IMG/VR virus record: IMGVR_UViG_3300023184_000079
Location: 1 to 64,000 of that record
Origin: a virus
Length of the DNA stretch: 64,000 nucleotides
Reading direction: 5' to 3' (one strand)
In this document: positions 1 through 64,000 of the stretch, piece by piece
Position numbering within the stretch: position 1 is the first letter of the stretch
Layout of the letters: each line of letters starts with the position of its first letter
Notes under the pieces: model-generated
What the model was told of the DNA's origin: nothing
The model's database searches: none
Seen by the model: the letters and a program-made list of their open reading frames with translations, nothing else
Translations under genes and position numbers: made by a program

Positions 1-2097
1 GGAGAAAAGTGCAGCAGCGTTTGGATCAAGAGAGATGGTAACGCCATTGCTTTGATCTTCTGCATTTTTTTGAGAAATGTTCGCTTGAGTTTCTTTAAAC
101 ATTTTGGTGAGATCTGTCGCCGTGCCCGTGCTCCCCAAATCTTTCAACTTCGCATCAAAATCTTTTCTCTGCTCATCGGTTAGCAATTGTCGAAGTTGCT
201 CTATTTTTTCTCGGTTATTTGCAAGAACTTTACTTGCGGAACCGGGGACGTTTGGATCTACTTCGGTGTTGCCAGCGATGCTAACTAAACCACCAGTGTC
301 TACAGTTTTTGCACGATCCCCCGGATTCGTGGCTTTTGCCCGTGCCGCAATCTGCGCCTCTCTTGAATTTGGGTCAAGATTTTTACCGGAAACTTGCAAC
401 GCTGTACCTGTTGAATCTCTAAACGATTTTGTATCCGCAAGACCGCCGAGCAGGGCGGCGGCAGAAACGGCATTATTGTTTTGGCTGAAGAATGCAGGGA
501 GTGCATTCTCGTCAATACCAAAATTTCTTAGATACGCTTGTACGGCAAAAATTTTATCGGGATTGTTTACACTGAGACGGTTGAAATCCTCTAGCGTATT
601 CACTCCGGGCAATTGCTGCTGAATCATTTGCTTAATAGTTTGCTCGCGGTTGTATGCTCCGAATGGATTGACCAGAGAGCGCGCCATACTTTCTCCCGTT
701 CGTGAAGCCGTTAGATAATCAAGCATCTGATTGTTGCCCGCAAGAAGACCACCGATGGCTGGCTGTGCGCCAGTGTTAAGGGCGGAAACGGATCTGCGGT
801 AAATGTCCGCACCCGAAGAAGTATTAAATGGGTTCTGTGATATTTGTTGAACTGTACTCATCAATTGTTCGTGCATTTTTCCAATACTTAGGCGCGATGC
901 GTTGGCTGCTCTGGGAAGTTCATCGCCAAGCAATTTTGTAAGTTCTTTCATACTGTTTGACGAGCGACCTGAGCGCATAGAAAGTTCTGCGATTTGCATT
1001 ATCTGGCCCGGGGCAAGCGCTCCACCGGTCTTCTGTGTAACATCGCCCATCATATTAAAAATATCGCTATACGCGCCTTCTTGGCCGGACTGACCAAAGC
1101 CAGACCCTTCAATGGTTGTACGGATAGCATTAACGTCTTCGGTATTAAGACCGGGGCGAAATGCTGTAAATTTTGATTTTAAGTCTCTTTGAAGCATCTG
1201 GAATTGACCGCCACCAAAAATCAGTGGGTTGTTGTAATCAAAACCGTAACCCAAACCGGCAGAAACGCGGCCTCGGGAATACATTTTATCAATAGTGCCG
1301 ACGGCAGTGCGCGCGGCGCTTACCGCTGCTTGGGCATAAGGGAGGTATTTCTCCGCAAGTCTTGCGCCTTTGTATGCGTAGAGACCGCCCTTCCCTTCGC
1401 CCGCCTCCATGCGATCCATCGCATCATTAAGATCTTTGTCCCCCATAGCGCGAACCCTTGTCGCAAGGTCAGTTAATGTGGTTTTACCCTTTGGGTCCAT
1501 CATATCATTGAAAGATGCTTCGTTCATGCCCCCGGCATCAGAAAGAGCAAAATCTTTTAACTTTTGAAAATTCTTAGGTTCCATTCTTCCGGGCGCAATA
1601 ACTCCCGGATGGCCCGGTCCGGCGGGAGTTCTATTTTGCGGGTAGCGTCCCGTCGCCGGGTTGTATTTTTCGGCGTAAGATTCATTGACACGAAATTGTG
1701 ATATGTCCTCGCCCGGTCTGCGATTCTGCATGGCTCTTTGCACGGCACCAGAAGCAATATATGAATAGCCCATAAGCGTTCCGGGCTTATATGTTTTGAA
1801 CTGAAGCAGAGACTGGGCATAGTCACTGCTTGGGGTTGAGATGTTTACCAGTTCGTCAAGGAGGGCATTGCCCGTCAGTCTCTGATTAGTCCTGCGTTTG
1901 CCGGAGGATGTGGAAAAGCCCTCTGTGCGCGACTCAATGTCATCTCTGTGGTCTCTTCTGAAATCTTTAAATGCGTCTTTGACTTCGGCAAGAGTCTTTG
2001 TGGTCTCTTCCATGAACGCAGCGATTTGCTGGAGTGCTGCTTCATCTGCGCTTTTGTTGAGGGCGGAGAAATCATTGCCGCGAGGATCAATCGCCAT
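1..2097 (-). CDS. Tape measure protein, N-terminal part (runs off the window edge)
   Basis: ATG at 2097 with GGAGGA SD (MAIDPRGNDFSALNKSADEAALQQ...). The frame appears open to position 1, which explains its absence from the ORF track. It lies directly after tube and tail chaperone, the canonical position. Confidence 0.7.
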   Translation of the reverse strand, partial: MAIDPRGNDFSALNKSADEAALQQIAAFMEETTKTLAEVKDAFKDFRRDHRDDIESRTEGFSTSSGKRRTNQRLTGNALLDELVNISTPSSDYAQSLLQFKTYKPGTLMGYSYIASGAVQRAMQNRRPGEDISQFRVNESYAEKYNPATGRYPQNRTPAGPGHPGVIAPGRMEPKNFQKLKDFALSDAGGMNEASFNDMMDPKGKTTLTDLATRVRAMGDKDLNDAMDRMEAGEGKGGLYAYKGARLAEKYLPYAQAAVSAARTAVGTIDKMYSRGRVSAGLGYGFDYNNPLIFGGGQFQMLQRDLKSKFTAFRPGLNTEDVNAIRTTIEGSGFGQSGQEGAYSDIFNMMGDVTQKTGGALAPGQIMQIAELSMRSGRSSNSMKELTKLLGDELPRAANASRLSIGKMHEQLMSTVQQISQNPFNTSSGADIYRRSVSALNTGAQPAIGGLLAGNNQMLDYLTASRTGESMARSLVNPFGAYNREQTIKQMIQQQLPGVNTLEDFNRLSVNNPDKIFAVQAYLRNFGIDENALPAFFSQNNNAVSAAALLGGLADTKSFRDSTGTALQVSGKNLDPNSREAQIAARAKATNPGDRAKTVDTGGLVSIAGNTEVDPNVPGSASKVLANNREKIEQLRQLLTDEQRKDFDAKLKDLGSTGTATDLTKMFKETQANISQKNAEDQSNGVTISLDPNAAALFS

Positions 2098-2931
2098 TTA
2101 TGTCCTCCACATAAAAACCAAAATCTTTTAGAGAGCCAAGCATCTTGTCAAGTCCGTTTTCAGAATAGGCGGCTTCGGGATCTTTGACATCAAGTTCTTC
2201 AATTTCTTCAACCCCATCCATGAAATCATCTTCCTGCTCTTCTTTGAATATTTTGTCGGCCATTTCAGGATGAGCAATAACCATTTGGCTTTTAAATCTG
2301 TAGGACTCCATCTCGGCTGCTTCTCTAGTTTCCATAGACATGGTCGTTTGCAGGGCGAGTTGCCGCAACACATTTAGATCACCCTTGAGAAGACCTTGAC
2401 GATCAAGAAGCCGACATAAGGCCATGTAGTAAGCCGACTCCTCTTCTATTTTCCCTGCAGGGCCTCAAATGCGGCCATCTGCTCTTCAACAAGACCAAGA
2501 TATTCCTGATAAATGTGGCCGATGATGTTCCAGTACCACTTATTCTTTATAAAATTGAATTTTTGACGCACAGAAGCGGTAGCGTCGGGGCCAAGCGAGC
2601 GCATCAAGGCGAGCCCGTCAACGCTCTCTAAGGATGCTGCGACAGTTGCAGTAGCCAAAGCCCTTGCTTCGGCAATACTTCCCGCAAAACTGGCACAAAC
2701 TTCCGCTACGGCGAGTTCTTCACCAACGGTGAGGGTTTTAATGACGAATTCATGGCCTGCAAAAGAGATATTGCGAGTTAATCGGCCATTTATGAGCAGA
2801 TTTTCGATGTTACCTCTAACGGGTCCCGAAATCTTCTGCTCAATTTCGATATCTTTTTCTTCTTCTGTTAGAATTTCAAAATTTTCGTCGCCCTGCTCAT
2901 CGAAAATGTCAGCAAAAAAATCTTTTTCCAT
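2087..2931 (-). CDS. Tail assembly chaperone (2446-2931) plus -1 frameshift extension (to 2087)
   Basis: 161-aa ORF ends CAG GGA AAA TAG. The -1 frame from GGGAAAA reads GKIEEESAYYMALCRLL into ORF 2087-2425. Located between tube and tape measure. Confidence 0.8.
2449..2455 (-). other. -1 ribosomal slippery heptamer GGGAAAA
   Basis: X XXY YYZ heptamer immediately before the chaperone stop codon. Confidence 0.8.
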
Positions 2932-2982
2932 GGAAAACCTTCCTGTCTCTTATTATATGTGAGATGAAACCATATAGAAAGC

Positions 2983-3012
2983 AAAAAAGACCGCCAAAGC
3001 GGTCTTTCTTTT
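2983..3012. terminator. Intrinsic terminator after tail tube (possibly bidirectional)
   Basis: AAAGACCGC-CAAA-GCGGTCTTT hairpin flanked by A and T tracts. Confidence 0.75.
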
Positions 3013-3034
3013 CAAGCCTATTGTGTTTAATTTC

Positions 3035-3625
3035 TTAGAAGTAACCCTGCATTCCGTAGTTGCCGTTAAAGCCGCCCTGCACACCAGTGCTGGTGTAGGC
3101 TTGCGCTTTGGTGGCTTTGCCAATCTTTGTCGAATGAGTGTAGCCGACCTGAAGAGACTTGATGATTTGCATAGTCGTAACATCAATGGGCTCACCAAGT
3201 TCGGCACTCATAATCACGCAATTGTGGTACATGTAGCCGTATGGCTGCTGCTGTGTACCGTCAAGCACCTTGGGAGGGTTGATAACGCGAACCATATCCA
3301 CAGGCTTGCCGCGAGCAGCAAGCGAAAGGAAAATCTCGCTTAGATCAACAAGACCAGTTTCGCTAACAAAGGCGTCCCAAATGTTCTGATTGTACATTTC
3401 AAATAGCGAGATGTTGAACTGCCCATTGCTAATTGCACCCGGTGTAATGATCTGCAAAGGATAGCGAGAGTCAAGAGGATGAATAACAACCGGAGAAGCG
3501 ACTGGTGATGGGGCGGTGTGCTCTACCTGAGAGGCAAATGCAATTGGCTTTCCGTCCCAGAGGAATGCGGTAAAGCCTGAGCCACCTACACGGAATTTTT
3601 TTCTAGTTTTGAAGGTATCTGCCAT
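3035..3625 (-). CDS. Tail tube protein
   Basis: 196 aa, directly downstream of sheath; beta-rich. Confidence 0.7.
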   Translation of the reverse strand: MADTFKTRKKFRVGGSGFTAFLWDGKPIAFASQVEHTAPSPVASPVVIHPLDSRYPLQIITPGAISNGQFNISLFEMYNQNIWDAFVSETGLVDLSEIFLSLAARGKPVDMVRVINPPKVLDGTQQQPYGYMYHNCVIMSAELGEPIDVTTMQIIKSLQVGYTHSTKIGKATKAQAYTSTGVQGGFNGNYGMQGYF

Positions 3626-3633
3626 TATTTCCT

Positions 3634-5691
3634 TTACTGGACCGCGATAGAGCCTGTGACGGTGTCAAGAGACATTGTGATATCCACATAATTGAGCGGA
3701 TAGGGTAGAGAATAAGACCAGCGGACAGAGATGGCCGTCGGCTGACCCGCTAGGGATGCGGCATTGATATTGCCATAGTCAATGAGAGTTCCCGAGGATT
3801 TAAGAAGTTCAAGAACACCCTGAACCGTTGTTGCAACAGTAAACGGCGCGCGCTCATCGGCTATAATCTGACCAATAAGTTGCGAATCAATTGTTGTGCG
3901 AACAGATTCGATCATAAAGAATTTGGCACGGACGGCCGAAACTTCTCTTAGGTACTGGTTGTTACGCTCTGTAGTGATTGCGTGGCGAACACGGACAACA
4001 CCATTCTTGTTTTCAATTACGAATAGACCCGAGCCAGCATCCTGATTTTTGTCTGTTTCGGTTTTTGTGACGTTCACGTTTGTGATACCAAGGACAGATT
4101 TGCGGGTAAGCGGGGTCTGAATTGTTCTGGCCCCAAGCATGCCCGCAATGGCTGCAGCGACATACTGTCCGCCGATATTAACTGAATTTGCGCCATTCTT
4201 AAAGTTCGGTGTCGTGAAAGACGACGGTGAAATAAGAATGTTTCTCTCCGGATGAGTGCTCCCGCTAAGAGTTGTAGCATGGCTCCGTAGAGTCGCTTGG
4301 TCTGCCTTAGACGAGTCATACGATCCGTCTTCACCAAAGATCCCTATTGCATACTGACCGCTAAGATTCAATTTGCTAATGTAATTCACAACTTTATTGA
4401 TAATGTTAAGACTGATTGCATCGCCATCACCGGCTTTAGACACTGCAACGCTTGGAACAGGGATAATAACATTGATGTCTTCAAGGCTTTCAAGTGCCCC
4501 AATGCTGATATCCCAATGGGCAGTATTTAATTCGTCGCCGCCAATACGAGATGTCGTGCCACCCGTTGTTGATTCCTGATAGAGCGCCTGACAATAAACT
4601 TCGTTAGCGCCGTTACCAAATGCCATCATTGCGGCAAACGAGAGCGGAGTTCCAACGGTGCCATCATCATCAATGGCGGAACCGTATTTTGCCTCTACAT
4701 CGCTGATTGATGTCATGCGAGTTGGGTAGTAATATTCAAACGGGATGTAATCGTAAGAAACAACAACTTGAGAACGATTTGAATCGACATTCATGGTTGT
4801 TGGTCCCATTGTGTTTCTCTTAACTGAAACGGCGCTGTGTGCGTGCAATGTGCCGACATCGACGAGATAATCAGAAGTCGCTGTTTCGTTTGCAACGTCA
4901 TCGCCACTGTACTGCACAATATTGTCATAAACATTTGCAATGGTGTTTTTGATAACAATAGAGTCTTCATCAACACCAGCGGCTTCACTTGCCAAGTGAA
5001 AGGCCGTTGTGCTGCTCATTGTAATTGTTTCGGAGTGAGCGGCTGCGCCATCGTTCGTTGTGTAAGAGACATACACAGTCTGGCCAGTGGCAATTCGAGA
5101 AGACGCGGATCTTGCGACCGTAGCCGTTGTGGAGGTCACGCTGACAACGTAATCGCTTCCTGAACCGACAACATATTTTCCAGCAGTCTGGAGATATGTT
5201 GTTCCAATACTGGCGGTGCCACCGTTGGTGCATTCAAGACCAGTGGAAAGGTCTCCATTTACCGGACCGGATACTGTATTAGAAAGAGTGAAAGCGTTGG
5301 TGAATACTGCACCGCTTGGCGATCCTCCAGTTGTCTTACAGATTAGGACGACATCTTGCGAAGCAGGAATGCTTGTATAGATTTTTCGCTTAATGGATGT
5401 GATTTTTGTGGTGGAGTCTGTGCTCACCTCGTAATCAGAATTTGCCGTATATACAGTATTCTTGTTGACGGCGTCAACAACACGAACGGTAGAGATAGGG
5501 GTGGTCGTAACATTGATACCTGTTAGAGGCTGCGCTGTGTTGTCCGATAAGACAATTGTTTCGGAAAGGGATTGGTTACCCTTGCCCATGCCGACAAGCG
5601 CAATAACCGTGGGACGATCAAGCACCGTCGTAATTGACGGCGAGTTTACCTCGGTTATATTTCTAACTCCGGGTGGCGTGTATTCAGTCAT
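3634..5691 (-). CDS. Tail sheath protein
   Basis: 685 aa; N-terminal YTPPGV, and a C-terminal sheath-like segment (VRVRHAITT...LREVSAVRAKFFM...YPLNYVDI). Confidence 0.85.
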   Translation of the reverse strand: MTEYTPPGVRNITEVNSPSITTVLDRPTVIALVGMGKGNQSLSETIVLSDNTAQPLTGINVTTTPISTVRVVDAVNKNTVYTANSDYEVSTDSTTKITSIKRKIYTSIPASQDVVLICKTTGGSPSGAVFTNAFTLSNTVSGPVNGDLSTGLECTNGGTASIGTTYLQTAGKYVVGSGSDYVVSVTSTTATVARSASSRIATGQTVYVSYTTNDGAAAHSETITMSSTTAFHLASEAAGVDEDSIVIKNTIANVYDNIVQYSGDDVANETATSDYLVDVGTLHAHSAVSVKRNTMGPTTMNVDSNRSQVVVSYDYIPFEYYYPTRMTSISDVEAKYGSAIDDDGTVGTPLSFAAMMAFGNGANEVYCQALYQESTTGGTTSRIGGDELNTAHWDISIGALESLEDINVIIPVPSVAVSKAGDGDAISLNIINKVVNYISKLNLSGQYAIGIFGEDGSYDSSKADQATLRSHATTLSGSTHPERNILISPSSFTTPNFKNGANSVNIGGQYVAAAIAGMLGARTIQTPLTRKSVLGITNVNVTKTETDKNQDAGSGLFVIENKNGVVRVRHAITTERNNQYLREVSAVRAKFFMIESVRTTIDSQLIGQIIADERAPFTVATTVQGVLELLKSSGTLIDYGNINAASLAGQPTAISVRWSYSLPYPLNYVDITMSLDTVTGSIAVQ

Positions 5692-5730
5692 TCGTATATT
5701 ATCTCCAAGTAGGATGGATAAAGTATAGTA

Positions 5731-6462
5731 TTAAGTTTGGAATGGAGCATAATCCTCTACCGAGGAAACTATCCCCTCGCCTTTTATGTAGTAGTATTGT
5801 GGACTAACCTTGCCTACAATTTCAAATAACTTTTGTTCTTCTTTGTCGTATGTTTCGCTACCATAGGCAATAATTTTATCGACGTAATCGTGTATCTGAC
5901 CCTTGTCTAATAACGAGTAGAATGCACCGTGACAATTGACAAGATAAGAAGATTGATACACAAGAAGATCTTCTGAGTTCCATTGTGTCATCGCTGTGGA
6001 CTCTTGGCCGCCGGATATCTTGTCTGATGCGATTGTAAACTGGTATCCATCTTCTATTTCATCATAAATGCGAGAGAAAAATTTGCTCATGAGCGAATTA
6101 AGCCGACCGAAGGCCAGCAATTCAATAAGGCTGTCACAAAGAATGTCTAGATCTAATGGCGAAAGAGCCGATATTGTAAAAGATATTGCGCCCTCAAAAT
6201 AAAAATGTCGAACCGATTGATGGAGGCCGTTATCATTTGAAAGAACCTCCTCATGAGACACGCCAGAATTTTGTATTGATTTCTCGTTAAATTTTACGAT
6301 AATACAAGGAAATTGTTCACGTTTTATCGGGTTTGTTGTTGACACATACAACTCAGCAAATTGTTTGTCTGGATATTCAAAAGAGAAAACGCTGCGCAAA
6401 GCGCCAATCATTGTTCTTTTGACAAGCCTTTTGTATTGTACTGCGGGTTCTGGTCTAAGCAT
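5731..6462 (-). CDS. Putative tail completion/terminator protein
   Basis: 243 aa, immediately upstream of sheath; FPCIIV motif typical of tail terminators. Confidence 0.5.
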   Translation of the reverse strand: MLRPEPAVQYKRLVKRTMIGALRSVFSFEYPDKQFAELYVSTTNPIKREQFPCIIVKFNEKSIQNSGVSHEEVLSNDNGLHQSVRHFYFEGAISFTISALSPLDLDILCDSLIELLAFGRLNSLMSKFFSRIYDEIEDGYQFTIASDKISGGQESTAMTQWNSEDLLVYQSSYLVNCHGAFYSLLDKGQIHDYVDKIIAYGSETYDKEEQKLFEIVGKVSPQYYYIKGEGIVSSVEDYAPFQT

Positions 6463-7820
6463 TAGTTATTCAATCCTGTTGCTGTTAGTGAGGATGTCGT
6501 GGAGACTCTTCCGACAAGAGTTCTATTATAATTGCCGCCGCCAATATCCGTATCTTCATTAAGGTCTAGCGGAATATCAACAGAAGACCTTCCGATTATG
6601 TAGCCGCCAAGAGTTCTATTGTAATGGCCTCCGCCAAGGCTTGTGTCAGGTTCGCTGCCTCTAGGAATTGTGTACACGCCGAGGTTGTAAGCGCCCCGTG
6701 GGTAGCCACCTCCGCCATAACGAGAGTGATCATTATTGAAGACTTCTACCGCAGAAATCACGTCTATTCCAATAGCAGAACGACTATCAATGGAGTCAAC
6801 ATTCATAGGCTGAATAATATCGCTCATTGTGCTAGCGATGTTTAGAACTCCGCGCAGGAATGATGGTTTGTACACTTCAGTTGAGGAAATCGTTGACGAG
6901 AACTTAATGAGTGGCTCATTTACAAGTTCTGGAATGCCCACTCCCACTACGGCCTCGTAAGCATTGACGTATGACATGCCGCTACCCGAAACAAAACGAT
7001 TTGCTTTTGGAATTGTGACGTATTCGTGCGTAGTCGCTGGCGGGTACCAAGTCGTTACCCCGTCTGTTCCAACGTAATCTCCCGTGCCTAGCCAGTAATC
7101 ATCAATTGTTTCAACAATCGCCGACATAGAGGCATTACCCGAAACGGTATCCTCGTCAGGCAGCAGCCTGTATATCGCCACAGAGGATTCAACGGAGCCA
7201 AATCTTGTGCGACCAACAGAGGTTGCTTGCAGACTGTAGTCAATTACAAATCCGCTTGTTGTCACAGACGCGACGGCCGTATCTAGAATCTCTCCAAAGA
7301 GGGCCGGGAAGCCAACCTGTATGCCGCTGATTGTCGGGCTGTCCACAACAACTGCCTGCGAGTCTCCGTATACCTTGTACCTGCTCTTTCTGACAACCTT
7401 TAGGGCACGACGGAATTGTATTGAAGAGGAGATGTTTAAGAGTCCCGTAAGGGCGTAATCCACCTCTTCCGCTGTATAAATTTCCGCATTGCCGATGGTT
7501 AGTCCAACAAGGAGGTTCTCTTCAACAAAGTCTATTTCGGCAGCACCGACAACAACATCTTCGTCTTCAGATGCAGGGAGGTCTCTGGAAATAATAACGG
7601 CAACGCCAATTGCCTCGCCATCTGTTGACAGGTCTAGAGACTCAAACTGTCGCGCTATCGCTTTGCCAACAACCGTTTGCGAGTCTGTGGCAGTTCTCTC
7701 AGCCTCTGCAGAGGCTTCTGCAATTCCAAATAAAACAACAGAGTCATAGGTCGTGTTGTATTCTTCTGCAAAGTCAAGAATTGACCTACCAATGGTGTAT
7801 GGGTATACGGCGGTTGCCAT
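6462..7820 (-). CDS. Hypothetical virion protein
   Basis: 452 aa, coupled to neighbours; repeated D(T)xxGGGxYNRTL near the C-terminus. Confidence 0.5.
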   Translation of the reverse strand: MATAVYPYTIGRSILDFAEEYNTTYDSVVLFGIAEASAEAERTATDSQTVVGKAIARQFESLDLSTDGEAIGVAVIISRDLPASEDEDVVVGAAEIDFVEENLLVGLTIGNAEIYTAEEVDYALTGLLNISSSIQFRRALKVVRKSRYKVYGDSQAVVVDSPTISGIQVGFPALFGEILDTAVASVTTSGFVIDYSLQATSVGRTRFGSVESSVAIYRLLPDEDTVSGNASMSAIVETIDDYWLGTGDYVGTDGVTTWYPPATTHEYVTIPKANRFVSGSGMSYVNAYEAVVGVGIPELVNEPLIKFSSTISSTEVYKPSFLRGVLNIASTMSDIIQPMNVDSIDSRSAIGIDVISAVEVFNNDHSRYGGGGYPRGAYNLGVYTIPRGSEPDTSLGGGHYNRTLGGYIIGRSSVDIPLDLNEDTDIGGGNYNRTLVGRVSTTSSLTATGLNN

Positions 7821-8842
7821 TAGATTACACCGTATGAAACAGGTCCGGGTCTTACATTCTTCAAAACGTTATTTGATGGCACAAGAGCCATCTCAAACTG
7901 GTAAGACACAATGTGTTCTTGGTTGTTCCTTGTCTTCTGGCCCCAGCCGCGAATTGTATTAGGGGTGGCCATTTTGGCCTGATAATGATCATTAACTCCA
8001 TTTACTGTGAAACCGTCTACTGCCAAATTGACAGAGATAATTAGATCGTTATCTTGAAAGACAGGATCCCAATATGAAAAAGCGCTTGTATTCTGGACAC
8101 GGGTCAAGACGCCGCGCTCATTCAGTTTAAATATATCAATCGGTCGGTCGGGTAGCACCACTCGTGTCAGAACAGGAATCGCAAAACCACCGAACATTGG
8201 AGCGGGTATAGGCGTTTCGCTTGTTGTACTGTCTCCGTCCGAATCAAGCCATATATCTGGAGCATCCTCTACAGAGACAAACCCAATAGAATGGCAAATC
8301 GGACAGTTGTTTCGCACCTGACTATAGGCCTCATCAAAACAGGCTGGACACTTCTTCGCAATTCCTTTTTCTACATCGTCAAGAGTGTACATATGCCTGT
8401 GGACAACGGGCTGTCCGTATCGACGTAGAGAATCCCCTACCCCTCTGCGTAGACGCTTAACGTCTTGCGGTGTTGAGACGGTGCCGACATCGTGCATATT
8501 TGTTATGCGAATGTTCGGCGCAGGTGCGGACAACAGGCGAGATACACCAACGGTGGGAAGGCCAGCGACCAGAAGATCTTCTACGGCGTATACTTCGGGA
8601 CTGACAACATTGCCATCGTCCCAGTAAATTGTGTACTGTCCCGGCGTTGCGGGAGATCTTCCGCTCCATGCATAAATACCACTACCCGGCGGAACTTCAA
8701 AAATATTGGCTGAGGACGGCTCTAAGAATACAACATCGTTCGGCGTGTCAATAATACTTATTCGGGCTTGACCAGCGAGCCCTGTGTAAACCGAGTCGAA
8801 TGTAGCCTCAAAGGAGGTGTCCGGGGTTACATACAGAGTCAT
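7820..8842 (-). CDS. Putative neck/head-closure protein
   Basis: 340 aa; CPAC...CPICHSIGF zinc motif as in neck proteins of large myoviruses; position between head and tail genes. Confidence 0.5.
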   Translation of the reverse strand: MTLYVTPDTSFEATFDSVYTGLAGQARISIIDTPNDVVFLEPSSANIFEVPPGSGIYAWSGRSPATPGQYTIYWDDGNVVSPEVYAVEDLLVAGLPTVGVSRLLSAPAPNIRITNMHDVGTVSTPQDVKRLRRGVGDSLRRYGQPVVHRHMYTLDDVEKGIAKKCPACFDEAYSQVRNNCPICHSIGFVSVEDAPDIWLDSDGDSTTSETPIPAPMFGGFAIPVLTRVVLPDRPIDIFKLNERGVLTRVQNTSAFSYWDPVFQDNDLIISVNLAVDGFTVNGVNDHYQAKMATPNTIRGWGQKTRNNQEHIVSYQFEMALVPSNNVLKNVRPGPVSYGVI

Positions 8843-8870
8843 TTAGACCTCCTGATTTATACAAACCATC

Positions 8871-9743
8871 TTAGGTGTAGCCTCTTCCGCTGTAACGAGT
8901 GCGCATCGGAGCGGGAACAAGGCGACCAGCCTTGCTTGAAACAAGAAGTTTGCTGCTTCCGAATCCGAAGAACTGGCGCTTCCAGAGGGCGAGGACACGA
9001 CGGTAATCGGGTTCTTCAATCTTGAGCACAGTTGCCCAAGCCTCGGAATACCTCTTACGGTCTAAGAAGGCAACCGGTGATGACGTAACATCCGGCTGTT
9101 CTGTGTATGAACGAATCAGATGACGAAGCGTTGAGACAAGAAGAGCCTGAGACAGAAGAGCGCCGCCGGTATCGTCGCTTGGAAAACTTGTTTCAGTAAA
9201 ACTTGTAATCGGTTGTTGAACGTTGATATCTAATAACGCTTCAGGGAGCAACGTTCGGATCTTTGATTTGTCAAATCTTGCAAGCGTCATGTCTCTGAGC
9301 CACGGGCCGCCGATTTCGGAATCAAAACAATCCTCAATCTTGCGCCATGTAAGATCGATCCAAGGATCAAATGGTCCAGTAGATATGGCCTCAAACGGGT
9401 CAACAACATCAAAGTCAACAATCACAGACTTCTTGCGCCCGTCGTTTAATTGGAACTGAGCAATCGATAGATACTCGCCCGGTTCTGTTATTGCTGCAGA
9501 CGGAACAAGGTACTCTGCTGATCCGTCACCTGTGATTGTTCCTTGCGCTCCGCTTATGCTTGGGGTGTCTGTGGGATCCGAAGGGCGCTTTACCGTGAAC
9601 AAAACCTGATTTATATTTACAAAAGAGACTAGGTTCTGATCATCGTTTTCATAGAGAAATGCATACAGAGTCGCGGTGTCGCCGACGAATACGCGCTTTT
9701 GTCGCTCATAGCCGAAGGAGGCATCATTGAATCCGAAAGACAT
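8871..9743 (-). CDS. Putative head-tail adaptor
   Basis: 290 aa; Ig-like N-terminus and helical C-terminus; position after the capsid genes. Confidence 0.5.
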   Translation of the reverse strand: MSFGFNDASFGYERQKRVFVGDTATLYAFLYENDDQNLVSFVNINQVLFTVKRPSDPTDTPSISGAQGTITGDGSAEYLVPSAAITEPGEYLSIAQFQLNDGRKKSVIVDFDVVDPFEAISTGPFDPWIDLTWRKIEDCFDSEIGGPWLRDMTLARFDKSKIRTLLPEALLDINVQQPITSFTETSFPSDDTGGALLSQALLVSTLRHLIRSYTEQPDVTSSPVAFLDRKRYSEAWATVLKIEEPDYRRVLALWKRQFFGFGSSKLLVSSKAGRLVPAPMRTRYSGRGYT

Positions 9744-9771
9744 ATCACTAATTATGTACTGGAAAAGGCAT

Positions 9772-9802
9772 AAAAGAAACCCGGCTTTTACACCGGGTTT
9801 CT
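9772..9802 (-). terminator. Intrinsic terminator
   Basis: AGAAACCCGG...CCGGGTTTCT stem, followed by a T tract on the minus strand. Confidence 0.7.
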
Positions 9803-9832
9803 ATTACCTATTCAGTTTTTTAGATATTAGAC

Positions 9833-10333
9833 CTAGTTTGCCTTTTCAATGCCCGTAAACTTGGGCATAGGAGGCTCTACAGGGGGCATAGAGCCCTCTC
9901 CCTCGTTTGGAAGGGGATTGTCCTGCGTACCCACCGCTTGGCTTCTGCGCGGCCCTACGTCCTTTAGACGGACGATATTGCCCTTGGCGTCGATCCCACC
10001 GACCGGATGACTCATGTCTTCGGTGTTTTGAATACCACCTGTGGTCAGTGTTTGCCCTAGAGGACCAAGAAATTCTCCCTTTTCAAGCATGGTCTGCGTC
10101 GCAGGAGCGTCATATGTGATCTTCTTTGCCTCTACGGCGCTGATGACCTCAAACGATCTGCCAACATTCTGATTGAATGAGAGATGTTCAGTTAGATCAC
10201 CGGGGATCTCAACGGTATCTCCCGATGTACCACGACGCGCTAACTGTAAGTGATACGGATCCTTCTTGGAACCGAAACGCAGATTTAGCGGCATGGAATG
10301 AAGATTACGGATAATCTTTCTCGCTTTAGCCAT
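9833..10333 (-). CDS. Hypothetical protein (head module)
   Basis: 166 aa, GGAGG SD. Confidence 0.65.
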   Translation of the reverse strand: MAKARKIIRNLHSMPLNLRFGSKKDPYHLQLARRGTSGDTVEIPGDLTEHLSFNQNVGRSFEVISAVEAKKITYDAPATQTMLEKGEFLGPLGQTLTTGGIQNTEDMSHPVGGIDAKGNIVRLKDVGPRRSQAVGTQDNPLPNEGEGSMPPVEPPMPKFTGIEKAN

Positions 10334-10404
10334 GATGCCTCCAACTGGATAACTGCCCTAAGATCATTCTTAGGAGCATGGCTTACCTATTATACTATAG
10401 TTTG

Positions 10405-11385
10405 TTATAAATTACAAGCGGCAAATGCTATTTTAGAAATTGCTCTCGCAAGCCATTGTGGTGCTTTTTTCCATTGCTGGCCGCCCCCATATTCTCCCTC
10501 GTAGACCTGCTCAGGAGTAGTGTTAGAGAGAAACTCATTGATATAGTCTTTGTACTCTTCGGCTTCAATTTGAACCGCTTGTTCGCGGTCAAAGGCCCTT
10601 GCGTCATAACATAGGTACATATCACTAAGATCACGCCCGCCCATACGGAGGGCCGCTAGAGGCTTCTCAGTGTCGCTAACAAGCACAAACACTCCGGGAT
10701 GGCCCATATAACCGATGCCCTTTGGCGGGGGGCTATGGCGAATGCAATTGCCAAGTTCTTTCCCAGCCCGCCTATAGTCGTCGTCATTTGTTAGGCGGAT
10801 CATTTTCCAGCCGTTTTGATATTCATAAACAGGATTGAATTCGACCCAACGTGCACTGCCGATATAGCGAGAATTCTCCTGCACCCATGACGAAACATCT
10901 TCAACAGTCATGCCATCGATGTTTGGACGAGCAACCTGCTGAGGCATATTTTTAAGAATTATGGCGGCATTTTCAGTAACTGTGAGTAGCGATTCAGCGC
11001 GAGCATTCACTTCCGCAAGAGATTGCGGAATTCGTGCAGGATCAATCTCGGGAGGATTTGCCATATCAACAGGTCCAAGTTCGTTCATGTATTGGCGAGC
11101 CTGCTGCATTTCGTAATTGTTTGGGTCGTTCATCATTTGCTCAAACGATTGCAATATCTGCGTCATGTTACGAGTGAACCAACTGAAAAGTCTCCAAGAG
11201 GTTGGCTCGGCAGCGGCGAGAGTTTCCATACCCGTTTGAAGTGCATTCTTAATTGGCGGAGACAGCGCCTGAGCGCGGTTACTAGACATAATCTCTTGAA
11301 TAGCGGCTTGTGCGCGTTCCTCATCGTTTGCCATGAGGAGGAAAGACGAGAGCATTTCGACTCTTGTTTCAATTCTAAAAGCCAC
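10405..11385 (-). CDS. Leader-family protein (MAFRIETRVEML) with PcfJ-like domain
   Basis: Shared N-terminal leader; GWKMIRLTNDDDYRRAGKELGNCI resembles the PcfJ EG..M.HC motif. Confidence 0.65.
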   Translation of the reverse strand: MAFRIETRVEMLSSFLLMANDEERAQAAIQEIMSSNRAQALSPPIKNALQTGMETLAAAEPTSWRLFSWFTRNMTQILQSFEQMMNDPNNYEMQQARQYMNELGPVDMANPPEIDPARIPQSLAEVNARAESLLTVTENAAIILKNMPQQVARPNIDGMTVEDVSSWVQENSRYIGSARWVEFNPVYEYQNGWKMIRLTNDDDYRRAGKELGNCIRHSPPPKGIGYMGHPGVFVLVSDTEKPLAALRMGGRDLSDMYLCYDARAFDREQAVQIEAEEYKDYINEFLSNTTPEQVYEGEYGGGQQWKKAPQWLARAISKIAFAACNL

Positions 11386-11950
11386 GATACTTCCGATACG
11401 TTGCTGTCTTAAAAGAAAAACGAAATTGAAAATGATTTATATATTGTAAAGCCTCGCCAAGTGTAGAAAAAGAACCCGCCCTTCCAGAATTTTCCAAATA
11501 ATAATGTCCCGGATTGGGCCTTACAGGTTCAGGATCCTTGTAATCTCTCCAATATGGCCAAGTTTTTCTAGAACCGGGCGTTCTTGTAAAGTAATTTAAT
11601 AATTTTAAACTAAATTGATTTGGACCGGGAATTCCACTATCAGATATGTAATTTTCGTGAGAGCGTCCTTGCGGCGTGTTGCCATTGTAAGGAATGAATG
11701 CAACCTTTTCTGTCGGCCCCAATTTTGGTGGAAGAAGTTTGGTTTTTGCGGGAACAAGATCCCAAGGATTATTAGTCCAAGGACCTATATTTTCCGCAGT
11801 TATTTCATAGAGGTTATGCTTTTCATAATCCTCTGAAGAGCGAATGGGATAGGTATTCGCAGATTGCTGTTGATAGGCAATTTTTTCTTGTTCAGCAGAA
11901 AACTTATACCATTCTAAACGCTCTGCTGCTGTCTCAATACGAAAGGCCAT
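11375..11950 (-). CDS. Leader-family protein (MAFRIETAAERLEWYK)
   Basis: Real start taken as ATG 11950, because the track's upstream extension overlaps the MCP and a terminator. Confidence 0.7.
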   Translation of the reverse strand: MAFRIETAAERLEWYKFSAEQEKIAYQQQSANTYPIRSSEDYEKHNLYEITAENIGPWTNNPWDLVPAKTKLLPPKLGPTEKVAFIPYNGNTPQGRSHENYISDSGIPGPNQFSLKLLNYFTRTPGSRKTWPYWRDYKDPEPVRPNPGHYYLENSGRAGSFSTLGEALQYINHFQFRFSFKTATYRKYRGF

Positions 11951-11972
11951 TACACTTATTACTTTAGAGTTG

Positions 11973-12014
11973 TAGACCAAAAAGAAAGAGCCGCCCCCGA
12001 AGGGACGGCTCTGA
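11973..12014 (-). terminator. Terminator after major capsid gene; identical 42-nt copy at 35702-35743
   Basis: AGAGCCGTCCC-TTCG-GGGGCGGCTCT-TTCTTTTT on the minus strand. Confidence 0.85.
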
Positions 12015-12038
12015 CTTTCAATCTGATCTTTACTCTGA

Positions 12039-13109
12039 TTACGAGTAGAGACCGCGATCTTCGATGCTCGTACCCGGAGCACCATCGGTCTTGGGAGAAG
12101 CAGTGTACGAGTCGGACTTAACGACACGGGCGAGGCCGCGAGCGTTAAGCACGAGCATGCCCACGAGTTCGTCCATGACGAAGCCCTTGTAGAACTGCTC
12201 AACCTGATGGTTCTCTTCAACGTCAAGGCTGTACATGACGGGGAAGACGCCGACGTAGTTCGGCTCTGCGGCGAGGAAGATCTCGCCCTGTGGAACGATA
12301 ACCGACTTCATGAGTTCAAACTCACCGAACTGTGTGATGGCTTCGCCACCAACAGTCTTGTCCTTGAAGGCCCAACCGGTGACGTTGACATCCCATGTGT
12401 AGAGGTCACGCATGTCCTGCGGATGCATGAGCATGCGCTTGGCCTCTAGTTGTTCAATCTCAATCATCGAAACGGCAGAGTAGAAATCAACCGGCTCAAG
12501 CGGCGAACCAGCACCGACGAGAACGGTCTTCTCTGTGGAATGACCACCCGGACCGGCAGAGAGGCCAGTCGCGTAGCCACCGACGGGAGTTGTGCCGTTA
12601 GCGCCCTGCGAGACGATAGCAGACTCTAGGAGTAGGATAAGACGAGAGTCTTCCTGCTTCTGGATGGCCTGACGCGATTCGTCCTGTGCGTATTCAATTG
12701 CATTCACGCGGAGGTAATAGAGATCCTCTTTGCGGATGCGTGGGAATGCTGCGATGCGGAACAGTTGTGGGAAGGCCTGCTTGCCTTCAAACACCTGCAC
12801 CTTGACCTCGGCGTCAGTCTGATTCAAGACATACGCTTGACCAAGATCGTCAAGAATATCGTATGGCATGAGCGGACCGCGCTCTAGTGTGTCTTCGATG
12901 AGAACATTACGAGTAATGCCTTCGTAACGAAGACGAATCTGGATCGGACCGATCATACCCTGACCAATGCGCTGCATTGCATTGCTCTTGTCGGCTAGGA
13001 TCTGGGCGAGACGTTCCTTCTTTTGCGCTTGTGAGAGTTTGGGCAGATTTGCGAGTTTCTGCTCATACTCAGAACTAGCGACTGCTTTTCTGGCTGTTAC
13101 TAGGCTCAT
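12039..13109 (-). CDS. Major capsid protein
   Basis: 356 aa, strongly biased codons, followed by a strong terminator; HK97-like C-terminus (GFVMDELVGMLVLNARGLA); follows protease and decoration genes. Confidence 0.85.
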   Translation of the reverse strand: MSLVTARKAVASSEYEQKLANLPKLSQAQKKERLAQILADKSNAMQRIGQGMIGPIQIRLRYEGITRNVLIEDTLERGPLMPYDILDDLGQAYVLNQTDAEVKVQVFEGKQAFPQLFRIAAFPRIRKEDLYYLRVNAIEYAQDESRQAIQKQEDSRLILLLESAIVSQGANGTTPVGGYATGLSAGPGGHSTEKTVLVGAGSPLEPVDFYSAVSMIEIEQLEAKRMLMHPQDMRDLYTWDVNVTGWAFKDKTVGGEAITQFGEFELMKSVIVPQGEIFLAAEPNYVGVFPVMYSLDVEENHQVEQFYKGFVMDELVGMLVLNARGLARVVKSDSYTASPKTDGAPGTSIEDRGLYS

Positions 13110-13134
13110 AGTTAATTATATTCCTGTTCTTATA

Positions 13135-13716
13135 TTAGACGAGTAGTTCGATGATGATAGCCTTGTCGGAAACTCGGCTAACTAGACGTGCTGTGGAGTT
13201 GTGCCAGTCCATACCGGGACGAGCGCTGTTATCAAAGTAAAGACGACCAGTTGTTTCATCACCGGTCAAGTAGATCTCGTTCGACGCTGTGCCGTCTTCG
13301 TTTGCCGCTTCAGCAGCAAGATCAGTGTCGTCGAACACTGGGGCGAGGACCTCAAAGACGCCACCGACGCCGCGCCAAATGCCGACCTCGGAACGATCAC
13401 CGAGTTCGTCTAGTTCGCCACCAATGAAGTTAGCGAAGAGACCAAATGGACGACGAGCACCTTCGTTGACAGAATCGTCGTCTATGTACTGATTCGAGTT
13501 CTGCGGACGAACGTTTTCACCGACAGTCTTTAGAGCGATCATACCGGGCCAAATTGCAGCCTTGCCAGCCTCTGCCGAAATATCGAAGGGGTTGGTTAGG
13601 CTACGATCTACGCTGGCATCAAGAGTTGCAGCGTAGGGGTAAGCCTGAGTTTGCGCGTATAGAGCGCGGAGTGTGCGGCGCTTGTTTACGTTTGCTAGTT
13701 TCTGTAGTCTTAGCAT
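13135..13716 (-). CDS. Putative capsid decoration/minor head protein
   Basis: 193 aa between protease/scaffold and MCP; AGGAG SD. Confidence 0.6.
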   Translation of the reverse strand: MLRLQKLANVNKRRTLRALYAQTQAYPYAATLDASVDRSLTNPFDISAEAGKAAIWPGMIALKTVGENVRPQNSNQYIDDDSVNEGARRPFGLFANFIGGELDELGDRSEVGIWRGVGGVFEVLAPVFDDTDLAAEAANEDGTASNEIYLTGDETTGRLYFDNSARPGMDWHNSTARLVSRVSDKAIIIELLV

Positions 13717-13761
13717 GTTGGTTTATTTCTCCTAGTTTTCACTAATTAATTTTGAGATGTG

Positions 13762-16296
13762 TTAAGAAAATAGTGCCGAGTCTTCAATTTCGGTCGAATT
13801 CGGTTCTGTATGTGAATGTAGAATCCCGGCAGTCTTTAGCGACGGCACACGACCTGCGACCTTTTTGGACACGGGCTTATTGAGACCCGCCTTCTTAACG
13901 CTAGCGAGGGTCTCTTCACGGACATGTAATTGCTCCGGCGACTCATCTTCAAGATCAGCCGCGCGGTCGAACTTTTCTTCCTCTGGAATCATGCCCAGAG
14001 AAACCTCTGTCTCAGCAATCTTGAGGGCGCTGAAGATGTGAGCCTTCATGTTACCTCTTGACATTGCCTGACCCATGGGGCCACCGACCTGATTACCATT
14101 GCCGTCTGTGGTGACGGGTTGCCCGACATGCATCGGATCGGATCGGAATGTTTGAGTATCGGGACCGACCTCTTCACGAAGAGGAGCCGCAACATCGACC
14201 TGAAGGGCGGCGTTTTCAGCATTAAAATACTCAACGGACTTCTTACGACGACGAGCCTGACGACCCGTATCATAACCCGGTTCACGACCCGGCATACTGG
14301 GCATGTCTTCTTCCATACCAAATTCTTCTTCCATGCCCATCTCTGGCTCGCCCATTCCGGGTTCGCCTGCTTCTTCTTCCGAAATCTTCTCTTCGGCAAG
14401 ATCAAGAAGTTGCTCACCATCAAGGTTTTCAATAAAATCGGCCGCTTCGTCACCTAGTTCACGACGAATTAGTTCAATAATATCTTCGCCTTCTTCGTGC
14501 ATAACATCTTCGTGCATCTCGTGATCGCTATCAGCAAAACTGCCGATATCGCCAGACATATCGTCTTCCATGGGATCCATGGGGTCAACATCGCCGTAGG
14601 CTGCTTCTTTATCCTTCTTCTTATTTCTCATGAATGCAGGTAGTCCCTTCTTTTTCTTTTTTTCTTTGCCGTCAGCCTTCTCTTCGGCTTCAGAATCCTC
14701 TTCATCGTTCTTCTTTGACGCAGCAACGCCAATAGGACCTTGACCGGCGGAACCGACCTCAGAAGAGACAGGATTTTCCTGATTCTTGTTTGGGAAAGTT
14801 TTTGTACCCGGTGCGACCATGTCGCTTCCGGGATTTCGGATAAGGGCTTCTTGTTGCGTGTGCTTCTCAGCATCGCCAGTCATTTCGCCACCTACGGCTT
14901 CTAGATCCGCCTCATGCTCCTCAGAATCATTCCAAGCAGGCTCGGCAGCAGTTTTAGTTGCTGCAAGGTATTGAGTTAACTGTTCAAGAGCCTTGTCAAG
15001 TTTTGTTTCTTGATGAGACATAAAGTTAATTTCCTTGTTGTTCTTCGATTCGACAGGTTTCTGTGATTTCGATACTGGTTTTGGATTTACAACTTTGTCA
15101 GAAGTAATCCGATTTGGTGGTAGGATCGGTTTTTCAATCCTTGTTAAAAGACCACCGTTTTTAACAATAGTCCACTCACTATTTATATTTGCTGTATCTT
15201 TGTTTTTTACAGTAGACTGCAGATTTAGCGAGGGGGGACCGGCAGGGCCGGGTCGGGATTCAAACGGCGCTGGAAGTCCCGGCGCTGGAGGACCAGCGGC
15301 TGACGGAGGTGTTGTTCCCGGCATGTCAAGGTCGCCTTGACGTTCTTGGATATTCTCTTGTGCCGCTTCGATATCTGGATCGGCAAGGCTTTCCGGTGGC
15401 TGATGATCATCAAGGAGAGATTCTTCTGGCTGCTCGTAACCACAGACTTGGCACTTGCCGTCTTCCATAGTGTTACCACAGAGATCGCAAACTTTCTCTT
15501 GACGGAGAGTGTTGACGTGGTCGGGGGAGCGCTCAAGATCTGCCTGCGGCTTGTCGGCCTGCTTTTTTGCAGCCTGTTTCTTCACTTTGGATATCCTATC
15601 TAGAACTAGAGCCGTTTCATCAGCGGGATCAAAGACGTAAGAAATTTCAAAGAATCCAATGTCGTAACAATCTTCGTAAGAACGGCGACTTGTGCGCTCT
15701 CCTGTGCTAGAAACAAAATCAAATTCCGCGCCCTTGCTGTGAACATGATCGCAGTATTCGTCAGTCGATGTCGCCCAGTTGTCGCAGATGTTGCACTGAG
15801 TGCGCTCAACGTTCGCGCCCATTGAAACCGAATCGATGTCGCCAGAGATGATAGCCTTCGCAAGTTTTGGGAACTGGCGGGCGTCAGTCTCTAGAAGAAG
15901 TTCAATCCATGTCGGAGGCTTGTGATTGTCAGGTGCAAAAGCGTAATAAGGATCAAGAGCCGAAGCCTTCTTGAGGTCGTCTTCAACGTGCAGACGGGCG
16001 TCAATGATGACGCCACGGGCACGGCTTGGGTCCGTATTGTTATGGTCAACAAAGATTGGCTTACCAACGAACGTACGATACGCCTTAGACAGTTCTTCAG
16101 CAGGCCATCCATCATGGTTCTTGTTAACACGACTGGAGATGGCTCGCACCTTGGTGTAGATGTAGCCGTCTTGCAGACGATAGTTGTGCTCGTTGTCTTT
16201 GCCGATAGAGGCAAACTTGTTTAGTTTGGCACCAGCAACACGATGAGAACTGGATCGAACGTCTAGAATTTCTGCTTTTGCGAATTTAGTAAACAT
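13762..16296 (-). CDS. Prohead maturation protease fused to scaffold-like region
   Basis: N-terminal NKNHDGW...FVGKPIFVDH...SVSMG...C..C...FFEISYV.DPAD pattern of large-phage prohead proteases; acidic, low-complexity C-terminal half. Confidence 0.7.
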   Translation of the reverse strand: MFTKFAKAEILDVRSSSHRVAGAKLNKFASIGKDNEHNYRLQDGYIYTKVRAISSRVNKNHDGWPAEELSKAYRTFVGKPIFVDHNNTDPSRARGVIIDARLHVEDDLKKASALDPYYAFAPDNHKPPTWIELLLETDARQFPKLAKAIISGDIDSVSMGANVERTQCNICDNWATSTDEYCDHVHSKGAEFDFVSSTGERTSRRSYEDCYDIGFFEISYVFDPADETALVLDRISKVKKQAAKKQADKPQADLERSPDHVNTLRQEKVCDLCGNTMEDGKCQVCGYEQPEESLLDDHQPPESLADPDIEAAQENIQERQGDLDMPGTTPPSAAGPPAPGLPAPFESRPGPAGPPSLNLQSTVKNKDTANINSEWTIVKNGGLLTRIEKPILPPNRITSDKVVNPKPVSKSQKPVESKNNKEINFMSHQETKLDKALEQLTQYLAATKTAAEPAWNDSEEHEADLEAVGGEMTGDAEKHTQQEALIRNPGSDMVAPGTKTFPNKNQENPVSSEVGSAGQGPIGVAASKKNDEEDSEAEEKADGKEKKKKKGLPAFMRNKKKDKEAAYGDVDPMDPMEDDMSGDIGSFADSDHEMHEDVMHEEGEDIIELIRRELGDEAADFIENLDGEQLLDLAEEKISEEEAGEPGMGEPEMGMEEEFGMEEDMPSMPGREPGYDTGRQARRRKKSVEYFNAENAALQVDVAAPLREEVGPDTQTFRSDPMHVGQPVTTDGNGNQVGGPMGQAMSRGNMKAHIFSALKIAETEVSLGMIPEEEKFDRAADLEDESPEQLHVREETLASVKKAGLNKPVSKKVAGRVPSLKTAGILHSHTEPNSTEIEDSALFS

Positions 16297-17447
16297 TAGT
16301 TTTCGACAATACCGCTTCCATCACAATCGCCACATTCCATTTGATCATCGGCCTCGGGATGGTCGCTATTATAGTAGCCCTTACCATCACATTCGGGACA
16401 AATTTTGTATAAAGAATTTAATTTTTCCTGTTGCTCGGGACTAATCCTCTTGCGGGGAGATAGCGGTCGATCAGCCCTCCCGGCTCCGCGCTTGCGAAGG
16501 AAGGCTAGGCGCTTTCTCTTGGCTTCTGCAACTAGGTTGGCTGCGGTATCAACAGCATTCATAGCCTTGCTCATGCCATCCTTATGACAATCGCAATCGC
16601 AGGAACCATCCTTGCAACACTGACACTCGTCATTTGCGCGCTTAACAAGAATTGCTGAGTAGACAGAACCTGTCTTTGCAAAACGAGAAATCTTGTATTC
16701 TTTGCCAAACTCCCGAATAAGTTCAAGACGTGCGCGCTTTTGAGATACATCGGCATTACGCTTAACAATAAGGGAGCGCGCACTTTTGCGCTTTCGTTCA
16801 TTTTTGCATTTGTCACAACTATTGCAAAGAGGCGTTCCTAGATTGCGCTCACCATTGTTCCAAGCGGCGCATCCTCGCGGACGACGGCCCTTATTAAACA
16901 AGGGCTCTTTATTGTAAATGGGTTCCTCAATATCAATATCTTCTCGTTCTTGTCTAGCCATTGAATTCTTGCGAGCAGAATCACATTTTTTGCAAGAGCC
17001 GGGAGCGCATGGCTTGGTGCCCTGTACGCGCTTATAGCCGTCCCAGCATTGGCAATTCTTGTTAGCCATCGGCTGCATTGGAACGGGATTCTTAACCGGA
17101 GGGCGTTGCGCAAGAAGGCTTTTTTCGGGACCTTTGTCAATTGTCTTATGAACTTCCTCATCCTTTTCGATGAGTTTTTTGATCATTTCAATGATCTTGT
17201 CTAGTTTGTCTTCTTCGCCTTCTTCGTGAAATTCGCTTTCGGTGACGATATCATCATCATCCATTGCTTCTTCAACCTCATCAAACTCGGCAATGCGAAG
17301 AGTCGCAACAAAGTAATCTCCGTCCATACCAGCCGATTTGACGCGGCGAAAAGAAAGGATTTCGGAGTGTGGGTATTCTATAACCAACTGGCTCAAAGCC
17401 TTTTGGCTTGTGATGTTGGCGGGTCTTTTAACAATTGTCTGTTTCAT
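16296..17447 (-). CDS. Hypothetical head-associated Cys-rich protein
   Basis: 383 aa; CWDGYKRVQGTKPCAPGSC and CPECDGKG...CGDCDGSG motifs. Confidence 0.6.
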   Translation of the reverse strand: MKQTIVKRPANITSQKALSQLVIEYPHSEILSFRRVKSAGMDGDYFVATLRIAEFDEVEEAMDDDDIVTESEFHEEGEEDKLDKIIEMIKKLIEKDEEVHKTIDKGPEKSLLAQRPPVKNPVPMQPMANKNCQCWDGYKRVQGTKPCAPGSCKKCDSARKNSMARQEREDIDIEEPIYNKEPLFNKGRRPRGCAAWNNGERNLGTPLCNSCDKCKNERKRKSARSLIVKRNADVSQKRARLELIREFGKEYKISRFAKTGSVYSAILVKRANDECQCCKDGSCDCDCHKDGMSKAMNAVDTAANLVAEAKRKRLAFLRKRGAGRADRPLSPRKRISPEQQEKLNSLYKICPECDGKGYYNSDHPEADDQMECGDCDGSGIVEN

Positions 17448-17460
17448 AATGTAGCCTCTA

Positions 17461-18897
17461 TTAGATTATGTTGGTGGAAACCTTAACTTTAATGATATAA
17501 AGTAGACCAACGTAGTCCATTCGCGGATTTAGATGATGCGCTGTTGTTGTCGTATCGGCAAGATCGGGCCAATTCGCGGTCTCGCCAGTGACTTGATTTT
17601 GTGATGTATTGGTAGTAGTGATTTGTGTTGCCGCTGGACCTGTGTCAACAGTGGCTACCAAAGGATTTGTTGCCGACACCATATAGTTTGTGTATGACAA
17701 CTCACGCCCAGCATCCCACTCATTTGGCGTGTTCATGTCTGTAAGAATTCTTGTATCAAGACGATCATAGGCTAGCGTCCCCTGATTGGACGCAAGACGA
17801 ACAGAATTGCTAGTGAATGCGTAAAAGCCAGAACCACCAAGCCCGGTGATAACCGGGGGTTGACCCCCATAGGGGTAGTAATTAGGGTTATTTCCCTGTA
17901 GAGCGGTTGCTGGCGGAAGGTTATTACCCTCGCCATCCTTTAGTGGGGCTCTTCCGCCACTGGTGTCTTTTTTGCGAATGTTGTGGATATGGTTATCGTC
18001 TGCGACAAGGATATTTCCTGTTGAGCCTCCTACTTTGCCTGTTCCTTTTTTTACGATTTGATTATACTTGTTATCAGGCGCGGCCATATCAACTGAATCG
18101 GCAGAGGTACCATAATGCGAGTGATTTGGTATCAGATGCTGATGGTTCATGCCGTGCTGATGGGGGTTCAGGATATGCTTGTGATTAGTGATGCTATGGA
18201 CGTGAGGCATCGCGTGGCTGTGGGACGGAATAAGAAGAGCCGAACCAGCCCCGTGATGGTGTGTTATGTCGCGAATGACATTCGTACCAGACTTGGCCGT
18301 GCCAATTGCTGTCTCTTTCCCGGAGTCGTAGCCAACACCGGGGGCATAACTAGGGCCGTCTTGCGGCTCGGCTTGGCCGTCATCAATGTTATTGTAATCA
18401 GTAATTGCATCAGCACCCTGAGTGTTCTGGGCACCGACAACAGTCTTGTTGCGAAGATCAGGAACAACAATTGGCTGTGTAAAACCATACGAATGGTCGG
18501 CAATCTCACTTCCGTCGCAGACGACCCAACCATTTGGCGGCTGAAGATTGGCAACTGGACGCCACCACGCAACAATTGTTCCAAGTGGAACGTCATTGAA
18601 GTTTAGGCCAGAGATAACATTGTAGAGATTCTTTCCAGATTTCTGCTCAGGATAGTTTCCGTAGCCACCGCCGGGAACACGCTCCTTATCGGACCAGCCG
18701 TAGGGTTTGCTTGCACCGCCGATCCATTGGGATTCAACGCCAGTTGGATACTGTGTTGCGCTGCTTTGTCCGGGTCCTCCGTCCGGGCCACCAATTATCT
18801 CATCGATTTTGTCCCAGTTGTAAGAAAGATCGTTGTGGCTGTATTGGTCTGTTCCCAGATCCCATATGCGAAATCTTCCTAAAAGAGATTTTCGCAT
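17461..18897 (-). CDS. Tail collar-domain fibre protein
   Basis: VPLGTIVAW...PPNGWVVCDG...PDLR collar motif; H-x-H repeats. Confidence 0.7.
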   Translation of the reverse strand: MRKSLLGRFRIWDLGTDQYSHNDLSYNWDKIDEIIGGPDGGPGQSSATQYPTGVESQWIGGASKPYGWSDKERVPGGGYGNYPEQKSGKNLYNVISGLNFNDVPLGTIVAWWRPVANLQPPNGWVVCDGSEIADHSYGFTQPIVVPDLRNKTVVGAQNTQGADAITDYNNIDDGQAEPQDGPSYAPGVGYDSGKETAIGTAKSGTNVIRDITHHHGAGSALLIPSHSHAMPHVHSITNHKHILNPHQHGMNHQHLIPNHSHYGTSADSVDMAAPDNKYNQIVKKGTGKVGGSTGNILVADDNHIHNIRKKDTSGGRAPLKDGEGNNLPPATALQGNNPNYYPYGGQPPVITGLGGSGFYAFTSNSVRLASNQGTLAYDRLDTRILTDMNTPNEWDAGRELSYTNYMVSATNPLVATVDTGPAATQITTTNTSQNQVTGETANWPDLADTTTTAHHLNPRMDYVGLLYIIKVKVSTNII

Positions 18898-18900
18898 TTA

Positions 18901-21261
18901 TTAAGCCCCAAACAAGAAGTAGTCGTCGTCTTCAAATCCCATTTCCTCGGGATAATGTGTGCCCTCTAAGTCAAGTTTGTCTAGATTGCGAGCGACGCCA
19001 CCTTCATTAATAAAATGTTTTTGTTCATGAGGTTGGTAATCGTAACCTGCAGTTTTGTTGGGCTTCTTGCTTTTCGGAGATTTCGGAGGCTGGGGGCTTT
19101 GCATTCTGCGGGAACCAATTTCGACATCCTGACCCTGCGCTTGCTGTTCAAGAATACGCACCTGCCTACGGATCCACTTCTCGCTATTTATTAGGGAGCG
19201 AGGGTCAGACGGTGTTGCAGAAAAGTTTCCGACTTTCACTCCATTCCAATAAACGGTATAATGACCCGTTCCACCCAGAGTTACAATAAACTTTTCGCTC
19301 TCTAGGCGATCCTTGAGCGCTTTCACATCTCTGTTGGACACAGAGTAGTAATGGTCCTCAAGGCTTGCCTTACGCCCGCCGCTTAAATCTGTTGTACCCA
19401 CGCCGTCTTGATGCCCCGGGCCTGCGTCATCCATTGTTTCAGGAGTTCCTGCTAGGGCGTCGTGCTCATCACCGCCGATTTCATTGGGGTTGAGTTTATC
19501 AACCTTTTCAATGTTTAAATCTTGAACCATAATGTCTTTAAGCGAGATGATATAGGGATGACCATCGTCATCGGGGAAAGCGGAATCGACACGGGTGACT
19601 TCGATGTATTGTGGATTGATTTCTTCGACCTTAATAACCTCGGGAAGTTCACCCTCGGGACCAATCTTGTAGACGCTACCGATTTCTAACTCGTCTCCTT
19701 CGGAATCCTGAATGCGGTCGCCATCGGCAGAACCCTCTTCATAATCGTCTTCGCCCGGATATTCGTAAAATCGAACATCCTCACCCTCATCCTCGCTAGT
19801 TGCAGTAATAATCCAATTACGACTGCTTGCCATGACAAGATCCCCGGCAGGAGCAGACTCGTACGAACCGTTATCTACTGCGGAACCATAATCCGCATAA
19901 TTCTCAGCCGGTAGGTAATCGTTATACGAAGGAGAGGAATCACCGGTATTGGTCATGTTATCGGTTTTAACAACAGTCTCTTCCTGAGGAGTTTCGTAGT
20001 CTTCGTAGAATTCTTCTATCTCAGGTTGTTCAAACTCAACCTCTTGTGTCTCCTCCATGACGGGATTCTGCGCTTGTTCAAAAGCCTTCTGCTCTTCGCG
20101 CTGTTGCTTGCGCTCTTCTGTTTCGCGTGCTTTTGTATCCCAATATTCGTTCAGGACCATCTCGGGTTTAAAGCGGCATTTAGTGCCCTCTGCTTCGCCC
20201 CAGCCGCCCTTGCAGGAGTTCTGAGTGTAAAGATGCTGGGACAACGCACTGAGCGCAGAGCCGGGGTCATGGAGCGCTACAGCGTAGTCAACGAGATCAG
20301 CGTGATATGGGCACATTTTTGGCTTGCGAGCAGCCACGACTCTTAGCGTTTTGGTGATCTTGGGATACACGGGGAAGTTCAGTGTCTGGGGAACAGTGCT
20401 TGTTGGAGCCTGAGAAGGTTGTGCCGCAGGGGCTGGCTGCTGTGTAGGCTGATTTGTGGCCTCAATGGAGACAACAGGGCAGTCTGGAAGCGCCGGTACG
20501 TTTGAACAGGCCTGCTGGCCAATCACCACTGGTCGGTTGCACTTGCGACAGATGGCGCTATTGGGCTGGTCAGCGGCGACTTTCGATTCTTTTTTCTCTT
20601 TACCACTGGCCTCATCACGAGCCTTGGTGTATTCTTCGCCGAAAACATTCTCAAAGAGTTCGTCAAGGGACTTGATTGCAGGGTTGTCTTCGCCGGAGTC
20701 TTCTTTGTCAGCAAACTCAATCATTGCAGGAATGCCTTCAGAGATAAGTTCGGAAACGAGTTCCATTGCGCTGTCAATATCGTCTGCCTCTACATGATCG
20801 TGAATAACGCTGAGAGTGCCACCGATGTCGTTGACATCCTTTAGGTACTCATCGCCATCACCGTGTGTCATGTTATAATTGCCGGTGCCACCATTTTCGG
20901 GATGAGAGTTAATGCCATCAATTTCTATAGCAAAGGTGCCGGAACTAGGTTCGGTAGTGCTTGTGTAATTGAATGGCGACTGATATGCGGGAACACCATC
21001 TGCATAATTTGTAGAACTCTCGTCGCCGGTCAATGCGTCTCCGACGTCCTCGCCGCCCTTAAAGACGGCTTGACCAATAGCCCCTCTTGCGCCGAACCCA
21101 AGTGCTTTGCCTGCGAGACCGCCTAGACCGCCAGCGGCTGCCGCACCTTCACCCGCAGCAGCAGCACCGGCACCAATACCGAGCGCCTCGGCAATTGGCG
21201 CGGCCAATGCAAGTAGCGGTGCAAAAGAAACTTTTTGGTTGGCCTGTCTCGCATTGTTCAT
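18901..21261 (-). CDS. Large acidic head-region protein with HicA-like segment (probably C-terminal part of an 18901-21987 readthrough product)
   Basis: 786 aa; no SD before ATG 21261; upstream frame open to the TAG at 21466. Confidence 0.65.
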   Translation of the reverse strand: MNNARQANQKVSFAPLLALAAPIAEALGIGAGAAAAGEGAAAAGGLGGLAGKALGFGARGAIGQAVFKGGEDVGDALTGDESSTNYADGVPAYQSPFNYTSTTEPSSGTFAIEIDGINSHPENGGTGNYNMTHGDGDEYLKDVNDIGGTLSVIHDHVEADDIDSAMELVSELISEGIPAMIEFADKEDSGEDNPAIKSLDELFENVFGEEYTKARDEASGKEKKESKVAADQPNSAICRKCNRPVVIGQQACSNVPALPDCPVVSIEATNQPTQQPAPAAQPSQAPTSTVPQTLNFPVYPKITKTLRVVAARKPKMCPYHADLVDYAVALHDPGSALSALSQHLYTQNSCKGGWGEAEGTKCRFKPEMVLNEYWDTKARETEERKQQREEQKAFEQAQNPVMEETQEVEFEQPEIEEFYEDYETPQEETVVKTDNMTNTGDSSPSYNDYLPAENYADYGSAVDNGSYESAPAGDLVMASSRNWIITATSEDEGEDVRFYEYPGEDDYEEGSADGDRIQDSEGDELEIGSVYKIGPEGELPEVIKVEEINPQYIEVTRVDSAFPDDDGHPYIISLKDIMVQDLNIEKVDKLNPNEIGGDEHDALAGTPETMDDAGPGHQDGVGTTDLSGGRKASLEDHYYSVSNRDVKALKDRLESEKFIVTLGGTGHYTVYWNGVKVGNFSATPSDPRSLINSEKWIRRQVRILEQQAQGQDVEIGSRRMQSPQPPKSPKSKKPNKTAGYDYQPHEQKHFINEGGVARNLDKLDLEGTHYPEEMGFEDDDYFLFGA

Positions 21262-21465
21262 TGGCGCGTGGTCTTTAATGTACTCTTCGGGGCTTATGCC
21301 ATTCTTTTCTTTGCAACAGCCATAGCAGACGCCCTCAACTAGGGGATCGCCACAGTCTTCACAGACGAGGTTGTTGGCATAATGACGATCTTCCCACTCA
21401 GCCTGCTCACGAACGTGAGAGTGCTGGGGGAGTCGTGAGCGCTCGTTGTACTGACCCGATGGGAA

Positions 21466-21987
21466 CTATCTATCTGTTTTCTCTGGATCGGGTTCGGCTG
21501 TTTCTGCGCGTTCCATAAACGATTCAAGATCATGTGGGACTGGCGGCATCTGGACCACATCCTCTGCATCATCCACGAACTTTTGCTCGGGGTTGCCTTC
21601 TTCGTCTTTACGATTGTTATAAAGTTCTTTCTCAACGTGACGGACTACGGAGTTGCCACCGATGTCTGAGCGCATATGCTCGTCGTCATAATCTTCGCCC
21701 TCAGAAACTTCGTGAGGCGCGCCGGTCTCCCAATATTGTCGGGAGAGGCTTACAACGTCCCAGCCACTTTCTTTATTAAAAACAATAGTCTCATCCTTGT
21801 GGCAATTAGCCAGACGATATTGAGCAACATCGGGTTCTGGGCTGATCGCCGATTCCCAATTGACAACGGCGGTCTTAACGACGCGGCCGTCTTCAAACTC
21901 TACGGTGTACTCTTTTGACTCCTTATTGAAGTCCAAAATGATTCCGGGTACGGCACCGGCAAAAACGGTCAGGCCAAGATGATTCAT
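21466..21987 (-). CDS. Hypothetical protein ending in a putative leaky TAG
   Basis: 173 aa, same frame as 18901-21261. Confidence 0.65.
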   Translation of the reverse strand: MNHLGLTVFAGAVPGIILDFNKESKEYTVEFEDGRVVKTAVVNWESAISPEPDVAQYRLANCHKDETIVFNKESGWDVVSLSRQYWETGAPHEVSEGEDYDDEHMRSDIGGNSVVRHVEKELYNNRKDEEGNPEQKFVDDAEDVVQMPPVPHDLESFMERAETAEPDPEKTDR

Positions 21988-22028
21988 ATCAGTAATTAAT
22001 TGTCAGGGAGAGGGTTGTTTTATACGTT

Positions 22029-22700
22029 CTAGATTTTTATTATGTGCCATATTTCTATATATGGCGGGTCGGTTGTTGATGGCGAAGCGCTTGAATATGG
22101 AACTGTTTGGCTATGAGAGTGACCGTGAACATTGGAAGCAATCTCTGTTCTTGCTGTAAGAACGTGAGAATGATTATTTCCTGAACCATATTGAAAATCA
22201 ATAGCAACGGAATGTTGGTGGGTAGATCCGATAACAGATTGGGTGCCGCTGGTTACGACCGCCGAAAAGTTTGTATCGGAGTTTCCTGTACTGTTGATGT
22301 ACGCCCAATGGCCACCAGCATAAGTTTCGGCTGTCGTCGCCGTCGCGGCATTATAGGAATGAGTGTGGTTTGCGTTGGGTAGATTTCCACTAATTGCAAA
22401 ATTGGGGGAGTGCGTATGATTTCTCAGATCTGTACTCGGCAAAGAATAGGATGCCCCTCCCGCACTACCGCTGCCCGAGGATTTAAGATATCTTCCACCA
22501 TAAGTAGAAGTTTGCCCCGGTAGACGGAAATTTCCCGCGCCTTCTCCGCTAGTATTGTATGTCGTTCCTATCGCCACAAAAAGGGCGGGGTAGGTGGTAT
22601 AAGACACAGGGAGTCCATTGCAATAAAGCCAGCCGGGGGGCGGTGTGCTATTTGCGCCTCCCAAATAGGGGACTATTGTTCCTGAGGGGATATTTGTCAT
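22029..22700 (-). CDS. Tail collar-domain short fibre
   Basis: IPSGTIVPYLG...PPGWLYCNG...YPALFVAIG; HxH repeats; PPY.....IIKI terminus. Confidence 0.75.
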   Translation of the reverse strand: MTNIPSGTIVPYLGGANSTPPPGWLYCNGLPVSYTTYPALFVAIGTTYNTSGEGAGNFRLPGQTSTYGGRYLKSSGSGSAGGASYSLPSTDLRNHTHSPNFAISGNLPNANHTHSYNAATATTAETYAGGHWAYINSTGNSDTNFSAVVTSGTQSVIGSTHQHSVAIDFQYGSGNNHSHVLTARTEIASNVHGHSHSQTVPYSSASPSTTDPPYIEIWHIIKI

Positions 22701-23395
22701 GTTTTTATTAGAAATCCTACGACTATTGCTGGTAGATCATTTGATCCGGAAAAGTTTGAGGTTGGGTTTGTAACGTTTGTCGATGTATGAGCATGTGCGC
22801 CCGAGGTATTCATCCAACCAAATTCGGAAATGCTATGACTATGATTGCCAGAATTGTAGTATGTATTTACCGCCGCAAAAGAATGCGAGTGACTACTGCT
22901 GTTTGCACCACCCGCAGTGCTGATAGTTCCTGAAGTTGCTTTAATATTCGGATTTTGTGACGTGTTTCCTCCGATGTTTCCAGAATTCGTGCCGTGGCTG
23001 TGATCTCCAGAAGCATTCATCCACCCGGCGTAGCCATTGTCGTAGTTAGGAGACCCATGGTAATGCGTTCCAGTGCTTGCGGAAGAGTATGCAAGATCTG
23101 ATGTTGCGCTGTGTGTATGGTTTGAGGCTCCCCCACTGCCTAAAGAGGAAGTTGTTCCCAAAGGAGTGTACCCAGATCCGAAATGAGGCAGAGCGAAATA
23201 ACCGCTTGGCACTGCCGAACTGTTTATTGCTAGATACGCAGAGTCATATGCTCCGGCTATTACAGCCGAAAGTTCTGGGTAGAGCGATGTTTGTTTTGTG
23301 GTTCCATCACAAGCAAGCCAGCCAGAGGGTATGGTAGAAGACAAATTCGGCAATATCATTCCGGTCTTAATTCCATGAAAGGGAATCTCAGCCAT
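22697..23395 (-). CDS. Tail collar-domain short fibre
   Basis: GMILP...IPSGWLACDG...YPELSAVI; HxH repeats. Confidence 0.75.
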   Translation of the reverse strand: MAEIPFHGIKTGMILPNLSSTIPSGWLACDGTTKQTSLYPELSAVIAGAYDSAYLAINSSAVPSGYFALPHFGSGYTPLGTTSSLGSGGASNHTHSATSDLAYSSASTGTHYHGSPNYDNGYAGWMNASGDHSHGTNSGNIGGNTSQNPNIKATSGTISTAGGANSSSHSHSFAAVNTYYNSGNHSHSISEFGWMNTSGAHAHTSTNVTNPTSNFSGSNDLPAIVVGFLIKT

Positions 23396-24131
23396 TTGTC
23401 ACCCCCGCATATACGATATATTTTACTTTTGTGTGCGGAGGAAGGTGCGATGAAGAGTTTGAAGCGATTGTTCCCGAGGAGAACGACAACGTATGGTCGT
23501 GGGCCTCATAACCAAGGTACGTTGTGGTTTCCACTGACGTTGTGTTGCTATTGCTGGACCTAACAATAGTATGACCATGATTGGCTGATGTCGTATTATA
23601 CGTTGCGGTATGTGCGTGTGGAGAATAAGTCGTAGCAAGATCGTCAGGAGCGCCCTTATAGTTGCCGCTGCCGGTTCTGTATACGTTCGCCACCCCGCCG
23701 CCGCCTGACGCTGCGGAAGCGCTGTGAGTATGGGCGTGCTCTGCAACTGCTGGATAATTAACATTGTGATTATGCGCCGATTCGGAATTTGAAGACCAAG
23801 AATTAGTGTTGGTGGTCAAATTGTGGCTGTGTGTGTTTCCGCCCCCGGTGGTTGCAGAAGATCTGCTTGTCCCCATACGAAGGAACTTCCCGTCAAAGGA
23901 TGGAAGCACAAACTGACTGCCCGAATTTGCACCAAAAGGAAACGCAGTGGCCTCGGCAGTAATCACCGAATAAAGGCGGCCGTAGGTGTTGATCGATTTC
24001 AAAGAGCCATCGCAAAGGAGCCAACCGGTAGGTATCGTTGCCCCCGGCCAAGCCATGACGGTTCCAATTGGAAAAGCAAAAACTGGCTTCCTCTTGTTTG
24101 CGTAGATCTTATTTCTTGTCGTTATAAACAT
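23388..24131 (-). CDS. Tail collar-domain short fibre
   Basis: PIGTVMAWPGATIPTGWLLCDG; HxH repeats. Confidence 0.75.
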   Translation of the reverse strand: MFITTRNKIYANKRKPVFAFPIGTVMAWPGATIPTGWLLCDGSLKSINTYGRLYSVITAEATAFPFGANSGSQFVLPSFDGKFLRMGTSRSSATTGGGNTHSHNLTTNTNSWSSNSESAHNHNVNYPAVAEHAHTHSASAASGGGGVANVYRTGSGNYKGAPDDLATTYSPHAHTATYNTTSANHGHTIVRSSNSNTTSVETTTYLGYEAHDHTLSFSSGTIASNSSSHLPPHTKVKYIVYAGVTNG

Positions 24132-24134
24132 GAT

Positions 24135-26048
24135 CTACACCAAGAAGTCGCCGATAGCAACCCACGTTTCTGGAGAACTTTTAATACAGACAAGAGTAGC
24201 CGTTGAATACTGGGCGCGCAATACGAAAGGTGCACTTCCGTCGCTGCTGACAATAGTCACACCGGACGCGGCGATTGTTACAGCACCCGCTCCTGTTTGA
24301 AGCAATTGAATCTGCGAGCCAAGAGCGAACACACCGGACGGAATGTTTACCGTTACAGGGGAGGAACTATTGACGGTGTTTATCTTGTTGTCTTCTGCTC
24401 CTGCGGCTAATGTCGTGGGGGAGGTTGTGATCTCCGAGAAGGACAGGTTCTTGATATCGCTGCCAAGTTTGGAATACGAAATACTTCCGGCAAGATCGGT
24501 GTTTGTAACGCTACCAGAAAGATTAAGTTTAGAATAGGCAATGGCCGCGCCCGACGCTACGTCGGCATTAGCAATGCTAGTGGCAAGATTTAACTTGCTA
24601 TAGGCAATAGCCGCGCCAGAGGCAACGTCGGCATTTACGATGCTGGTTGCCAGATTGAGTTTGGAATAGGCAATCGCTGCGCCAGATGCTACGTCAGCAT
24701 TAACAATGCTTGTGGCGAGATTAAGTTTGCTATATAAAATCGCAGCGCCAGAGGCAACGTCGGCGTTGACAACTCCACCCGTTAGATTGAGTTTGCTATA
24801 TACGATTGCCGCGCTTACGGAAACGTCAGCGTTAACAACACCACCCGATAGGTTTAGTTTTGCATAGCCTATAGAACTGTCGGTGATGCCGTGGGCGTGA
24901 TCTGCACGGGCAAGGCGAGTGCTTGTACCTACGGCGGCGGTTCCAATAGCGGCTGGAGTAGCGGCTGCGGCCTGTCCAAGGACAAATGCAGTGGTGGCTA
25001 TCTGTGTTGTGTTTGTATCAACCGCTGCCGTGGTTGCCAACGGTGCTCCGGTAAGAGACGGGCTTGCAAGGGTGGCGTATGCCTGAGCCTTAACAAAGGC
25101 GGTTGTAGCAACCTTTGTGGAACTGTCTGCGGTCAGGGCGGTTGTGGTTGTCGGGGCACCCGGCAAGGCAACGTCTGACTTGATTGTTGGTGCCGGATAA
25201 GTACCAGCAAGATCACCAGACGCAGGACCCGTAGGAGCGCGGGAATCGGTAAGCGCAGCGTTGTCTGTGTAAACGGGTGTCTTGCCGTTTACGGTTAGCG
25301 TAGACGAGATCGCAAGACTTCCAGTTAGGGTTAATGCGGCCGAGCCTGAACGGGCGAGAGTAGCATCAATAGAGCCAGAGCCAGACGACCAGCCGAGAGA
25401 GCCTGCAGAGTTTATGCGGAAACGGTATTGGCTTTCTGACGCAATAGAAACAGATAGGGCATTTGCCGAGTCATTTGTTGCACGACCAATGTCAACGGCA
25501 CCAGCGCTATTGATACGAGCGCCGGAGCCCGAATAAGCAGAGGGGTTAGATCCGACAAGAACATCATTATCTGATCGAAGAAGTCCAGCCGAACCGCGAT
25601 ACAGGTTGGCATCGGTAGAGGAACTACCGCCAACGCCCCAACTCAATTCACCAGTTTTGCTTACTCTGAAAGAGGGTTGGGCATCTGCAACGGCGAGATA
25701 ACTTCCAAATACATTTGTAGCGGCTGTCGCTGCAATTTCCCCAGACGTAACCTTGCCGCTGGCCGCAACCTTAAACAGTTCGCTTGAAGAACTGCTGACC
25801 TTAAATAGGTCTGCGGTCTGACTCACAAGACCTTGGACTGCTAAAGGAGTTGTGCTTGTAGATGCAGAAAGCGAGAATAGGGCCGCACCGGCCTGACCCC
25901 GGAGAACGTTCTGTATCTTGATAACCTCATCCCAAAGGGGGGCAACATGTGAATACAGAATATCCTGACCATTCAGGATTGTATCGGGCTTTAGTGTGGT
26001 GGACCCGGGGAAGTATGGCGTATACGGATCCGCAGGCGTATACGTCAT
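24135..26048 (-). CDS. Tail fibre protein
   Basis: 637 aa, S/T/A/G-rich; ASPSLTGAP...IATTAFV fibre motifs; tandem 22-aa repeats. Confidence 0.75.
   Translation of the reverse strand: MTYTPADPYTPYFPGSTTLKPDTILNGQDILYSHVAPLWDEVIKIQNVLRGQAGAALFSLSASTSTTPLAVQGLVSQTADLFKVSSSSSELFKVAASGKVTSGEIAATAATNVFGSYLAVADAQPSFRVSKTGELSWGVGGSSSTDANLYRGSAGLLRSDNDVLVGSNPSAYSGSGARINSAGAVDIGRATNDSANALSVSIASESQYRFRINSAGSLGWSSGSGSIDATLARSGSAALTLTGSLAISSTLTVNGKTPVYTDNAALTDSRAPTGPASGDLAGTYPAPTIKSDVALPGAPTTTTALTADSSTKVATTAFVKAQAYATLASPSLTGAPLATTAAVDTNTTQIATTAFVLGQAAAATPAAIGTAAVGTSTRLARADHAHGITDSSIGYAKLNLSGGVVNADVSVSAAIVYSKLNLTGGVVNADVASGAAILYSKLNLATSIVNADVASGAAIAYSKLNLATSIVNADVASGAAIAYSKLNLATSIANADVASGAAIAYSKLNLSGSVTNTDLAGSISYSKLGSDIKNLSFSEITTSPTTLAAGAEDNKINTVNSSSPVTVNIPSGVFALGSQIQLLQTGAGAVTIAASGVTIVSSDGSAPFVLRAQYSTATLVCIKSSPETWVAIGDFLV
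24466..24873 (-). repeat. Coding tandem repeat, ~22 aa (YSKLNLATSIVNADVASGAAIA), about 6 units
   Basis: Visible in the translation; synonymous divergence at DNA level. Confidence 0.85.
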
Positions 26049-26051
26049 GGG

Positions 26052-26468
26052 TTACCCTACGACTTCTACAACCGCTGTCGCCGTGACATCATTGGTGCTG
26101 GTTAGGCGCAAGAAGTTTGGCGTGTAAGGAGAGAGTTCAATCGTCGCTTTTCCGGCAGCGCTGAACGTAACCTCGGGGCCACTTCCCCATCCGCCGGTAA
26201 ACGTGTAGTAGGGATGAGCGTCTTGATGACCGGGGTTATAGTTTCTACCGGCGGAACGATTTGCAGCGTAAGCGGCTTCAACCTTAATCGTTGTTGCGTC
26301 ATCAACTTCAATATGAACAGCAACATTTATTTGCGCACCAACAACAGCATAAGAGGAAGCGCCATATACGTCGTTCGGACCAGTCGGACCAGTCGGACCA
26401 GTCGGACCATACGCCCCTGTGGATTCGTTGTTCCAGATTACTTGGACGCCACGATTAAGAACAGCCAT
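26052..26468 (-). CDS. Virion protein with short collagen-like GPT repeat
   Basis: GPTGPTGPTGP. Confidence 0.6.
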   Translation of the reverse strand: MAVLNRGVQVIWNNESTGAYGPTGPTGPTGPNDVYGASSYAVVGAQINVAVHIEVDDATTIKVEAAYAANRSAGRNYNPGHQDAHPYYTFTGGWGSGPEVTFSAAGKATIELSPYTPNFLRLTSTNDVTATAVVEVVG

Positions 26469-26469
26469 G

Positions 26470-26910
26470 CTAGTCTTCCGTAATTGATAGAGCGCCTACG
26501 GCGAACGAAGCGGTATCGCCTTCAGCAATTGTCTTAGGAGTTGTAAGATCACTCCAGTAGAGAATGTTGCCAGCGGTAGAAGCGTCTAGGATGGCAAACT
26601 GATTAATGGTTCCCCAACCACCCGCACCAGCGGTTGCAAACGTAATGGCATTACCATTTGTCTTTGTGGCAACTGTGCTACCTGTAGCGTTAGGCCAGTT
26701 AGTGTCGTCGTTTGTTACAGACACACGAGCATATGATGTGCCGCTAACTTCGTTTGTTTGCACTGTGGCATCCGTTAACGATCCAGAGGTGGTCCACAAA
26801 CCAACATAGACGGTTGTCATGGCAGAGCCAAAACCCGGAATCTGGCTGTCCTGACCAAGAACTGCGTCTAGCAGCAGTTTGGAAAGATAATTGCTTTTAC
26901 TTCCCGCCAT
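26470..26910 (-). CDS. Putative tail/fibre-associated structural protein
   Basis: SNYL...VYVGL...EVSGTSYAR...ITF...WGTI...GNILY pattern common in phage minor tail proteins. Confidence 0.6.
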   Translation of the reverse strand: MAGSKSNYLSKLLLDAVLGQDSQIPGFGSAMTTVYVGLWTTSGSLTDATVQTNEVSGTSYARVSVTNDDTNWPNATGSTVATKTNGNAITFATAGAGGWGTINQFAILDASTAGNILYWSDLTTPKTIAEGDTASFAVGALSITED

Positions 26911-27085
26911 TTAGTTTTCTCCCTGAATTTCCCACTGTTGTTTAGTTTTATTCCATTCTATAACCGGGAGTTTCTGTATATCCTCGGCTGTTAAAGTTGA
27001 ATGGATTGTAATATCTTCTGGCATCGCCCTTGTCAGTTGTCCATCAAAGGCGCGAGGACCAGTGTACTTATTTTTTGTTGCCATT

Positions 27086-27583
27086 TTAGGTCTGGCGATA
27101 GGTGATTGTAATGCGCTCAGTGTCACCGTTTGAGAAGGTGCGTGTAGCCGCAAGATCTGCACCGAAGAGGCAGTCGTCGCCACCCTTGGTTACGGCTAGG
27201 CCGACAAACCAAAGTGTTGCGCCGTTCTGATTGGGCGAGCCAGTGAACGAGAATGTGACCTGCGGGGCAGTTGACTGATAAGAACCCGACGAGATCGTTG
27301 CTTGTGGCCAGCCAGTTCCGCCAGCGTCACGAGCGATTGGCTGACGTGCATAGCCATTCGATGCAGCGGCCGAGGCGTGTGTGCCAAGTTCCGCAAGTTG
27401 TGAAGCAGGGTCTGGACCATTGACAACCGTCTTACTCGCACCGACGCCGCCAGTTTTGCAGCCCATGCCGACATAAACGGTGGAGTCTGGAACCCACGGA
27501 ATAGCGCTTGTACTTGTAGTAAAACCGCCTAGCCAAGTGTTGATGAGACTCTGCTCACCTTTGGACCAAAGAATGTAAGCCAT
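27086..27583 (-). CDS. Structural protein, distant paralog of 26470-26910
   Basis: VYVG...GYARQ...VTF...RTFSNGDT. Confidence 0.55.
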   Translation of the reverse strand: MAYILWSKGEQSLINTWLGGFTTSTSAIPWVPDSTVYVGMGCKTGGVGASKTVVNGPDPASQLAELGTHASAAASNGYARQPIARDAGGTGWPQATISSGSYQSTAPQVTFSFTGSPNQNGATLWFVGLAVTKGGDDCLFGADLAATRTFSNGDTERITITYRQT

Positions 27584-27630
27584 GTTATAAGATTTCTCCT
27601 AAAGTTCTTTCTCTATTTATATTGTGGAGT

Positions 27631-28146
27631 TTAGTGTTTTATATGTAGGTCGTGCGTTTGCGGTTTAAGACTCTTAGGATTAAGCACCTCGCACAGACCG
27701 CCCTGCTTCGTACCGTCGGTAAAGATTACCCACCACTTACGTGGACGGAGTCCTAGATAAATCTCTGTCCGATCCCAATAAACTACTTCTGCAAGTTGTT
27801 GAGGGCCGCTTCCAACATGAGCAAAACAGAAGCCGGGGATGGGGCCGGGGTAGTCTCTGCTTGAAACAACCGAGTTATTGACCCCCGCTTTATCGCCTTT
27901 CATATCAAACTGGACTTCACGTACCCAGACAGAGGCCTTGAGTTCGCAACCATTGCACCAGCAGGTATCTTGGCGCTGTTCAGACTTAATGGTCAGAATA
28001 TTGTCTATGGCGTCCTGCATTATTTTTTCCCGTATCGTTGCTTCTTCTTTATTTGAGCCAACCGGGGTCTTTGTTGCCAGAAAGGTATTGCCGTCACGGT
28101 ATTCGTTGGCGTACTCTTCTTCTTTGATTTCTTCTTCTTCGTTCAT
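27631..28146 (-). CDS. Hypothetical protein
   Basis: Start MNEEEE overlaps the upstream stop (ATGA). Confidence 0.55.
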   Translation of the reverse strand: MNEEEEIKEEEYANEYRDGNTFLATKTPVGSNKEEATIREKIMQDAIDNILTIKSEQRQDTCWCNGCELKASVWVREVQFDMKGDKAGVNNSVVSSRDYPGPIPGFCFAHVGSGPQQLAEVVYWDRTEIYLGLRPRKWWVIFTDGTKQGGLCEVLNPKSLKPQTHDLHIKH

Positions 28147-31100
28147 ACTACGCCTTCTCCATCGCATACATCGCATTTGGCGGTGACTCTACCATCGGAG
28201 TCACAATCATAGCAAGTGGTTTGCCCGTGTCCATTGCATAATCCGCAAGTCACCCTCCCCGTGGCTTCACAACTCTCGCACGGCAGGCCATCAACGTGAC
28301 CGTCTCCATCGCAATATCCACATTGCGCCTTGCCGCTCCCTATGTACATACCGGGACGGCGGCGGTCGGTGACGGCCATGTCGCATCCGTCGCATTTTAG
28401 TTTCTCCGTGCCATCGCACTTAGGACATTTTATATTAACTTCGCCATTTCCTTTACAATTGGAGCAAGTGTTGTCTGTTACTAAGCCGTGTCCATTGCAG
28501 ATTTCGCAAATTTTCGAGAAATCCGAATACTCCGACAACCCATAACCACTGCACGTGTCACACATCTTAAGGGCAACCTCGTCGTTGCTCCCGGTTTCCG
28601 CGTCCGCCTGCGTTAGATCCATTATTCGAAAATAACCGTTATTAAATCTCATTATCGCAAGATTTTTACCCCCAATAGTAGGATCAGTTATTTCGCTTTC
28701 TGTAGCGTCCGGCGGTTCTAGTTTCATTCTGCTCAAAGTAGAAAGCGACTCGGCCAAATCCATTTGCGAGACAGCATGCGTTCCGTCCCGGGCACCGTCG
28801 TCCATTCCCAATGCTAACATGTCTGATGCATTGTTGCGCATTGCAATTTGAACCCACGCTGCATATTCTTCGACATACCCAACAGCCGGAAAATTTTTAC
28901 GCAAACTTGCGTTATGCCAAAGAATTTCAAGGCCTTGCCTATAGCCTTCCTCAAAATATTCGCTGATAATTCCGAAAGACTTCAAAAGATTTTTCATTCT
29001 GCGCTGATCCGTGCCTTTGTCGGTCGCAGCGAAACTTCCAGCGTAAGCAAGTATGTCGCTATTAACCGCGACAATAAGATCATTGGTAAAACCATTGTAT
29101 TTTGCAGGAACTAGGTTAGTAGGATTTGCTATTTGTGCAAGCGTGTCAACGTCATTAAAATAAACAAATGGCGTTTTGGCGTCAAATGTTTTTGACCACA
29201 TATCTAGTAAGTTGTCGTCTATCTTTCCACGCGCGAATTCAAGAATCATTTGAAATTTTCTATACTCATTTTCTTCCCCGAGCAGGCCATCCGTTGTGCA
29301 CTTGAAATAGTCAGAAAGAACTTCTGGATTTTCGTTATCAAGATGATAAAGTTCCATTCCCAAAGTATTATAAAGACGCTTCCAGTCCTCTCTCTCTATC
29401 ACGTTCCTCAGCCACCCCGGATCAGAACTTGTTTCGGCAACAATTTCCGCAATATCATATATAATCTTTATGAACGTAATCTCAGCCGCTCTTTGTATTT
29501 GTTGAAGAGTAGTCGATGGAGATAATGAGGGATAATTATAAACTTCATTATTAATAAATACTGGCGTTTTTTCGCCATTACCATTGTCGTTAACAACCCA
29601 CCAATCTGGACGTTCAATTTCTTGAAAAAGAGGCAACTGTTTATCTTCTATGTAAATCGAATGATCTTCTTTAACCTTTTGATATATACGATTAAAATAT
29701 TTCTGTTTTGCATTATCCACAGCCCGAGGGTCTGCCCGGTCTAAAACACCACCGTCTTCTAGTTCAACTTCTGCGTTATTGCCGTTGATATCCTGCTGAA
29801 TCAAATTGAATTGTTGGGCGCTAAAGATATTCTTGAAAGTCTCATAGTTTGAATAAAAATTTTGGTAGAATAGATATGCTCCGACACCGGGGTCTTCTGC
29901 AAAACTGCGCCGCCACTGCGTAAAAGAAATGTCTAAATCGCGCAGACACTGCCGAGTATCATCAATGGCATTTTCGGTTGCATAACTTTGCGATGCTATG
30001 GCGTCCAACAGGTCATTGCTGGAGACACTCTCATCAAGAAGGAACTCTACCATTTTTTGAATTGTTTCATTGGGTCTTGTACTATTTGCAACAATAGAGC
30101 GCAGCCCCACTCCCACGTTTGGCTTGCTGCCCAAGTCAATGGCAGGGTCTACGCTTGTGTTGAGGTACGACATAATAACGTAATAGTAGGCAGCGTTTTT
30201 TGCGCCAACCTGATCATAGAAGTCGTCGCCCATAGTGTCTTTTTTGGTGTCCTCCCGGCCCCGGGCAAGTCGTTCTGATATAAGATCAATAATTTCATTG
30301 AACGGCTCCTCGGCCGCCCGATTGTTACCGAAAACTTCTGAACAGAAGGAATCTCCGTCACGGAAGGCGTCGCCGACACCTTTCATTTGTAAATCTTTGC
30401 TCCAATATCGCACCCCCTCTTTCGCCTTTGCCGAAAGCGTTTTTATATTGCCAATCTCCTCCCCCTGCTCAATTCTGTAATAATTTTTGCCCTCGCGGAA
30501 AAAGAAAGTAATCAAAAGTATGATAACATCATGATATCTGTTTTTCGACCCTATATCTAACCCAACCAGTCCGATTATTTCTGCGACCATTGAGCGATAA
30601 TCGTCCGGATACTCGGCCCATCTGGAAGCGTTTTCCAACGCCTCTTCGTAAATCTCGTCTTCAATTCTTGTCAAAAGGGTTTCCTCTTCAAAGAATTCGG
30701 CAACGTTGACTACAATATCTGTTCTAAGTTCTGAGTCAAACATTTTTTTGCCGGATATTCCAAGAGCGGCTTTAAATCCCTTTGCCTGCTCTGCCCGTCG
30801 CCGTGACCCCTCGAAGGCCTCCGACGACAGGCTTGCGTATTCGACGACTCGTCGCTGCATTTCGTTGGCTCGTCGTATCTGTCTTCCCATCCCGCCGCCA
30901 CGCAGCGCGTCTTTGTTGAGATAAATATCTATTAGGTTAATAAAAATATTAGAAGTATTTTTTTCAGAAATAGATGACGCTTGTATTAACTTGCGGTTCT
31001 CTCGCATCGGTCCAAAGTCTGGATCAACATGCTCTGTATTGTTCTCTTTCGACCACCGTATGCCCTGAAGAACTTCTTCTGGTGAGTAGGTGTTCATATA

Positions 31101-32777
31101 CTCTTCAAGTTCTTTATCACCGCCCTCTTGATCGTCGCGAAGGAGGGGCATAATAAATCTTCCATATGCGTACTTGCCCTTTGCATTTAGATCTCTTAAT
31201 GTCTCCCAATAATCTTCCCATGACATCGGCTCAAGAAGGTTTGTCTCGCCATTCTCTCTGACTCTTTCTTTTGAATTCTCATATTGGTCGTGATCTCCAG
31301 AAAGAAAATCTTCATAAAATTTAGATTTTCTTTCGCCAATGGCTTCTTCCGACGTGTCTACCCCAAGATATGCAAAAATATCTCTGAGCGCAAAGGCAGT
31401 CGGGTATGTTGGAATTCCATTTTTCCAAGAGTGCATGGCTGAAAGAACATATGAGCCCGGATCATTCATAATGGTAAACGTTGCTTGTGGAACTCCTTTG
31501 AGACGTACAGAGAAATCTCTGCTTATACCCTGATCGTGAGCGCGCTCGTAGTAGCCATGGCCGCCCCCAATACAATGGTCTAGAACCGCGCCCTCATTGG
31601 CGTAGTCGTCTTGCGTTTCCAGTTCGTAGAACTCCCAAGCGTCTGGTCTATTCTTATCCGGATCCACGCTTGGCACACCTTCTATCAAGCGCCCACCGAG
31701 ACCGAAGTTTCTTGCGACAAAAGCCGTATTTGTGCTGCGCATGTTTTTCATTATGATTTTGGAGGCAACTGCAAGAACGGCAGCCGGAGTTTTGGCTTCA
31801 TTAGCAAAGCGAATGGCAGGTCCTAGTACGTCGCGGTTATCATATGGAATCTGTTCAGTTTCAAAATAATGTTTGGAATCGCCGTTTAAAAATGTATAGG
31901 GATTTGTTTTTAAATTTTGAACCAGTTCGCTATCAAGTTTGACGAAATCATAACTGTCAGTAACTTTCCTCTTTGAAAAAACATCCCAAGCCACTATTGC
32001 TTCCTTCATCTTCCTCAAGTCTTGGGCGCTTGTTGCGGCTCTGTACATTAAATTAATAATGTCTGAAAAATAGTTTTTGTCTTCCATCATTTGCTTAAAA
32101 AGCAAATCAAAGAACTTCATAATTGCTCTATATCCACCGTCTGAATTTGGATCCATCGGATCATATATCTTATAGAATCCATTTTTTAGCCTTTCTCGCG
32201 TCTGTCCTGTCGATTGAATTATTCCTTGCGGACCAACGTCACTATCGTTTAGAAGCCACGGAATTTGCAGGGGGAAAATGGTAAATTTGTCAAGACAGGT
32301 CGTGAGGTTATCAATAAACTCCAGATACGTTTTTTCCGCTGATAAGTCATCAGAGATTAACCATTTCAAAGAATTTTGCTTTAAATCTTGATTAACCATT
32401 TCAAAGAATTTTGCTTTAAATCTTTTTGTTGAGGCGTTTGCAATTATTTTTTCAAATGCCTGCTCTATACTCAGTATTGTTGCATCAGCCTCTACGATGA
32501 AAGATGCCGTGCGGGACAAGTAATCATAGACGACATCTGCGATGGCGTTACGGTCGCCGCTAGCGTCCTCAAACTTGACGTATCCGCCGGGGGTGATCTC
32601 TCCCTTGGCAAACAATCCTTGTGAGGAGTGGGGCAGGTATCCCGATGCCATGAGATTGACCTCGGTTCTCAACTCCGGCATGCCCTCTTCCAGAAGAGCG
32701 AAGTGCGGATTATCCCCAATGTTTACATACGGCGCTTCGCCGTCAAAGGGAATAAATGCTATCCAATTCTTCGACAT
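28143..32777 (-). CDS. 1544-aa protein with PcfJ-like motif and C-terminal DnaJ-type zinc-finger repeats
   Basis: YELETQDDYANEGAVLDHCIG; many CxxCxGxG repeats at the C-terminus. Confidence 0.7.
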   Translation of the reverse strand: MSKNWIAFIPFDGEAPYVNIGDNPHFALLEEGMPELRTEVNLMASGYLPHSSQGLFAKGEITPGGYVKFEDASGDRNAIADVVYDYLSRTASFIVEADATILSIEQAFEKIIANASTKRFKAKFFEMVNQDLKQNSLKWLISDDLSAEKTYLEFIDNLTTCLDKFTIFPLQIPWLLNDSDVGPQGIIQSTGQTRERLKNGFYKIYDPMDPNSDGGYRAIMKFFDLLFKQMMEDKNYFSDIINLMYRAATSAQDLRKMKEAIVAWDVFSKRKVTDSYDFVKLDSELVQNLKTNPYTFLNGDSKHYFETEQIPYDNRDVLGPAIRFANEAKTPAAVLAVASKIIMKNMRSTNTAFVARNFGLGGRLIEGVPSVDPDKNRPDAWEFYELETQDDYANEGAVLDHCIGGGHGYYERAHDQGISRDFSVRLKGVPQATFTIMNDPGSYVLSAMHSWKNGIPTYPTAFALRDIFAYLGVDTSEEAIGERKSKFYEDFLSGDHDQYENSKERVRENGETNLLEPMSWEDYWETLRDLNAKGKYAYGRFIMPLLRDDQEGGDKELEEYMNTYSPEEVLQGIRWSKENNTEHVDPDFGPMRENRKLIQASSISEKNTSNIFINLIDIYLNKDALRGGGMGRQIRRANEMQRRVVEYASLSSEAFEGSRRRAEQAKGFKAALGISGKKMFDSELRTDIVVNVAEFFEEETLLTRIEDEIYEEALENASRWAEYPDDYRSMVAEIIGLVGLDIGSKNRYHDVIILLITFFFREGKNYYRIEQGEEIGNIKTLSAKAKEGVRYWSKDLQMKGVGDAFRDGDSFCSEVFGNNRAAEEPFNEIIDLISERLARGREDTKKDTMGDDFYDQVGAKNAAYYYVIMSYLNTSVDPAIDLGSKPNVGVGLRSIVANSTRPNETIQKMVEFLLDESVSSNDLLDAIASQSYATENAIDDTRQCLRDLDISFTQWRRSFAEDPGVGAYLFYQNFYSNYETFKNIFSAQQFNLIQQDINGNNAEVELEDGGVLDRADPRAVDNAKQKYFNRIYQKVKEDHSIYIEDKQLPLFQEIERPDWWVVNDNGNGEKTPVFINNEVYNYPSLSPSTTLQQIQRAAEITFIKIIYDIAEIVAETSSDPGWLRNVIEREDWKRLYNTLGMELYHLDNENPEVLSDYFKCTTDGLLGEENEYRKFQMILEFARGKIDDNLLDMWSKTFDAKTPFVYFNDVDTLAQIANPTNLVPAKYNGFTNDLIVAVNSDILAYAGSFAATDKGTDQRRMKNLLKSFGIISEYFEEGYRQGLEILWHNASLRKNFPAVGYVEEYAAWVQIAMRNNASDMLALGMDDGARDGTHAVSQMDLAESLSTLSRMKLEPPDATESEITDPTIGGKNLAIMRFNNGYFRIMDLTQADAETGSNDEVALKMCDTCSGYGLSEYSDFSKICEICNGHGLVTDNTCSNCKGNGEVNIKCPKCDGTEKLKCDGCDMAVTDRRRPGMYIGSGKAQCGYCDGDGHVDGLPCESCEATGRVTCGLCNGHGQTTCYDCDSDGRVTAKCDVCDGEGVV

Positions 32778-32809
32778 GTCTATTATTTATGTTGCGCAAA
32801 AGAAGAATT

Positions 32810-33445
32810 CTATGGGGTAAAATTAATGCCGCTGTTCCAAATAAAATGGCTAGCCTTTTCCCAAAGTCGATCCTTTTGCTCCATGGACAGGCTGCCGTAT
32901 CTCGGGTCATCATACATGTCTTTGACCTGCTTGATTAATTGTGAGCAATGATTATAAAATTCAATTTGCGCCTGCTTGTCCGGTTCTTGATTTGGCTGTC
33001 CCGCCCCCGGAAACTGGATAAGGTCGCCTGCGGTTTTGACCGCTTCTTTTTTCTTTTTTTTATTCACGGATTCAAGTGATTCATTTTCTAAGAGAATCTT
33101 GGCCCAGTCTGGTTGTCCGGGTTTATTTTCGCCCACGGGATAGCGTGGAAAATACAGATCTGACCCGACCTCGCCGCGCGGTTTTTTCTTTTCTTTTTTC
33201 TTACCTGATTGTTTGTCGTCAAATTTGACAGACCACACCTCATGCGATCCACAATCGGGACAAGTAGGTGGTATATCGAAGACATCATAGCCGCCTCGTT
33301 TTCCGCAGCCATAACATTCCATAGTGTTCCACAATTCGGATCGAAGACCGTCTTCAACTTCGTCCCAACTAAAATTACCTTTCTCGTCAACAGACTTTTT
33401 GAACCACTTCCAACGCTCGTTTGCTGTTTCAAATTTAAATGCCAT
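32810..33445 (-). CDS. Leader-family protein (MAFKFETANERWKWF) with zinc ribbon
   Basis: Shared leader; CYGC...CPDC. Confidence 0.75.
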   Translation of the reverse strand: MAFKFETANERWKWFKKSVDEKGNFSWDEVEDGLRSELWNTMECYGCGKRGGYDVFDIPPTCPDCGSHEVWSVKFDDKQSGKKKEKKKPRGEVGSDLYFPRYPVGENKPGQPDWAKILLENESLESVNKKKKKEAVKTAGDLIQFPGAGQPNQEPDKQAQIEFYNHCSQLIKQVKDMYDDPRYGSLSMEQKDRLWEKASHFIWNSGINFTP

Positions 33446-33449
33446 TGTT

Positions 33450-33959
33450 TCACATTCCTAAATGATCAAAAAACTTTTTTTCTTTGCTCTGTTCTTTGTT
33501 CCTAAGATCATGGACTCGCCATCGATGTTTTGATTCGTCGAATTCCAAGTTGTCAAATCTGGTTTTCCATTGTTCTCCGACGAGGGTTGGGTCCATAAAA
33601 CCGGAATTTGCATAAGTCTTTTGCATGTCGTCAAAGATATAGTTCCAGTCTATTTTTCTTTCGTCTATAAATCCAGAGTTGTCATAGAAATCTTGAAGTA
33701 TTTTATTATTGTATGGGCCTAGCCATTTTCCAATAACATACTCTGCCAATCTCTGCGGCCCCGCGCCATCCGCCCCCATGCCTTTTCTTACGACACCCCA
33801 AGCGTCTTGGATACTGTTGTTGTTGTTGTTATTCATCTCTGTTCGGACTTGTTGTGTTTCGTAATTTGGAGCATCTTGATACGGAGCGTCTTGATCAAAA
33901 AGGCGACCAGAGAGATACCACTTCCAACGCTCGTTCGCTGTTTCAAATTTAATCGCCAT
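33450..33959 (-). CDS. Leader-family protein (MAIKFETANERWKWY)
   Basis: Start placed at the leader Met. Confidence 0.75.
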   Translation of the reverse strand: MAIKFETANERWKWYLSGRLFDQDAPYQDAPNYETQQVRTEMNNNNNNSIQDAWGVVRKGMGADGAGPQRLAEYVIGKWLGPYNNKILQDFYDNSGFIDERKIDWNYIFDDMQKTYANSGFMDPTLVGEQWKTRFDNLEFDESKHRWRVHDLRNKEQSKEKKFFDHLGM

Positions 33960-34488
33960 TTTTAAATTCAACCTGAACATTTCTCATCCTGTTAAAGACA
34001 ACAGTCATATATAGGAAATCATAAACAAGTTTAAAAAAATCATTTGCATTCATATCATTGATATAAACATCTGGATCAGAGATAACCGCTTGAGCCACCA
34101 TTTTGATATGTTCGGAAATTTCTAAAAGGGTTTGTTTTGCCTCGTCGGCCCATTTAGATTCACTCATCGGCCCTAAAAGTACCCAGTCCTTGTCTTCAGG
34201 CTCCCATCTCTTGAGCACCTCAACAAGACCAAGCGCAGCATCATAAATAGTTTCGGCAGTTTCTGGAACTAAATCAATAGGGTCTCTTCCCTGAGCAAGA
34301 AGGGGGGACAGAAATTCATTATTGATATCGGTTAGCAAAGGTTGAATTCGGACAGCCTGATCAACATACTCTAGATCTTTGTCTACCCGATCCCATGATC
34401 CGTCGGTGGCTGGTTCATCCTGCCAATCGGACTGCTTACGATTGAACCACTTCCAACGCTCGTTTGCTGTTTCAAATTTAAATGCCAT
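33949..34488 (-). CDS. Leader-family protein (MAFKFETANERWKWF)
   Basis: Start placed at the leader Met. Confidence 0.75.
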   Translation of the reverse strand: MAFKFETANERWKWFNRKQSDWQDEPATDGSWDRVDKDLEYVDQAVRIQPLLTDINNEFLSPLLAQGRDPIDLVPETAETIYDAALGLVEVLKRWEPEDKDWVLLGPMSESKWADEAKQTLLEISEHIKMVAQAVISDPDVYINDMNANDFFKLVYDFLYMTVVFNRMRNVQVEFKNGD

Positions 34489-35026
34489 TGTTCTGTTCTT
34501 CCCATCTTCTGTTTTCTTCAATGCGGCCGACAATGGAATCATAAATTTCTTGCCAATTCACTTTGGAGTCTTGAATTATGTGATCATTCATATCTGTTGG
34601 CTGCGGTTCTCCAAACAATCCATACGCTATGTTTCTCATTCTTTCAACATATTGCGTGCGAGCCTCGGGATCATTTGGATGACGCTCTTGTGCCCGCGCC
34701 ATCCAGTCCTCTACGTCTCTCTCTCTCATGGCCGCTACTTCCTCTTCGTCGGTCCAATTCTGAGCCTCATCCATCAAGTTCTTATTGTAAGGACTTATAA
34801 TGTTTTGCAGAGCCCAGTCGGATAGTTGCTGAACGGATCCACCGCGCTCAACGAGTTTGTAAGCATACGAAGACGTTTCTTCTTCGTTGTCAATTATTAA
34901 AGCAGTGTTCCAAGTGTCCCAGTTTGTCCAGCCATTATAGTTGTCCGCAGAAGGATCCATTGGGTCAATGACACTTTGCTTGTACCAGTCCCAACGTTCG
35001 TTTGCTGTTTCAAATCTAAATGCCAT
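34478..35026 (-). CDS. Leader-family protein (MAFRFETANERWDWY) with YNGWTNWDTW motif
   Basis: Shared leader. Confidence 0.75.
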   Translation of the reverse strand: MAFRFETANERWDWYKQSVIDPMDPSADNYNGWTNWDTWNTALIIDNEEETSSYAYKLVERGGSVQQLSDWALQNIISPYNKNLMDEAQNWTDEEEVAAMRERDVEDWMARAQERHPNDPEARTQYVERMRNIAYGLFGEPQPTDMNDHIIQDSKVNWQEIYDSIVGRIEENRRWEEQNNGI

Positions 35027-35053
35027 TGTAACTATTACCTTGCGCTTGGGGCA

Positions 35054-35617
35054 CTAAGGAAGCGTCCTTAAAACGCGCGCGATGTCTTCATGCTGACGAC
35101 CAATCGTCTTAGCAGATTGATTAAACCAATCTTTCAACTGTGCGATTGAGTTTATTGCGTCTTCATTTGGAAGCGCCTGCTGTTCTTCAATGGCGAGAAC
35201 TGCATTGCCGACGAGATAGGACATCTGGCCGATGGCATCAAGAATATTCTTTCTAAAGTCTGCCTCTGCCTTATTTGTCGGAATCCAGACATTTATGATT
35301 TCCTTGTAGCCGCTTTCAAATATTGCCGATTCGGCCTGCTTCAAGTAATTCAGATATTTTTCGATATGGCTTCGGATTTCGCCGCCCGTGTAATCGTCCA
35401 ACAATTCTTCAAAGGCAGCGTCACTATAGTCTTCAAGGGCGTGGTTGTTCCCTCCCGCTAGGCTCCATGACAAATCGAACAATTGGTCAAGAGCCGCAAG
35501 TTTTTCCTCCAGACGAATTCTTTGTTCGCTGGCGTCCGCAGAAGGATCCATTGGGTCAATGACACTTTGCTTGTACCATTTCCATCGTTCATTTGCTGTT
35601 TCAAAACGAAATGCCAT
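35054..35617 (-). CDS. Leader-family protein (MAFRFETANERWKWY)
   Basis: Shared leader; first 28 aa nearly identical to 34478-35026. Confidence 0.75.
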   Translation of the reverse strand: MAFRFETANERWKWYKQSVIDPMDPSADASEQRIRLEEKLAALDQLFDLSWSLAGGNNHALEDYSDAAFEELLDDYTGGEIRSHIEKYLNYLKQAESAIFESGYKEIINVWIPTNKAEADFRKNILDAIGQMSYLVGNAVLAIEEQQALPNEDAINSIAQLKDWFNQSAKTIGRQHEDIARVLRTLP

Positions 35618-35701
35618 TGCATCTATTACTATACGCTTAGGCTATGAAGAAGGTAGTCATAGCCATTTCCTTCTAATAGTTTTACTAATTATATTTTTGT
35701 T

Positions 35702-35743
35702 TAGACCAAAAAGAAAGAGCCGCCCCCGAAGGGACGGCTCTGA
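35702..35743 (-). terminator. Terminator, identical to 11973-12014
   Basis: 42-nt exact repeat; TTCG-loop hairpin plus T tract. Confidence 0.85.
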
Positions 35744-35814
35744 GAGAGGGGTGGGGGTTCTGCGACGTAGCAAGAAGAACCCCCATATGAGGATGGATGG
35801 TGGAGAGAAAATCT

Positions 35815-36147
35815 CTAGGAGTTCATCTGCTTCTGCATCTCCAGCAGGCGCTGGATCTTGCTAGCAACCGACCCGCCAGAGCGAACCGGTGTGAACCCAC
35901 AAGCCTTCTGGTATTCGCTGAAGTTGCCAAAGACCTTGATGATCGTTGCACCGTGCGGCCAGCAAATGTCCTGCTGGAAACGGTTGATCAACGACTCCTT
36001 GTCGGAACGCTTTGACCTTGCAGCGTAGGCGGGGAAGAAGTGCGCCTGCGTCGGAACCTCGCCGTACTTCTGGTGATACATCTGACCGGCAAGAATGCAG
36101 TTCTCGCGCGTCCAAGTTGTATCGTCGTTCGTGATCTTGCTAGCCAT
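35815..36147 (-). CDS. Homing-endonuclease-associated-repeat-like DNA-binding protein
   Basis: WTRE...YGEVPT...WP...IIKVFGNFSEYQKACG pattern. Confidence 0.5.
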   Translation of the reverse strand: MASKITNDDTTWTRENCILAGQMYHQKYGEVPTQAHFFPAYAARSKRSDKESLINRFQQDICWPHGATIIKVFGNFSEYQKACGFTPVRSGGSVASKIQRLLEMQKQMNS

Positions 36148-36148
36148 T

Positions 36149-36397
36149 TCAGTTTCCTTTTCGATTGGCTTTGATGGACTGCTTACCCATTGTATGGGAG
36201 TTTGCATTGAGAGTCAAACGACCCTCTATTTCCTTCCGATTGTTGAGTAACCAACGATGATCGGAAGGAGAATTCGGAACGGTTCCGACAAGCGCCTCGC
36301 CCTCATCATAAATTTTCCAATGAGAAGAGCGAGAACGCTTGACGGTAAGACCGTTCTTTTCCAGAAATCGAAGATATTTCCGGACTTCCTTGTCCAT
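36149..36397 (-). CDS. HicA-like protein
   Basis: LEKNGLTVKRSRSSHWKIY...TVPNSPSDHR. Confidence 0.6.
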   Translation of the reverse strand: MDKEVRKYLRFLEKNGLTVKRSRSSHWKIYDEGEALVGTVPNSPSDHRWLLNNRKEIEGRLTLNANSHTMGKQSIKANRKGN

Positions 36398-36805
36398 CTA
36401 GAAGCAGTTCTTGATCTGGTCAAGCCGATTGCGAAGATCGCCATTCTCGTTGCGGAGAGTGGTGTTCTCGTTGCGGAGGGTAACGACCTCGCGCTCCATG
36501 GACTCAATCGCACCGGCCAGCGAAGGAATCTGCGCCTGAGCAGCAACCTCGGCAGGCTTCTGCGGTTGCGGCTTGGTAGTTGGCTTGATCGGCTGCACAG
36601 TCGTAGCGGCCTGAATCTTCGCCGTGGCGTAGTACGCGGCCTGCACCGATCCGTGCGTCTTGTTGCGAACCTTAGCGACCACACGAATCGCAGCGGCTGT
36701 AGAACAGCCTTCCTTGCTCTTGATGCTCTGAACGGCTTTGAAGTCGCTCATCTGCTGGCCGCGTGGGCGGCGAGTGGAAGGGGTGGTGGTGGTGGTGCCA
36801 GTCAT
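36398..36805 (-). CDS. Hypothetical protein with C-terminal coiled coil
   Basis: AAGGAG SD; heptad repeats. Confidence 0.65.
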   Translation of the reverse strand: MTGTTTTTPSTRRPRGQQMSDFKAVQSIKSKEGCSTAAAIRVVAKVRNKTHGSVQAAYYATAKIQAATTVQPIKPTTKPQPQKPAEVAAQAQIPSLAGAIESMEREVVTLRNENTTLRNENGDLRNRLDQIKNCF

Positions 36806-36836
36806 TTAGACTCCTTTGGCTCCGGGGTGTAATTGG

Positions 36837-36912
36837 ATTATGCACGAACCGTCTGTCGGTGTCAAGCACCAACCGACAATCGGATTGTAGACACATCCCA
36901 ACGACATGTCAA
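36837..36912 (-). promoter_or_regulatory. Tandem SigA/sigma70-type promoters
   Basis: TTGACA-17-TACAAT (36912-36884) and TTGACA-17-CATAAT (36865-36837). Confidence 0.65.
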
Positions 36913-37304
36913 GTTGCTTGATTTTTTTGTTGCGCTCGCTTATCAGCACTGTAATGAGCGTTGCAAAATCCCTTACTGTGGTGGACTTTATCGCAGTCTT
37001 CAATACTGCAATTTTTATCATTCTCTTTCTTCTCGACAGTAGCAACCTTGCCGCATTCGGCAAAAGCCTGATCGTCGTCGTACTCGGGATAGAAATCAAT
37101 AATTGAACGACTACCCTCTGTAGAAATCATTTTATCCAAGGCATTAAAATTTATCTTCGTACGTCGTCCAGACATAAAATCACTAAGACTCTTTGCCGAA
37201 ACTCCGCACCGCTCTGCAAAAGCCCCTGCCGTCTCTTTCTCGCAGCACTCCTTGATCCAAGGGATCAGTGGCGCTACGGGAAGGACTCGGGGAAGTTTCA
37301 TCAT
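36909..37304 (-). CDS. XRE-type HTH plus zinc-finger protein
   Basis: AFAERCGVSAKSLSDFMSG HTH; CSIEDC...GFCNAHY. Confidence 0.6.
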   Translation of the reverse strand: MMKLPRVLPVAPLIPWIKECCEKETAGAFAERCGVSAKSLSDFMSGRRTKINFNALDKMISTEGSRSIIDFYPEYDDDQAFAECGKVATVEKKENDKNCSIEDCDKVHHSKGFCNAHYSADKRAQQKNQAT

Positions 37305-37359
37305 ACATCTCTCCTTTGAAAGTAAACAAACCCTAGTCGGACACCTTTGGCGATGTCAA

Positions 37360-37836
37360 CTACGAGTCAGTTGATACCAACTTGTTTTTCTTATGAACCT
37401 CACGATGATGTGTGGCGCAGAGCCACACGATGTCGAACGGCTTGCTATAGTCCTCATGGTGCGCATGTACGTTTTCGTTAGTGCCGCACACTTCGCAGTC
37501 TTTACGCTCTAGACGACCACGGCGAATAGCGCCGCGCGTCTTCTCCCGCGCCTGTATCTTTAGGTAGCGGTCTTTATCATGCCGTCGTTTTCGGTCGGCG
37601 GCGCTACGGAGTTCCCTCGCGTCTGGACGCTGGCTGTACTCCTTCTTGTATTCTCTCACCTTTTCTCTATTTGTTTCTTTCCAATTTCTGGAGCAGGCGA
37701 GAATGCGATCCTTATTCTCTTCATAATAAGCGGCCGTCTTTTCTTTATTCTTTTTGCGCCAATTTTCAGCCTTGATGCGATTCTTGCATCGTTTGCATTT
37801 ATCGCATTTACAACCGACTGGTGTATCAAATGCCAT
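37360..37836 (-). CDS. HNH endonuclease-like protein
   Basis: CEVCG...HAHHEDYSKPFDIVWLCATHHREVH. Confidence 0.75.
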   Translation of the reverse strand: MAFDTPVGCKCDKCKRCKNRIKAENWRKKNKEKTAAYYEENKDRILACSRNWKETNREKVREYKKEYSQRPDARELRSAADRKRRHDKDRYLKIQAREKTRGAIRRGRLERKDCEVCGTNENVHAHHEDYSKPFDIVWLCATHHREVHKKNKLVSTDS

Positions 37837-37855
37837 ATCCCTCTCCTTTAGTTAG

Positions 37856-37928
37856 TCCGCGAGGCTGGGATCGAACCAGCGACCATTCGCTTAGAAGGCG
37901 AAGACTCTATCCACTGAGTTACTCGCGG
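37856..37928 (-). tRNA. tRNA-Arg(TCT)
   Basis: Canonical cloverleaf: CCGCGAG/CTCGCGG acceptor, TTCGC-CTTCTAA-GCGAA anticodon arm, GCTGG-TTCGATC-CCAGC T arm; no encoded CCA. Confidence 0.92.
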
Positions 37929-38113
37929 GTACTTTTGGGCGGTCGCCCACGACGTTTCTTCTGCTCTGGATAGCGCCATACCAGAACAGTATCAGACAGC
38001 CACTCGCCTGTAATGCCCAACTTCGCAAGTCCCTTCTCGGTTCTTTTGATCTCGGCCTCATCTTTGTCGCGCACAGCGATAGCGTGCTGCATCTTGAGTT
38101 GAGTCTCTGTCAT
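37919..38113 (-). CDS. Small hypothetical protein with AT-hook-like RRGRPPK
   Basis: 64 aa, coupled to the upstream gene; its 3' end overlaps the tRNA. Confidence 0.5.
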   Translation of the reverse strand: MTETQLKMQHAIAVRDKDEAEIKRTEKGLAKLGITGEWLSDTVLVWRYPEQKKRRGRPPKSTRE

Positions 38114-38352
38114 GGCATTGGAGGAGCGTCAGGTATTTCTTCCAAATAGACCTTGTTGAGATGTCTCTCAATATGAGGGAGCGCTGCATACAGAACCTCT
38201 CGGACGACGCAAGTCTCACACCCACAGAATGGAGCGCAGGCATCGTCGTCGCATTCTTCTTCACCATCATCCATAAGAACACTAAAGCATTTGTTTAAAT
38301 GATCCAACGCAACTTTATGTGCTTCGGCCCAGTAATTCGTATTATCAATCAT
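38110..38352 (-). CDS. Hypothetical protein
   Basis: PFCGCETCVVRE motif. Confidence 0.6.
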   Translation of the reverse strand: MIDNTNYWAEAHKVALDHLNKCFSVLMDDGEEECDDDACAPFCGCETCVVREVLYAALPHIERHLNKVYLEEIPDAPPMP

Positions 38353-38504
38353 TAGCGCGGCGGCTTATCAAGAGCAAGAAAAATAATGGCAACAAAAAGA
38401 AGAGCGCCAAAAGTGCGCAACTGCTCAGTGGTGAGGAATGTGGTGAGCATGTGTGTTGTTTGTTGTTTGCGATGTCTGCAAGATAAATGTCAGAAGTGTA
38501 ATCA

Positions 38505-38747
38505 TCATCCATTTTTTTCTACCATAGACGGCCATTGCAAAATATCGGGACGCAACGTATTGATGACATGAATGAATCGCTCATTCGACTCGTCTCTGCC
38601 AAAGTGCATATACATTGGGTAAAAACCATTTATGCCGATTTCAACAATCTTTGTTCCGTCTTTGTTTTCAATGAAGTTGACCTCCCAGCCATCCTCCATG
38701 TCCATACTGAACGAAGTTTTTGTCTTACTCTTTTCCACTTGAACCAA
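38505..38747 (-). CDS. Hypothetical protein (start uncertain)
   Basis: ORF in operon after dUTPase. Confidence 0.5.
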   Translation of the reverse strand: MVQVEKSKTKTSFSMDMEDGWEVNFIENKDGTKIVEIGINGFYPMYMHFGRDESNERFIHVINTLRPDILQWPSMVEKNG

Positions 38748-39180
38748 ATCCTTTCTCTCCCCGATCTGACTCGGAGAGTTCGTTTACTTCATTCAAATAC
38801 ACAATGTAATTTGGAATGAACACAATTTGCGCAATTCGTTCTGCCGGAAGAATAGAGTAAACGGAATCGCTAAGGTTCTGAAGGATGATCTTTATCTCTC
38901 CACGATAGCCCGTATCAATGAGACCGGGAGCATTGAGAACAAAAATCTGATCAACCGCCAGACCAGAACGAGACAGGATAGCGGCGTGGTGACTTGTCAG
39001 CCCTTGGGACATATCCAGAGCGATGCCTGTGCCGACAAGGGCATTCTTCCCCGGAGAGATATCTACTCCTTCATCCGCATAAAGATCAAAGGCTGCATCG
39101 GTCTTGTGTGCCTTCTTAGGGGCTACTGCCGTTTTGGTAAGCCGTCGATAACTTACCGTAGGATAATCAGAAGAAAACAT
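38725..39180 (-). CDS. dut: dUTPase
   Basis: Motifs AAFDL, SRSGLA, GLIDTGYRGEI, RIAQ, RGEKGFGSSG. Confidence 0.95.
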   Translation of the reverse strand: MFSSDYPTVSYRRLTKTAVAPKKAHKTDAAFDLYADEGVDISPGKNALVGTGIALDMSQGLTSHHAAILSRSGLAVDQIFVLNAPGLIDTGYRGEIKIILQNLSDSVYSILPAERIAQIVFIPNYIVYLNEVNELSESDRGEKGFGSSGKE

Positions 39181-39188
39181 TTTGACAT

Positions 39189-39564
39189 CTACTTCCTCTT
39201 TGTTACCAGAATAAGTTTTGGATACATTGTATTGTCCAGAGAGGGTATAGACTTTACTTCCATTACTCTGTTTTTGTGTTTATTGTTGTAGTAGGCTACT
39301 TGACTGTAAAGATTATCAAGTTTCTTACTGAACTTATTACAACACTTCTTAGTAAGAAGATTTCTTTTTTTTGCGTTAGCCATTTTGGATTTCCAATACT
39401 TTTATAGAACAATTAAACTTTTCAAAATTATTAATCATATTCATCAAATCTGAATAACAAGAATTTTTATCAATAGTTATTGTATATTCTTCAGATGAAT
39501 AAAAGAACCAAAGGGTTTTCCAATTCTTCTTTGGTGCAGTAGTTATCTTCAGTTGATAACTCAA
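39189..39564 (-). CDS. Two small AT-rich hypothetical genes (39376-39564, 39189-39383)
   Basis: Overlapping coupled ORFs; markedly AT-rich. Confidence 0.4.
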
Positions 39565-39592
39565 ACTTTCACCTTTTCCCTTCTATCAAAAC

Positions 39593-39699
39593 CCCCGGTG
39601 TCCCACCCGGCTGTTTCGGTCAGCCTGCTACCCAACGTGTCGCGCTCCCACGTCTAGACCCGACCCTCTGACGGTCTACGACCCGAGTGCGAACCGGGG
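39593..39699 (-). ncRNA. Candidate structured ncRNA
   Basis: Own promoter; closing stem CCCCGGT/ACCGGGG and three internal hairpins. Confidence 0.55.
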
Positions 39700-39706
39700 A
39701 AGTAGT

Positions 39707-39734
39707 ATTGTAGCATAATTTCCAAAAATGACAA
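39707..39734 (-). promoter_or_regulatory. Promoter for candidate ncRNA
   Basis: TTGTCA-16-TACAAT with extended TG. Confidence 0.6.
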
Positions 39735-39785
39735 CCTGCTCATGCTTTTCTGGGTGGACGAGGAGAGCATACTCCTTTTGGCTGC

Positions 39786-40301
39786 TCAATGCAAGCCTTT
39801 CAGGATCTTAGTAGTCCGTGCTATTAGAACGGTCTGTCTAGCAGCCCAACGCACCTGCCTATCTGAGACAACCTTCAACGAGGCGTGTGATAGCGCAACC
39901 CCGCCACATCCCCATGCATGGATGTTGTATGTATTGATGATCCGCTGTGCTTGGATCATTTGCTGTATAGGTGTGGCTTTGTCTGCCGACGGTGCCATGT
40001 CAAGGCCACCGAACTCTTCGGAGTTCCAGTTTGCGGCGAACACACCAAGCCCTCCGGGGTACGTCCAGTTCCTTGTTTGATGCCAAGCAATTCCCCACTT
40101 ACCATCTCCCGGCTGCTCACAGCGACCCAGAGCAATGAACACCTTCCAGTTTGGGACAAGAGTCTCTAGACGGGTGTGCCTTACTGGCTTGTCTGCGCTT
40201 CTCATACTGAATAGTACCCGTGCCGAAGCAAAAGACGGATACACACAGACGCAAGCGAGCAAGGATAAAACGATACTGATTGTTATTATTCTCTTATTCA
40301 T
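39786..40301 (-). CDS. Secreted Rpf-like transglycosylase
   Basis: Signal peptide MNKRIITISIVLSLLA...ASA; ALGRCE...YPGGLG...ADKATPIQQMIQAQRI...AWGC resembles the Rpf domain. Confidence 0.65.
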   Translation of the reverse strand: MNKRIITISIVLSLLACVCVYPSFASARVLFSMRSADKPVRHTRLETLVPNWKVFIALGRCEQPGDGKWGIAWHQTRNWTYPGGLGVFAANWNSEEFGGLDMAPSADKATPIQQMIQAQRIINTYNIHAWGCGGVALSHASLKVVSDRQVRWAARQTVLIARTTKILKGLH

Positions 40302-40723
40302 GCGATCCCCACCATTCTCCCGCAGGTCCAGTCGCTCCAGCCGCGTGTCTGCCAGAACCAGTAGGCGATTCTGGTATTCCACACTGGATCAAAGATGTTA
40401 GCGCCAAGCCTCCAGCCTTCACCGTTGTACAACTTGTTTATTTGGAACAAGCCGTAGTCTCCTGTGTGGCTGACGGCGCGAGGAGTCCATACGGATTCAC
40501 ACGCGACGATCAGCATGGCGTTGCTAGCCTCTGACCCAAAGCCGATGCGAACAACACATTGCAACTCAGGCTTCGTCCAATTCGCAGGACGATGATTGCA
40601 AGCGTACATGCGGCGTGTCTGGGTGTTGTGTTCGTGAGGGTTAGGGACCTTCACTGATGCTGCCGCTATTGAGACGACAGTTAGAAATAACGAACAAACG
40701 ATGAATGTTAATAGCACCTTCAC
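40298..40723 (-). CDS. Secreted SLT-type lytic transglycosylase
   Basis: Signal peptide; IVACES...AVS...DYGLFQIN...FDPVWN...GWSDWTC. Confidence 0.8.
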   Translation of the reverse strand: MKVLLTFIVCSLFLTVVSIAAASVKVPNPHEHNTQTRRMYACNHRPANWTKPELQCVVRIGFGSEASNAMLIVACESVWTPRAVSHTGDYGLFQINKLYNGEGWRLGANIFDPVWNTRIAYWFWQTRGWSDWTCGRMVGIA

Positions 40724-40840
40724 GGGCTACCTCCTTCTCATACCGTCCCTTTTGGGTGGTTAGTCACACGGCTTTTTTGTGACGGAAATGCGGATCGTCA
40801 ACATCTCCTAAACAAGTAGTTCCCTTATTATGGTTCGTGC

Positions 40841-41026
40841 CTACGATTTATAATAGCCTGTCTCCTCCACCCGCTTTACCTGAGCCTTTAGTTTATCCAC
40901 ATTTGCCGTAGGTGTGTTCTTGCCGTGACCGGGCAGCGGATTGCCCATCTTTTTTGCCCCACGAATGATGCGACGCATCTTCGCAGCCTCCATCTTATTC
41001 TTCTTGATGCTTCCGATATTTGCCAT
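40841..41026 (-). CDS. Small basic hypothetical protein
   Basis: MANIGSIKK start after the upstream stop. Confidence 0.5.
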   Translation of the reverse strand: MANIGSIKKNKMEAAKMRRIIRGAKKMGNPLPGHGKNTPTANVDKLKAQVKRVEETGYYKS

Positions 41027-41027
41027 A

Positions 41028-41504
41028 TCAGCCCTTCTCGTTGACGATTTCTTCTGCCAGCATATCAGCAATGACGGCCAACACGTCGTCGGAGTCGCGC
41101 TGCTGCTTTAGCAGAGTATCGTACTCTTCGTCGGTCAGCGCCCTACTAAACGTGATTTGCACAAAGCGCGAACCGTTGAACCCGTTATGCGACGGATTCA
41201 AATTGAGCGTTTTTGCGACTCCGTGTTCGTCCATATGCTCTGGCAGGGTGAGCGAATCGTACTCCTCCGGGTCAAGCGTGATGTGCATGCGCACTCTCTG
41301 CCCAATGACCTTGGAGTCCGGGTCGCCAGCCTCGCCGCTCCATGCGTTTCCCACAATTGCGCTGACCGAAGGCAGCGTGACCATCATCAATCCGCTCTGA
41401 ATGATGTCCCGCTTCACATCTGCACCGTTGTGATAGATGACTTGAACCTTGGGTTCTGCGATATTGATTTCCATTGTGCTTGTCCTTTGTTCGTGGTTGC
41501 ACAT
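41028..41504 (-). CDS. Hypothetical protein
   Basis: 158-aa ORF, GAGG SD. Confidence 0.6.
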   Translation of the reverse strand: MCNHEQRTSTMEINIAEPKVQVIYHNGADVKRDIIQSGLMMVTLPSVSAIVGNAWSGEAGDPDSKVIGQRVRMHITLDPEEYDSLTLPEHMDEHGVAKTLNLNPSHNGFNGSRFVQITFSRALTDEEYDTLLKQQRDSDDVLAVIADMLAEEIVNEKG

Positions 41505-41573
41505 TGTTGTCGCCTCTTATGACCAAAATCTTACTACAGAAAAATTTGCTTTGTGTTAAAATCTTTTTGCAAT

Positions 41574-41897
41574 TTATTCGCAGAAATCTGGTTCCGTTGC
41601 AAAGCATCCATTCACGCGCCCATGAATATCTACGACACGACTAGGGTGTCCGAAACGCGCAATCCACTCTTCAATGGTGTACAGCGTGATGTCCTTGCGC
41701 TGGGGCCGCCACTCCGTCTCAATCCAGTCCGCGAGCGTCATGGCACCCTCGCTTATTGCAGCATCAAACTCTGCAAGCCTTGCTAGGTAAGTTTCCACCG
41801 TTTTGACATCTTGCGTTTCACGCAGGTGGGCTATTCTATTTTTCAGCGACTTTTTGTATTGCGCGTCTTGGGTCTTGCTTTCGTCGCACAGCGCCAT
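41574..41897 (-). CDS. Hypothetical protein
   Basis: AAGGAG SD. Confidence 0.55.
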   Translation of the reverse strand: MALCDESKTQDAQYKKSLKNRIAHLRETQDVKTVETYLARLAEFDAAISEGAMTLADWIETEWRPQRKDITLYTIEEWIARFGHPSRVVDIHGRVNGCFATEPDFCE

Positions 41898-41899
41898 CC

Positions 41900-42370
41900 T
41901 TAGACTCCTTGTCCTTGCAATTTACGAGGGTAGCCCCATACATACGGAAGGTCGTCAGGGACATGCCCGTAGAACGGAGAGTAGTGGTCAGGGTTTTTTC
42001 GCATGAGATTGGATTGATGAGAAACATGGATCTCCATATCACCCCACCAGCCGGGATGACTAGCAATCACAAATGGTTCACGATAATGCTTGTGGTAAAA
42101 GGCGGATCGCACCCTCTCCATGCAGTTGTCGATGTAGCCTCTATCCGTCCACTCGTCGCAAATCGCTTCGGTGTAATGGAGCAGGGCGTACTCCCAGCCT
42201 TGCCACATGACAACAGCAGGATGATTCCGCCAGCCCTTGCGATGCGTTGGCTGCACACCGCAAAGGATGTTCATAATCTGCAAGCACTCCACGCGCTGCT
42301 TACCCAGCCGCTGTCTATCTAAAACAGCGGCGCAGTCTGCATAAACTATTTCAGGAATAAAGGTCTGCAT
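41900..42370 (-). CDS. MSMEG_6728-like / T4 endonuclease V-like pyrimidine-dimer glycosylase family protein
   Basis: MQTF.P...LDRQRLGKQRVE.LQI...GWRNHPAVVMW...SHQSNL.RK.P..Y...LPYVW. Confidence 0.8.
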   Translation of the reverse strand: MQTFIPEIVYADCAAVLDRQRLGKQRVECLQIMNILCGVQPTHRKGWRNHPAVVMWQGWEYALLHYTEAICDEWTDRGYIDNCMERVRSAFYHKHYREPFVIASHPGWWGDMEIHVSHQSNLMRKNPDHYSPFYGHVPDDLPYVWGYPRKLQGQGV

Positions 42371-44251
42371 TCAGAACGCTCCGTTGATGATCCGTGCAAG
42401 CAAGCCTACCAGAATCGACTCGTCCTCGTCCACTTCACGACCGTCGATAGCAGCGGAGATAATCTGGTTTTTACGATCCAGCAAGGCGGCAAGAGTCTCA
42501 TCTACCGTGTCCTCTGCCATGAGGTAGTAGCAGGTGACGGGATTCTGCTGACCGCTGCGGTGGCAGCGATCCTCCGCCTGATGGTGGCGCACGGGAGACC
42601 ATGCCAACTCCGCAAAGGCGACGTTAGAGCAAACATCCTGCCAGCCGTCAATACCCTCGGCAGCCGCGTCAATGTTCGCCACAACCAGCCGCACGTTGTC
42701 GTCATTGATAAATGCGTCAATCGCTTTCTGACGCTTCTCGGCACTCATGCCGCCGTAAATCTTGACAGCCTTGTCACCGAACTCGTCCATGAGACGATTG
42801 ACCGTTCGGCGATGGATGCAGTAAATCAGCAACTTCTCATTATCGTTGGTCATAAAATCGCGCACCCAATCAACGATGCCGCTCATCTTCCCATCAACAC
42901 AGGTCTGGCGCAACGCACCCAGCCGCACCAGAGCCTCTGCCTTTTCGGCACGAAACATCCGCTCCGCAATGGCGTAGCCACGACGCTCCGCACGAAGGGA
43001 CGGCGGCATCGAAGCCAACTCAGATTGCAAGCCAGAGTCACGAGCGACCCGATCTTCAACCCAATAGCGCAAGTCGCGCATGATGTTGTCATAGTCACCA
43101 CGATTGGTGATTTTCAGGGGCAGGCTAATGCGCTCCTTCGGCGGCAGTTCGCCCATGATCTCGTCCTTTGTGCGACGGATGACGATGCCGTACTCGCGCA
43201 ACTTCTGCGACAACTCAAACAGATTGCTAGATCCGCTGATGTCCCAGCCGTACCCGTTGTGGACGGGGCGGCAGTACCGCTCCATAAAATACCACTTATT
43301 GCGACCCTGTAGGAAGTCGTCAAAGCGACCCAACACCTGTAGTTGCGAAACGATTTCAGCAGGACGGTTCACCATTGGCGTGCCGGACAAGGCGATGCGG
43401 AAATCCACGCGCGCAGCAAGGTTGAGAAGAGTCTTGGTGCGCTTCGCCTTTGGGTTCTTGATGAAGTGCGCTTCGTCGATAATGACGCTCTTGTAATCGA
43501 ACACAGAGAGATGTCCATCTTTGACCGTGGTCAGCGGCGACCACGCCTCCACGATGTCGTAGTTCATCACAACGACATCGGTGTCAGCCGGAATAATGTT
43601 CTTGGCGCTGGCAATATGGGCGGGAGCATTTTCGGTATTTTTCTTGCCGCTAGCGACGTACACCTTGAGGTCGGGGAAGAAGCGATTGATCTGGCGCTCC
43701 CATCCCAACTTGACCGACGCAGGGCAAACAACAGCCACCGGCAGCCGGTCTGCAACGACACACGCAGCCATTGCCGAAAGCGTTTTGCCCGTGCCCATGT
43801 CGTCAGCAATGTAGACCTTGCGGTTCTCTAACGCCCAATGCACAGCGGCACGTTGATAGCCGCGCAGGTCGCCTACAAGCCCCGGCACGTTTACCGGCGG
43901 TGCGTCAGCAGCAGAAGCCTTCTCACGGTTGTTGGCGTGGCGCACAGGAGCATCATCGTGGCGCTTCTTGACCTCAGAGAGCAGCGCCTTGGCGTCCTTC
44001 GACATCTCTAGGTCGTAGTCCCGAATCAGACGAGACAGGTTGTCGATGATGCGCGGCTCTGCAGGCACCGTCCAAGCCCCGACGTTCTCACCCTTATAGG
44101 GGAAATACTTTGGATGAAACTTGACGCGGGCGTCCTGCGTGCGGAGAACGCGCAGGCAACCAACGATGAGGTCAAACTCATTGCGGTCAAGATCATGGAT
44201 TGCTACTCCGAAACCGGAGCCGTCCTTTAGTGCGCCTACATACTTCAACAA
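42371..44251 (-). CDS. SNF2-family (SMARCAL1-like) helicase/translocase
   Basis: ADDMGTGKT, IIDEAH, LSGTP, QAEDRCHR.GQ. Confidence 0.9.
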   Translation of the reverse strand: MLKYVGALKDGSGFGVAIHDLDRNEFDLIVGCLRVLRTQDARVKFHPKYFPYKGENVGAWTVPAEPRIIDNLSRLIRDYDLEMSKDAKALLSEVKKRHDDAPVRHANNREKASAADAPPVNVPGLVGDLRGYQRAAVHWALENRKVYIADDMGTGKTLSAMAACVVADRLPVAVVCPASVKLGWERQINRFFPDLKVYVASGKKNTENAPAHIASAKNIIPADTDVVVMNYDIVEAWSPLTTVKDGHLSVFDYKSVIIDEAHFIKNPKAKRTKTLLNLAARVDFRIALSGTPMVNRPAEIVSQLQVLGRFDDFLQGRNKWYFMERYCRPVHNGYGWDISGSSNLFELSQKLREYGIVIRRTKDEIMGELPPKERISLPLKITNRGDYDNIMRDLRYWVEDRVARDSGLQSELASMPPSLRAERRGYAIAERMFRAEKAEALVRLGALRQTCVDGKMSGIVDWVRDFMTNDNEKLLIYCIHRRTVNRLMDEFGDKAVKIYGGMSAEKRQKAIDAFINDDNVRLVVANIDAAAEGIDGWQDVCSNVAFAELAWSPVRHHQAEDRCHRSGQQNPVTCYYLMAEDTVDETLAALLDRKNQIISAAIDGREVDEDESILVGLLARIINGAF

Positions 44252-44274
44252 GATGTTTCCTTTCTACAAATACA

Positions 44275-44320
44275 ACTCTATCACATGTTGTTGTAAAACA
44301 CAAGTTAAGATTGTGTTTAG
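44275..44320 (-). promoter_or_regulatory. Degenerate copy of early promoter repeat
   Basis: CTAAACACAATC upstream box, TTGTGT-17-TAGAGT, short SD leader. Confidence 0.5.
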
Positions 44321-44333
44321 TAGTTATTGCGAT

Positions 44334-44570
44334 TTATTGGTTGGGGAGGTGACCGCTGCTCTCATCGCCGGGATCGCTGTTTGTGAAGAAGGGAGCAGCG
44401 GCTGTAGTTACGCAGACGACCTGCCGCTCGTACTCCACAACGTCATCTGCAACGTCGCCCGCCTCAGCAGTACGCACCAGCGTTTCGGCATCAGCCGCCG
44501 TGAATGCAGACACAAGCACAACGCACTTGGCGGTTGCCGTGTATATGACCTCAAATGTTTGGAGTTTCAT
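44334..44570 (-). CDS. Hypothetical protein
   Basis: 78-aa ORF with GGAG SD. Confidence 0.5.
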   Translation of the reverse strand: MKLQTFEVIYTATAKCVVLVSAFTAADAETLVRTAEAGDVADDVVEYERQVVCVTTAAAPFFTNSDPGDESSGHLPNQ

Positions 44571-45054
44571 TATTCTTCTTCTCCATTACGGCAATACAAA
44601 AGTTATTCCAGTTGCCAAACTTACGATAGATTGTTGTAAACACTGGGTGGTCGTTATTGGCGCTGTGCCAATCAGAACTTTTCGGGAGCCTGCCATGTGT
44701 TTGCTCCCAGCAAATCGCTGCGTAAATACATTTGCTAATCGGCCACTTGGTCTTGGCGCGTGCTGCGGCAGCGAGAGAGAGCGTAGAGTCTTTGACCACA
44801 CCATAACGAACAAGCGTGCTGCGAGAAGTGCCAAGAGCACTTTCGATTGTCTCCCAAGTAATCTCAGGATTCTCCAAAATCATTCTGTTTGCGTCAGCAA
44901 CAAGCATACCGATGCGAGCACCTTTATACTCGGTCCCAATAATCTGCCGTACTCGCTCACGACTGATCTGAAACATTCCGCCAATGTCGGCAAGTGTCGC
45001 CCCATCTGCGCGAAGCGCAAGCATTACCTCTACACGAGAATCGTTTGTTGTCAT
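44551..45054 (-). CDS. Sigma70 region-4-like HTH protein with HNH-associated repeat
   Basis: TLADIGGMFQISRERVRQI; HP...IYRKFGNWN. Confidence 0.65.
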   Translation of the reverse strand: MTTNDSRVEVMLALRADGATLADIGGMFQISRERVRQIIGTEYKGARIGMLVADANRMILENPEITWETIESALGTSRSTLVRYGVVKDSTLSLAAAARAKTKWPISKCIYAAICWEQTHGRLPKSSDWHSANNDHPVFTTIYRKFGNWNNFCIAVMEKKNNETPNI

Positions 45055-45065
45055 ATCATATACTC

Positions 45066-45311
45066 CTAAAATGGATTGCTGGATTTGGTGGCGACGGTGC
45101 TGGTAATGATCGCTTGAAAGCATTCAGGATGAAAGGCTGGCGGACGACCACGACGGTGCGAACGGGGTATGGGCAGATTGCAACGCTGACAATCTTGCTC
45201 ATAAAACTTGGGCTTGCTCCCTGCACAGGGCAAGCACCGCTTGCGCGGACGACCCTTCTTGCCCGTTGCCGGGATGACGGTGCCGCACGATATGCACTGG
45301 CTAATAGACAT
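45066..45311 (-). CDS. Zinc-ribbon/AT-hook protein
   Basis: Two CxxC...GRP...C/H units. Confidence 0.55.
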   Translation of the reverse strand: MSISQCISCGTVIPATGKKGRPRKRCLPCAGSKPKFYEQDCQRCNLPIPRSHRRGRPPAFHPECFQAIITSTVATKSSNPF

Positions 45312-45490
45312 GTAAAGAAACAACCTCCAAAGTGATTGCCGATCCAATAATAATACCAGAAATAAGCGAAATGATTATTTTGACTTTCATGTTACCGATT
45401 CGGATTTCGCATCGACGATTGCCGTTGTCAAGCCCGGAAAGGTATCCGCGAAGGTAACTATTACGATTGTACATCATTACTCCCTGTTTG

Positions 45491-45949
45491 TCAAATCGGT
45501 TCTTGAGAAGGATAGCCGTCAATGCTGGGGTACAGCCAAAAAGAAATGGTGCCGCCGTAAAACGACATGTCATAACGCACCCCGCCAATAACGTCATGCT
45601 CAGGCATCGTGCTAACTTGTCCCATTGCAGAGAGGCATCTTTCTTTGTCAATGCCACGGAGTTCAGAAAAACTTTCAATCTGTTTATATAATGTATTGAT
45701 GGCGTTTTCTCGTGAATCGCATAGAATCGGATCGCCGTCATAGACACCATTCACGTTTGTCCCGACAATAAACTTGCCATGAATACGGACATGGTACAGA
45801 CCCCATTCTTCCTCGTTGTAAAGACCACTAATCAGACGTAGGCAGTCCTCAATAAGAGGGGTGTCTACCGTAATGCTAGTGAGCCGAAGCGAGTCCAGAG
45901 CCGCACAGAGCGTGTGTGCTTGTGCAATACCAATCTCTACCGATCTCAT
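45491..45949 (-). CDS. Hypothetical protein
   Basis: 152 aa, coupled start. Confidence 0.55.
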   Translation of the reverse strand: MRSVEIGIAQAHTLCAALDSLRLTSITVDTPLIEDCLRLISGLYNEEEWGLYHVRIHGKFIVGTNVNGVYDGDPILCDSRENAINTLYKQIESFSELRGIDKERCLSAMGQVSTMPEHDVIGGVRYDMSFYGGTISFWLYPSIDGYPSQEPI

Positions 45950-46164
45950 CGCGCGTCCTTTTTAGTCAGCGGAGCCTTGCGAATGTTATTGACCGTAATC
46001 ACCAGTAGAGCGGCAACGATGCAGCCTACGCTGGTACCGATAACTGCATCAAACTTGCTGCCCGCCATGTAAACCTCAGTCACAGCGCACATCTCAACAA
46101 GTACGAACATCGTCAATGCGATTAGGTATGTGACGATTTTTTCATTTGCGGTCATGGTGGTCAT
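45946..46164 (-). CDS. Small two-TM membrane protein
   Basis: Two hydrophobic stretches. Confidence 0.55.
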   Translation of the reverse strand: MTTMTANEKIVTYLIALTMFVLVEMCAVTEVYMAGSKFDAVIGTSVGCIVAALLVITVNNIRKAPLTKKDAR

Positions 46165-46355
46165 GCTACCACCACCCAATCCATCGTCGTGCGGAGCAGG
46201 TTGTTGTAGTCGCCAGACATTGCTTCCTTCATGTAGGAATCAACCTCTGCCTTGTCTGCGCCAGCAGCCTTCAGAGCCTTGCTGACGGTGCCAAGGATGC
46301 CAAACGCATTTCCGTCCTTGCCGATCAGACTCACGGTGATGTCATACTTCGCCAT
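46161..46355 (-). CDS. Conserved small phage protein
   Basis: L.G.DGNAF.ILG.V..AL...GDY..LL pattern. Confidence 0.65.
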   Translation of the reverse strand: MAKYDITVSLIGKDGNAFGILGTVSKALKAAGADKAEVDSYMKEAMSGDYNNLLRTTMDWVVVA

Positions 46356-46484
46356 TTACTTCTTCTCCTTTGGGGTTTTCTTTTGGGGTTTTCTTAGGCT
46401 TAGGAATACTCTTACCACTAGCAGAATCTTCCATACGAATACCATACTTCGCAAGGATTTGCTCAACCGTGAGGCGGTCGTCAG

Positions 46485-46730
46485 TCACAGGTACGTCCCC
46501 CTGAGCGGTCCCCAGTTAGAGGGGCGTCGGCTGGGGTTTGCCGGTTCGATGTCCATTTTCTCAATCTCAACGATGCAGTCACACTTGGAACACACGAGAG
46601 ACTGCGGGGAAGGCGTACCGTCGTGGCACACCCAATCTTCCTCACGGGTGATGGGGTCGTCGTGCCGGGTGGCACAGGTCACGCAGTACGTTTCGTCGTC
46701 CTGCCGGTATGCAATGGGGTCTGTTTCCAT
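46485..46730 (-). CDS. Hypothetical zinc-binding protein (leaderless)
   Basis: YCVTC...CSKC; ATG 7 nt after the -10 box. Confidence 0.55.
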   Translation of the reverse strand: METDPIAYRQDDETYCVTCATRHDDPITREEDWVCHDGTPSPQSLVCSKCDCIVEIEKMDIEPANPSRRPSNWGPLRGTYL

Positions 46731-46737
46731 GTGATGA

Positions 46738-46783
46738 ATGATAGGATACAATGTTTAGAAAGTCAAATGAAGATTGTGTTTAG
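46738..46783 (-). promoter_or_regulatory. Early promoter repeat copy
   Basis: CTAAACACAATC...TTGACT-17-TATCAT-7-ATG. Confidence 0.65.
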
Positions 46784-46792
46784 ATATTTATG

Positions 46793-47638
46793 CTAGATAT
46801 CTTTGATGCCGTGAAACAGGATACCCGTCTTGACAGCGGACAAGTCACTCAACTTGTTTTCTAGCGCCGCAGCCATGCGCTCCAACGCCTCGTCGTCCAT
46901 TGTGTCCGCAGCCGTAGCCGTCGGAGCAATCGGGGCAATGAAAGCGCCACTAGCAATGAGCGTATCCAACAGCGAGCGCACGGAGTCCGTAAAGGAATCG
47001 TTATACTTTGTCATATTCAACGATCCAGTCAGTAACGCGCCGATGCGGTCAAATGTCGCCAAACGCTTTTCGGACACGGTGGGAACCGGGATAGCCGGGG
47101 ACTCGCACACCTCGTCCTCGTAGTACAGGGTAGACAGAAGCAGCCGACCGTCGCGCTGGCGCAGCGCAATCGTGTGCTGCCGCTGCCGGTAGACGAACGA
47201 ACCCACGGCGATTCGGTCGCCAACGAGAGCGCAAATCTCTGCATAGCGAGCGGGAGCCTCTTTGCCTGCTTTTGCTTTCTTGTCTACACCCACAAAGTAG
47301 GTGTCCTCAAACCAGATCGGGTCAATCTTGTCCACGAAATCTGTCAAGATGATGGTCTTGCAAGCCTCGGGCATGAGGCTGTCAATCGCATCGTCGGGGA
47401 CGTGAATAAACACGCCCTCATTCACCTCGTAGCCCTTGCGGAGATCCGCCAACTCAACATTGTTGTCGTCGCTGTCCACGCGGCGTTGCGCGATGGGGAA
47501 GCCATTGGGAGCAATCTGGCGGAAGGAGATGTTGTGCGACTCCCGCGCCTTGTAGAGGCTCACGGGCGCGTCCACGGCAATCGCCACATCATCGCCCTCG
47601 TAATCAAAAGAAATCGTTCCTGTCCAGATGCTACGCAT
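46793..47638 (-). CDS. ku: Ku (NHEJ DNA end-binding) protein
   Basis: MRSIWTGTISF...PVSLYKA...ISFRQ...KGYEV...IDPIWFEDTYF...L.Y.DEV. Confidence 0.85.
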   Translation of the reverse strand: MRSIWTGTISFDYEGDDVAIAVDAPVSLYKARESHNISFRQIAPNGFPIAQRRVDSDDNNVELADLRKGYEVNEGVFIHVPDDAIDSLMPEACKTIILTDFVDKIDPIWFEDTYFVGVDKKAKAGKEAPARYAEICALVGDRIAVGSFVYRQRQHTIALRQRDGRLLLSTLYYEDEVCESPAIPVPTVSEKRLATFDRIGALLTGSLNMTKYNDSFTDSVRSLLDTLIASGAFIAPIAPTATAADTMDDEALERMAAALENKLSDLSAVKTGILFHGIKDI

Positions 47639-47921
47639 TGGTGGCCTCATTGTCGTCGTAGTTGTCGGCGTGGTCCCGATTGCCGATGTACTCACACGTC
47701 ATATGCAGGCGCAAAATCGTGCCGTCGTAGTAGGTCAGGGTCAGACTGCCAAGGCTGATGTCGGCATTCGCAACGTGCCCGTCGTATCCCACGGTCTCGC
47801 CTTTGCGTACCCACTCCGCGTAGTCGCGGAGGATCTCCTCCGGCGTGTTGTTGTGAATCACCAGCATCTCCTGAGTTTCGTCGTACTCGCGGTCGTTGGC
47901 TTCGTAGTGGTCGGTTGTCAT
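47631..47921 (-). CDS. Hypothetical protein (leaderless)
   Basis: ATG 6 nt after TATAAT. Confidence 0.55.
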   Translation of the reverse strand: MTTDHYEANDREYDETQEMLVIHNNTPEEILRDYAEWVRKGETVGYDGHVANADISLGSLTLTYYDGTILRLHMTCEYIGNRDHADNYDDNEATNA

Positions 47922-47927
47922 ATAAGT

Positions 47928-47972
47928 ATTATACACACGGGTGGTCAGATTGCAAGTTGTGTTTGCGTTTAG
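47928..47972 (-). promoter_or_regulatory. Early promoter repeat copy
   Basis: TTGCAA-16-TATAAT-6-ATG. Confidence 0.65.
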
Positions 47973-47990
47973 TTATTTACACAATATAAA

Positions 47991-48065
47991 TGGGGAAGCC
48001 CGGAATCGAACCGGGGCGCCAACAGCGTCAAGCCTGTTGTGTCGCTACCCTACGACCACCTCCCC
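47991..48065 (-). tRNA. Atypical tRNA-like RNA (expanded anticodon arm; identity undetermined)
   Basis: GGGGAGG/CTTCCCC acceptor, GTCG/CGAC D stem, CAACAG-GCTTGACG-CTGTTG, CCCGG-TTCGATT-CCGGG T arm. Confidence 0.7.
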
Positions 48066-48244
48066 TAAAGGGTTTTCCGCCAGAAAGGTAAGAGCATCGG
48101 AGGTCAAGTCAGCCAATGCTTTTTGCTCTCTATTACGAAGCCACCGGAGATCAAACCCGGTTTCTTCTTTTTGACCGTGAGCCTTTTCGAAATCTGTCTC
48201 TTGGTGACGGAAATCGCGTAACTCAACGTGGTGGAAAGGTTTGT

Positions 48245-48571
48245 TTAGTCGTCTCTGCTGACCTTCCGCGCCTCCACAGCGAGCAGCACCTCGTAGACCT
48301 CGCCGTCGGCAATGATGTCTCGCTCGTCGTCAGTCAGGTCGCTTTCGCAGACGATGATAAGGTCGCTGCGTTTGCAGCCACCCCACGAACCATCTGGGGA
48401 AGCCCAGATAATGTTTGTCTTGTGCAGCGGACTCCTGATTTCGTCTTGGATTTCTTCCATCATATTTACGAGTCCCCAGAGAATAGACTCTTTGTCCTCA
48501 CCGATGATTGTGATGAGCAACTCCAACTGCTCAGAGAGCATTTGGCTATCAATACTGGTCTTGTCAATCAT
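48245..48571 (-). CDS. Hypothetical protein
   Basis: AAGGAG SD after a promoter copy. Confidence 0.6.
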   Translation of the reverse strand: MIDKTSIDSQMLSEQLELLITIIGEDKESILWGLVNMMEEIQDEIRSPLHKTNIIWASPDGSWGGCKRSDLIIVCESDLTDDERDIIADGEVYEVLLAVEARKVSRDD

Positions 48572-48595
48572 GCAGCGGACTCCTTGTGTATTTAT

Positions 48596-48641
48596 AGACT
48601 AGGGCATGTTGCCCTGAATGTCAAGTTGCGTTTGTGTTTAG
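48596..48641 (-). promoter_or_regulatory. Early promoter repeat copy (with SD leader)
   Basis: TTGACA-17-TAGTCT. Confidence 0.75.
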
Positions 48642-48659
48642 ATGATTTGCGGGATTTAT

Positions 48660-49208
48660 TTACATCCCGACGGCAGCCTGAGCCGCATCGATCTTTTCTT
48701 CGTACCACTTGTGGTACTTGTCGTCAAAAGTTCCCTCGTCGTCAATCACAGGGTAGTCGCTTAGAGAGATGTCGCAATGAATCTTGATCTCTCCGTTCCG
48801 GATCACCTCGCCGCCGCAGAAGCCGCAGCCTTCTTCGATGTATGCCTGCCGAAACGTAAGGTTAGGATACATTTGACTAATGCTTACGAGAGCCTCGGTC
48901 ATGGGCGACCACGCCGTAAGGTAGAAGAAGTTGGCGGACAAGGGGTTAGAGGACTCCAACAGTTGCACGTCGTAATCGCCCCACTTGGTGCCCCACAGAC
49001 GAAGCGCCGTGTCGTAGCCTGTGTCGGAGAACACGGTCATGGTGCCGTCGTCGATGGTCTTGTGAGCGTCCTTGGGTAGCGGCAGAAGGGTACGGCAAAT
49101 CTGGTACTCCTCGTCGTGGGTCGTCGGCACAGACACGGCATCCATGAAACTCTTTACGTCCTCTGCCGTGCCGTCCACCTGCAAATAGTTTGTGCAATGA
49201 TTAGGCAT
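48660..49208 (-). CDS. DUF1281/YubB ferredoxin-like domain protein
   Basis: MPNHC.N.L...WGTKW...TAWSP...EEG.GFCG. Confidence 0.7.
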   Translation of the reverse strand: MPNHCTNYLQVDGTAEDVKSFMDAVSVPTTHDEEYQICRTLLPLPKDAHKTIDDGTMTVFSDTGYDTALRLWGTKWGDYDVQLLESSNPLSANFFYLTAWSPMTEALVSISQMYPNLTFRQAYIEEGCGFCGGEVIRNGEIKIHCDISLSDYPVIDDEGTFDDKYHKWYEEKIDAAQAAVGM

Positions 49209-49741
49209 CGCCATCCTCCTTTGGAAACGTCTGTGGAAGGTTCAGTTCCTTTTCCAGATCGCGGATTGCCTGCACCGCTTCGGGTGCCGCGCCAGCCGCG
49301 TTTTCGGGCAAACGCTTTTTCAGGCTTGCGTAGAGATTTCGCAGAATATACTCCTGCGCTTTTTTGGTCTGCATACTCATGCTTTCTCCACTTCGTGAAT
49401 AGGACAGGACTCGCTGTCATGCTGAAGCGAAAACTGCAATGTATCGTCATGGTCCATAACGTGGACCATAATCCATCCAGTACAGTCAAGGCGAGGGCGA
49501 ACCGTCACCTGCTTTTCGCTGTAGTCAATGAAAAACTTTTCACTGACTGCGTTCTCGTGAATCTGCATACTCATACTTTCTCCACTTCGATGTCATGAGA
49601 TATGGCAGCAACATCCCAGCCGTAGTGGTCCTTGAGATAAACGTTCGCCTTGGCGATGATCTGTCCCTCGTCCATGTCCTCGGTGTCAGTCACGAAGGTG
49701 CGTAGGACGAGGTTGGAAGCGATAAACAGGACGCTGTGCAT
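49201..49741 (-). CDS. Three coupled small genes (49571-49741, 49377-49574, 49201-49380)
   Basis: 56, 65 and 59 aa; ATGA overlaps; AGGAG SD at 49741; two are below the ORF-track cutoff. Confidence 0.5.
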
Positions 49742-49819
49742 ATAGTCTCCTTTTGTTAGTTGGCGTAGACGGTGGTCGCCGTGCCGTTATGATCGACGAT
49801 GATCCAGCCGCAGCCGCCG

Positions 49820-50068
49820 TCAGTCTCGGAAGCAGCAATCGTCCCAGCGGTCGCCGTGCAAGGCTGCCGTCTCCCGGCACAGATTGCGCTGCGCCTCCCA
49901 TATCTTGCTATCGGCGGCTACGCAGTCGTCGCAACTGCACCAACCTGTCTGGTCCCCTCTGCCACCGTTCTGCAGCCCTCCCTCCTCGCAGCGGTCGATC
50001 TCTGCCGCGAGGATTGCCGCGTCAACATTCTGTTGGGCCTTGCTGATCTTGCTGATGTCGTTGCTCAT
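49820..50068 (-). CDS. Hypothetical early protein (leaderless)
   Basis: ATG 6 nt after TAGTCT. Confidence 0.65.
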   Translation of the reverse strand: MSNDISKISKAQQNVDAAILAAEIDRCEEGGLQNGGRGDQTGWCSCDDCVAADSKIWEAQRNLCRETAALHGDRWDDCCFRD

Positions 50069-50120
50069 GTCAGTAGACTACTACCTTTCGGGTCAGATGT
50101 CAAGTTGAGATTGTGTTTAG
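50069..50120 (-). promoter_or_regulatory. Early promoter repeat copy
   Basis: CTAAACACAATCTCAAC-TTGACA-17-TAGTCT-6-ATG. Confidence 0.85.
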
Positions 50121-50142
50121 TGATTTTTGCAGTTTTTTGGAT

Positions 50143-51063
50143 TTACTGCTTTTCGATTTTCTTCTGAGCCTTGGCCTTGGCTTCGGCGGCGACGGCTTCA
50201 GGCGTGGTCCCAATCTTCTGAGCGATTGCCGACACAACCCAAGCCTCGTTTTCGACGGTCCACGCCCGATCCGTCAGGGCGTAGTCCGAATCCCAAGCGT
50301 GAGCATCGCTGACCTCGCGGAGCCAAGTCTTGGCCTGAGCCAGCGTCGTGATCTGCTCCTTGCGGGTGTACTCTCCGCGCTCCGTCATCTGAGGAGCGCC
50401 GTGCAGCGTAGTGGTCGAACCATCGGGCAGGAGCGCCTTTTCCAACTTCTTGGCGAGCCGCTCTGCCTTGCAGCGGGCGGCCTCTTCGCGCGCCGCGATC
50501 TTTGCGACCGGCAAACCATCCGTCCACTCGGTCGGGGCCGACGGGTAGCAGACGGAGCAAAGCACCTTGCCCCAGTCAGCGACGGCCTCTGCCTCAGTCC
50601 TGTCGCTGAGGTGGGTGAGCCACTGGTAGTCGGTCGTGTCGTAACACGTCGAGCAGTGCATCGACTCGTGGATGTGGCCGTTGGTGTTCGTGACAAAAAA
50701 GTAGCGCGACCACCTCCATTCGTACCACACTATGTGCAGTTCAGTCTGTTCTGCGCGGAGGGCGCTCATTTCGTCTGCCATGACGCGGTACTTGGCGGCG
50801 GCACTCTGCCGCCAAGAATCGGCAGACGATTCGCAGGTTGCGACGGCCTCGGCGAACGTCATCTGCCATTGGCGCTCGGGGCGTCGGCCATACGTGTCGG
50901 TACGCTCGGGCGCGACTTTCTTGTCCCCGGCGCAATCGTGGATCTGGTCGGCCTGCCAACCCATCGTCTGGGTGAGCCGGTACTGCATCTCTGCAAGTTC
51001 TGCGAGTCGCGTGTCGATTTCTACGATGCGCTCGCGAGTCGGTTTTGTGGTGAGTGTGCTCAT
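50143..51063 (-). CDS. Hypothetical early protein (WSRYF...GHIH...CSTC motif; leaderless)
   Basis: 306 aa, metal-binding motif. Confidence 0.7.
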   Translation of the reverse strand: MSTLTTKPTRERIVEIDTRLAELAEMQYRLTQTMGWQADQIHDCAGDKKVAPERTDTYGRRPERQWQMTFAEAVATCESSADSWRQSAAAKYRVMADEMSALRAEQTELHIVWYEWRWSRYFFVTNTNGHIHESMHCSTCYDTTDYQWLTHLSDRTEAEAVADWGKVLCSVCYPSAPTEWTDGLPVAKIAAREEAARCKAERLAKKLEKALLPDGSTTTLHGAPQMTERGEYTRKEQITTLAQAKTWLREVSDAHAWDSDYALTDRAWTVENEAWVVSAIAQKIGTTPEAVAAEAKAKAQKKIEKQ

Positions 51064-51115
51064 GTCTAAAGACTACTACCTTTCGGGTCGGATGTCAAGT
51101 TGAGATTGTGTTTAG
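51064..51115 (-). promoter_or_regulatory. Early promoter repeat copy
   Basis: TTGACA-TCCGACCCGAAAGGTAG-TAGTCT-6-ATG. Confidence 0.85.
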
Positions 51116-51253
51116 TGATTTTTGCAGTTTTTCGGCGGTAGTGATTTATTGCTTTTTTCTTGCTGGCGAACCAACGTTCGCTTATCACTTCGCCGCCGCC
51201 GTCGCACAGGCGCACGACGTAAACGTCGTCAATGCGTAACACCTGATACACCC

Positions 51254-52054
51254 TCACCCCACCATCGTCATGGGGTGAGGGACCGGCACGGTGTTGGGCT
51301 TGCGAATCGCCTCAATCGCAGCAAGGGTCGCTTGCGCCTCCTCCGTCCACGCCTTCTGCGCCGCCGTAACCCTCTCCGGGGCGTCAGCGGTGATGCGGAA
51401 CAGATCGCCGCCAACAGCCACGCCGTTGGTGGTGCCCACCATGATGCGGGGATTCTTGCGCCACACCGGTAGCGTCCAGCCCGTGTTCGGCAGCGTCAGG
51501 CTGCCCACGGTGTCGTGCAGACCCTCGTTCTTGCGAGCCTCCACCTCCCACGGCAGGCTTTCGTACCGCGCGTGAGCAGCGCCGGAACGCTGCGTGCTCT
51601 TGGCACGGCTGTCGCGGAGCGCCGTCTGGTACTTCTTGTGGAACAGGGGGTCTCGCTCCGCCTGCGCCGCGTGGGTCAACTCATGCCACAGGACGCGGGA
51701 CGCCTGATCGTCGGTCAGCCGCGCGCTGACGGTGATGTAGTGATAGGTCGTGACAGGCTCGGCAGCCGCGTTCAGTTGGCATCCCAACCTCGTACCCTTG
51801 TACGCACCCAGCAGGCGCACGCCCTTGGAGCGGCGGACGTAGACCGGGCGAACAAGACCGAAGTGCTTGACGGCAGCGGCGAGCATGTCGTCGTCCAAGC
51901 GCCACGGGGCGCTGTTGCCAGACTTCGCGCGCTGGCGGTTGTCGCGGCAGTCGGGGCACTTGGTGACGGGCCGACCGCGCTTGCCGGTCAACTGAATCAC
52001 GTTAGTGCAGCCGTCGGTCGCGCAGGTCTTGGTGGTGTCGGTGGTGGTGTTCAT
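51254..52054 (-). CDS. HExxH metallopeptidase-like early protein with N-terminal zinc ribbon (leaderless)
   Basis: VLWHELTHAAQ...PWEVEAR; start MNTTTD 7 nt after the -10 box. Confidence 0.65.
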   Translation of the reverse strand: MNTTTDTTKTCATDGCTNVIQLTGKRGRPVTKCPDCRDNRQRAKSGNSAPWRLDDDMLAAAVKHFGLVRPVYVRRSKGVRLLGAYKGTRLGCQLNAAAEPVTTYHYITVSARLTDDQASRVLWHELTHAAQAERDPLFHKKYQTALRDSRAKSTQRSGAAHARYESLPWEVEARKNEGLHDTVGSLTLPNTGWTLPVWRKNPRIMVGTTNGVAVGGDLFRITADAPERVTAAQKAWTEEAQATLAAIEAIRKPNTVPVPHPMTMVG

Positions 52055-52114
52055 AAAAGTGATCTTACTACCTTTCGGTCGGGATGTCAAGGGGATTTGT
52101 GTTACGATTGCGTT
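52055..52114 (-). promoter_or_regulatory. Early promoter repeat copy
   Basis: TTGACA-17-TAAGAT-7-ATG. Confidence 0.8.
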
Positions 52115-52409
52115 TGGCTACAGTCGCAATGACATCGCGCATCGTGTCGGCGGAAGCGATCAGAGTACCATCGGACCACGCCTCCCAGCCGTAGTGCTCG
52201 CAGGAGCCGCGACCCGCCGAATAACCGGGCCACGTCGTCTTGTAAACGACGACGGGCAGCAGGTCCGCCTTGGGCACGTAGGCGATGCGCGACGAAAGAC
52301 TGCCCAGCATAGTCTCCTTCTTTCCGGGGTAAGCCTGAGCCACCCCCCATTCGGCCTGCTTCCACGCCTTCCGGTCGGAGAGGTCAGTAGTGATGGTGTC
52401 GTTGTTCAT
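52068..52409 (-). CDS. Hypothetical early protein (leaderless)
   Basis: Runs into the next promoter repeat. Confidence 0.6.
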   Translation of the reverse strand: MNNDTITTDLSDRKAWKQAEWGVAQAYPGKKETMLGSLSSRIAYVPKADLLPVVVYKTTWPGYSAGRGSCEHYGWEAWSDGTLIASADTMRDVIATVAKRNRNTNPLDIPTER

Positions 52410-52469
52410 GTCTACAGACTACATTCTTTCGGGTTGAATGTCAAGGGGATTTGTGTTACGATTGCGTTT
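52410..52469 (-). promoter_or_regulatory. Early promoter repeat copy
   Basis: TTGACA-17-TAGTCT-6-ATG. Confidence 0.8.
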
Positions 52470-52794
52470 ACCGCGCCGGAGCCGCGCAGAAGCGGCCCGT
52501 GGTCCGGCAGCGCCAGCAGACGCGCTTGCCACAGCCGCAGGTGCAGAGGGTGCCGGAGCGGTCGTAGACAGCGGCGCAGCCGCCGACGACGTGCGCGCCT
52601 TGCTCGCGCATGGCATGGCCGATGCGCTTGATGGCCGTCTTACGGTCTAGCGCAGCGAGAGCCTGCACGTCCGCCGTGGGGCGGCGCTTGACCGGGCTAG
52701 CCGTGTGGATACGGAAGGTCGTCGGGTCTGCTGCCAACGCAAGTGCGCGGTGGGAGAAGCCGGAGCCGGGGCGGTTGGTGTTCTTGATCTTCAT
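52468..52794 (-). CDS. Hypothetical Cys-rich early protein (leaderless)
   Basis: ATG 6 nt after TAGTCT. Confidence 0.55.
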   Translation of the reverse strand: MKIKNTNRPGSGFSHRALALAADPTTFRIHTASPVKRRPTADVQALAALDRKTAIKRIGHAMREQGAHVVGGCAAVYDRSGTLCTCGCGKRVCWRCRTTGRFCAAPAR

Positions 52795-52829
52795 ACTTAG
52801 AGACTACTACATTTTGGGTCAGATGTCAA
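52795..52829 (-). promoter_or_regulatory. Early promoter repeat copy
   Basis: TTGACA-17-TAGTCT-6-ATG. Confidence 0.8.
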
Positions 52830-52853
52830 GAGGTCATAACATAAACTCAACAC

Positions 52854-52882
52854 TTGACAAATGCCCGATTCTTTGCTACAGT
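52854..52882 (+). promoter_or_regulatory. Divergent plus-strand promoter
   Basis: TTGACA-17-TACAGT with extended TG. Confidence 0.6.
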
Positions 52883-52929
52883 GTGTATAATGAAGAGAGT
52901 GCGCCTAAAAAAGTCGATTTATACAAACT

Positions 52930-52964
52930 AAAAAAAAAAGAAGGGCGGAGCCGAAGCCCCGCCC
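52930..52964 (-). terminator. Intrinsic terminator
   Basis: GGGCGGGGC-TTCG-GCTCCGCCC plus long T tract. Confidence 0.85.
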
Positions 52965-52977
52965 CTCCGTCCAATCG

Positions 52978-53490
52978 TTACACCCGGTTCGCGCACACCG
53001 GGCCGATGCCCCGGTCAATGGACTCGGGATCGGTCAGAGTGCGACCGCAGATCGCGCAGACCCCGAAGCGGGCACCAAACTCCTGCGCCTGCTGCATCGT
53101 GATGCGGTTAGCCAGCGACAGGAGTCGCACGGCACCGGGCGCGTACTCCCATCCCAACACATCAGTGCGTAAGACCTTGGCATACAGATTGCCGCTCGTG
53201 CGCGACCTCTGCACCTTGTACACGGCCTCCTCTCTCATGTAGCAGCCCTCCGCCAGCGGCTCCACAGCGGGAGCAGCGGCACGGGCCTCGCGGCGCACCG
53301 CCGCCAGACCAGCCTTGAGGAGGTCAATGGTGTTGGGCGGAAAAGCCACCGTCCACACCGTGGCGGCAGCCTCCAGCGTCGTCGTGATGTCGGCCTCGTC
53401 TGTCCCAAGGATGGTCAGGTGCTCGCGCAGAAGGTCGCTGGCAAACTTGACCTGCGCGGGAGAGGCGGGGCGGGTGCGGGTGTTGTTCAT
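52978..53490 (-). CDS. DUF6011-like zinc-finger protein (leaderless)
   Basis: CAICGRTLTDPESIDRGIGPVCA. Confidence 0.75.
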   Translation of the reverse strand: MNNTRTRPASPAQVKFASDLLREHLTILGTDEADITTTLEAAATVWTVAFPPNTIDLLKAGLAAVRREARAAAPAVEPLAEGCYMREEAVYKVQRSRTSGNLYAKVLRTDVLGWEYAPGAVRLLSLANRITMQQAQEFGARFGVCAICGRTLTDPESIDRGIGPVCANRV

Positions 53491-53551
53491 GTCTGTAGAC
53501 TATCTACTCTCTGTGAGAATGTCAAGGTGATTCATGTTAGGATTGTGTTTA
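53491..53551 (-). promoter_or_regulatory. Early promoter repeat copy
   Basis: TTGACA-17-TAGTCT-6-ATG. Confidence 0.8.
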
Positions 53552-53593
53552 CTCTGCTAGGGCGGCGGAGCCGCCCCGCGCGGGGGGTCAGGG

Positions 53594-54566
53594 TCAGGCG
53601 ACCCTTGCGACCGCCCAGACGTACTCCGCAGCCTCGTCTCGCGTCCAGCCCCGAGCGGCGTACTCCGGGGCGAAGCGGTCGTCGTCGTCTAGCCCGTCGA
53701 TCTGCCACAGGCTGTCCGCCAGAGTCAGCCCCGACAAGCCAGCCGTGTCCTCGTCGTGACAGACCGCGAGGGTGGCGGAGTCGTACCAGCCGTTTTGCGA
53801 CACGCCGGGGCAACCGGACAGCGCCTGCAGGGCAGAGATGAGGCTGCCGCCGAACAGGAAGTCTGCGACCTCCTGAGCCGTGACGGCAAAGCCGGTGATC
53901 TTAGACTGACAGGCGGTGCCGACGTAGTGGGCCACGTCGGCAGGCTGCATATACTTGCTCATGCTGTCTGCTCCTTGGTTGCGTAAGCGATTGCGGCAAG
54001 TGCCGCACGCTTGGTATCAAACACATCGCTTAGTCCGTAGCCGACTGCTCGGTCGCCGGTCGTGGTGTCCAAGATGTACCAGTCAAAACGCTCCACGTCG
54101 TGCCACGAGTGACAGCCTCGTCCGCTGATCTTGCCTGCGACGATCCGGTTGCCGTCAATGTTGGTTAGCCAGCGGAATCGGCGCTCGTTGCGATGTAGTG
54201 TCTCGCACTTCTCGTGTTCGCATGGGGTAGACCACTCGTTGCGATCAGGGACGTATCGGTTTGTGGTGGTGGTTATGCTCATGCCGTCACCTCCACCGCA
54301 ACCCAGATGCCGTCGGAGCGGTAGGTGAAGGTCTGCCCGTCGTGGAAGGCGGCGATGCGGCTGCGAATGCCGCGCAGGCGCTTCACTTCGGCGGCGACGT
54401 AGGCGCGAGGGGTCAGGTAGCGGTAGCCGTCGAAGATCTCGTTGTCGTCGCGGTGGCGGAAGGCGTAGGCAATATGAGCCTCGCTGATCTCCGCGTACAT
54501 GGCGTCAGTCTCCGCGTCCGCCGCGTTGTAGGTGATGGTGTTGTTGTCGTTCATGCGATTGCTCAT
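53594..54566 (-). CDS. Three coupled early genes (54279-54566, 53959-54282, 53594-53962)
   Basis: ATGA overlaps; the first is leaderless. Confidence 0.6.
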
Positions 54567-54615
54567 GTCTAAAGACTACTACCTTTCGGGTCGGATGTCA
54601 AGTTAAGATTGTGTT
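54567..54615 (-). promoter_or_regulatory. Early promoter repeat copy
   Basis: TTGACA-TCCGACCCGAAAGGTAG-TAGTCT-6-ATG. Confidence 0.85.
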
Positions 54616-55180
54616 GGGCGGTAGTGATCGTCTTGGCACTCTTCGCACCACTGCTCCGGTGCTGCCATCCACGAGACGGCATTGGCCTGCGTCTCAAACT
54701 GCATGATCGTGCTGTGCTGCTCGCAGATCAGAGTCCACGGCAGGTCGGGGTCGCAAGCCTGTTCGGCGCTGCTGACCAGCACGACGAGCGTGCCCGTGCT
54801 GCGCGCGAAAGAGGCGCGGCGGAAGCCGCAGTAGGTGCGAGCCTCCGCAATCGCCTGCTGACGGGCAGTCACGCCCCCACCTCCCAAGCACCGTCGCGGC
54901 TGGCATTGGCGACGACGTACAGGATCGCGATGACCTCCGCCGGAGTCATGTCGGGAACGTACGCGGAGATCACATCGGCGCACCATTCGTTGCCGTCGTT
55001 GTCGTTGCCCTCGCCCCAGCCGAAGAGGGCGGCGCGGGACACGAGGCTACGGAACCGCATCGGCATGCGGTAGACGTAGCCGTCAATCTTGTTGCCAGAC
55101 GGCTGCCCTTCGACCATGCGGTCGGGGTCGCAGTCAATCAGGTGGTCAGGGTTCACGGTGTCGTACATGTCTTTGTTCAT
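54603..55180 (-). CDS. Two coupled early genes (54869-55180, 54603-54872)
   Basis: GTGA overlap with GGAGG SD. Confidence 0.6.
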
Positions 55181-55241
55181 GTCTGTAGACTACTACCTTT
55201 CGAGTCAGATGTCAAGGGGATTTGTGTTATTTTTGTGTTTA
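55181..55241 (-). promoter_or_regulatory. Early promoter repeat copy
   Basis: TTGACA-17-TAGTCT-6-ATG. Confidence 0.85.
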
Positions 55242-55284
55242 CTCTACTTGGGCGGCGGAGCCGCCCCGCGCGCGGGGTCAGGCC

Positions 55285-55897
55285 CTAGAGATGTCGAACG
55301 CTTGGCTCGGCGTGGTTGATCGTCACGAGATCCGTACCCGTCACGATATGCACGGAGTTGAACCTGCCGCGAGCGTTGATTTTGATATGGTTGTTTTGCT
55401 CGCGCTCGCGGTAGTAGAAACTGCGGCCATCCTGCCCCATGTACTGCCACGGCAGATGCGCTTTGGCAGGCGCGCGTGTGAGGTAGGCGGTGAGGGGCGC
55501 GAAGTCGTGCTGCGGGTCGTAGTTCATGGTGTCCTTCGGGTCGTATTCCATTTTACTGGCAGTCGCCGCAGAGGGTCTGGGCGCCAGTCCACGCGAGGTT
55601 GTCGGTGTCGCCACAGTCGTCGCAGCAGCCGCTGCGAGGAGCCATCAGGCCAGCCGAAGGAGCAGCCGGAGTCGTCGTCCACCCATCGGTGAAGTCGAAG
55701 ATGTAGGCGACCTTGCCGTTACCGAGGTCGCGCTGGTCGAACACGTCGCCTAGCGTCACCTGCTTGAGGCCGCCGCTCTTGAGGTGGACGGTGACGTGGC
55801 TGCCAACGCCGAAGCCGTGGCCCTGACCATTCTGGACGCGGACGGCCCAGCCGTCTCCGAATCGGGTAAACGTGCCCTGCGGGTGCTTGGTGCTCAT
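55285..55897 (-). CDS. Two early genes (55553-55897, 55285-55551)
   Basis: The first is leaderless with a C-terminal CxxC...CxxC. Confidence 0.55.
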
Positions 55898-55949
55898 ATT
55901 TAGAGACTACTACCTTCCGGGTCGGATGTCAAGTTAGGATTGTGTTTAG
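55898..55949 (-). promoter_or_regulatory. Early promoter repeat copy
   Basis: CTAAACACAATCCTAAC-TTGACA-17-TAGTCT-6-ATG. Confidence 0.85.
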
Positions 55950-57129
55950 TCACAGCAGCGAAGCGGTGATTCTCGCAAGCGGCGATGAACCGCTCGCGGG
56001 AGAAATGAACGTTGTCACGGGCGTAGGTGGCCGCGATTTCGTCGCGCACCGTCTCCCATTCGGACCGGCTGCTGATGGACCAGCGCAGGCACCGGACCGT
56101 CTCTGCCATGTCCTCGTAATGTCGCCGGGATAGCGACGACATTAGAGGCGCTCCAGCAGCAGGCGGACCTGCGGGTCAACAGCCACAGCGTTGAGCGCAA
56201 TCCAGTCGCTGTCAGACTCCGACAGATCCAGCGTGTAGTCGGAGGCGATGGCGATGCCGCCGAGGTCCGGGTGCTGCTCAACCGTCACAAAGCGAACGCG
56301 GTAGGTGCTGTGGTCAAGCCCGTGGGAGTCGCAGCCGCGACCGACCAACGTCTCCACAGCCGACCGCAGGGCGGCAAACGTGGTGCCGCGATTGGCGACC
56401 TCAGCAATGGCCGTCTGCATACCACGGCTCATCACCTTGGCGGCTTCAGCGTCCTCTAGGGCTTTGTCGCGCTTGCTCTGGCTCTGATGATTGGCGCTCA
56501 CGCCTACACCCCCGTTCCGAAATCGACGTTCTCAAAGCAGGAGGCGCGGTAGGCGACTTCGCCGATCTGGTCGCAGTAGACGCCGAAGACCTCGCCGTGA
56601 ATGAAGGTCTGGGTGTCGCGCTTGAAGGTGCGGCGGACGTTGTAAAGGTCGTTTTCGATGGTGATCTCAACGCGGTAGCCCTTCCCGGCAGGGAGAATGA
56701 ACGTGTCGTCTTGGACGAACCAACGTCCGCCGCTGATGGCGAGAAGGTTGCTCCATCCGATCTGGCGCTCAATCGTGCAGGCTTCTGGCTTCGTCAAAAT
56801 GCTCATGCCGTCACCTCCTCGCTGCACCACTGGCAGACGCACTGGATGTCGGCAGGCACGGTCTGGTCAAGGCGCGCGACAACGGTGGCGGGATCAATGC
56901 CGATGCCGCGCAGCCAGTGCGCCTGATCGTCTCGCTTGAAGGCGAGGCGCGCGGCCAAGTTGATCTCGCGCGTCAGCGCGCCCGAATGCGTGGTGCCGGT
57001 CAGCGTGGCGATCTGGCGCTTGCAGCGGACGAGCCTGCTCACGATGTCGTGGTAGGCAACAACGGCCTGCGCGACGTGGAGGAGATTCTCCGGGGCGATG
57101 GTGATGTTCGTGCTCTCGGTCTGGTTCAT
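55900..57129 (-). CDS. Four coupled early genes (56803-57129, 56504-56806, 56142-56501, 55900-56142)
   Basis: Overlapping or adjacent start/stop codons; the first is leaderless. Confidence 0.6.
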
Positions 57130-57163
57130 AGGCACAGTATACACAACTACGGTCAGATGTCAA
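57130..57163 (-). promoter_or_regulatory. First early promoter of the array
   Basis: TTGACA-16-TATACT-6-ATG. Confidence 0.75.
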
Positions 57164-57498
57164 GCCCCATAGGGCAGATTTTTTCTACATATTTTTCAGA
57201 GGAACGTACGCACACGCATATAGCATGGGGGCGGGGGGTCTGTCAAGTACCAACTGTCAATGCCGCCTAGCATACCCTGAACGACATGTCAAGGACTCTA
57301 ATGCCGAACTGCGGCTGTTCGGGAGAGGGGGGCCGGGTGGGTCCGGGTCCCATCAAAGACTCAGGACGGACGGTTCTGGCGACATAGCATATATACACTT
57401 ACTATGTGGCACTATGGCTGGCTGTAAGGTAGATAGGTGATGGCCGCTCCTAGCATACAGCATAGGCAATGTCAAGTAAGTGAATGAGTAAGTCTTAC

Positions 57499-57527
57499 TT
57501 GACAAACAGGCAGGATTGTGCTATGAT
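57499..57527 (+). promoter_or_regulatory. Plus-strand promoter facing a non-coding region
   Basis: TTGACA-17-TATGAT with extended TG. Confidence 0.65.
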
Positions 57528-57914
57528 ATGGTGGGGGGAGCCACGGGATGGGCATGACGAGCGGGTAAGCGGGTTCGTTTGGGGTAAAGAGGCGCGCACT
57601 TCAGGACAGTTAATAGTAAATATTTGGCTTACCTAAGCGAAATAACAGATGTCAAGTATGGCAAGTTCATTAGGGGGCAAACTCGCTCTTTACTGTCCAA
57701 GTGGTACAAGTTAGTACAGAGTAATCCGCAGTAGGGTGAACAGGTTCAAGGGCAAAGAAAAACCCCCTGAAAGGTGCGAAGCGGGTGGCTGCTGATGTGC
57801 TGGAGGTTCTTCTTCTCCTATACTGGAGAGGTATTACTTCTATTGGTCTGAGGGGGAGGGTTTGGGTTATGGCCGCCTTCGGATCCCCCTATGGTTCTTC
57901 GCCGCCTTGTATGG

Positions 57915-58013
57915 GCAGATCAGTACACGGGAAGCGAATGTGCTGAATTGGCGGCATTCTTCACCCCTCAAAGGGCAGTGCCCGTTACGGTCGGTTAACC
58001 CATACTGATCTGC
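57915..58013. ncRNA. Candidate structured RNA element
   Basis: Perfect 11-bp closing stem GCAGATCAGTA/TACTGATCTGC with internal hairpins. Confidence 0.45.
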
Positions 58014-58022
58014 TGTTATTGA

Positions 58023-58559
58023 CTATAGCAGAGTGGGAGGATCCCAGAATTCAAGCCATTGATCCCGATCTACATCGGTGCCAGTAAATATATCTAGGGG
58101 CGAAAATTTTGCATCAAGAAACCTATGATAGTATTCTGGTTTGATATCTGAATTATGTCTTCCTGTAAGGTTTGCCGAACTTAGATCCAATTCAGTATCC
58201 AGTGTTGCACGAGGAATATTATTCGGATCTCTGAGCGAATATATTGCCATGTTTGGCAATGCTGAGTCTGCCGCCTCGCCAGCATATTCTTCCCATCTAT
58301 CAGATATAAAATCTTGATCCGACCATTTATCGCGCTCAATGCCTTCCCATTCGCATGGAGGAGACAAACAATTGCCTACCAGTTCACCTTCACGAACAAG
58401 GTCTTTCCATGTTTGCGGTTGTCTAATAGTCCATCCATCGGGGAATGTATAGATAATTTTGCTAGTATCTTCTGGGAGTTGGGCCGCTCTATTCAGAAGT
58501 TGAGTGGTTGTTTCTGCCGCTTGATGCAGCATCTCCGCTCTTGTTTCAATACGCTTCAT
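58023..58559 (-). CDS. Leader-family protein (MKRIETRAEML) with PcfJ-like domain
   Basis: GWTIRQPQTWKDLVREGELVGNCL...IYSLRDPNNIPRATL. Confidence 0.7.
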   Translation of the reverse strand: MKRIETRAEMLHQAAETTTQLLNRAAQLPEDTSKIIYTFPDGWTIRQPQTWKDLVREGELVGNCLSPPCEWEGIERDKWSDQDFISDRWEEYAGEAADSALPNMAIYSLRDPNNIPRATLDTELDLSSANLTGRHNSDIKPEYYHRFLDAKFSPLDIFTGTDVDRDQWLEFWDPPTLL

Positions 58560-58599
58560 TATCTATTATCTTGCCGCCATCTTATATATAATAGATACC

Positions 58600-59172
58600 A
58601 TGTGGCGTATATCAACTAGAAAAGAAATGCTATTTAAGACGGCGGAAGAAGAGAGGGTAGAAGTTAACCCAAACACAAGAAATCAGTCTCAATGGTATTT
58701 TAATATCTATGAGATTAGTGAGGTTTATGGCGGTTCAGAAGAGGGTGGTTGGTATTATACTGCTGGCGAGCCTGTTGAAAGCATAAAACTTAAAAATCCT
58801 TTTCCGGAGAATGCGTACATTTCCCCACAAGAAGATGGCGGTAACGAGGCATATTTTGAAAAAGAAAATACAGAAGTAGACGATTTTCTTAAGTTTTTTG
58901 AAAGCAAAGGGTATACTTTTAATGGCAAAAACAGATTCAAAACAAGCCCCCAACAAGCCGAACAAGAGGATTTCGCTAACGCGCAAAGAAATTATGGTCC
59001 CGATGAGGCTGCTGAAGTTTATTTAGAGGGTTCTAAAGCCATGGAAGAGTTCGCTCAAGGGCATCCGGAATTGTTGGACAAGTGGTACATGGATCAATAC
59101 ACCGATTATTCTTATCGGATTGAAGACCACCCCGGCAGATCATTCCCCCAACAGGGGCAATACTACCAATAA
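58600..59172 (+). CDS. Leader-family protein (MWRISTRKEML) with YGGxEEGGW motif
   Basis: The only convincing plus-strand gene; divergent from 58559. Confidence 0.7.
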   Translation: MWRISTRKEMLFKTAEEERVEVNPNTRNQSQWYFNIYEISEVYGGSEEGGWYYTAGEPVESIKLKNPFPENAYISPQEDGGNEAYFEKENTEVDDFLKFFESKGYTFNGKNRFKTSPQQAEQEDFANAQRNYGPDEAAEVYLEGSKAMEEFAQGHPELLDKWYMDQYTDYSYRIEDHPGRSFPQQGQYYQ

Positions 59173-59746
59173 CCTATGTGGCGCATATCTACTAGACGAG
59201 AGATGTTATCTGATTTTGATGACGGTAAAAATCCGTTTGACCTCCGCTCACGTTGCGGACCTCAAAACTAATACAATACTCATAAAAAGTGAAGATAACG
59301 TATTAGTTTTGAGGAGAGTCTTTGACGTTGTTCACGTATAGAGTGTATTGCGTGTGATCTGGTGCGACGCTCATGTGTCCATTACGAGACTCTCGTATGT
59401 CCAATAGTGTGGTTGTTATGTCGTCTTTGACGTTGTAGATAAGCCCGGTGTGTATCTACATGTGTGTGCGGAACCGTATCAGTTTGATACGCTATAGCAC
59501 ATGGCGTGTTGTGTACTACTGCAGGTGTACGCCATCATGTATCCTCTGCAGGCGATTACCTGCAAATGGCTTGTATCTCTCTAGGTGGTACTTTCCAAGT
59601 GTAGGATCGGTTCTAGGCATTACCGCTTGTTGTGTCTAGGCATTCGTGAAGATTGGGTCTGAGAGGTTCTCTTTGTCTGCGAAATATCGTGCATACGGAC
59701 GATATTTCGTGCATACTTGGGTCGTGAATCTGGCTCGCATAAAGAT

Positions 59747-59798
59747 GCGAGTTAAAGGCGTTTAACCCTGCGTAATCGCTTATTTATGCGAGTTAACG
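59747..59798. repeat. Imperfect direct repeat, copy 1 (copy 2 at 63874-63924)
   Basis: GCGAGTTAAAG..GT.TAACC.....TAATCGC...TTTATGCGA.(.)TAACG. Confidence 0.6.
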
Positions 59799-60437
59799 TA
59801 GCAAAGATGCTAGTTTATCGTATTGGAAATAAGACTCATTTAATGATATCGCCTCTGGTGAAATCGGCCCTTTGTATGAAAAAGTTTTTAAATTGAATAT
59901 TGATTCTTGAACAAATTTCGGCTGATCTATTATGTGAGATTGCGACTCAGCGTACTCGCCAAGTGATTGCTGCCCCGGCTCAAGTTTGTGATGAATATTA
60001 ATTAGATTTTTGGGATGAAGTCTAAAGTGTTCAGGTAAGGAATCAATACCCTCAATCTCCATATTTGTATCTAGGGCATCTTCATCAAAATCTACTTTTG
60101 ATGGATCCAGTTGTCTTGCGTCTATTTTGAATTGACAAAACGTTTTACTGTCAGTTCTTAGATAAACATGATTTGCTCTTGGTTCCCCAACTGTTCTATC
60201 GTAGACACTTTTACCAAGAACGTCCCATGGTATTAGACCGTTTTGCAATATGCTTTGAATAGTTTTAATTCCCTCTTCATCAATTCTTGCAGACATATTT
60301 TGATGATATACAAAAGGATATGTCTGAATGAACGTATTCCACCAACGCTGATCAACAGCCATGCTTAAAAGCGTAAACCTGTGGCCGCCCTGTGAATAGC
60401 CATAGATCATCTCTTTTCTTGTTTCAATACGTTTCAC
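59793..60437 (-). CDS. Leader-family protein (MKRIETRKEMI) with ART/Tpt1-like fold
   Basis: VYH...SILQNGLIPWD...HVYL...IDARQLD...DED...YKGPISPEAI. Confidence 0.6.
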   Translation of the reverse strand: MKRIETRKEMIYGYSQGGHRFTLLSMAVDQRWWNTFIQTYPFVYHQNMSARIDEEGIKTIQSILQNGLIPWDVLGKSVYDRTVGEPRANHVYLRTDSKTFCQFKIDARQLDPSKVDFDEDALDTNMEIEGIDSLPEHFRLHPKNLINIHHKLEPGQQSLGEYAESQSHIIDQPKFVQESIFNLKTFSYKGPISPEAISLNESYFQYDKLASLLR

Positions 60438-61243
60438 TATTGAAATCCCATTTCAAATGATCCCGGCTCTGAGCCCATCTCTTCATGAAGCGGATTCATT
60501 GTTCTTTGGCGTTCTGTGGCCACCCATATAGCGGCTTGTGTATCGCGAGGAGATTGGCCGTATTCCTTCGCAATTCTCCGAATAGCGTTTTGAATTGCTC
60601 TTCTTGCTGGATTTCCCACACTTCGCAAAGAATCAAATCCTGCTGCTCTTGCAATAATGACATCTACGGCAATTGCATCAGGATCGCCAGTCATGGCTTT
60701 AAAGAATTCAGTGACCTTGGGTCCGGTAACATACTGTTCAAAATTTGATTCGTCTGCTATGAGAACATTGAAAGCGGCTCTAAGGTTTGATGAATTCTTA
60801 AGTTTTATTTCATCAAACGGAAATGTCGGACCGACTGGGTGAGTATCCATAGGACCCCTCCCCCATGGACCGGCCGACCATTCGCCTTGTTCATTTATTT
60901 CAGCCACAGGATTCGTAACGAAGCCTGCTCCATGTTTTAAAACGTAAGAGATTATCTCTTTTGCTTTTCTAACATTAATTGCCCATTCTACTTGTGGACT
61001 GGTGACTGCGATGACAGCGGCCACTCTTTCGGGAGATACTGCGCCATTGAATTCGTCACTTATATTTTGACAAAGGTTGAAAGCATTTGGGTACCAGTTA
61101 ACCCCTTCGGAAAAAGCGCGTTCTTTTCCATAAATATTAAGAATTTTTCTAAACCGTCTGGAATAGAGATTTTCCTGACTGTTATCTTTAATACTGGCCG
61201 CAGCATTAAAGATCATTTGATCTCTGGTTTCAAGACGTTTCAT
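60437..61243 (-). CDS. Leader-family protein (MKRLETRDQMI), possible HhH-glycosylase-like fold
   Basis: WY...AAVIAVTSPQ..W..N...GPKV..F...AIAVD...QAAIW. Confidence 0.55.
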   Translation of the reverse strand: MKRLETRDQMIFNAAASIKDNSQENLYSRRFRKILNIYGKERAFSEGVNWYPNAFNLCQNISDEFNGAVSPERVAAVIAVTSPQVEWAINVRKAKEIISYVLKHGAGFVTNPVAEINEQGEWSAGPWGRGPMDTHPVGPTFPFDEIKLKNSSNLRAAFNVLIADESNFEQYVTGPKVTEFFKAMTGDPDAIAVDVIIARAAGFDSLRSVGNPARRAIQNAIRRIAKEYGQSPRDTQAAIWVATERQRTMNPLHEEMGSEPGSFEMGFQ

Positions 61244-61245
61244 AT

Positions 61246-61938
61246 CTATCCTATACCAAGTGTTTGTGTTGCTTGTTGACCGACTTCAGACCAATAGTCC
61301 TCACTGGGAAATCTTCCGGGATTGTTGGGGTCACCATTCTGTATCAACTTCATGTTGTTTGTTGATAGTTCCTGTATATCGGGAGGCAAAGAATTGAAAT
61401 ACTCTTCTGTTTGCGGTTCAATAAATTGTATGCCGCTTTCAACCAATTTCTGAGCCATCGCGTTTGCATCAATTTCTTGCTCTCTTCTCTGGTGTATCTT
61501 TTGTGTTTCCAACCAATCAGTGGTTCGTTCACGAGGCGCATTTTCAAATTCTCTTTCTTCCATATATTGGTACAGATGCTGTAACTCATGGATAAAAATG
61601 TAGTTTGCATTTTTTGGAGTTTGATATTGAAAAAGATATATTCTATACTCTTTGCCGCGCTGCGGCCTCCTCCACTGAACGCTGACGTTCTTGTAGTTTC
61701 CAATTCTAATTATCAAAGGAGCATCTAATCCAAAAACTGGATCAAATATTAACTTATTGACAAGATCCTCATTGACTTTAAAATACGGCAAATACTCACC
61801 AACAACATCAACTTCGACTTTGACAGGAGAATTGTGCCGTGCGGGACCTTGTCGGTTTTTGATTGCTTCTGCAAATGGTTGCCAATCATTGGCTGCTGGT
61901 ACAGAAAGCATTTGCATTCTTGTTTCTATGCGCTTCAT
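61246..61938 (-). CDS. Leader-family protein (MKRIETRMQML), HExxH metallopeptidase-like
   Basis: FIHELQHLYQ...EIDANAMA. Confidence 0.65.
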   Translation of the reverse strand: MKRIETRMQMLSVPAANDWQPFAEAIKNRQGPARHNSPVKVEVDVVGEYLPYFKVNEDLVNKLIFDPVFGLDAPLIIRIGNYKNVSVQWRRPQRGKEYRIYLFQYQTPKNANYIFIHELQHLYQYMEEREFENAPRERTTDWLETQKIHQRREQEIDANAMAQKLVESGIQFIEPQTEEYFNSLPPDIQELSTNNMKLIQNGDPNNPGRFPSEDYWSEVGQQATQTLGIG

Positions 61939-61939
61939 A

Positions 61940-63355
61940 CTACCGCGCAGGCCCGAGAAAAAGTTTATCCAGTTCATCACCCGTGAGTGGCCGACCCCAT
62001 GCGTCTAAGACGACGGGCAGCACTATATCCGCTATCGCTTCTAAAGGCACAGTTCCCCAATATGCGAGAGTCTTGTTATGTTGAAGAGATTTCTGAGTAA
62101 CATCTGGGTCATCAAGAATCTCTGCATTTTCCTCTGCCCAAGCCCCAAGACTTTCTGGGCCACTTTCCGGCCACCATTCTGGATGGCTTGTAGGATAGGA
62201 CCGAATTCCATCAAACATCTCATTATTTGGATTTTTAAGATATTCGTCTTCAACATAGTCTTCATCTGCTGAGAATCTTGATGCTTCTAGTTTGCGTAGG
62301 TCTATAGTGAGTCTTACGCCGTCTCCATGAAAGTGGGGACTTATATCCTTAACATGCATATAAACAAATCCTGCTCTAGGGATAACGTGTGCGAGGCCGT
62401 CGTCAATATACTTTTCTTCTACTCTTGAATTTGGAATTTCATCCCATGGCATTAGGCCGTTTTTGAGGATTCCCTCAAGGCTTTCATAACTTGTGTCATG
62501 GTAGGCATAGGGGCCGTTTTGTTCAATCCATTCTTGTAAATCTTCTGGCCGCATAGCCATTGCCTTTTTGGAGAACATTGGCTGATATTTGTAGCGGGGA
62601 GTGCCATCTTCATATTGAGTGAATTCGTCTTCGTAATCATCGTAGGCAATAGTGTTGACGCTGTTTGGCGAGGGCTCAGTTCCTGCTGGGTAATATGAGG
62701 CGATACTTATATTTTGAGCCGGGATTACACCAAGATATACGAAAGCGCCATTAGAACGTAATTCTTTCCACAACTCGGTCAAATCACTTCTTTGTTGACG
62801 GCTCATTTTCATAATTTCATCGAAAAGAATACCGCCCGATGTGTCATTTTCCATCCAGTAGAAAAAACTTTCGGCATTTTGTGGTGCTTCTGGGGCTTTG
62901 TTTCCATTTATTCCCCATTCAACAAAGAATTCGGGGAATCCTGCTTCTCTGATATCAACGTATGCCTCTTCCCAACCTTCTACTGTGCCATCATATGCAT
63001 CGCTTACACGAACAGCAAGAAATTGATTTAATTCCTCTGGATCAGGAATAATCTTTTGAAGATCAAGTCCAGTAATTTTAAGAATGACTGGATCTCCGCC
63101 CGGATATCCCTCGCTCTTAGCAAGAGAACTTTCGTTGAAGGACCATTCTTGAGCCGTGGCTATTGTAGAAGCAAGATAAACTCCATTCTCAGCCACACTG
63201 TGCCTTGGGAAATTCTTATTTGCAATACCTCTACCAGTCGGCGTCAAGCCATGATCCCGAATAGACTGGAGGTTGAGTTCGCTAGTGACGTGATACCATA
63301 CGTTTGTATCGTATGGCATAGAGAGCATCTGTCGTCTTGTTTCTATGCGTTTCAT
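61940..63355 (-). CDS. Leader-family protein (MKRIETRRQML) with two tandem ART/Tpt1-like domains
   Basis: WYHVTS..NLQSIRDHGLTP...GVYLA and AYHDTS...ILKNGLMP...FVYM. Confidence 0.65.
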   Translation of the reverse strand: MKRIETRRQMLSMPYDTNVWYHVTSELNLQSIRDHGLTPTGRGIANKNFPRHSVAENGVYLASTIATAQEWSFNESSLAKSEGYPGGDPVILKITGLDLQKIIPDPEELNQFLAVRVSDAYDGTVEGWEEAYVDIREAGFPEFFVEWGINGNKAPEAPQNAESFFYWMENDTSGGILFDEIMKMSRQQRSDLTELWKELRSNGAFVYLGVIPAQNISIASYYPAGTEPSPNSVNTIAYDDYEDEFTQYEDGTPRYKYQPMFSKKAMAMRPEDLQEWIEQNGPYAYHDTSYESLEGILKNGLMPWDEIPNSRVEEKYIDDGLAHVIPRAGFVYMHVKDISPHFHGDGVRLTIDLRKLEASRFSADEDYVEDEYLKNPNNEMFDGIRSYPTSHPEWWPESGPESLGAWAEENAEILDDPDVTQKSLQHNKTLAYWGTVPLEAIADIVLPVVLDAWGRPLTGDELDKLFLGPAR

Positions 63356-63361
63356 TATCTA

Positions 63362-63814
63362 TTATTGTCTAGTCGGCGCAGGATAAGTTGCAAAACCTAT
63401 CTGACTGGGATACAGATACGATGGCAGGTAATTATGCTCATCGGTAAGGAGTTCTGGGTCAATCATTTGGCGGCTTTTCAGGCCTTTTCTTCTGCCCCGC
63501 ATTACTTGAACTGGCACAAGTTGATTGTCTTCTGCCGCCATCAAGCGGTGATTGCCTTCTGATACATGAGCCTGACCTGTTAAGTCATTGTAATCAACAA
63601 TGATTGCATTATCATACTGCTGGCCGCGAAGTTCTTCAACTTTGTCCCAATCAGCGATATCATTGCCTTCCATACCACGAAGATCACCGGCTCTGACGTA
63701 TTCCACATTAGGATAGCCGGGTAATGTGACTGGGTGTTTTGCTCTTTCTTCGTTAGGAACTTTATTCCAAAGCCATGAGAGCATTTGCCGTCTTGTTTCT
63801 ACACGTTTTGCCAT
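63362..63814 (-). CDS. Leader-family protein (MAKRVETRRQML) with ParB/Srx-like domain
   Basis: AIIV...VSEGNHRLMAA....VPVQV. Confidence 0.7.
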   Translation of the reverse strand: MAKRVETRRQMLSWLWNKVPNEERAKHPVTLPGYPNVEYVRAGDLRGMEGNDIADWDKVEELRGQQYDNAIIVDYNDLTGQAHVSEGNHRLMAAEDNQLVPVQVMRGRRKGLKSRQMIDPELLTDEHNYLPSYLYPSQIGFATYPAPTRQ

Positions 63815-63873
63815 CGTACACCTTATGTCGTAGATATGGATCGAATGCGTGGTCTTCTTATTCGCTCATATAC

Positions 63874-63924
63874 GCGAGTTAAAGCAGTATAACCTAGAAT
63901 AATCGCAAGTTTATGCGAATAACG
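63874..63924. repeat. Imperfect direct repeat, copy 2
   Basis: Aligns with 59747-59798. Confidence 0.6.
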
Positions 63925-64000
63925 ACATACCCAATTTTAAACATCAATTATGTCGATTTTGGAATGAACATTATCTCTTATCGGGATGAGAGTTTCTATT

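What the first reader, a model, noticed from the sequence alone, without database searches (positions are those of the whole stretch)
10405..63814. 14 unrelated proteins share an N-terminal leader: candidate capsid-targeting cargo/effector system
Seen, type A leaders: MAFRIETAAERLEWY (11950), MAFKFETANERWKWF (33445, 34488), MAIKFETANERWKWY (33959), MAFRFETANERW.WY (35026, 35617). Type B leaders: MAFRIETRVEML (11385), MKRIETRAEML (58559), MWRISTRKEML (58600), MKRIETRKEMI (60437), MKRLETRDQMI (61243), MKRIETRMQML (61938), MKRIETRRQML (63355), MAKRVETRRQML (63814). After 12-28 aa the bodies are mostly unrelated: ART-like, HExxH, ParB/Srx, PcfJ-like, glycosylase-like, zinc ribbon. Two members sit directly behind the major capsid gene, and several follow the late motif. 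Established analogy: T4 internal proteins use a 10-aa capsid targeting sequence that the prohead protease removes, and are co-injected with DNA. Inference: an independent, larger address-tag system that loads a variable arsenal of host-takeover or anti-defence enzymes into the head. It could be usable for protein packaging.
Basis: partly seen in the sequence, partly recalled or inferred. Interest (0 to 1): 0.92.

Follow-up and report, generated by a model that had tools for sequence, protein, structure and literature searches.

The report
Shared N-terminal tag on phage cargo
Sixteen otherwise unrelated genes of an uncultured freshwater phage begin with the same 11-15 amino acids, most likely an address tag that loads counter-defence enzymes into the virus head, though loading itself has not been shown.

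Summary
All 14 starts are as listed. I found two more members: a 31-aa stub at 59176(+), and a 615-aa PcfJ-like/pentapeptide-repeat protein at 64033(+) of the same 81.6-kb record, just outside the window. A loose peptide pattern hits 16 places in six frames, all at an ORF's start. The DNA patterns occur 7 and 5 times, against 0.01 and 0.00 expected.

Conservation is at the amino-acid level, because wobble positions vary. The tag is portable:
- Orthologues at 52% identity keep it while the linker changes length.
- One relative has a domain inserted behind it.
- AlphaFold leaves it outside the folded body.

The bodies fall into at least 11 unrelated groups. One is an ADP-ribosyltransferase fold. 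Its relatives sit inside giant multidomain proteins that also carry Acb1, CCA-adding, 2H or PcfJ domains.

The phage is a myovirus distantly related to Bxz1/E3. One or two tagged genes lie directly behind the capsid gene in three phages of its subclade.

Loading into the head, cleavage and late timing remain inferred. The scan has noted analogous tags with other sequences in other phages. Verdict: a new variant of the T4 capsid-targeting-sequence kind, confidence about 0.45.

The parts
11375..11950 (-). Type A leader gene (191 aa), first gene behind the capsid gene. It is preceded by TAATAAGTGTA-ATG.
10405..11385 (-). Type B leader gene (326 aa, GTG start) with a PcfJ-like body, second gene behind the capsid gene.
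32810..33445 (-). Type A leader gene (211 aa) with a CxxC...CxxC zinc ribbon.
33450..33959 (-). Type A leader gene (169 aa).
33949..34488 (-). Type A leader gene (179 aa). Its stop codon lies inside the next gene's leader codons.
34478..35026 (-). Type A leader gene (182 aa) with a DUF7249 body. It is preceded by TAATAGTTACA-ATG.
35054..35617 (-). Type A leader gene (187 aa), head of the tandem array. It is preceded by TAATAGATGCA-ATG.
58023..58559 (-). Type B leader gene (178 aa), a short PcfJ-like relative of 11385 and 64033. It follows the motif.
58600..59172 (+). Type B leader gene (190 aa, MWRISTRKEML), divergent from 58559 across a 40-nt spacer. It follows the motif.
59176..59271 (+). 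Type B leader on a 31-aa stub (MWRISTRREML), possibly a remnant.
59793..60437 (-). Type B leader gene (214 aa, GTG start) with an ADP-ribosyltransferase-fold body. The closest solved structure is DarT1.
60437..61243 (-). Type B leader gene (268 aa) with a DUF7178 body.
61246..61938 (-). Type B leader gene (230 aa) with an HExxH motif (HELQH).
61940..63355 (-). Type B leader gene (471 aa). Its C-terminal half is homologous to the ART-fold body of 60437. It follows the motif.
63362..63814 (-). Type B leader gene (150 aa) with a ParB_N-like body (lead only).
12039..13109 (-). Major capsid protein gene.
11987..12012 (-). Terminator-like hairpin (11 pairs, 8 G-C, T run) between the capsid gene and the first leader gene.
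13762..16296 (-). Prohead protease fused to a long C-terminal (scaffold-like) part. This is the inferred docking partner and processing enzyme.
28143..32777 (-). 1544-aa orphan ORF directly downstream of the type A array. It has the same upstream motif but no leader.

Best explanation
SHOWN. A short N-terminal peptide exists in two homologous forms: A, about 15 aa, and B, about 11 aa. It is kept by selection on the amino acids and sits on at least 11 unrelated protein bodies. It stays at the extreme N-terminus when bodies, linkers or extra domains change. It lies outside the folded body. Its genes are gained and lost between close relatives. All of these genes lie in units headed by one promoter-like motif placed so close to the ATG that the mRNAs would be nearly leaderless.

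INFERRED. The peptide is an address tag that docks each protein to one common partner. The most likely partner is the prohead core formed by the 844-aa protease-scaffold protein. Tagged proteins would then be enclosed by the capsid shell, stay in the head with the DNA and enter the next host with it. There the ART-fold, PcfJ-like, ParB-like, HExxH and pentapeptide-repeat bodies would act before any phage gene is expressed.

On this reading the phage carries, as separate tagged genes, the kind of arsenal that other phages and plasmids fuse into giant polyvalent proteins. Whether the protease removes the tag is open. The identical leader-coding DNA also serves as a recombination joint for swapping bodies.
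For: - Position: 16 of 16 pattern hits are at ORF starts.
- Amino-acid constraint: at the invariant residues, entropy at codon positions 1/2/3 is 0.23/0.00/0.78 for type B and 0/0/0.59 for type A.
- Portability:
  - P0009 and P0010 are 52-53% identical orthologues of 60437 and keep the tag, while the linker is about 13, 5 or 2 residues.
  - P0007 keeps the tag of 61243 and has about 200 residues inserted before the DUF7178 body.
  - In the AlphaFold model of 60437 (mean pLDDT 86.8), residues 1-12 are below 50.
- Head context:
  - Tagged genes sit directly behind the capsid gene here (2), in G002 (2) and in G003 (1), with different bodies. G001 has none.
  - A protease-scaffold gene is present.
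- Shared control: TAATA[GA]-N2-5-ATG heads 9 ORFs of 100 aa or more, against 0.07 in shuffles. These are 7 leader genes, the 1544-aa gene and a tail-fibre-like gene in the structural block. The motif differs from the TTGACA-type repeats of the 44-57 kb region.
- Composition: GC3 is 0.39 in leader genes, 0.47 in structural genes and 0.73 in the early region.
- Cargo type:
  - The 60437 body matches DarT1 at Z 7.1, with almost all 50 listed rows being ART folds.
  - 21 of its 51 non-self homologues are proteins of 1000 aa or more.
  - Those scanned carry Acb1, CCA-adding plus HD, GNAT or 2H domains, and in P0020 a PcfJ domain.
  - The 64033 body has pentapeptide repeats at E 1e-99.
- Precedent:
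  - T4 internal proteins and the ART Alt are loaded by 7-20-residue N-terminal propeptides and otherwise share nothing (passages of PMC3012670, PMC9026906 and PMC5694885).
  - Polyvalent-protein hubs include the metallopeptidase, ART and DdrB-ParB domains (passages of PMC5512222).
Against: - No virion proteome, no N-terminal processing data and no timing data exist. The phage is uncultured.
- Four relatives of 93-100% estimated completeness have homologous capsid and protease-scaffold genes but no such tag. Head assembly therefore does not need it, and a conserved receptor is not implied.
- The type B island (58-66 kb) lies outside the structural block.
- 14 of 16 members are acidic to near neutral (pI 4.3-6.4; the exceptions are 11950 at 9.2 and the 31-aa stub at 8.0). 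T4 internal proteins are described as basic (PMC9026906 passage).
- Type B has E or Q at the only candidate cut position, and two members have S in place of the other E. A T4-type cut after Glu is therefore not conserved.
- Only about half of the genome was seen (completeness 52), so a partner enzyme could be encoded in the unseen part.
- Analogous tags noted earlier by this scan received low later odds for the head-loading reading, and one was reassigned to a radical-SAM partner.
Confidence: 0.45

Rival explanations
1. The peptide is an address or recognition tag for a common partner that is not the capsid. Candidates are a modifying enzyme, a chaperone, a host hub protein or an export route.
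For: Every result that shows a portable peptide tag fits this equally well. An earlier follow-up of this scan reassigned a similar phage tag to a neighbouring radical-SAM enzyme (note e1-127136). About half of this genome is unseen. The type B island is not in the head module.
Against: No radical-SAM or other obvious modifier was found among the 33 different proteins of the 81.6-kb record, or the 10 of contig L105, that I scanned against Pfam. Not all ORFs were scanned. The tag has no hydrophobic stretch as secretion signals do. The conserved slot behind the capsid gene in three phages is unexplained on this reading.
Confidence: 0.25
2. The peptide controls amount or lifetime. It would act as a degron or as a nascent-chain or N-terminal translation-control element that keeps potentially toxic enzymes low or briefly present in the producing cell.
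For: Several bodies are enzymes that could harm the producer: an ART fold close to DarT, a ParB-like body and an HExxH body. The mRNAs would be nearly leaderless, so the first codons could matter for initiation.
Against: Wobble positions vary freely, which argues against an RNA-level signal. ORFs behind the TTGACA-type repeats, which would also be nearly leaderless, lack the peptide. Nine of 16 members lack the motif and sit inside operons, yet keep the peptide. Many bodies are small non-enzymatic proteins.
Confidence: 0.12
3. The shared 5' end is mainly a DNA-level recombination handle for cassette exchange, and the peptide itself has no function.
For: - Leaders in the array are near-identical in DNA.
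- Stop codons of the upstream genes lie inside the next leader (ATGGCATTTAA read as ..GI*). P0002 and P0004 end the same way.
- The slot behind the capsid gene holds 0, 1 or 2 different cassettes in close relatives.
- The type A array is an expansion specific to this phage.
Against: Type B leaders differ at many synonymous sites (135 synonymous against 142 non-synonymous pairwise codon differences) while four residues are invariant. Orthologues at 52% identity keep the peptide. Homology this short and this diverged is a poor recombination substrate. I read this as a secondary effect of the tag, not its cause.
Confidence: 0.08
4. The members are one fast-evolving paralogue family in which only the N-terminal helix is still recognisable.
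For: Type A members have similar sizes (169-211 aa). Weak similarity extends a little beyond the leader in some pairs.
Against: Type B bodies are demonstrably different: pentapeptide repeats, DUF7178, an ART fold and HExxH. Bodies without the leader are unrelated by BLASTP. The leader is outside the fold.
Confidence: 0.05

Closest known systems
Capsid targeting sequence (CTS) of phage T4 internal proteins IPI-III and Alt
   Same: Both are short N-terminal peptides shared by otherwise unrelated proteins. In both, the gene set varies between relatives, includes an ADP-ribosyltransferase, and the phage has a prohead protease and a scaffold core (passages of PMC3012670, PMC9026906, PMC5694885).
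   Different: - There is no sequence match to cultured phages.
- The phage lineage differs: the capsid protein is 52% identical to Bxz1/E3-type myoviruses and the protease is fused to a scaffold-like part.
- There are two tag forms and 16 genes.
- The cargo is mostly acidic.
- No conserved Glu cut site exists in type B.
- Loading and cleavage are untested here.
Polyvalent proteins of phages and conjugative elements (Iyer et al. 2017, PMC5512222)
   Same: The domain repertoire overlaps: ART, HExxH metallopeptidase, ParB-like. Homologues of the 60437 body are internal domains of proteins of 1000-3053 aa that also carry Acb1, CCA-adding, GNAT, 2H or PcfJ domains.
   Different: Here the domains are mostly separate genes, each with its own tag, rather than one polypeptide. 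Only 63355, 64033 and the relative P0007 combine two modules.
Identical N-termini of the processed head paralogues gp53/gp54 of giant phage SPN3US
   Same: The N-terminal residues are conserved on diverged head proteins, which the authors compare with the T4 CTS. The type A leader contains A-x-E, the form of the SPN3US cleavage motif (PMC5694885 passages).
   Different: Those proteins are paralogues, and their processing was shown by mass spectrometry. Here the bodies are unrelated and nothing was measured.
Cargo-loading peptides of encapsulins
   Different: Those peptides are usually C-terminal, bind the shell protein directly, and are not delivered to another cell (recalled).

Membership tests
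T4-type capsid targeting sequence system | A short (about 7-20 aa) N-terminal peptide shared by proteins that are otherwise unrelated | tested here: met
   16 ORFs carry it and form at least 11 unrelated body groups.
T4-type capsid targeting sequence system | Sequence homology to the T4 tag | tested here: not met
   tblastn of both leader types against 50,697 phage records at E up to 10 gave no match. That the collection holds T4-like phages is assumed, not checked. The similarity is therefore one of kind, not of descent.
T4-type capsid targeting sequence system | Tagged proteins are present in proheads and virions | not testable with these tools
   The phage is uncultured.
T4-type capsid targeting sequence system | The tag is removed by the prohead protease at a consensus site | tested here: inconclusive
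   A protease is present. Type A has A-x-E at residues 8-10. Type B has E or Q at the matching place. No cleavage data exist.
T4-type capsid targeting sequence system | The genes are expressed with the head genes | tested here: inconclusive
   The upstream motif is shared with two genes of the structural block, and composition is nearer to structural than to early genes. No usable transcript data were obtained.
Polyvalent proteins (Iyer et al. 2017) | 2 to 15 conflict-related domains in one polypeptide | tested here: not met
   Most members have one body. Only 63355, 64033 and P0007 have two modules. The domains belong to that repertoire.
ADP-ribosyltransferase fold (body of 59793-60437 and C-half of 61940-63355) | ART fold | tested here: met
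   The model has pLDDT 86.8. VIA-align gives DarT1 Z 7.1 (rmsd 3.7, 137 aligned), DarTG 5.5 and KptA 5.4, and almost all 50 rows are ART-fold proteins. Foldseek alone found nothing at E 0.001 or better. Z below 8 is moderate. Catalytic residues were not assessed.
PcfJ-like (10405-11385, 58023-58559, 64033-65880) | Match to Pfam PF14284 | tested here: inconclusive
   Pfam gives no hit at E up to 0.1 for 11385 and 58559, and none at E up to 0.01 for 64033. The Atlas feature score is 0.93 to a cluster where 33% carry PcfJ, and the structural TM is 0.44-0.49.
ParB/Srx (63362-63814) | Match to ParB_N | tested here: inconclusive
   Pfam gives no hit. The Atlas score is 0.95 to clusters where 58% and 29% carry ParB_N, and the TM is 0.49-0.50.

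The most novel reading that the evidence does not exclude
The two leader forms are a two-letter address code of a head-loading system that arose independently of T4's. Type A would load many copies of small acidic proteins. Type B would load few copies of enzymes. Both would dock on the protease-scaffold core, and new cargo would be captured by recombination in the leader DNA. The phage would thus carry an 'unbundled' polyvalent arsenal that it injects with its DNA, and the 11-15-residue tags could be reused to pack foreign proteins into HK97-type shells.
Probability: 0.15. Interest if true: 0.8.

Novelty: new variant of a known kind. Interest (0 to 1): 0.6.

Why it matters
If the tag loads proteins into the head, it marks by sequence alone which proteins a phage delivers with its DNA. 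These are the first counter-defence proteins to reach the host. It would also link them to the giant polyvalent proteins of other elements: the same ART-like and PcfJ-like modules are fused elsewhere and separately tagged here.

It would show that T4-style head targeting arose more than once, here in a lineage with a protease-scaffold fusion. It would also give a short peptide that might direct foreign proteins into such shells.

The scan has noted analogous tags with other sequences in other phages. The kind may therefore be widespread and is barely described in print. My two searches for it returned only T4 and giant-phage work.

Tried and rejected
**Searches for the leader elsewhere**
- Cultured phages: none.
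- IMG/VR: only G002 and G003 for type A, none for type B.
- 596 Gb of prokaryote genomes: none.
- Metagenome contigs: 5 stretches, of which 2 (L103 and L105, overlapping) are real and 3 are chance.
- The 5.8-billion protein set: P0002, P0004, P0005 and P0007 only.
- Close relatives of 61243 in IMG/VR: none.

**Sequencing runs**
- All four laid runs are contigs.
- RNA contigs lie on parts of the capsid, decoration and other head genes, and none on 10302-12037. This shows nothing about expression.
- DNA run X3, about 94% alike, has contig ends and loose ends at 11973-12014, over the terminator hairpin. One loose end resembles window 35674-35703. This is a hint of rearrangement only.

**Structure**
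- The type A model (35026) had mean pLDDT 57. I did not search with it.
- Foldseek against PDB gave no match at E 0.001 or better for the 60437 model.
- phmmer of the protease-scaffold protein against PDB sequences gave nothing.

**Other checks**
- Pfam and PHROGs left most bodies unnamed.
- A search for a modifying enzyme as partner found none among the 43 proteins scanned. Half of the genome is unseen.
- A literature search on PcfJ gave nothing useful.
- A leader profile found no weaker copies inside the protease-scaffold or other head proteins. The members it scores highly were its own training set.
- I rejected the translation-signal reading.
- Supplements of the papers were not opened.

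Full report
**The observation.** The starts at 11385 and 60437 are GTG. A six-frame peptide scan of the window finds one more, MWRISTRREML at 59176(+), on a 31-aa ORF. The window is bases 1-64000 of an 81,644-bp virus record with estimated completeness 52. Scanning the whole record adds a 16th member at 64033(+), 615 aa, starting MAFRIETRQEML.

With a loose pattern, all 16 hits lie within the first 7 residues of an ORF and none is internal. Back-translated DNA patterns occur 7 and 5 times in the window, against 0.01 and 0.00 expected from 100 shuffles each. An unsupervised clustering of all candidate N-termini recovers groups of 9 and 5 in this record.

**Peptide or nucleotide signal.** At the residues that never change, the entropy at codon positions 1, 2 and 3 is 0.23, 0.00 and 0.78 for type B (4 codons, 10 genes). 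For type A it is 0, 0 and 0.59 (7 codons, 6 genes). Arg, Ile, Thr and Leu each use several codons. Types A and B are variants of one tag: the two adjacent genes at 11950 and 11385 both begin MAFRIET and then diverge into the A and B forms.

**Portability.**
- Two orthologues of the 60437 protein, 52-53% identical to it, keep the tag. The stretch between the tag and the first conserved body residues is about 13, 5 or 2 residues long.
- P0007 has the first 15 residues of the 61243 protein, then about 200 extra residues, then the DUF7178 body.
- An AlphaFold model of the 60437 protein (17-row alignment, mean pLDDT 86.8, pTM 0.82) leaves residues 1-12 below pLDDT 50, and confidence rises only from about residue 30.
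- With the first 16 residues cut off, BLASTP at E<0.05 links only {11385, 64033, 58559} and {60437, 63355}, a 12-residue extension shared by 35026 and 35617, and one 22-residue match at E 0.019.

**What the bodies are.**
- 64033: pentapeptide repeats at E 1e-99 behind a region homologous to 11385.
- 61243: DUF7178 at E 8e-24.
- 35026: DUF7249.
- 61938: contains HELQH, with a sub-threshold match to a putative metallopeptidase family.
- 33445: has CxxC...CxxC.
- 11385 and 63814: the protein Atlas gives PcfJ-like and ParB_N-like leads at scores 0.93 and 0.95. These are leads only.
- 60437: Foldseek found nothing significant for the model. The exhaustive aligner ranks DarT1 first (Z 7.1, rmsd 3.7, 137 residues), then DarTG and KptA/Tpt1, and almost all 50 rows are ADP-ribosyltransferase folds. 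Z 7 is moderate, but the list is homogeneous.
- 63355: its C-terminal half is homologous to the 60437 body.

**Link to polyvalent proteins.** A full HMMER search with the 60437 protein found 52 proteins at E up to 0.001. Of the 51 that are not the query itself, 21 have 1000 aa or more, and the match is an internal domain. I scanned nine of these giants against Pfam.
- Four gave no family: P0011, P0014 and P0021 at all, and P0013 only a weak Tpt1 match.
- The other five carry Acb1 (P0015), CCA-adding or poly(A)-polymerase plus HD (P0012, P0017), GNAT (P0017), a 2H phosphoesterase (P0019), and PcfJ (P0020).

So the ART-like and PcfJ-like modules that are separate tagged genes here are fused in one protein elsewhere. 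Iyer et al. 2017 (passages read) describe such multidomain proteins as delivered with the DNA of phages and plasmids. They name the metallopeptidase, ART and DdrB-ParB domains among the hubs.

**The phage and its relatives.** The window encodes a tail sheath, a major head protein (E 2e-92) and an 844-aa protein whose N-terminal part matches head maturation proteases. The capsid protein is about 52% identical to those of Gordonia, Rhodococcus E3 and cluster C mycobacteriophages such as Bxz1. E3 has the same gene order: portal, protease, small structural protein, capsid. No leader is visible on the 25 E3 proteins I read.

IMG/VR holds 85 relatives of the capsid gene. Only those at 85-86% identity have the tag. 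G002 has two type A genes and G003 one, always directly behind the capsid gene and with bodies unrelated to those here. G001 and a 4-kb fragment have none in that slot.

A 13-kb metagenome contig (L105) carries two tandem type B genes and one type A gene next to homologues of genes at 65.9-67.3 kb of this record. It also has a possible TTG-start variant whose body matches the C-terminus of this record's 1055-aa protein.

Four relatives of 93-100% estimated completeness (capsid identity 70-75%) have nothing comparable, either by clustering or by a leader profile. In that profile search the members score 17.2 bits or more and the next hit 9.4. The members were the training set.

**Gene organisation.**
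- A terminator-like hairpin (11 pairs) follows the capsid gene. Then comes TAATAAGTGTA-ATG of the first tagged gene.
- The five type A genes at 32.8-35.6 kb lie head to tail, upstream of a 1544-aa orphan ORF. Relatives have only a roughly 100-aa homologue of part of that ORF there, and no array.
- Two upstream genes in the array end inside the next gene's leader codons. P0002 and P0004 end the same way. This fits recombination at the leader DNA, as earlier notes on this window proposed.
- TAATA[GA]-N2-5-ATG occurs 12 times in the record. Nine sites start ORFs of 100 aa or more, against 0.07 in shuffles: seven tagged genes, the 1544-aa gene and a tail-fibre-like gene at 22700.
- The repeats in the 44-57 kb region are different and hold TTGACA-type elements.
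- GC3 averages 0.39 in tagged genes, 0.47 in 16 structural genes and 0.73 in 11 ORFs of the early region.

These points suggest, but do not show, that the tagged genes are not early genes.

**Explanation.** The data show a portable N-terminal peptide under protein-level selection on unrelated bodies. The closest documented precedent is the T4 capsid targeting sequence. There, N-terminal propeptides of 7-20 residues load the internal proteins and the ADP-ribosyltransferase Alt onto the prohead core and are then cut off, and the internal proteins of T-even phages share only that sequence (passages of PMC3012670, PMC9026906 and PMC5694885).

The fit here rests on three things: the slot behind the capsid gene, the presence of a protease-scaffold protein, and the nature of the cargo. 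I put head loading at about 0.45.

**Points against.**
- Nothing was measured.
- Complete relatives with the same head genes lack the tag.
- The type B island is outside the head module.
- The cargo is mostly acidic.
- Type B has E or Q at the only candidate cut position.
- A partner could be encoded in the unseen half of the genome.
- An earlier follow-up in this scan reassigned a similar tag to a radical-SAM enzyme. I found no such enzyme among the 33 different proteins of the record and the 10 of L105 that I scanned against Pfam.

**Novelty.** The leader has no match in 50,697 cultured-phage records or in 596 Gb of prokaryote genomes. In IMG/VR it is confined to two contigs. My two literature searches for such systems returned T4 and giant-phage work only. 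This does not prove that nothing is in print. The scan has noted analogous tags with other sequences in other phages, which I did not check. I class this as a new variant of a known kind.

**Limits.** Sequencing runs gave contigs only.

Noticed in passing
window 28143-32777 (-): This is a 1544-aa orphan ORF with a DnaJ-type CxxCxGxG zinc finger near its C-terminus. It has almost no relatives in cultured phages. Close relatives have only a roughly 100-aa homologue at this place. It shares the TAATAG-ATG motif with the leader genes.
   Followed up: partly
window 33949-33959 and 34478-34488 (-): The stop codon of the upstream gene lies inside the next gene's leader codons, so the upstream protein ends ..NGD or ..NGI. 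Database proteins P0002 and P0004 also end in GI, so they too are probably followed by a leader gene.
   Followed up: partly
window 44000-58000: Families of 50-75-nt direct repeats hold TTGACA-type elements just upstream of ORF starts on the minus strand. This is a promoter class different from the TAATAG motif. The region has GC3 of 0.73.
   Followed up: partly
window 46793-47695 (-) and 42371-44251 (-): These ORFs encode a Ku-domain protein (E 2e-21) and an SNF2-family helicase (E 4e-31).
   Followed up: no
window 12039-13109 (-): The only solved relative of the capsid protein by sequence is the entry named 'Gp27 major capsid protein' (6wkk, E 4e-22).
   Followed up: no
L105 3302-3658 (+): This is a possible TTG-start leader variant (GKRLATRQEML, 9.4 bits). 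Its body is 45% identical to the C-terminal 105 residues of this record's untagged 1055-aa protein at 67357-70524.
   Followed up: partly
window 11973-12014: In DNA run X3 (about 94% alike), contigs end here, over the terminator hairpin behind the capsid gene. One loose end resembles window 35674-35703, upstream of the type A array.
   Followed up: no
G003 2400-5700 (+): Several ORFs have PVGPVGP-type collagen-like repeats at their starts in the relative G003. The N-terminus clustering picked them up as a false group.
   Followed up: no
window 51254-52090 (-): An untagged ORF in the early region gives the same sub-threshold match to putative metallopeptidase family DUF6782 (E 7e-4) as the tagged HExxH protein at 61246-61938.
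   Followed up: no
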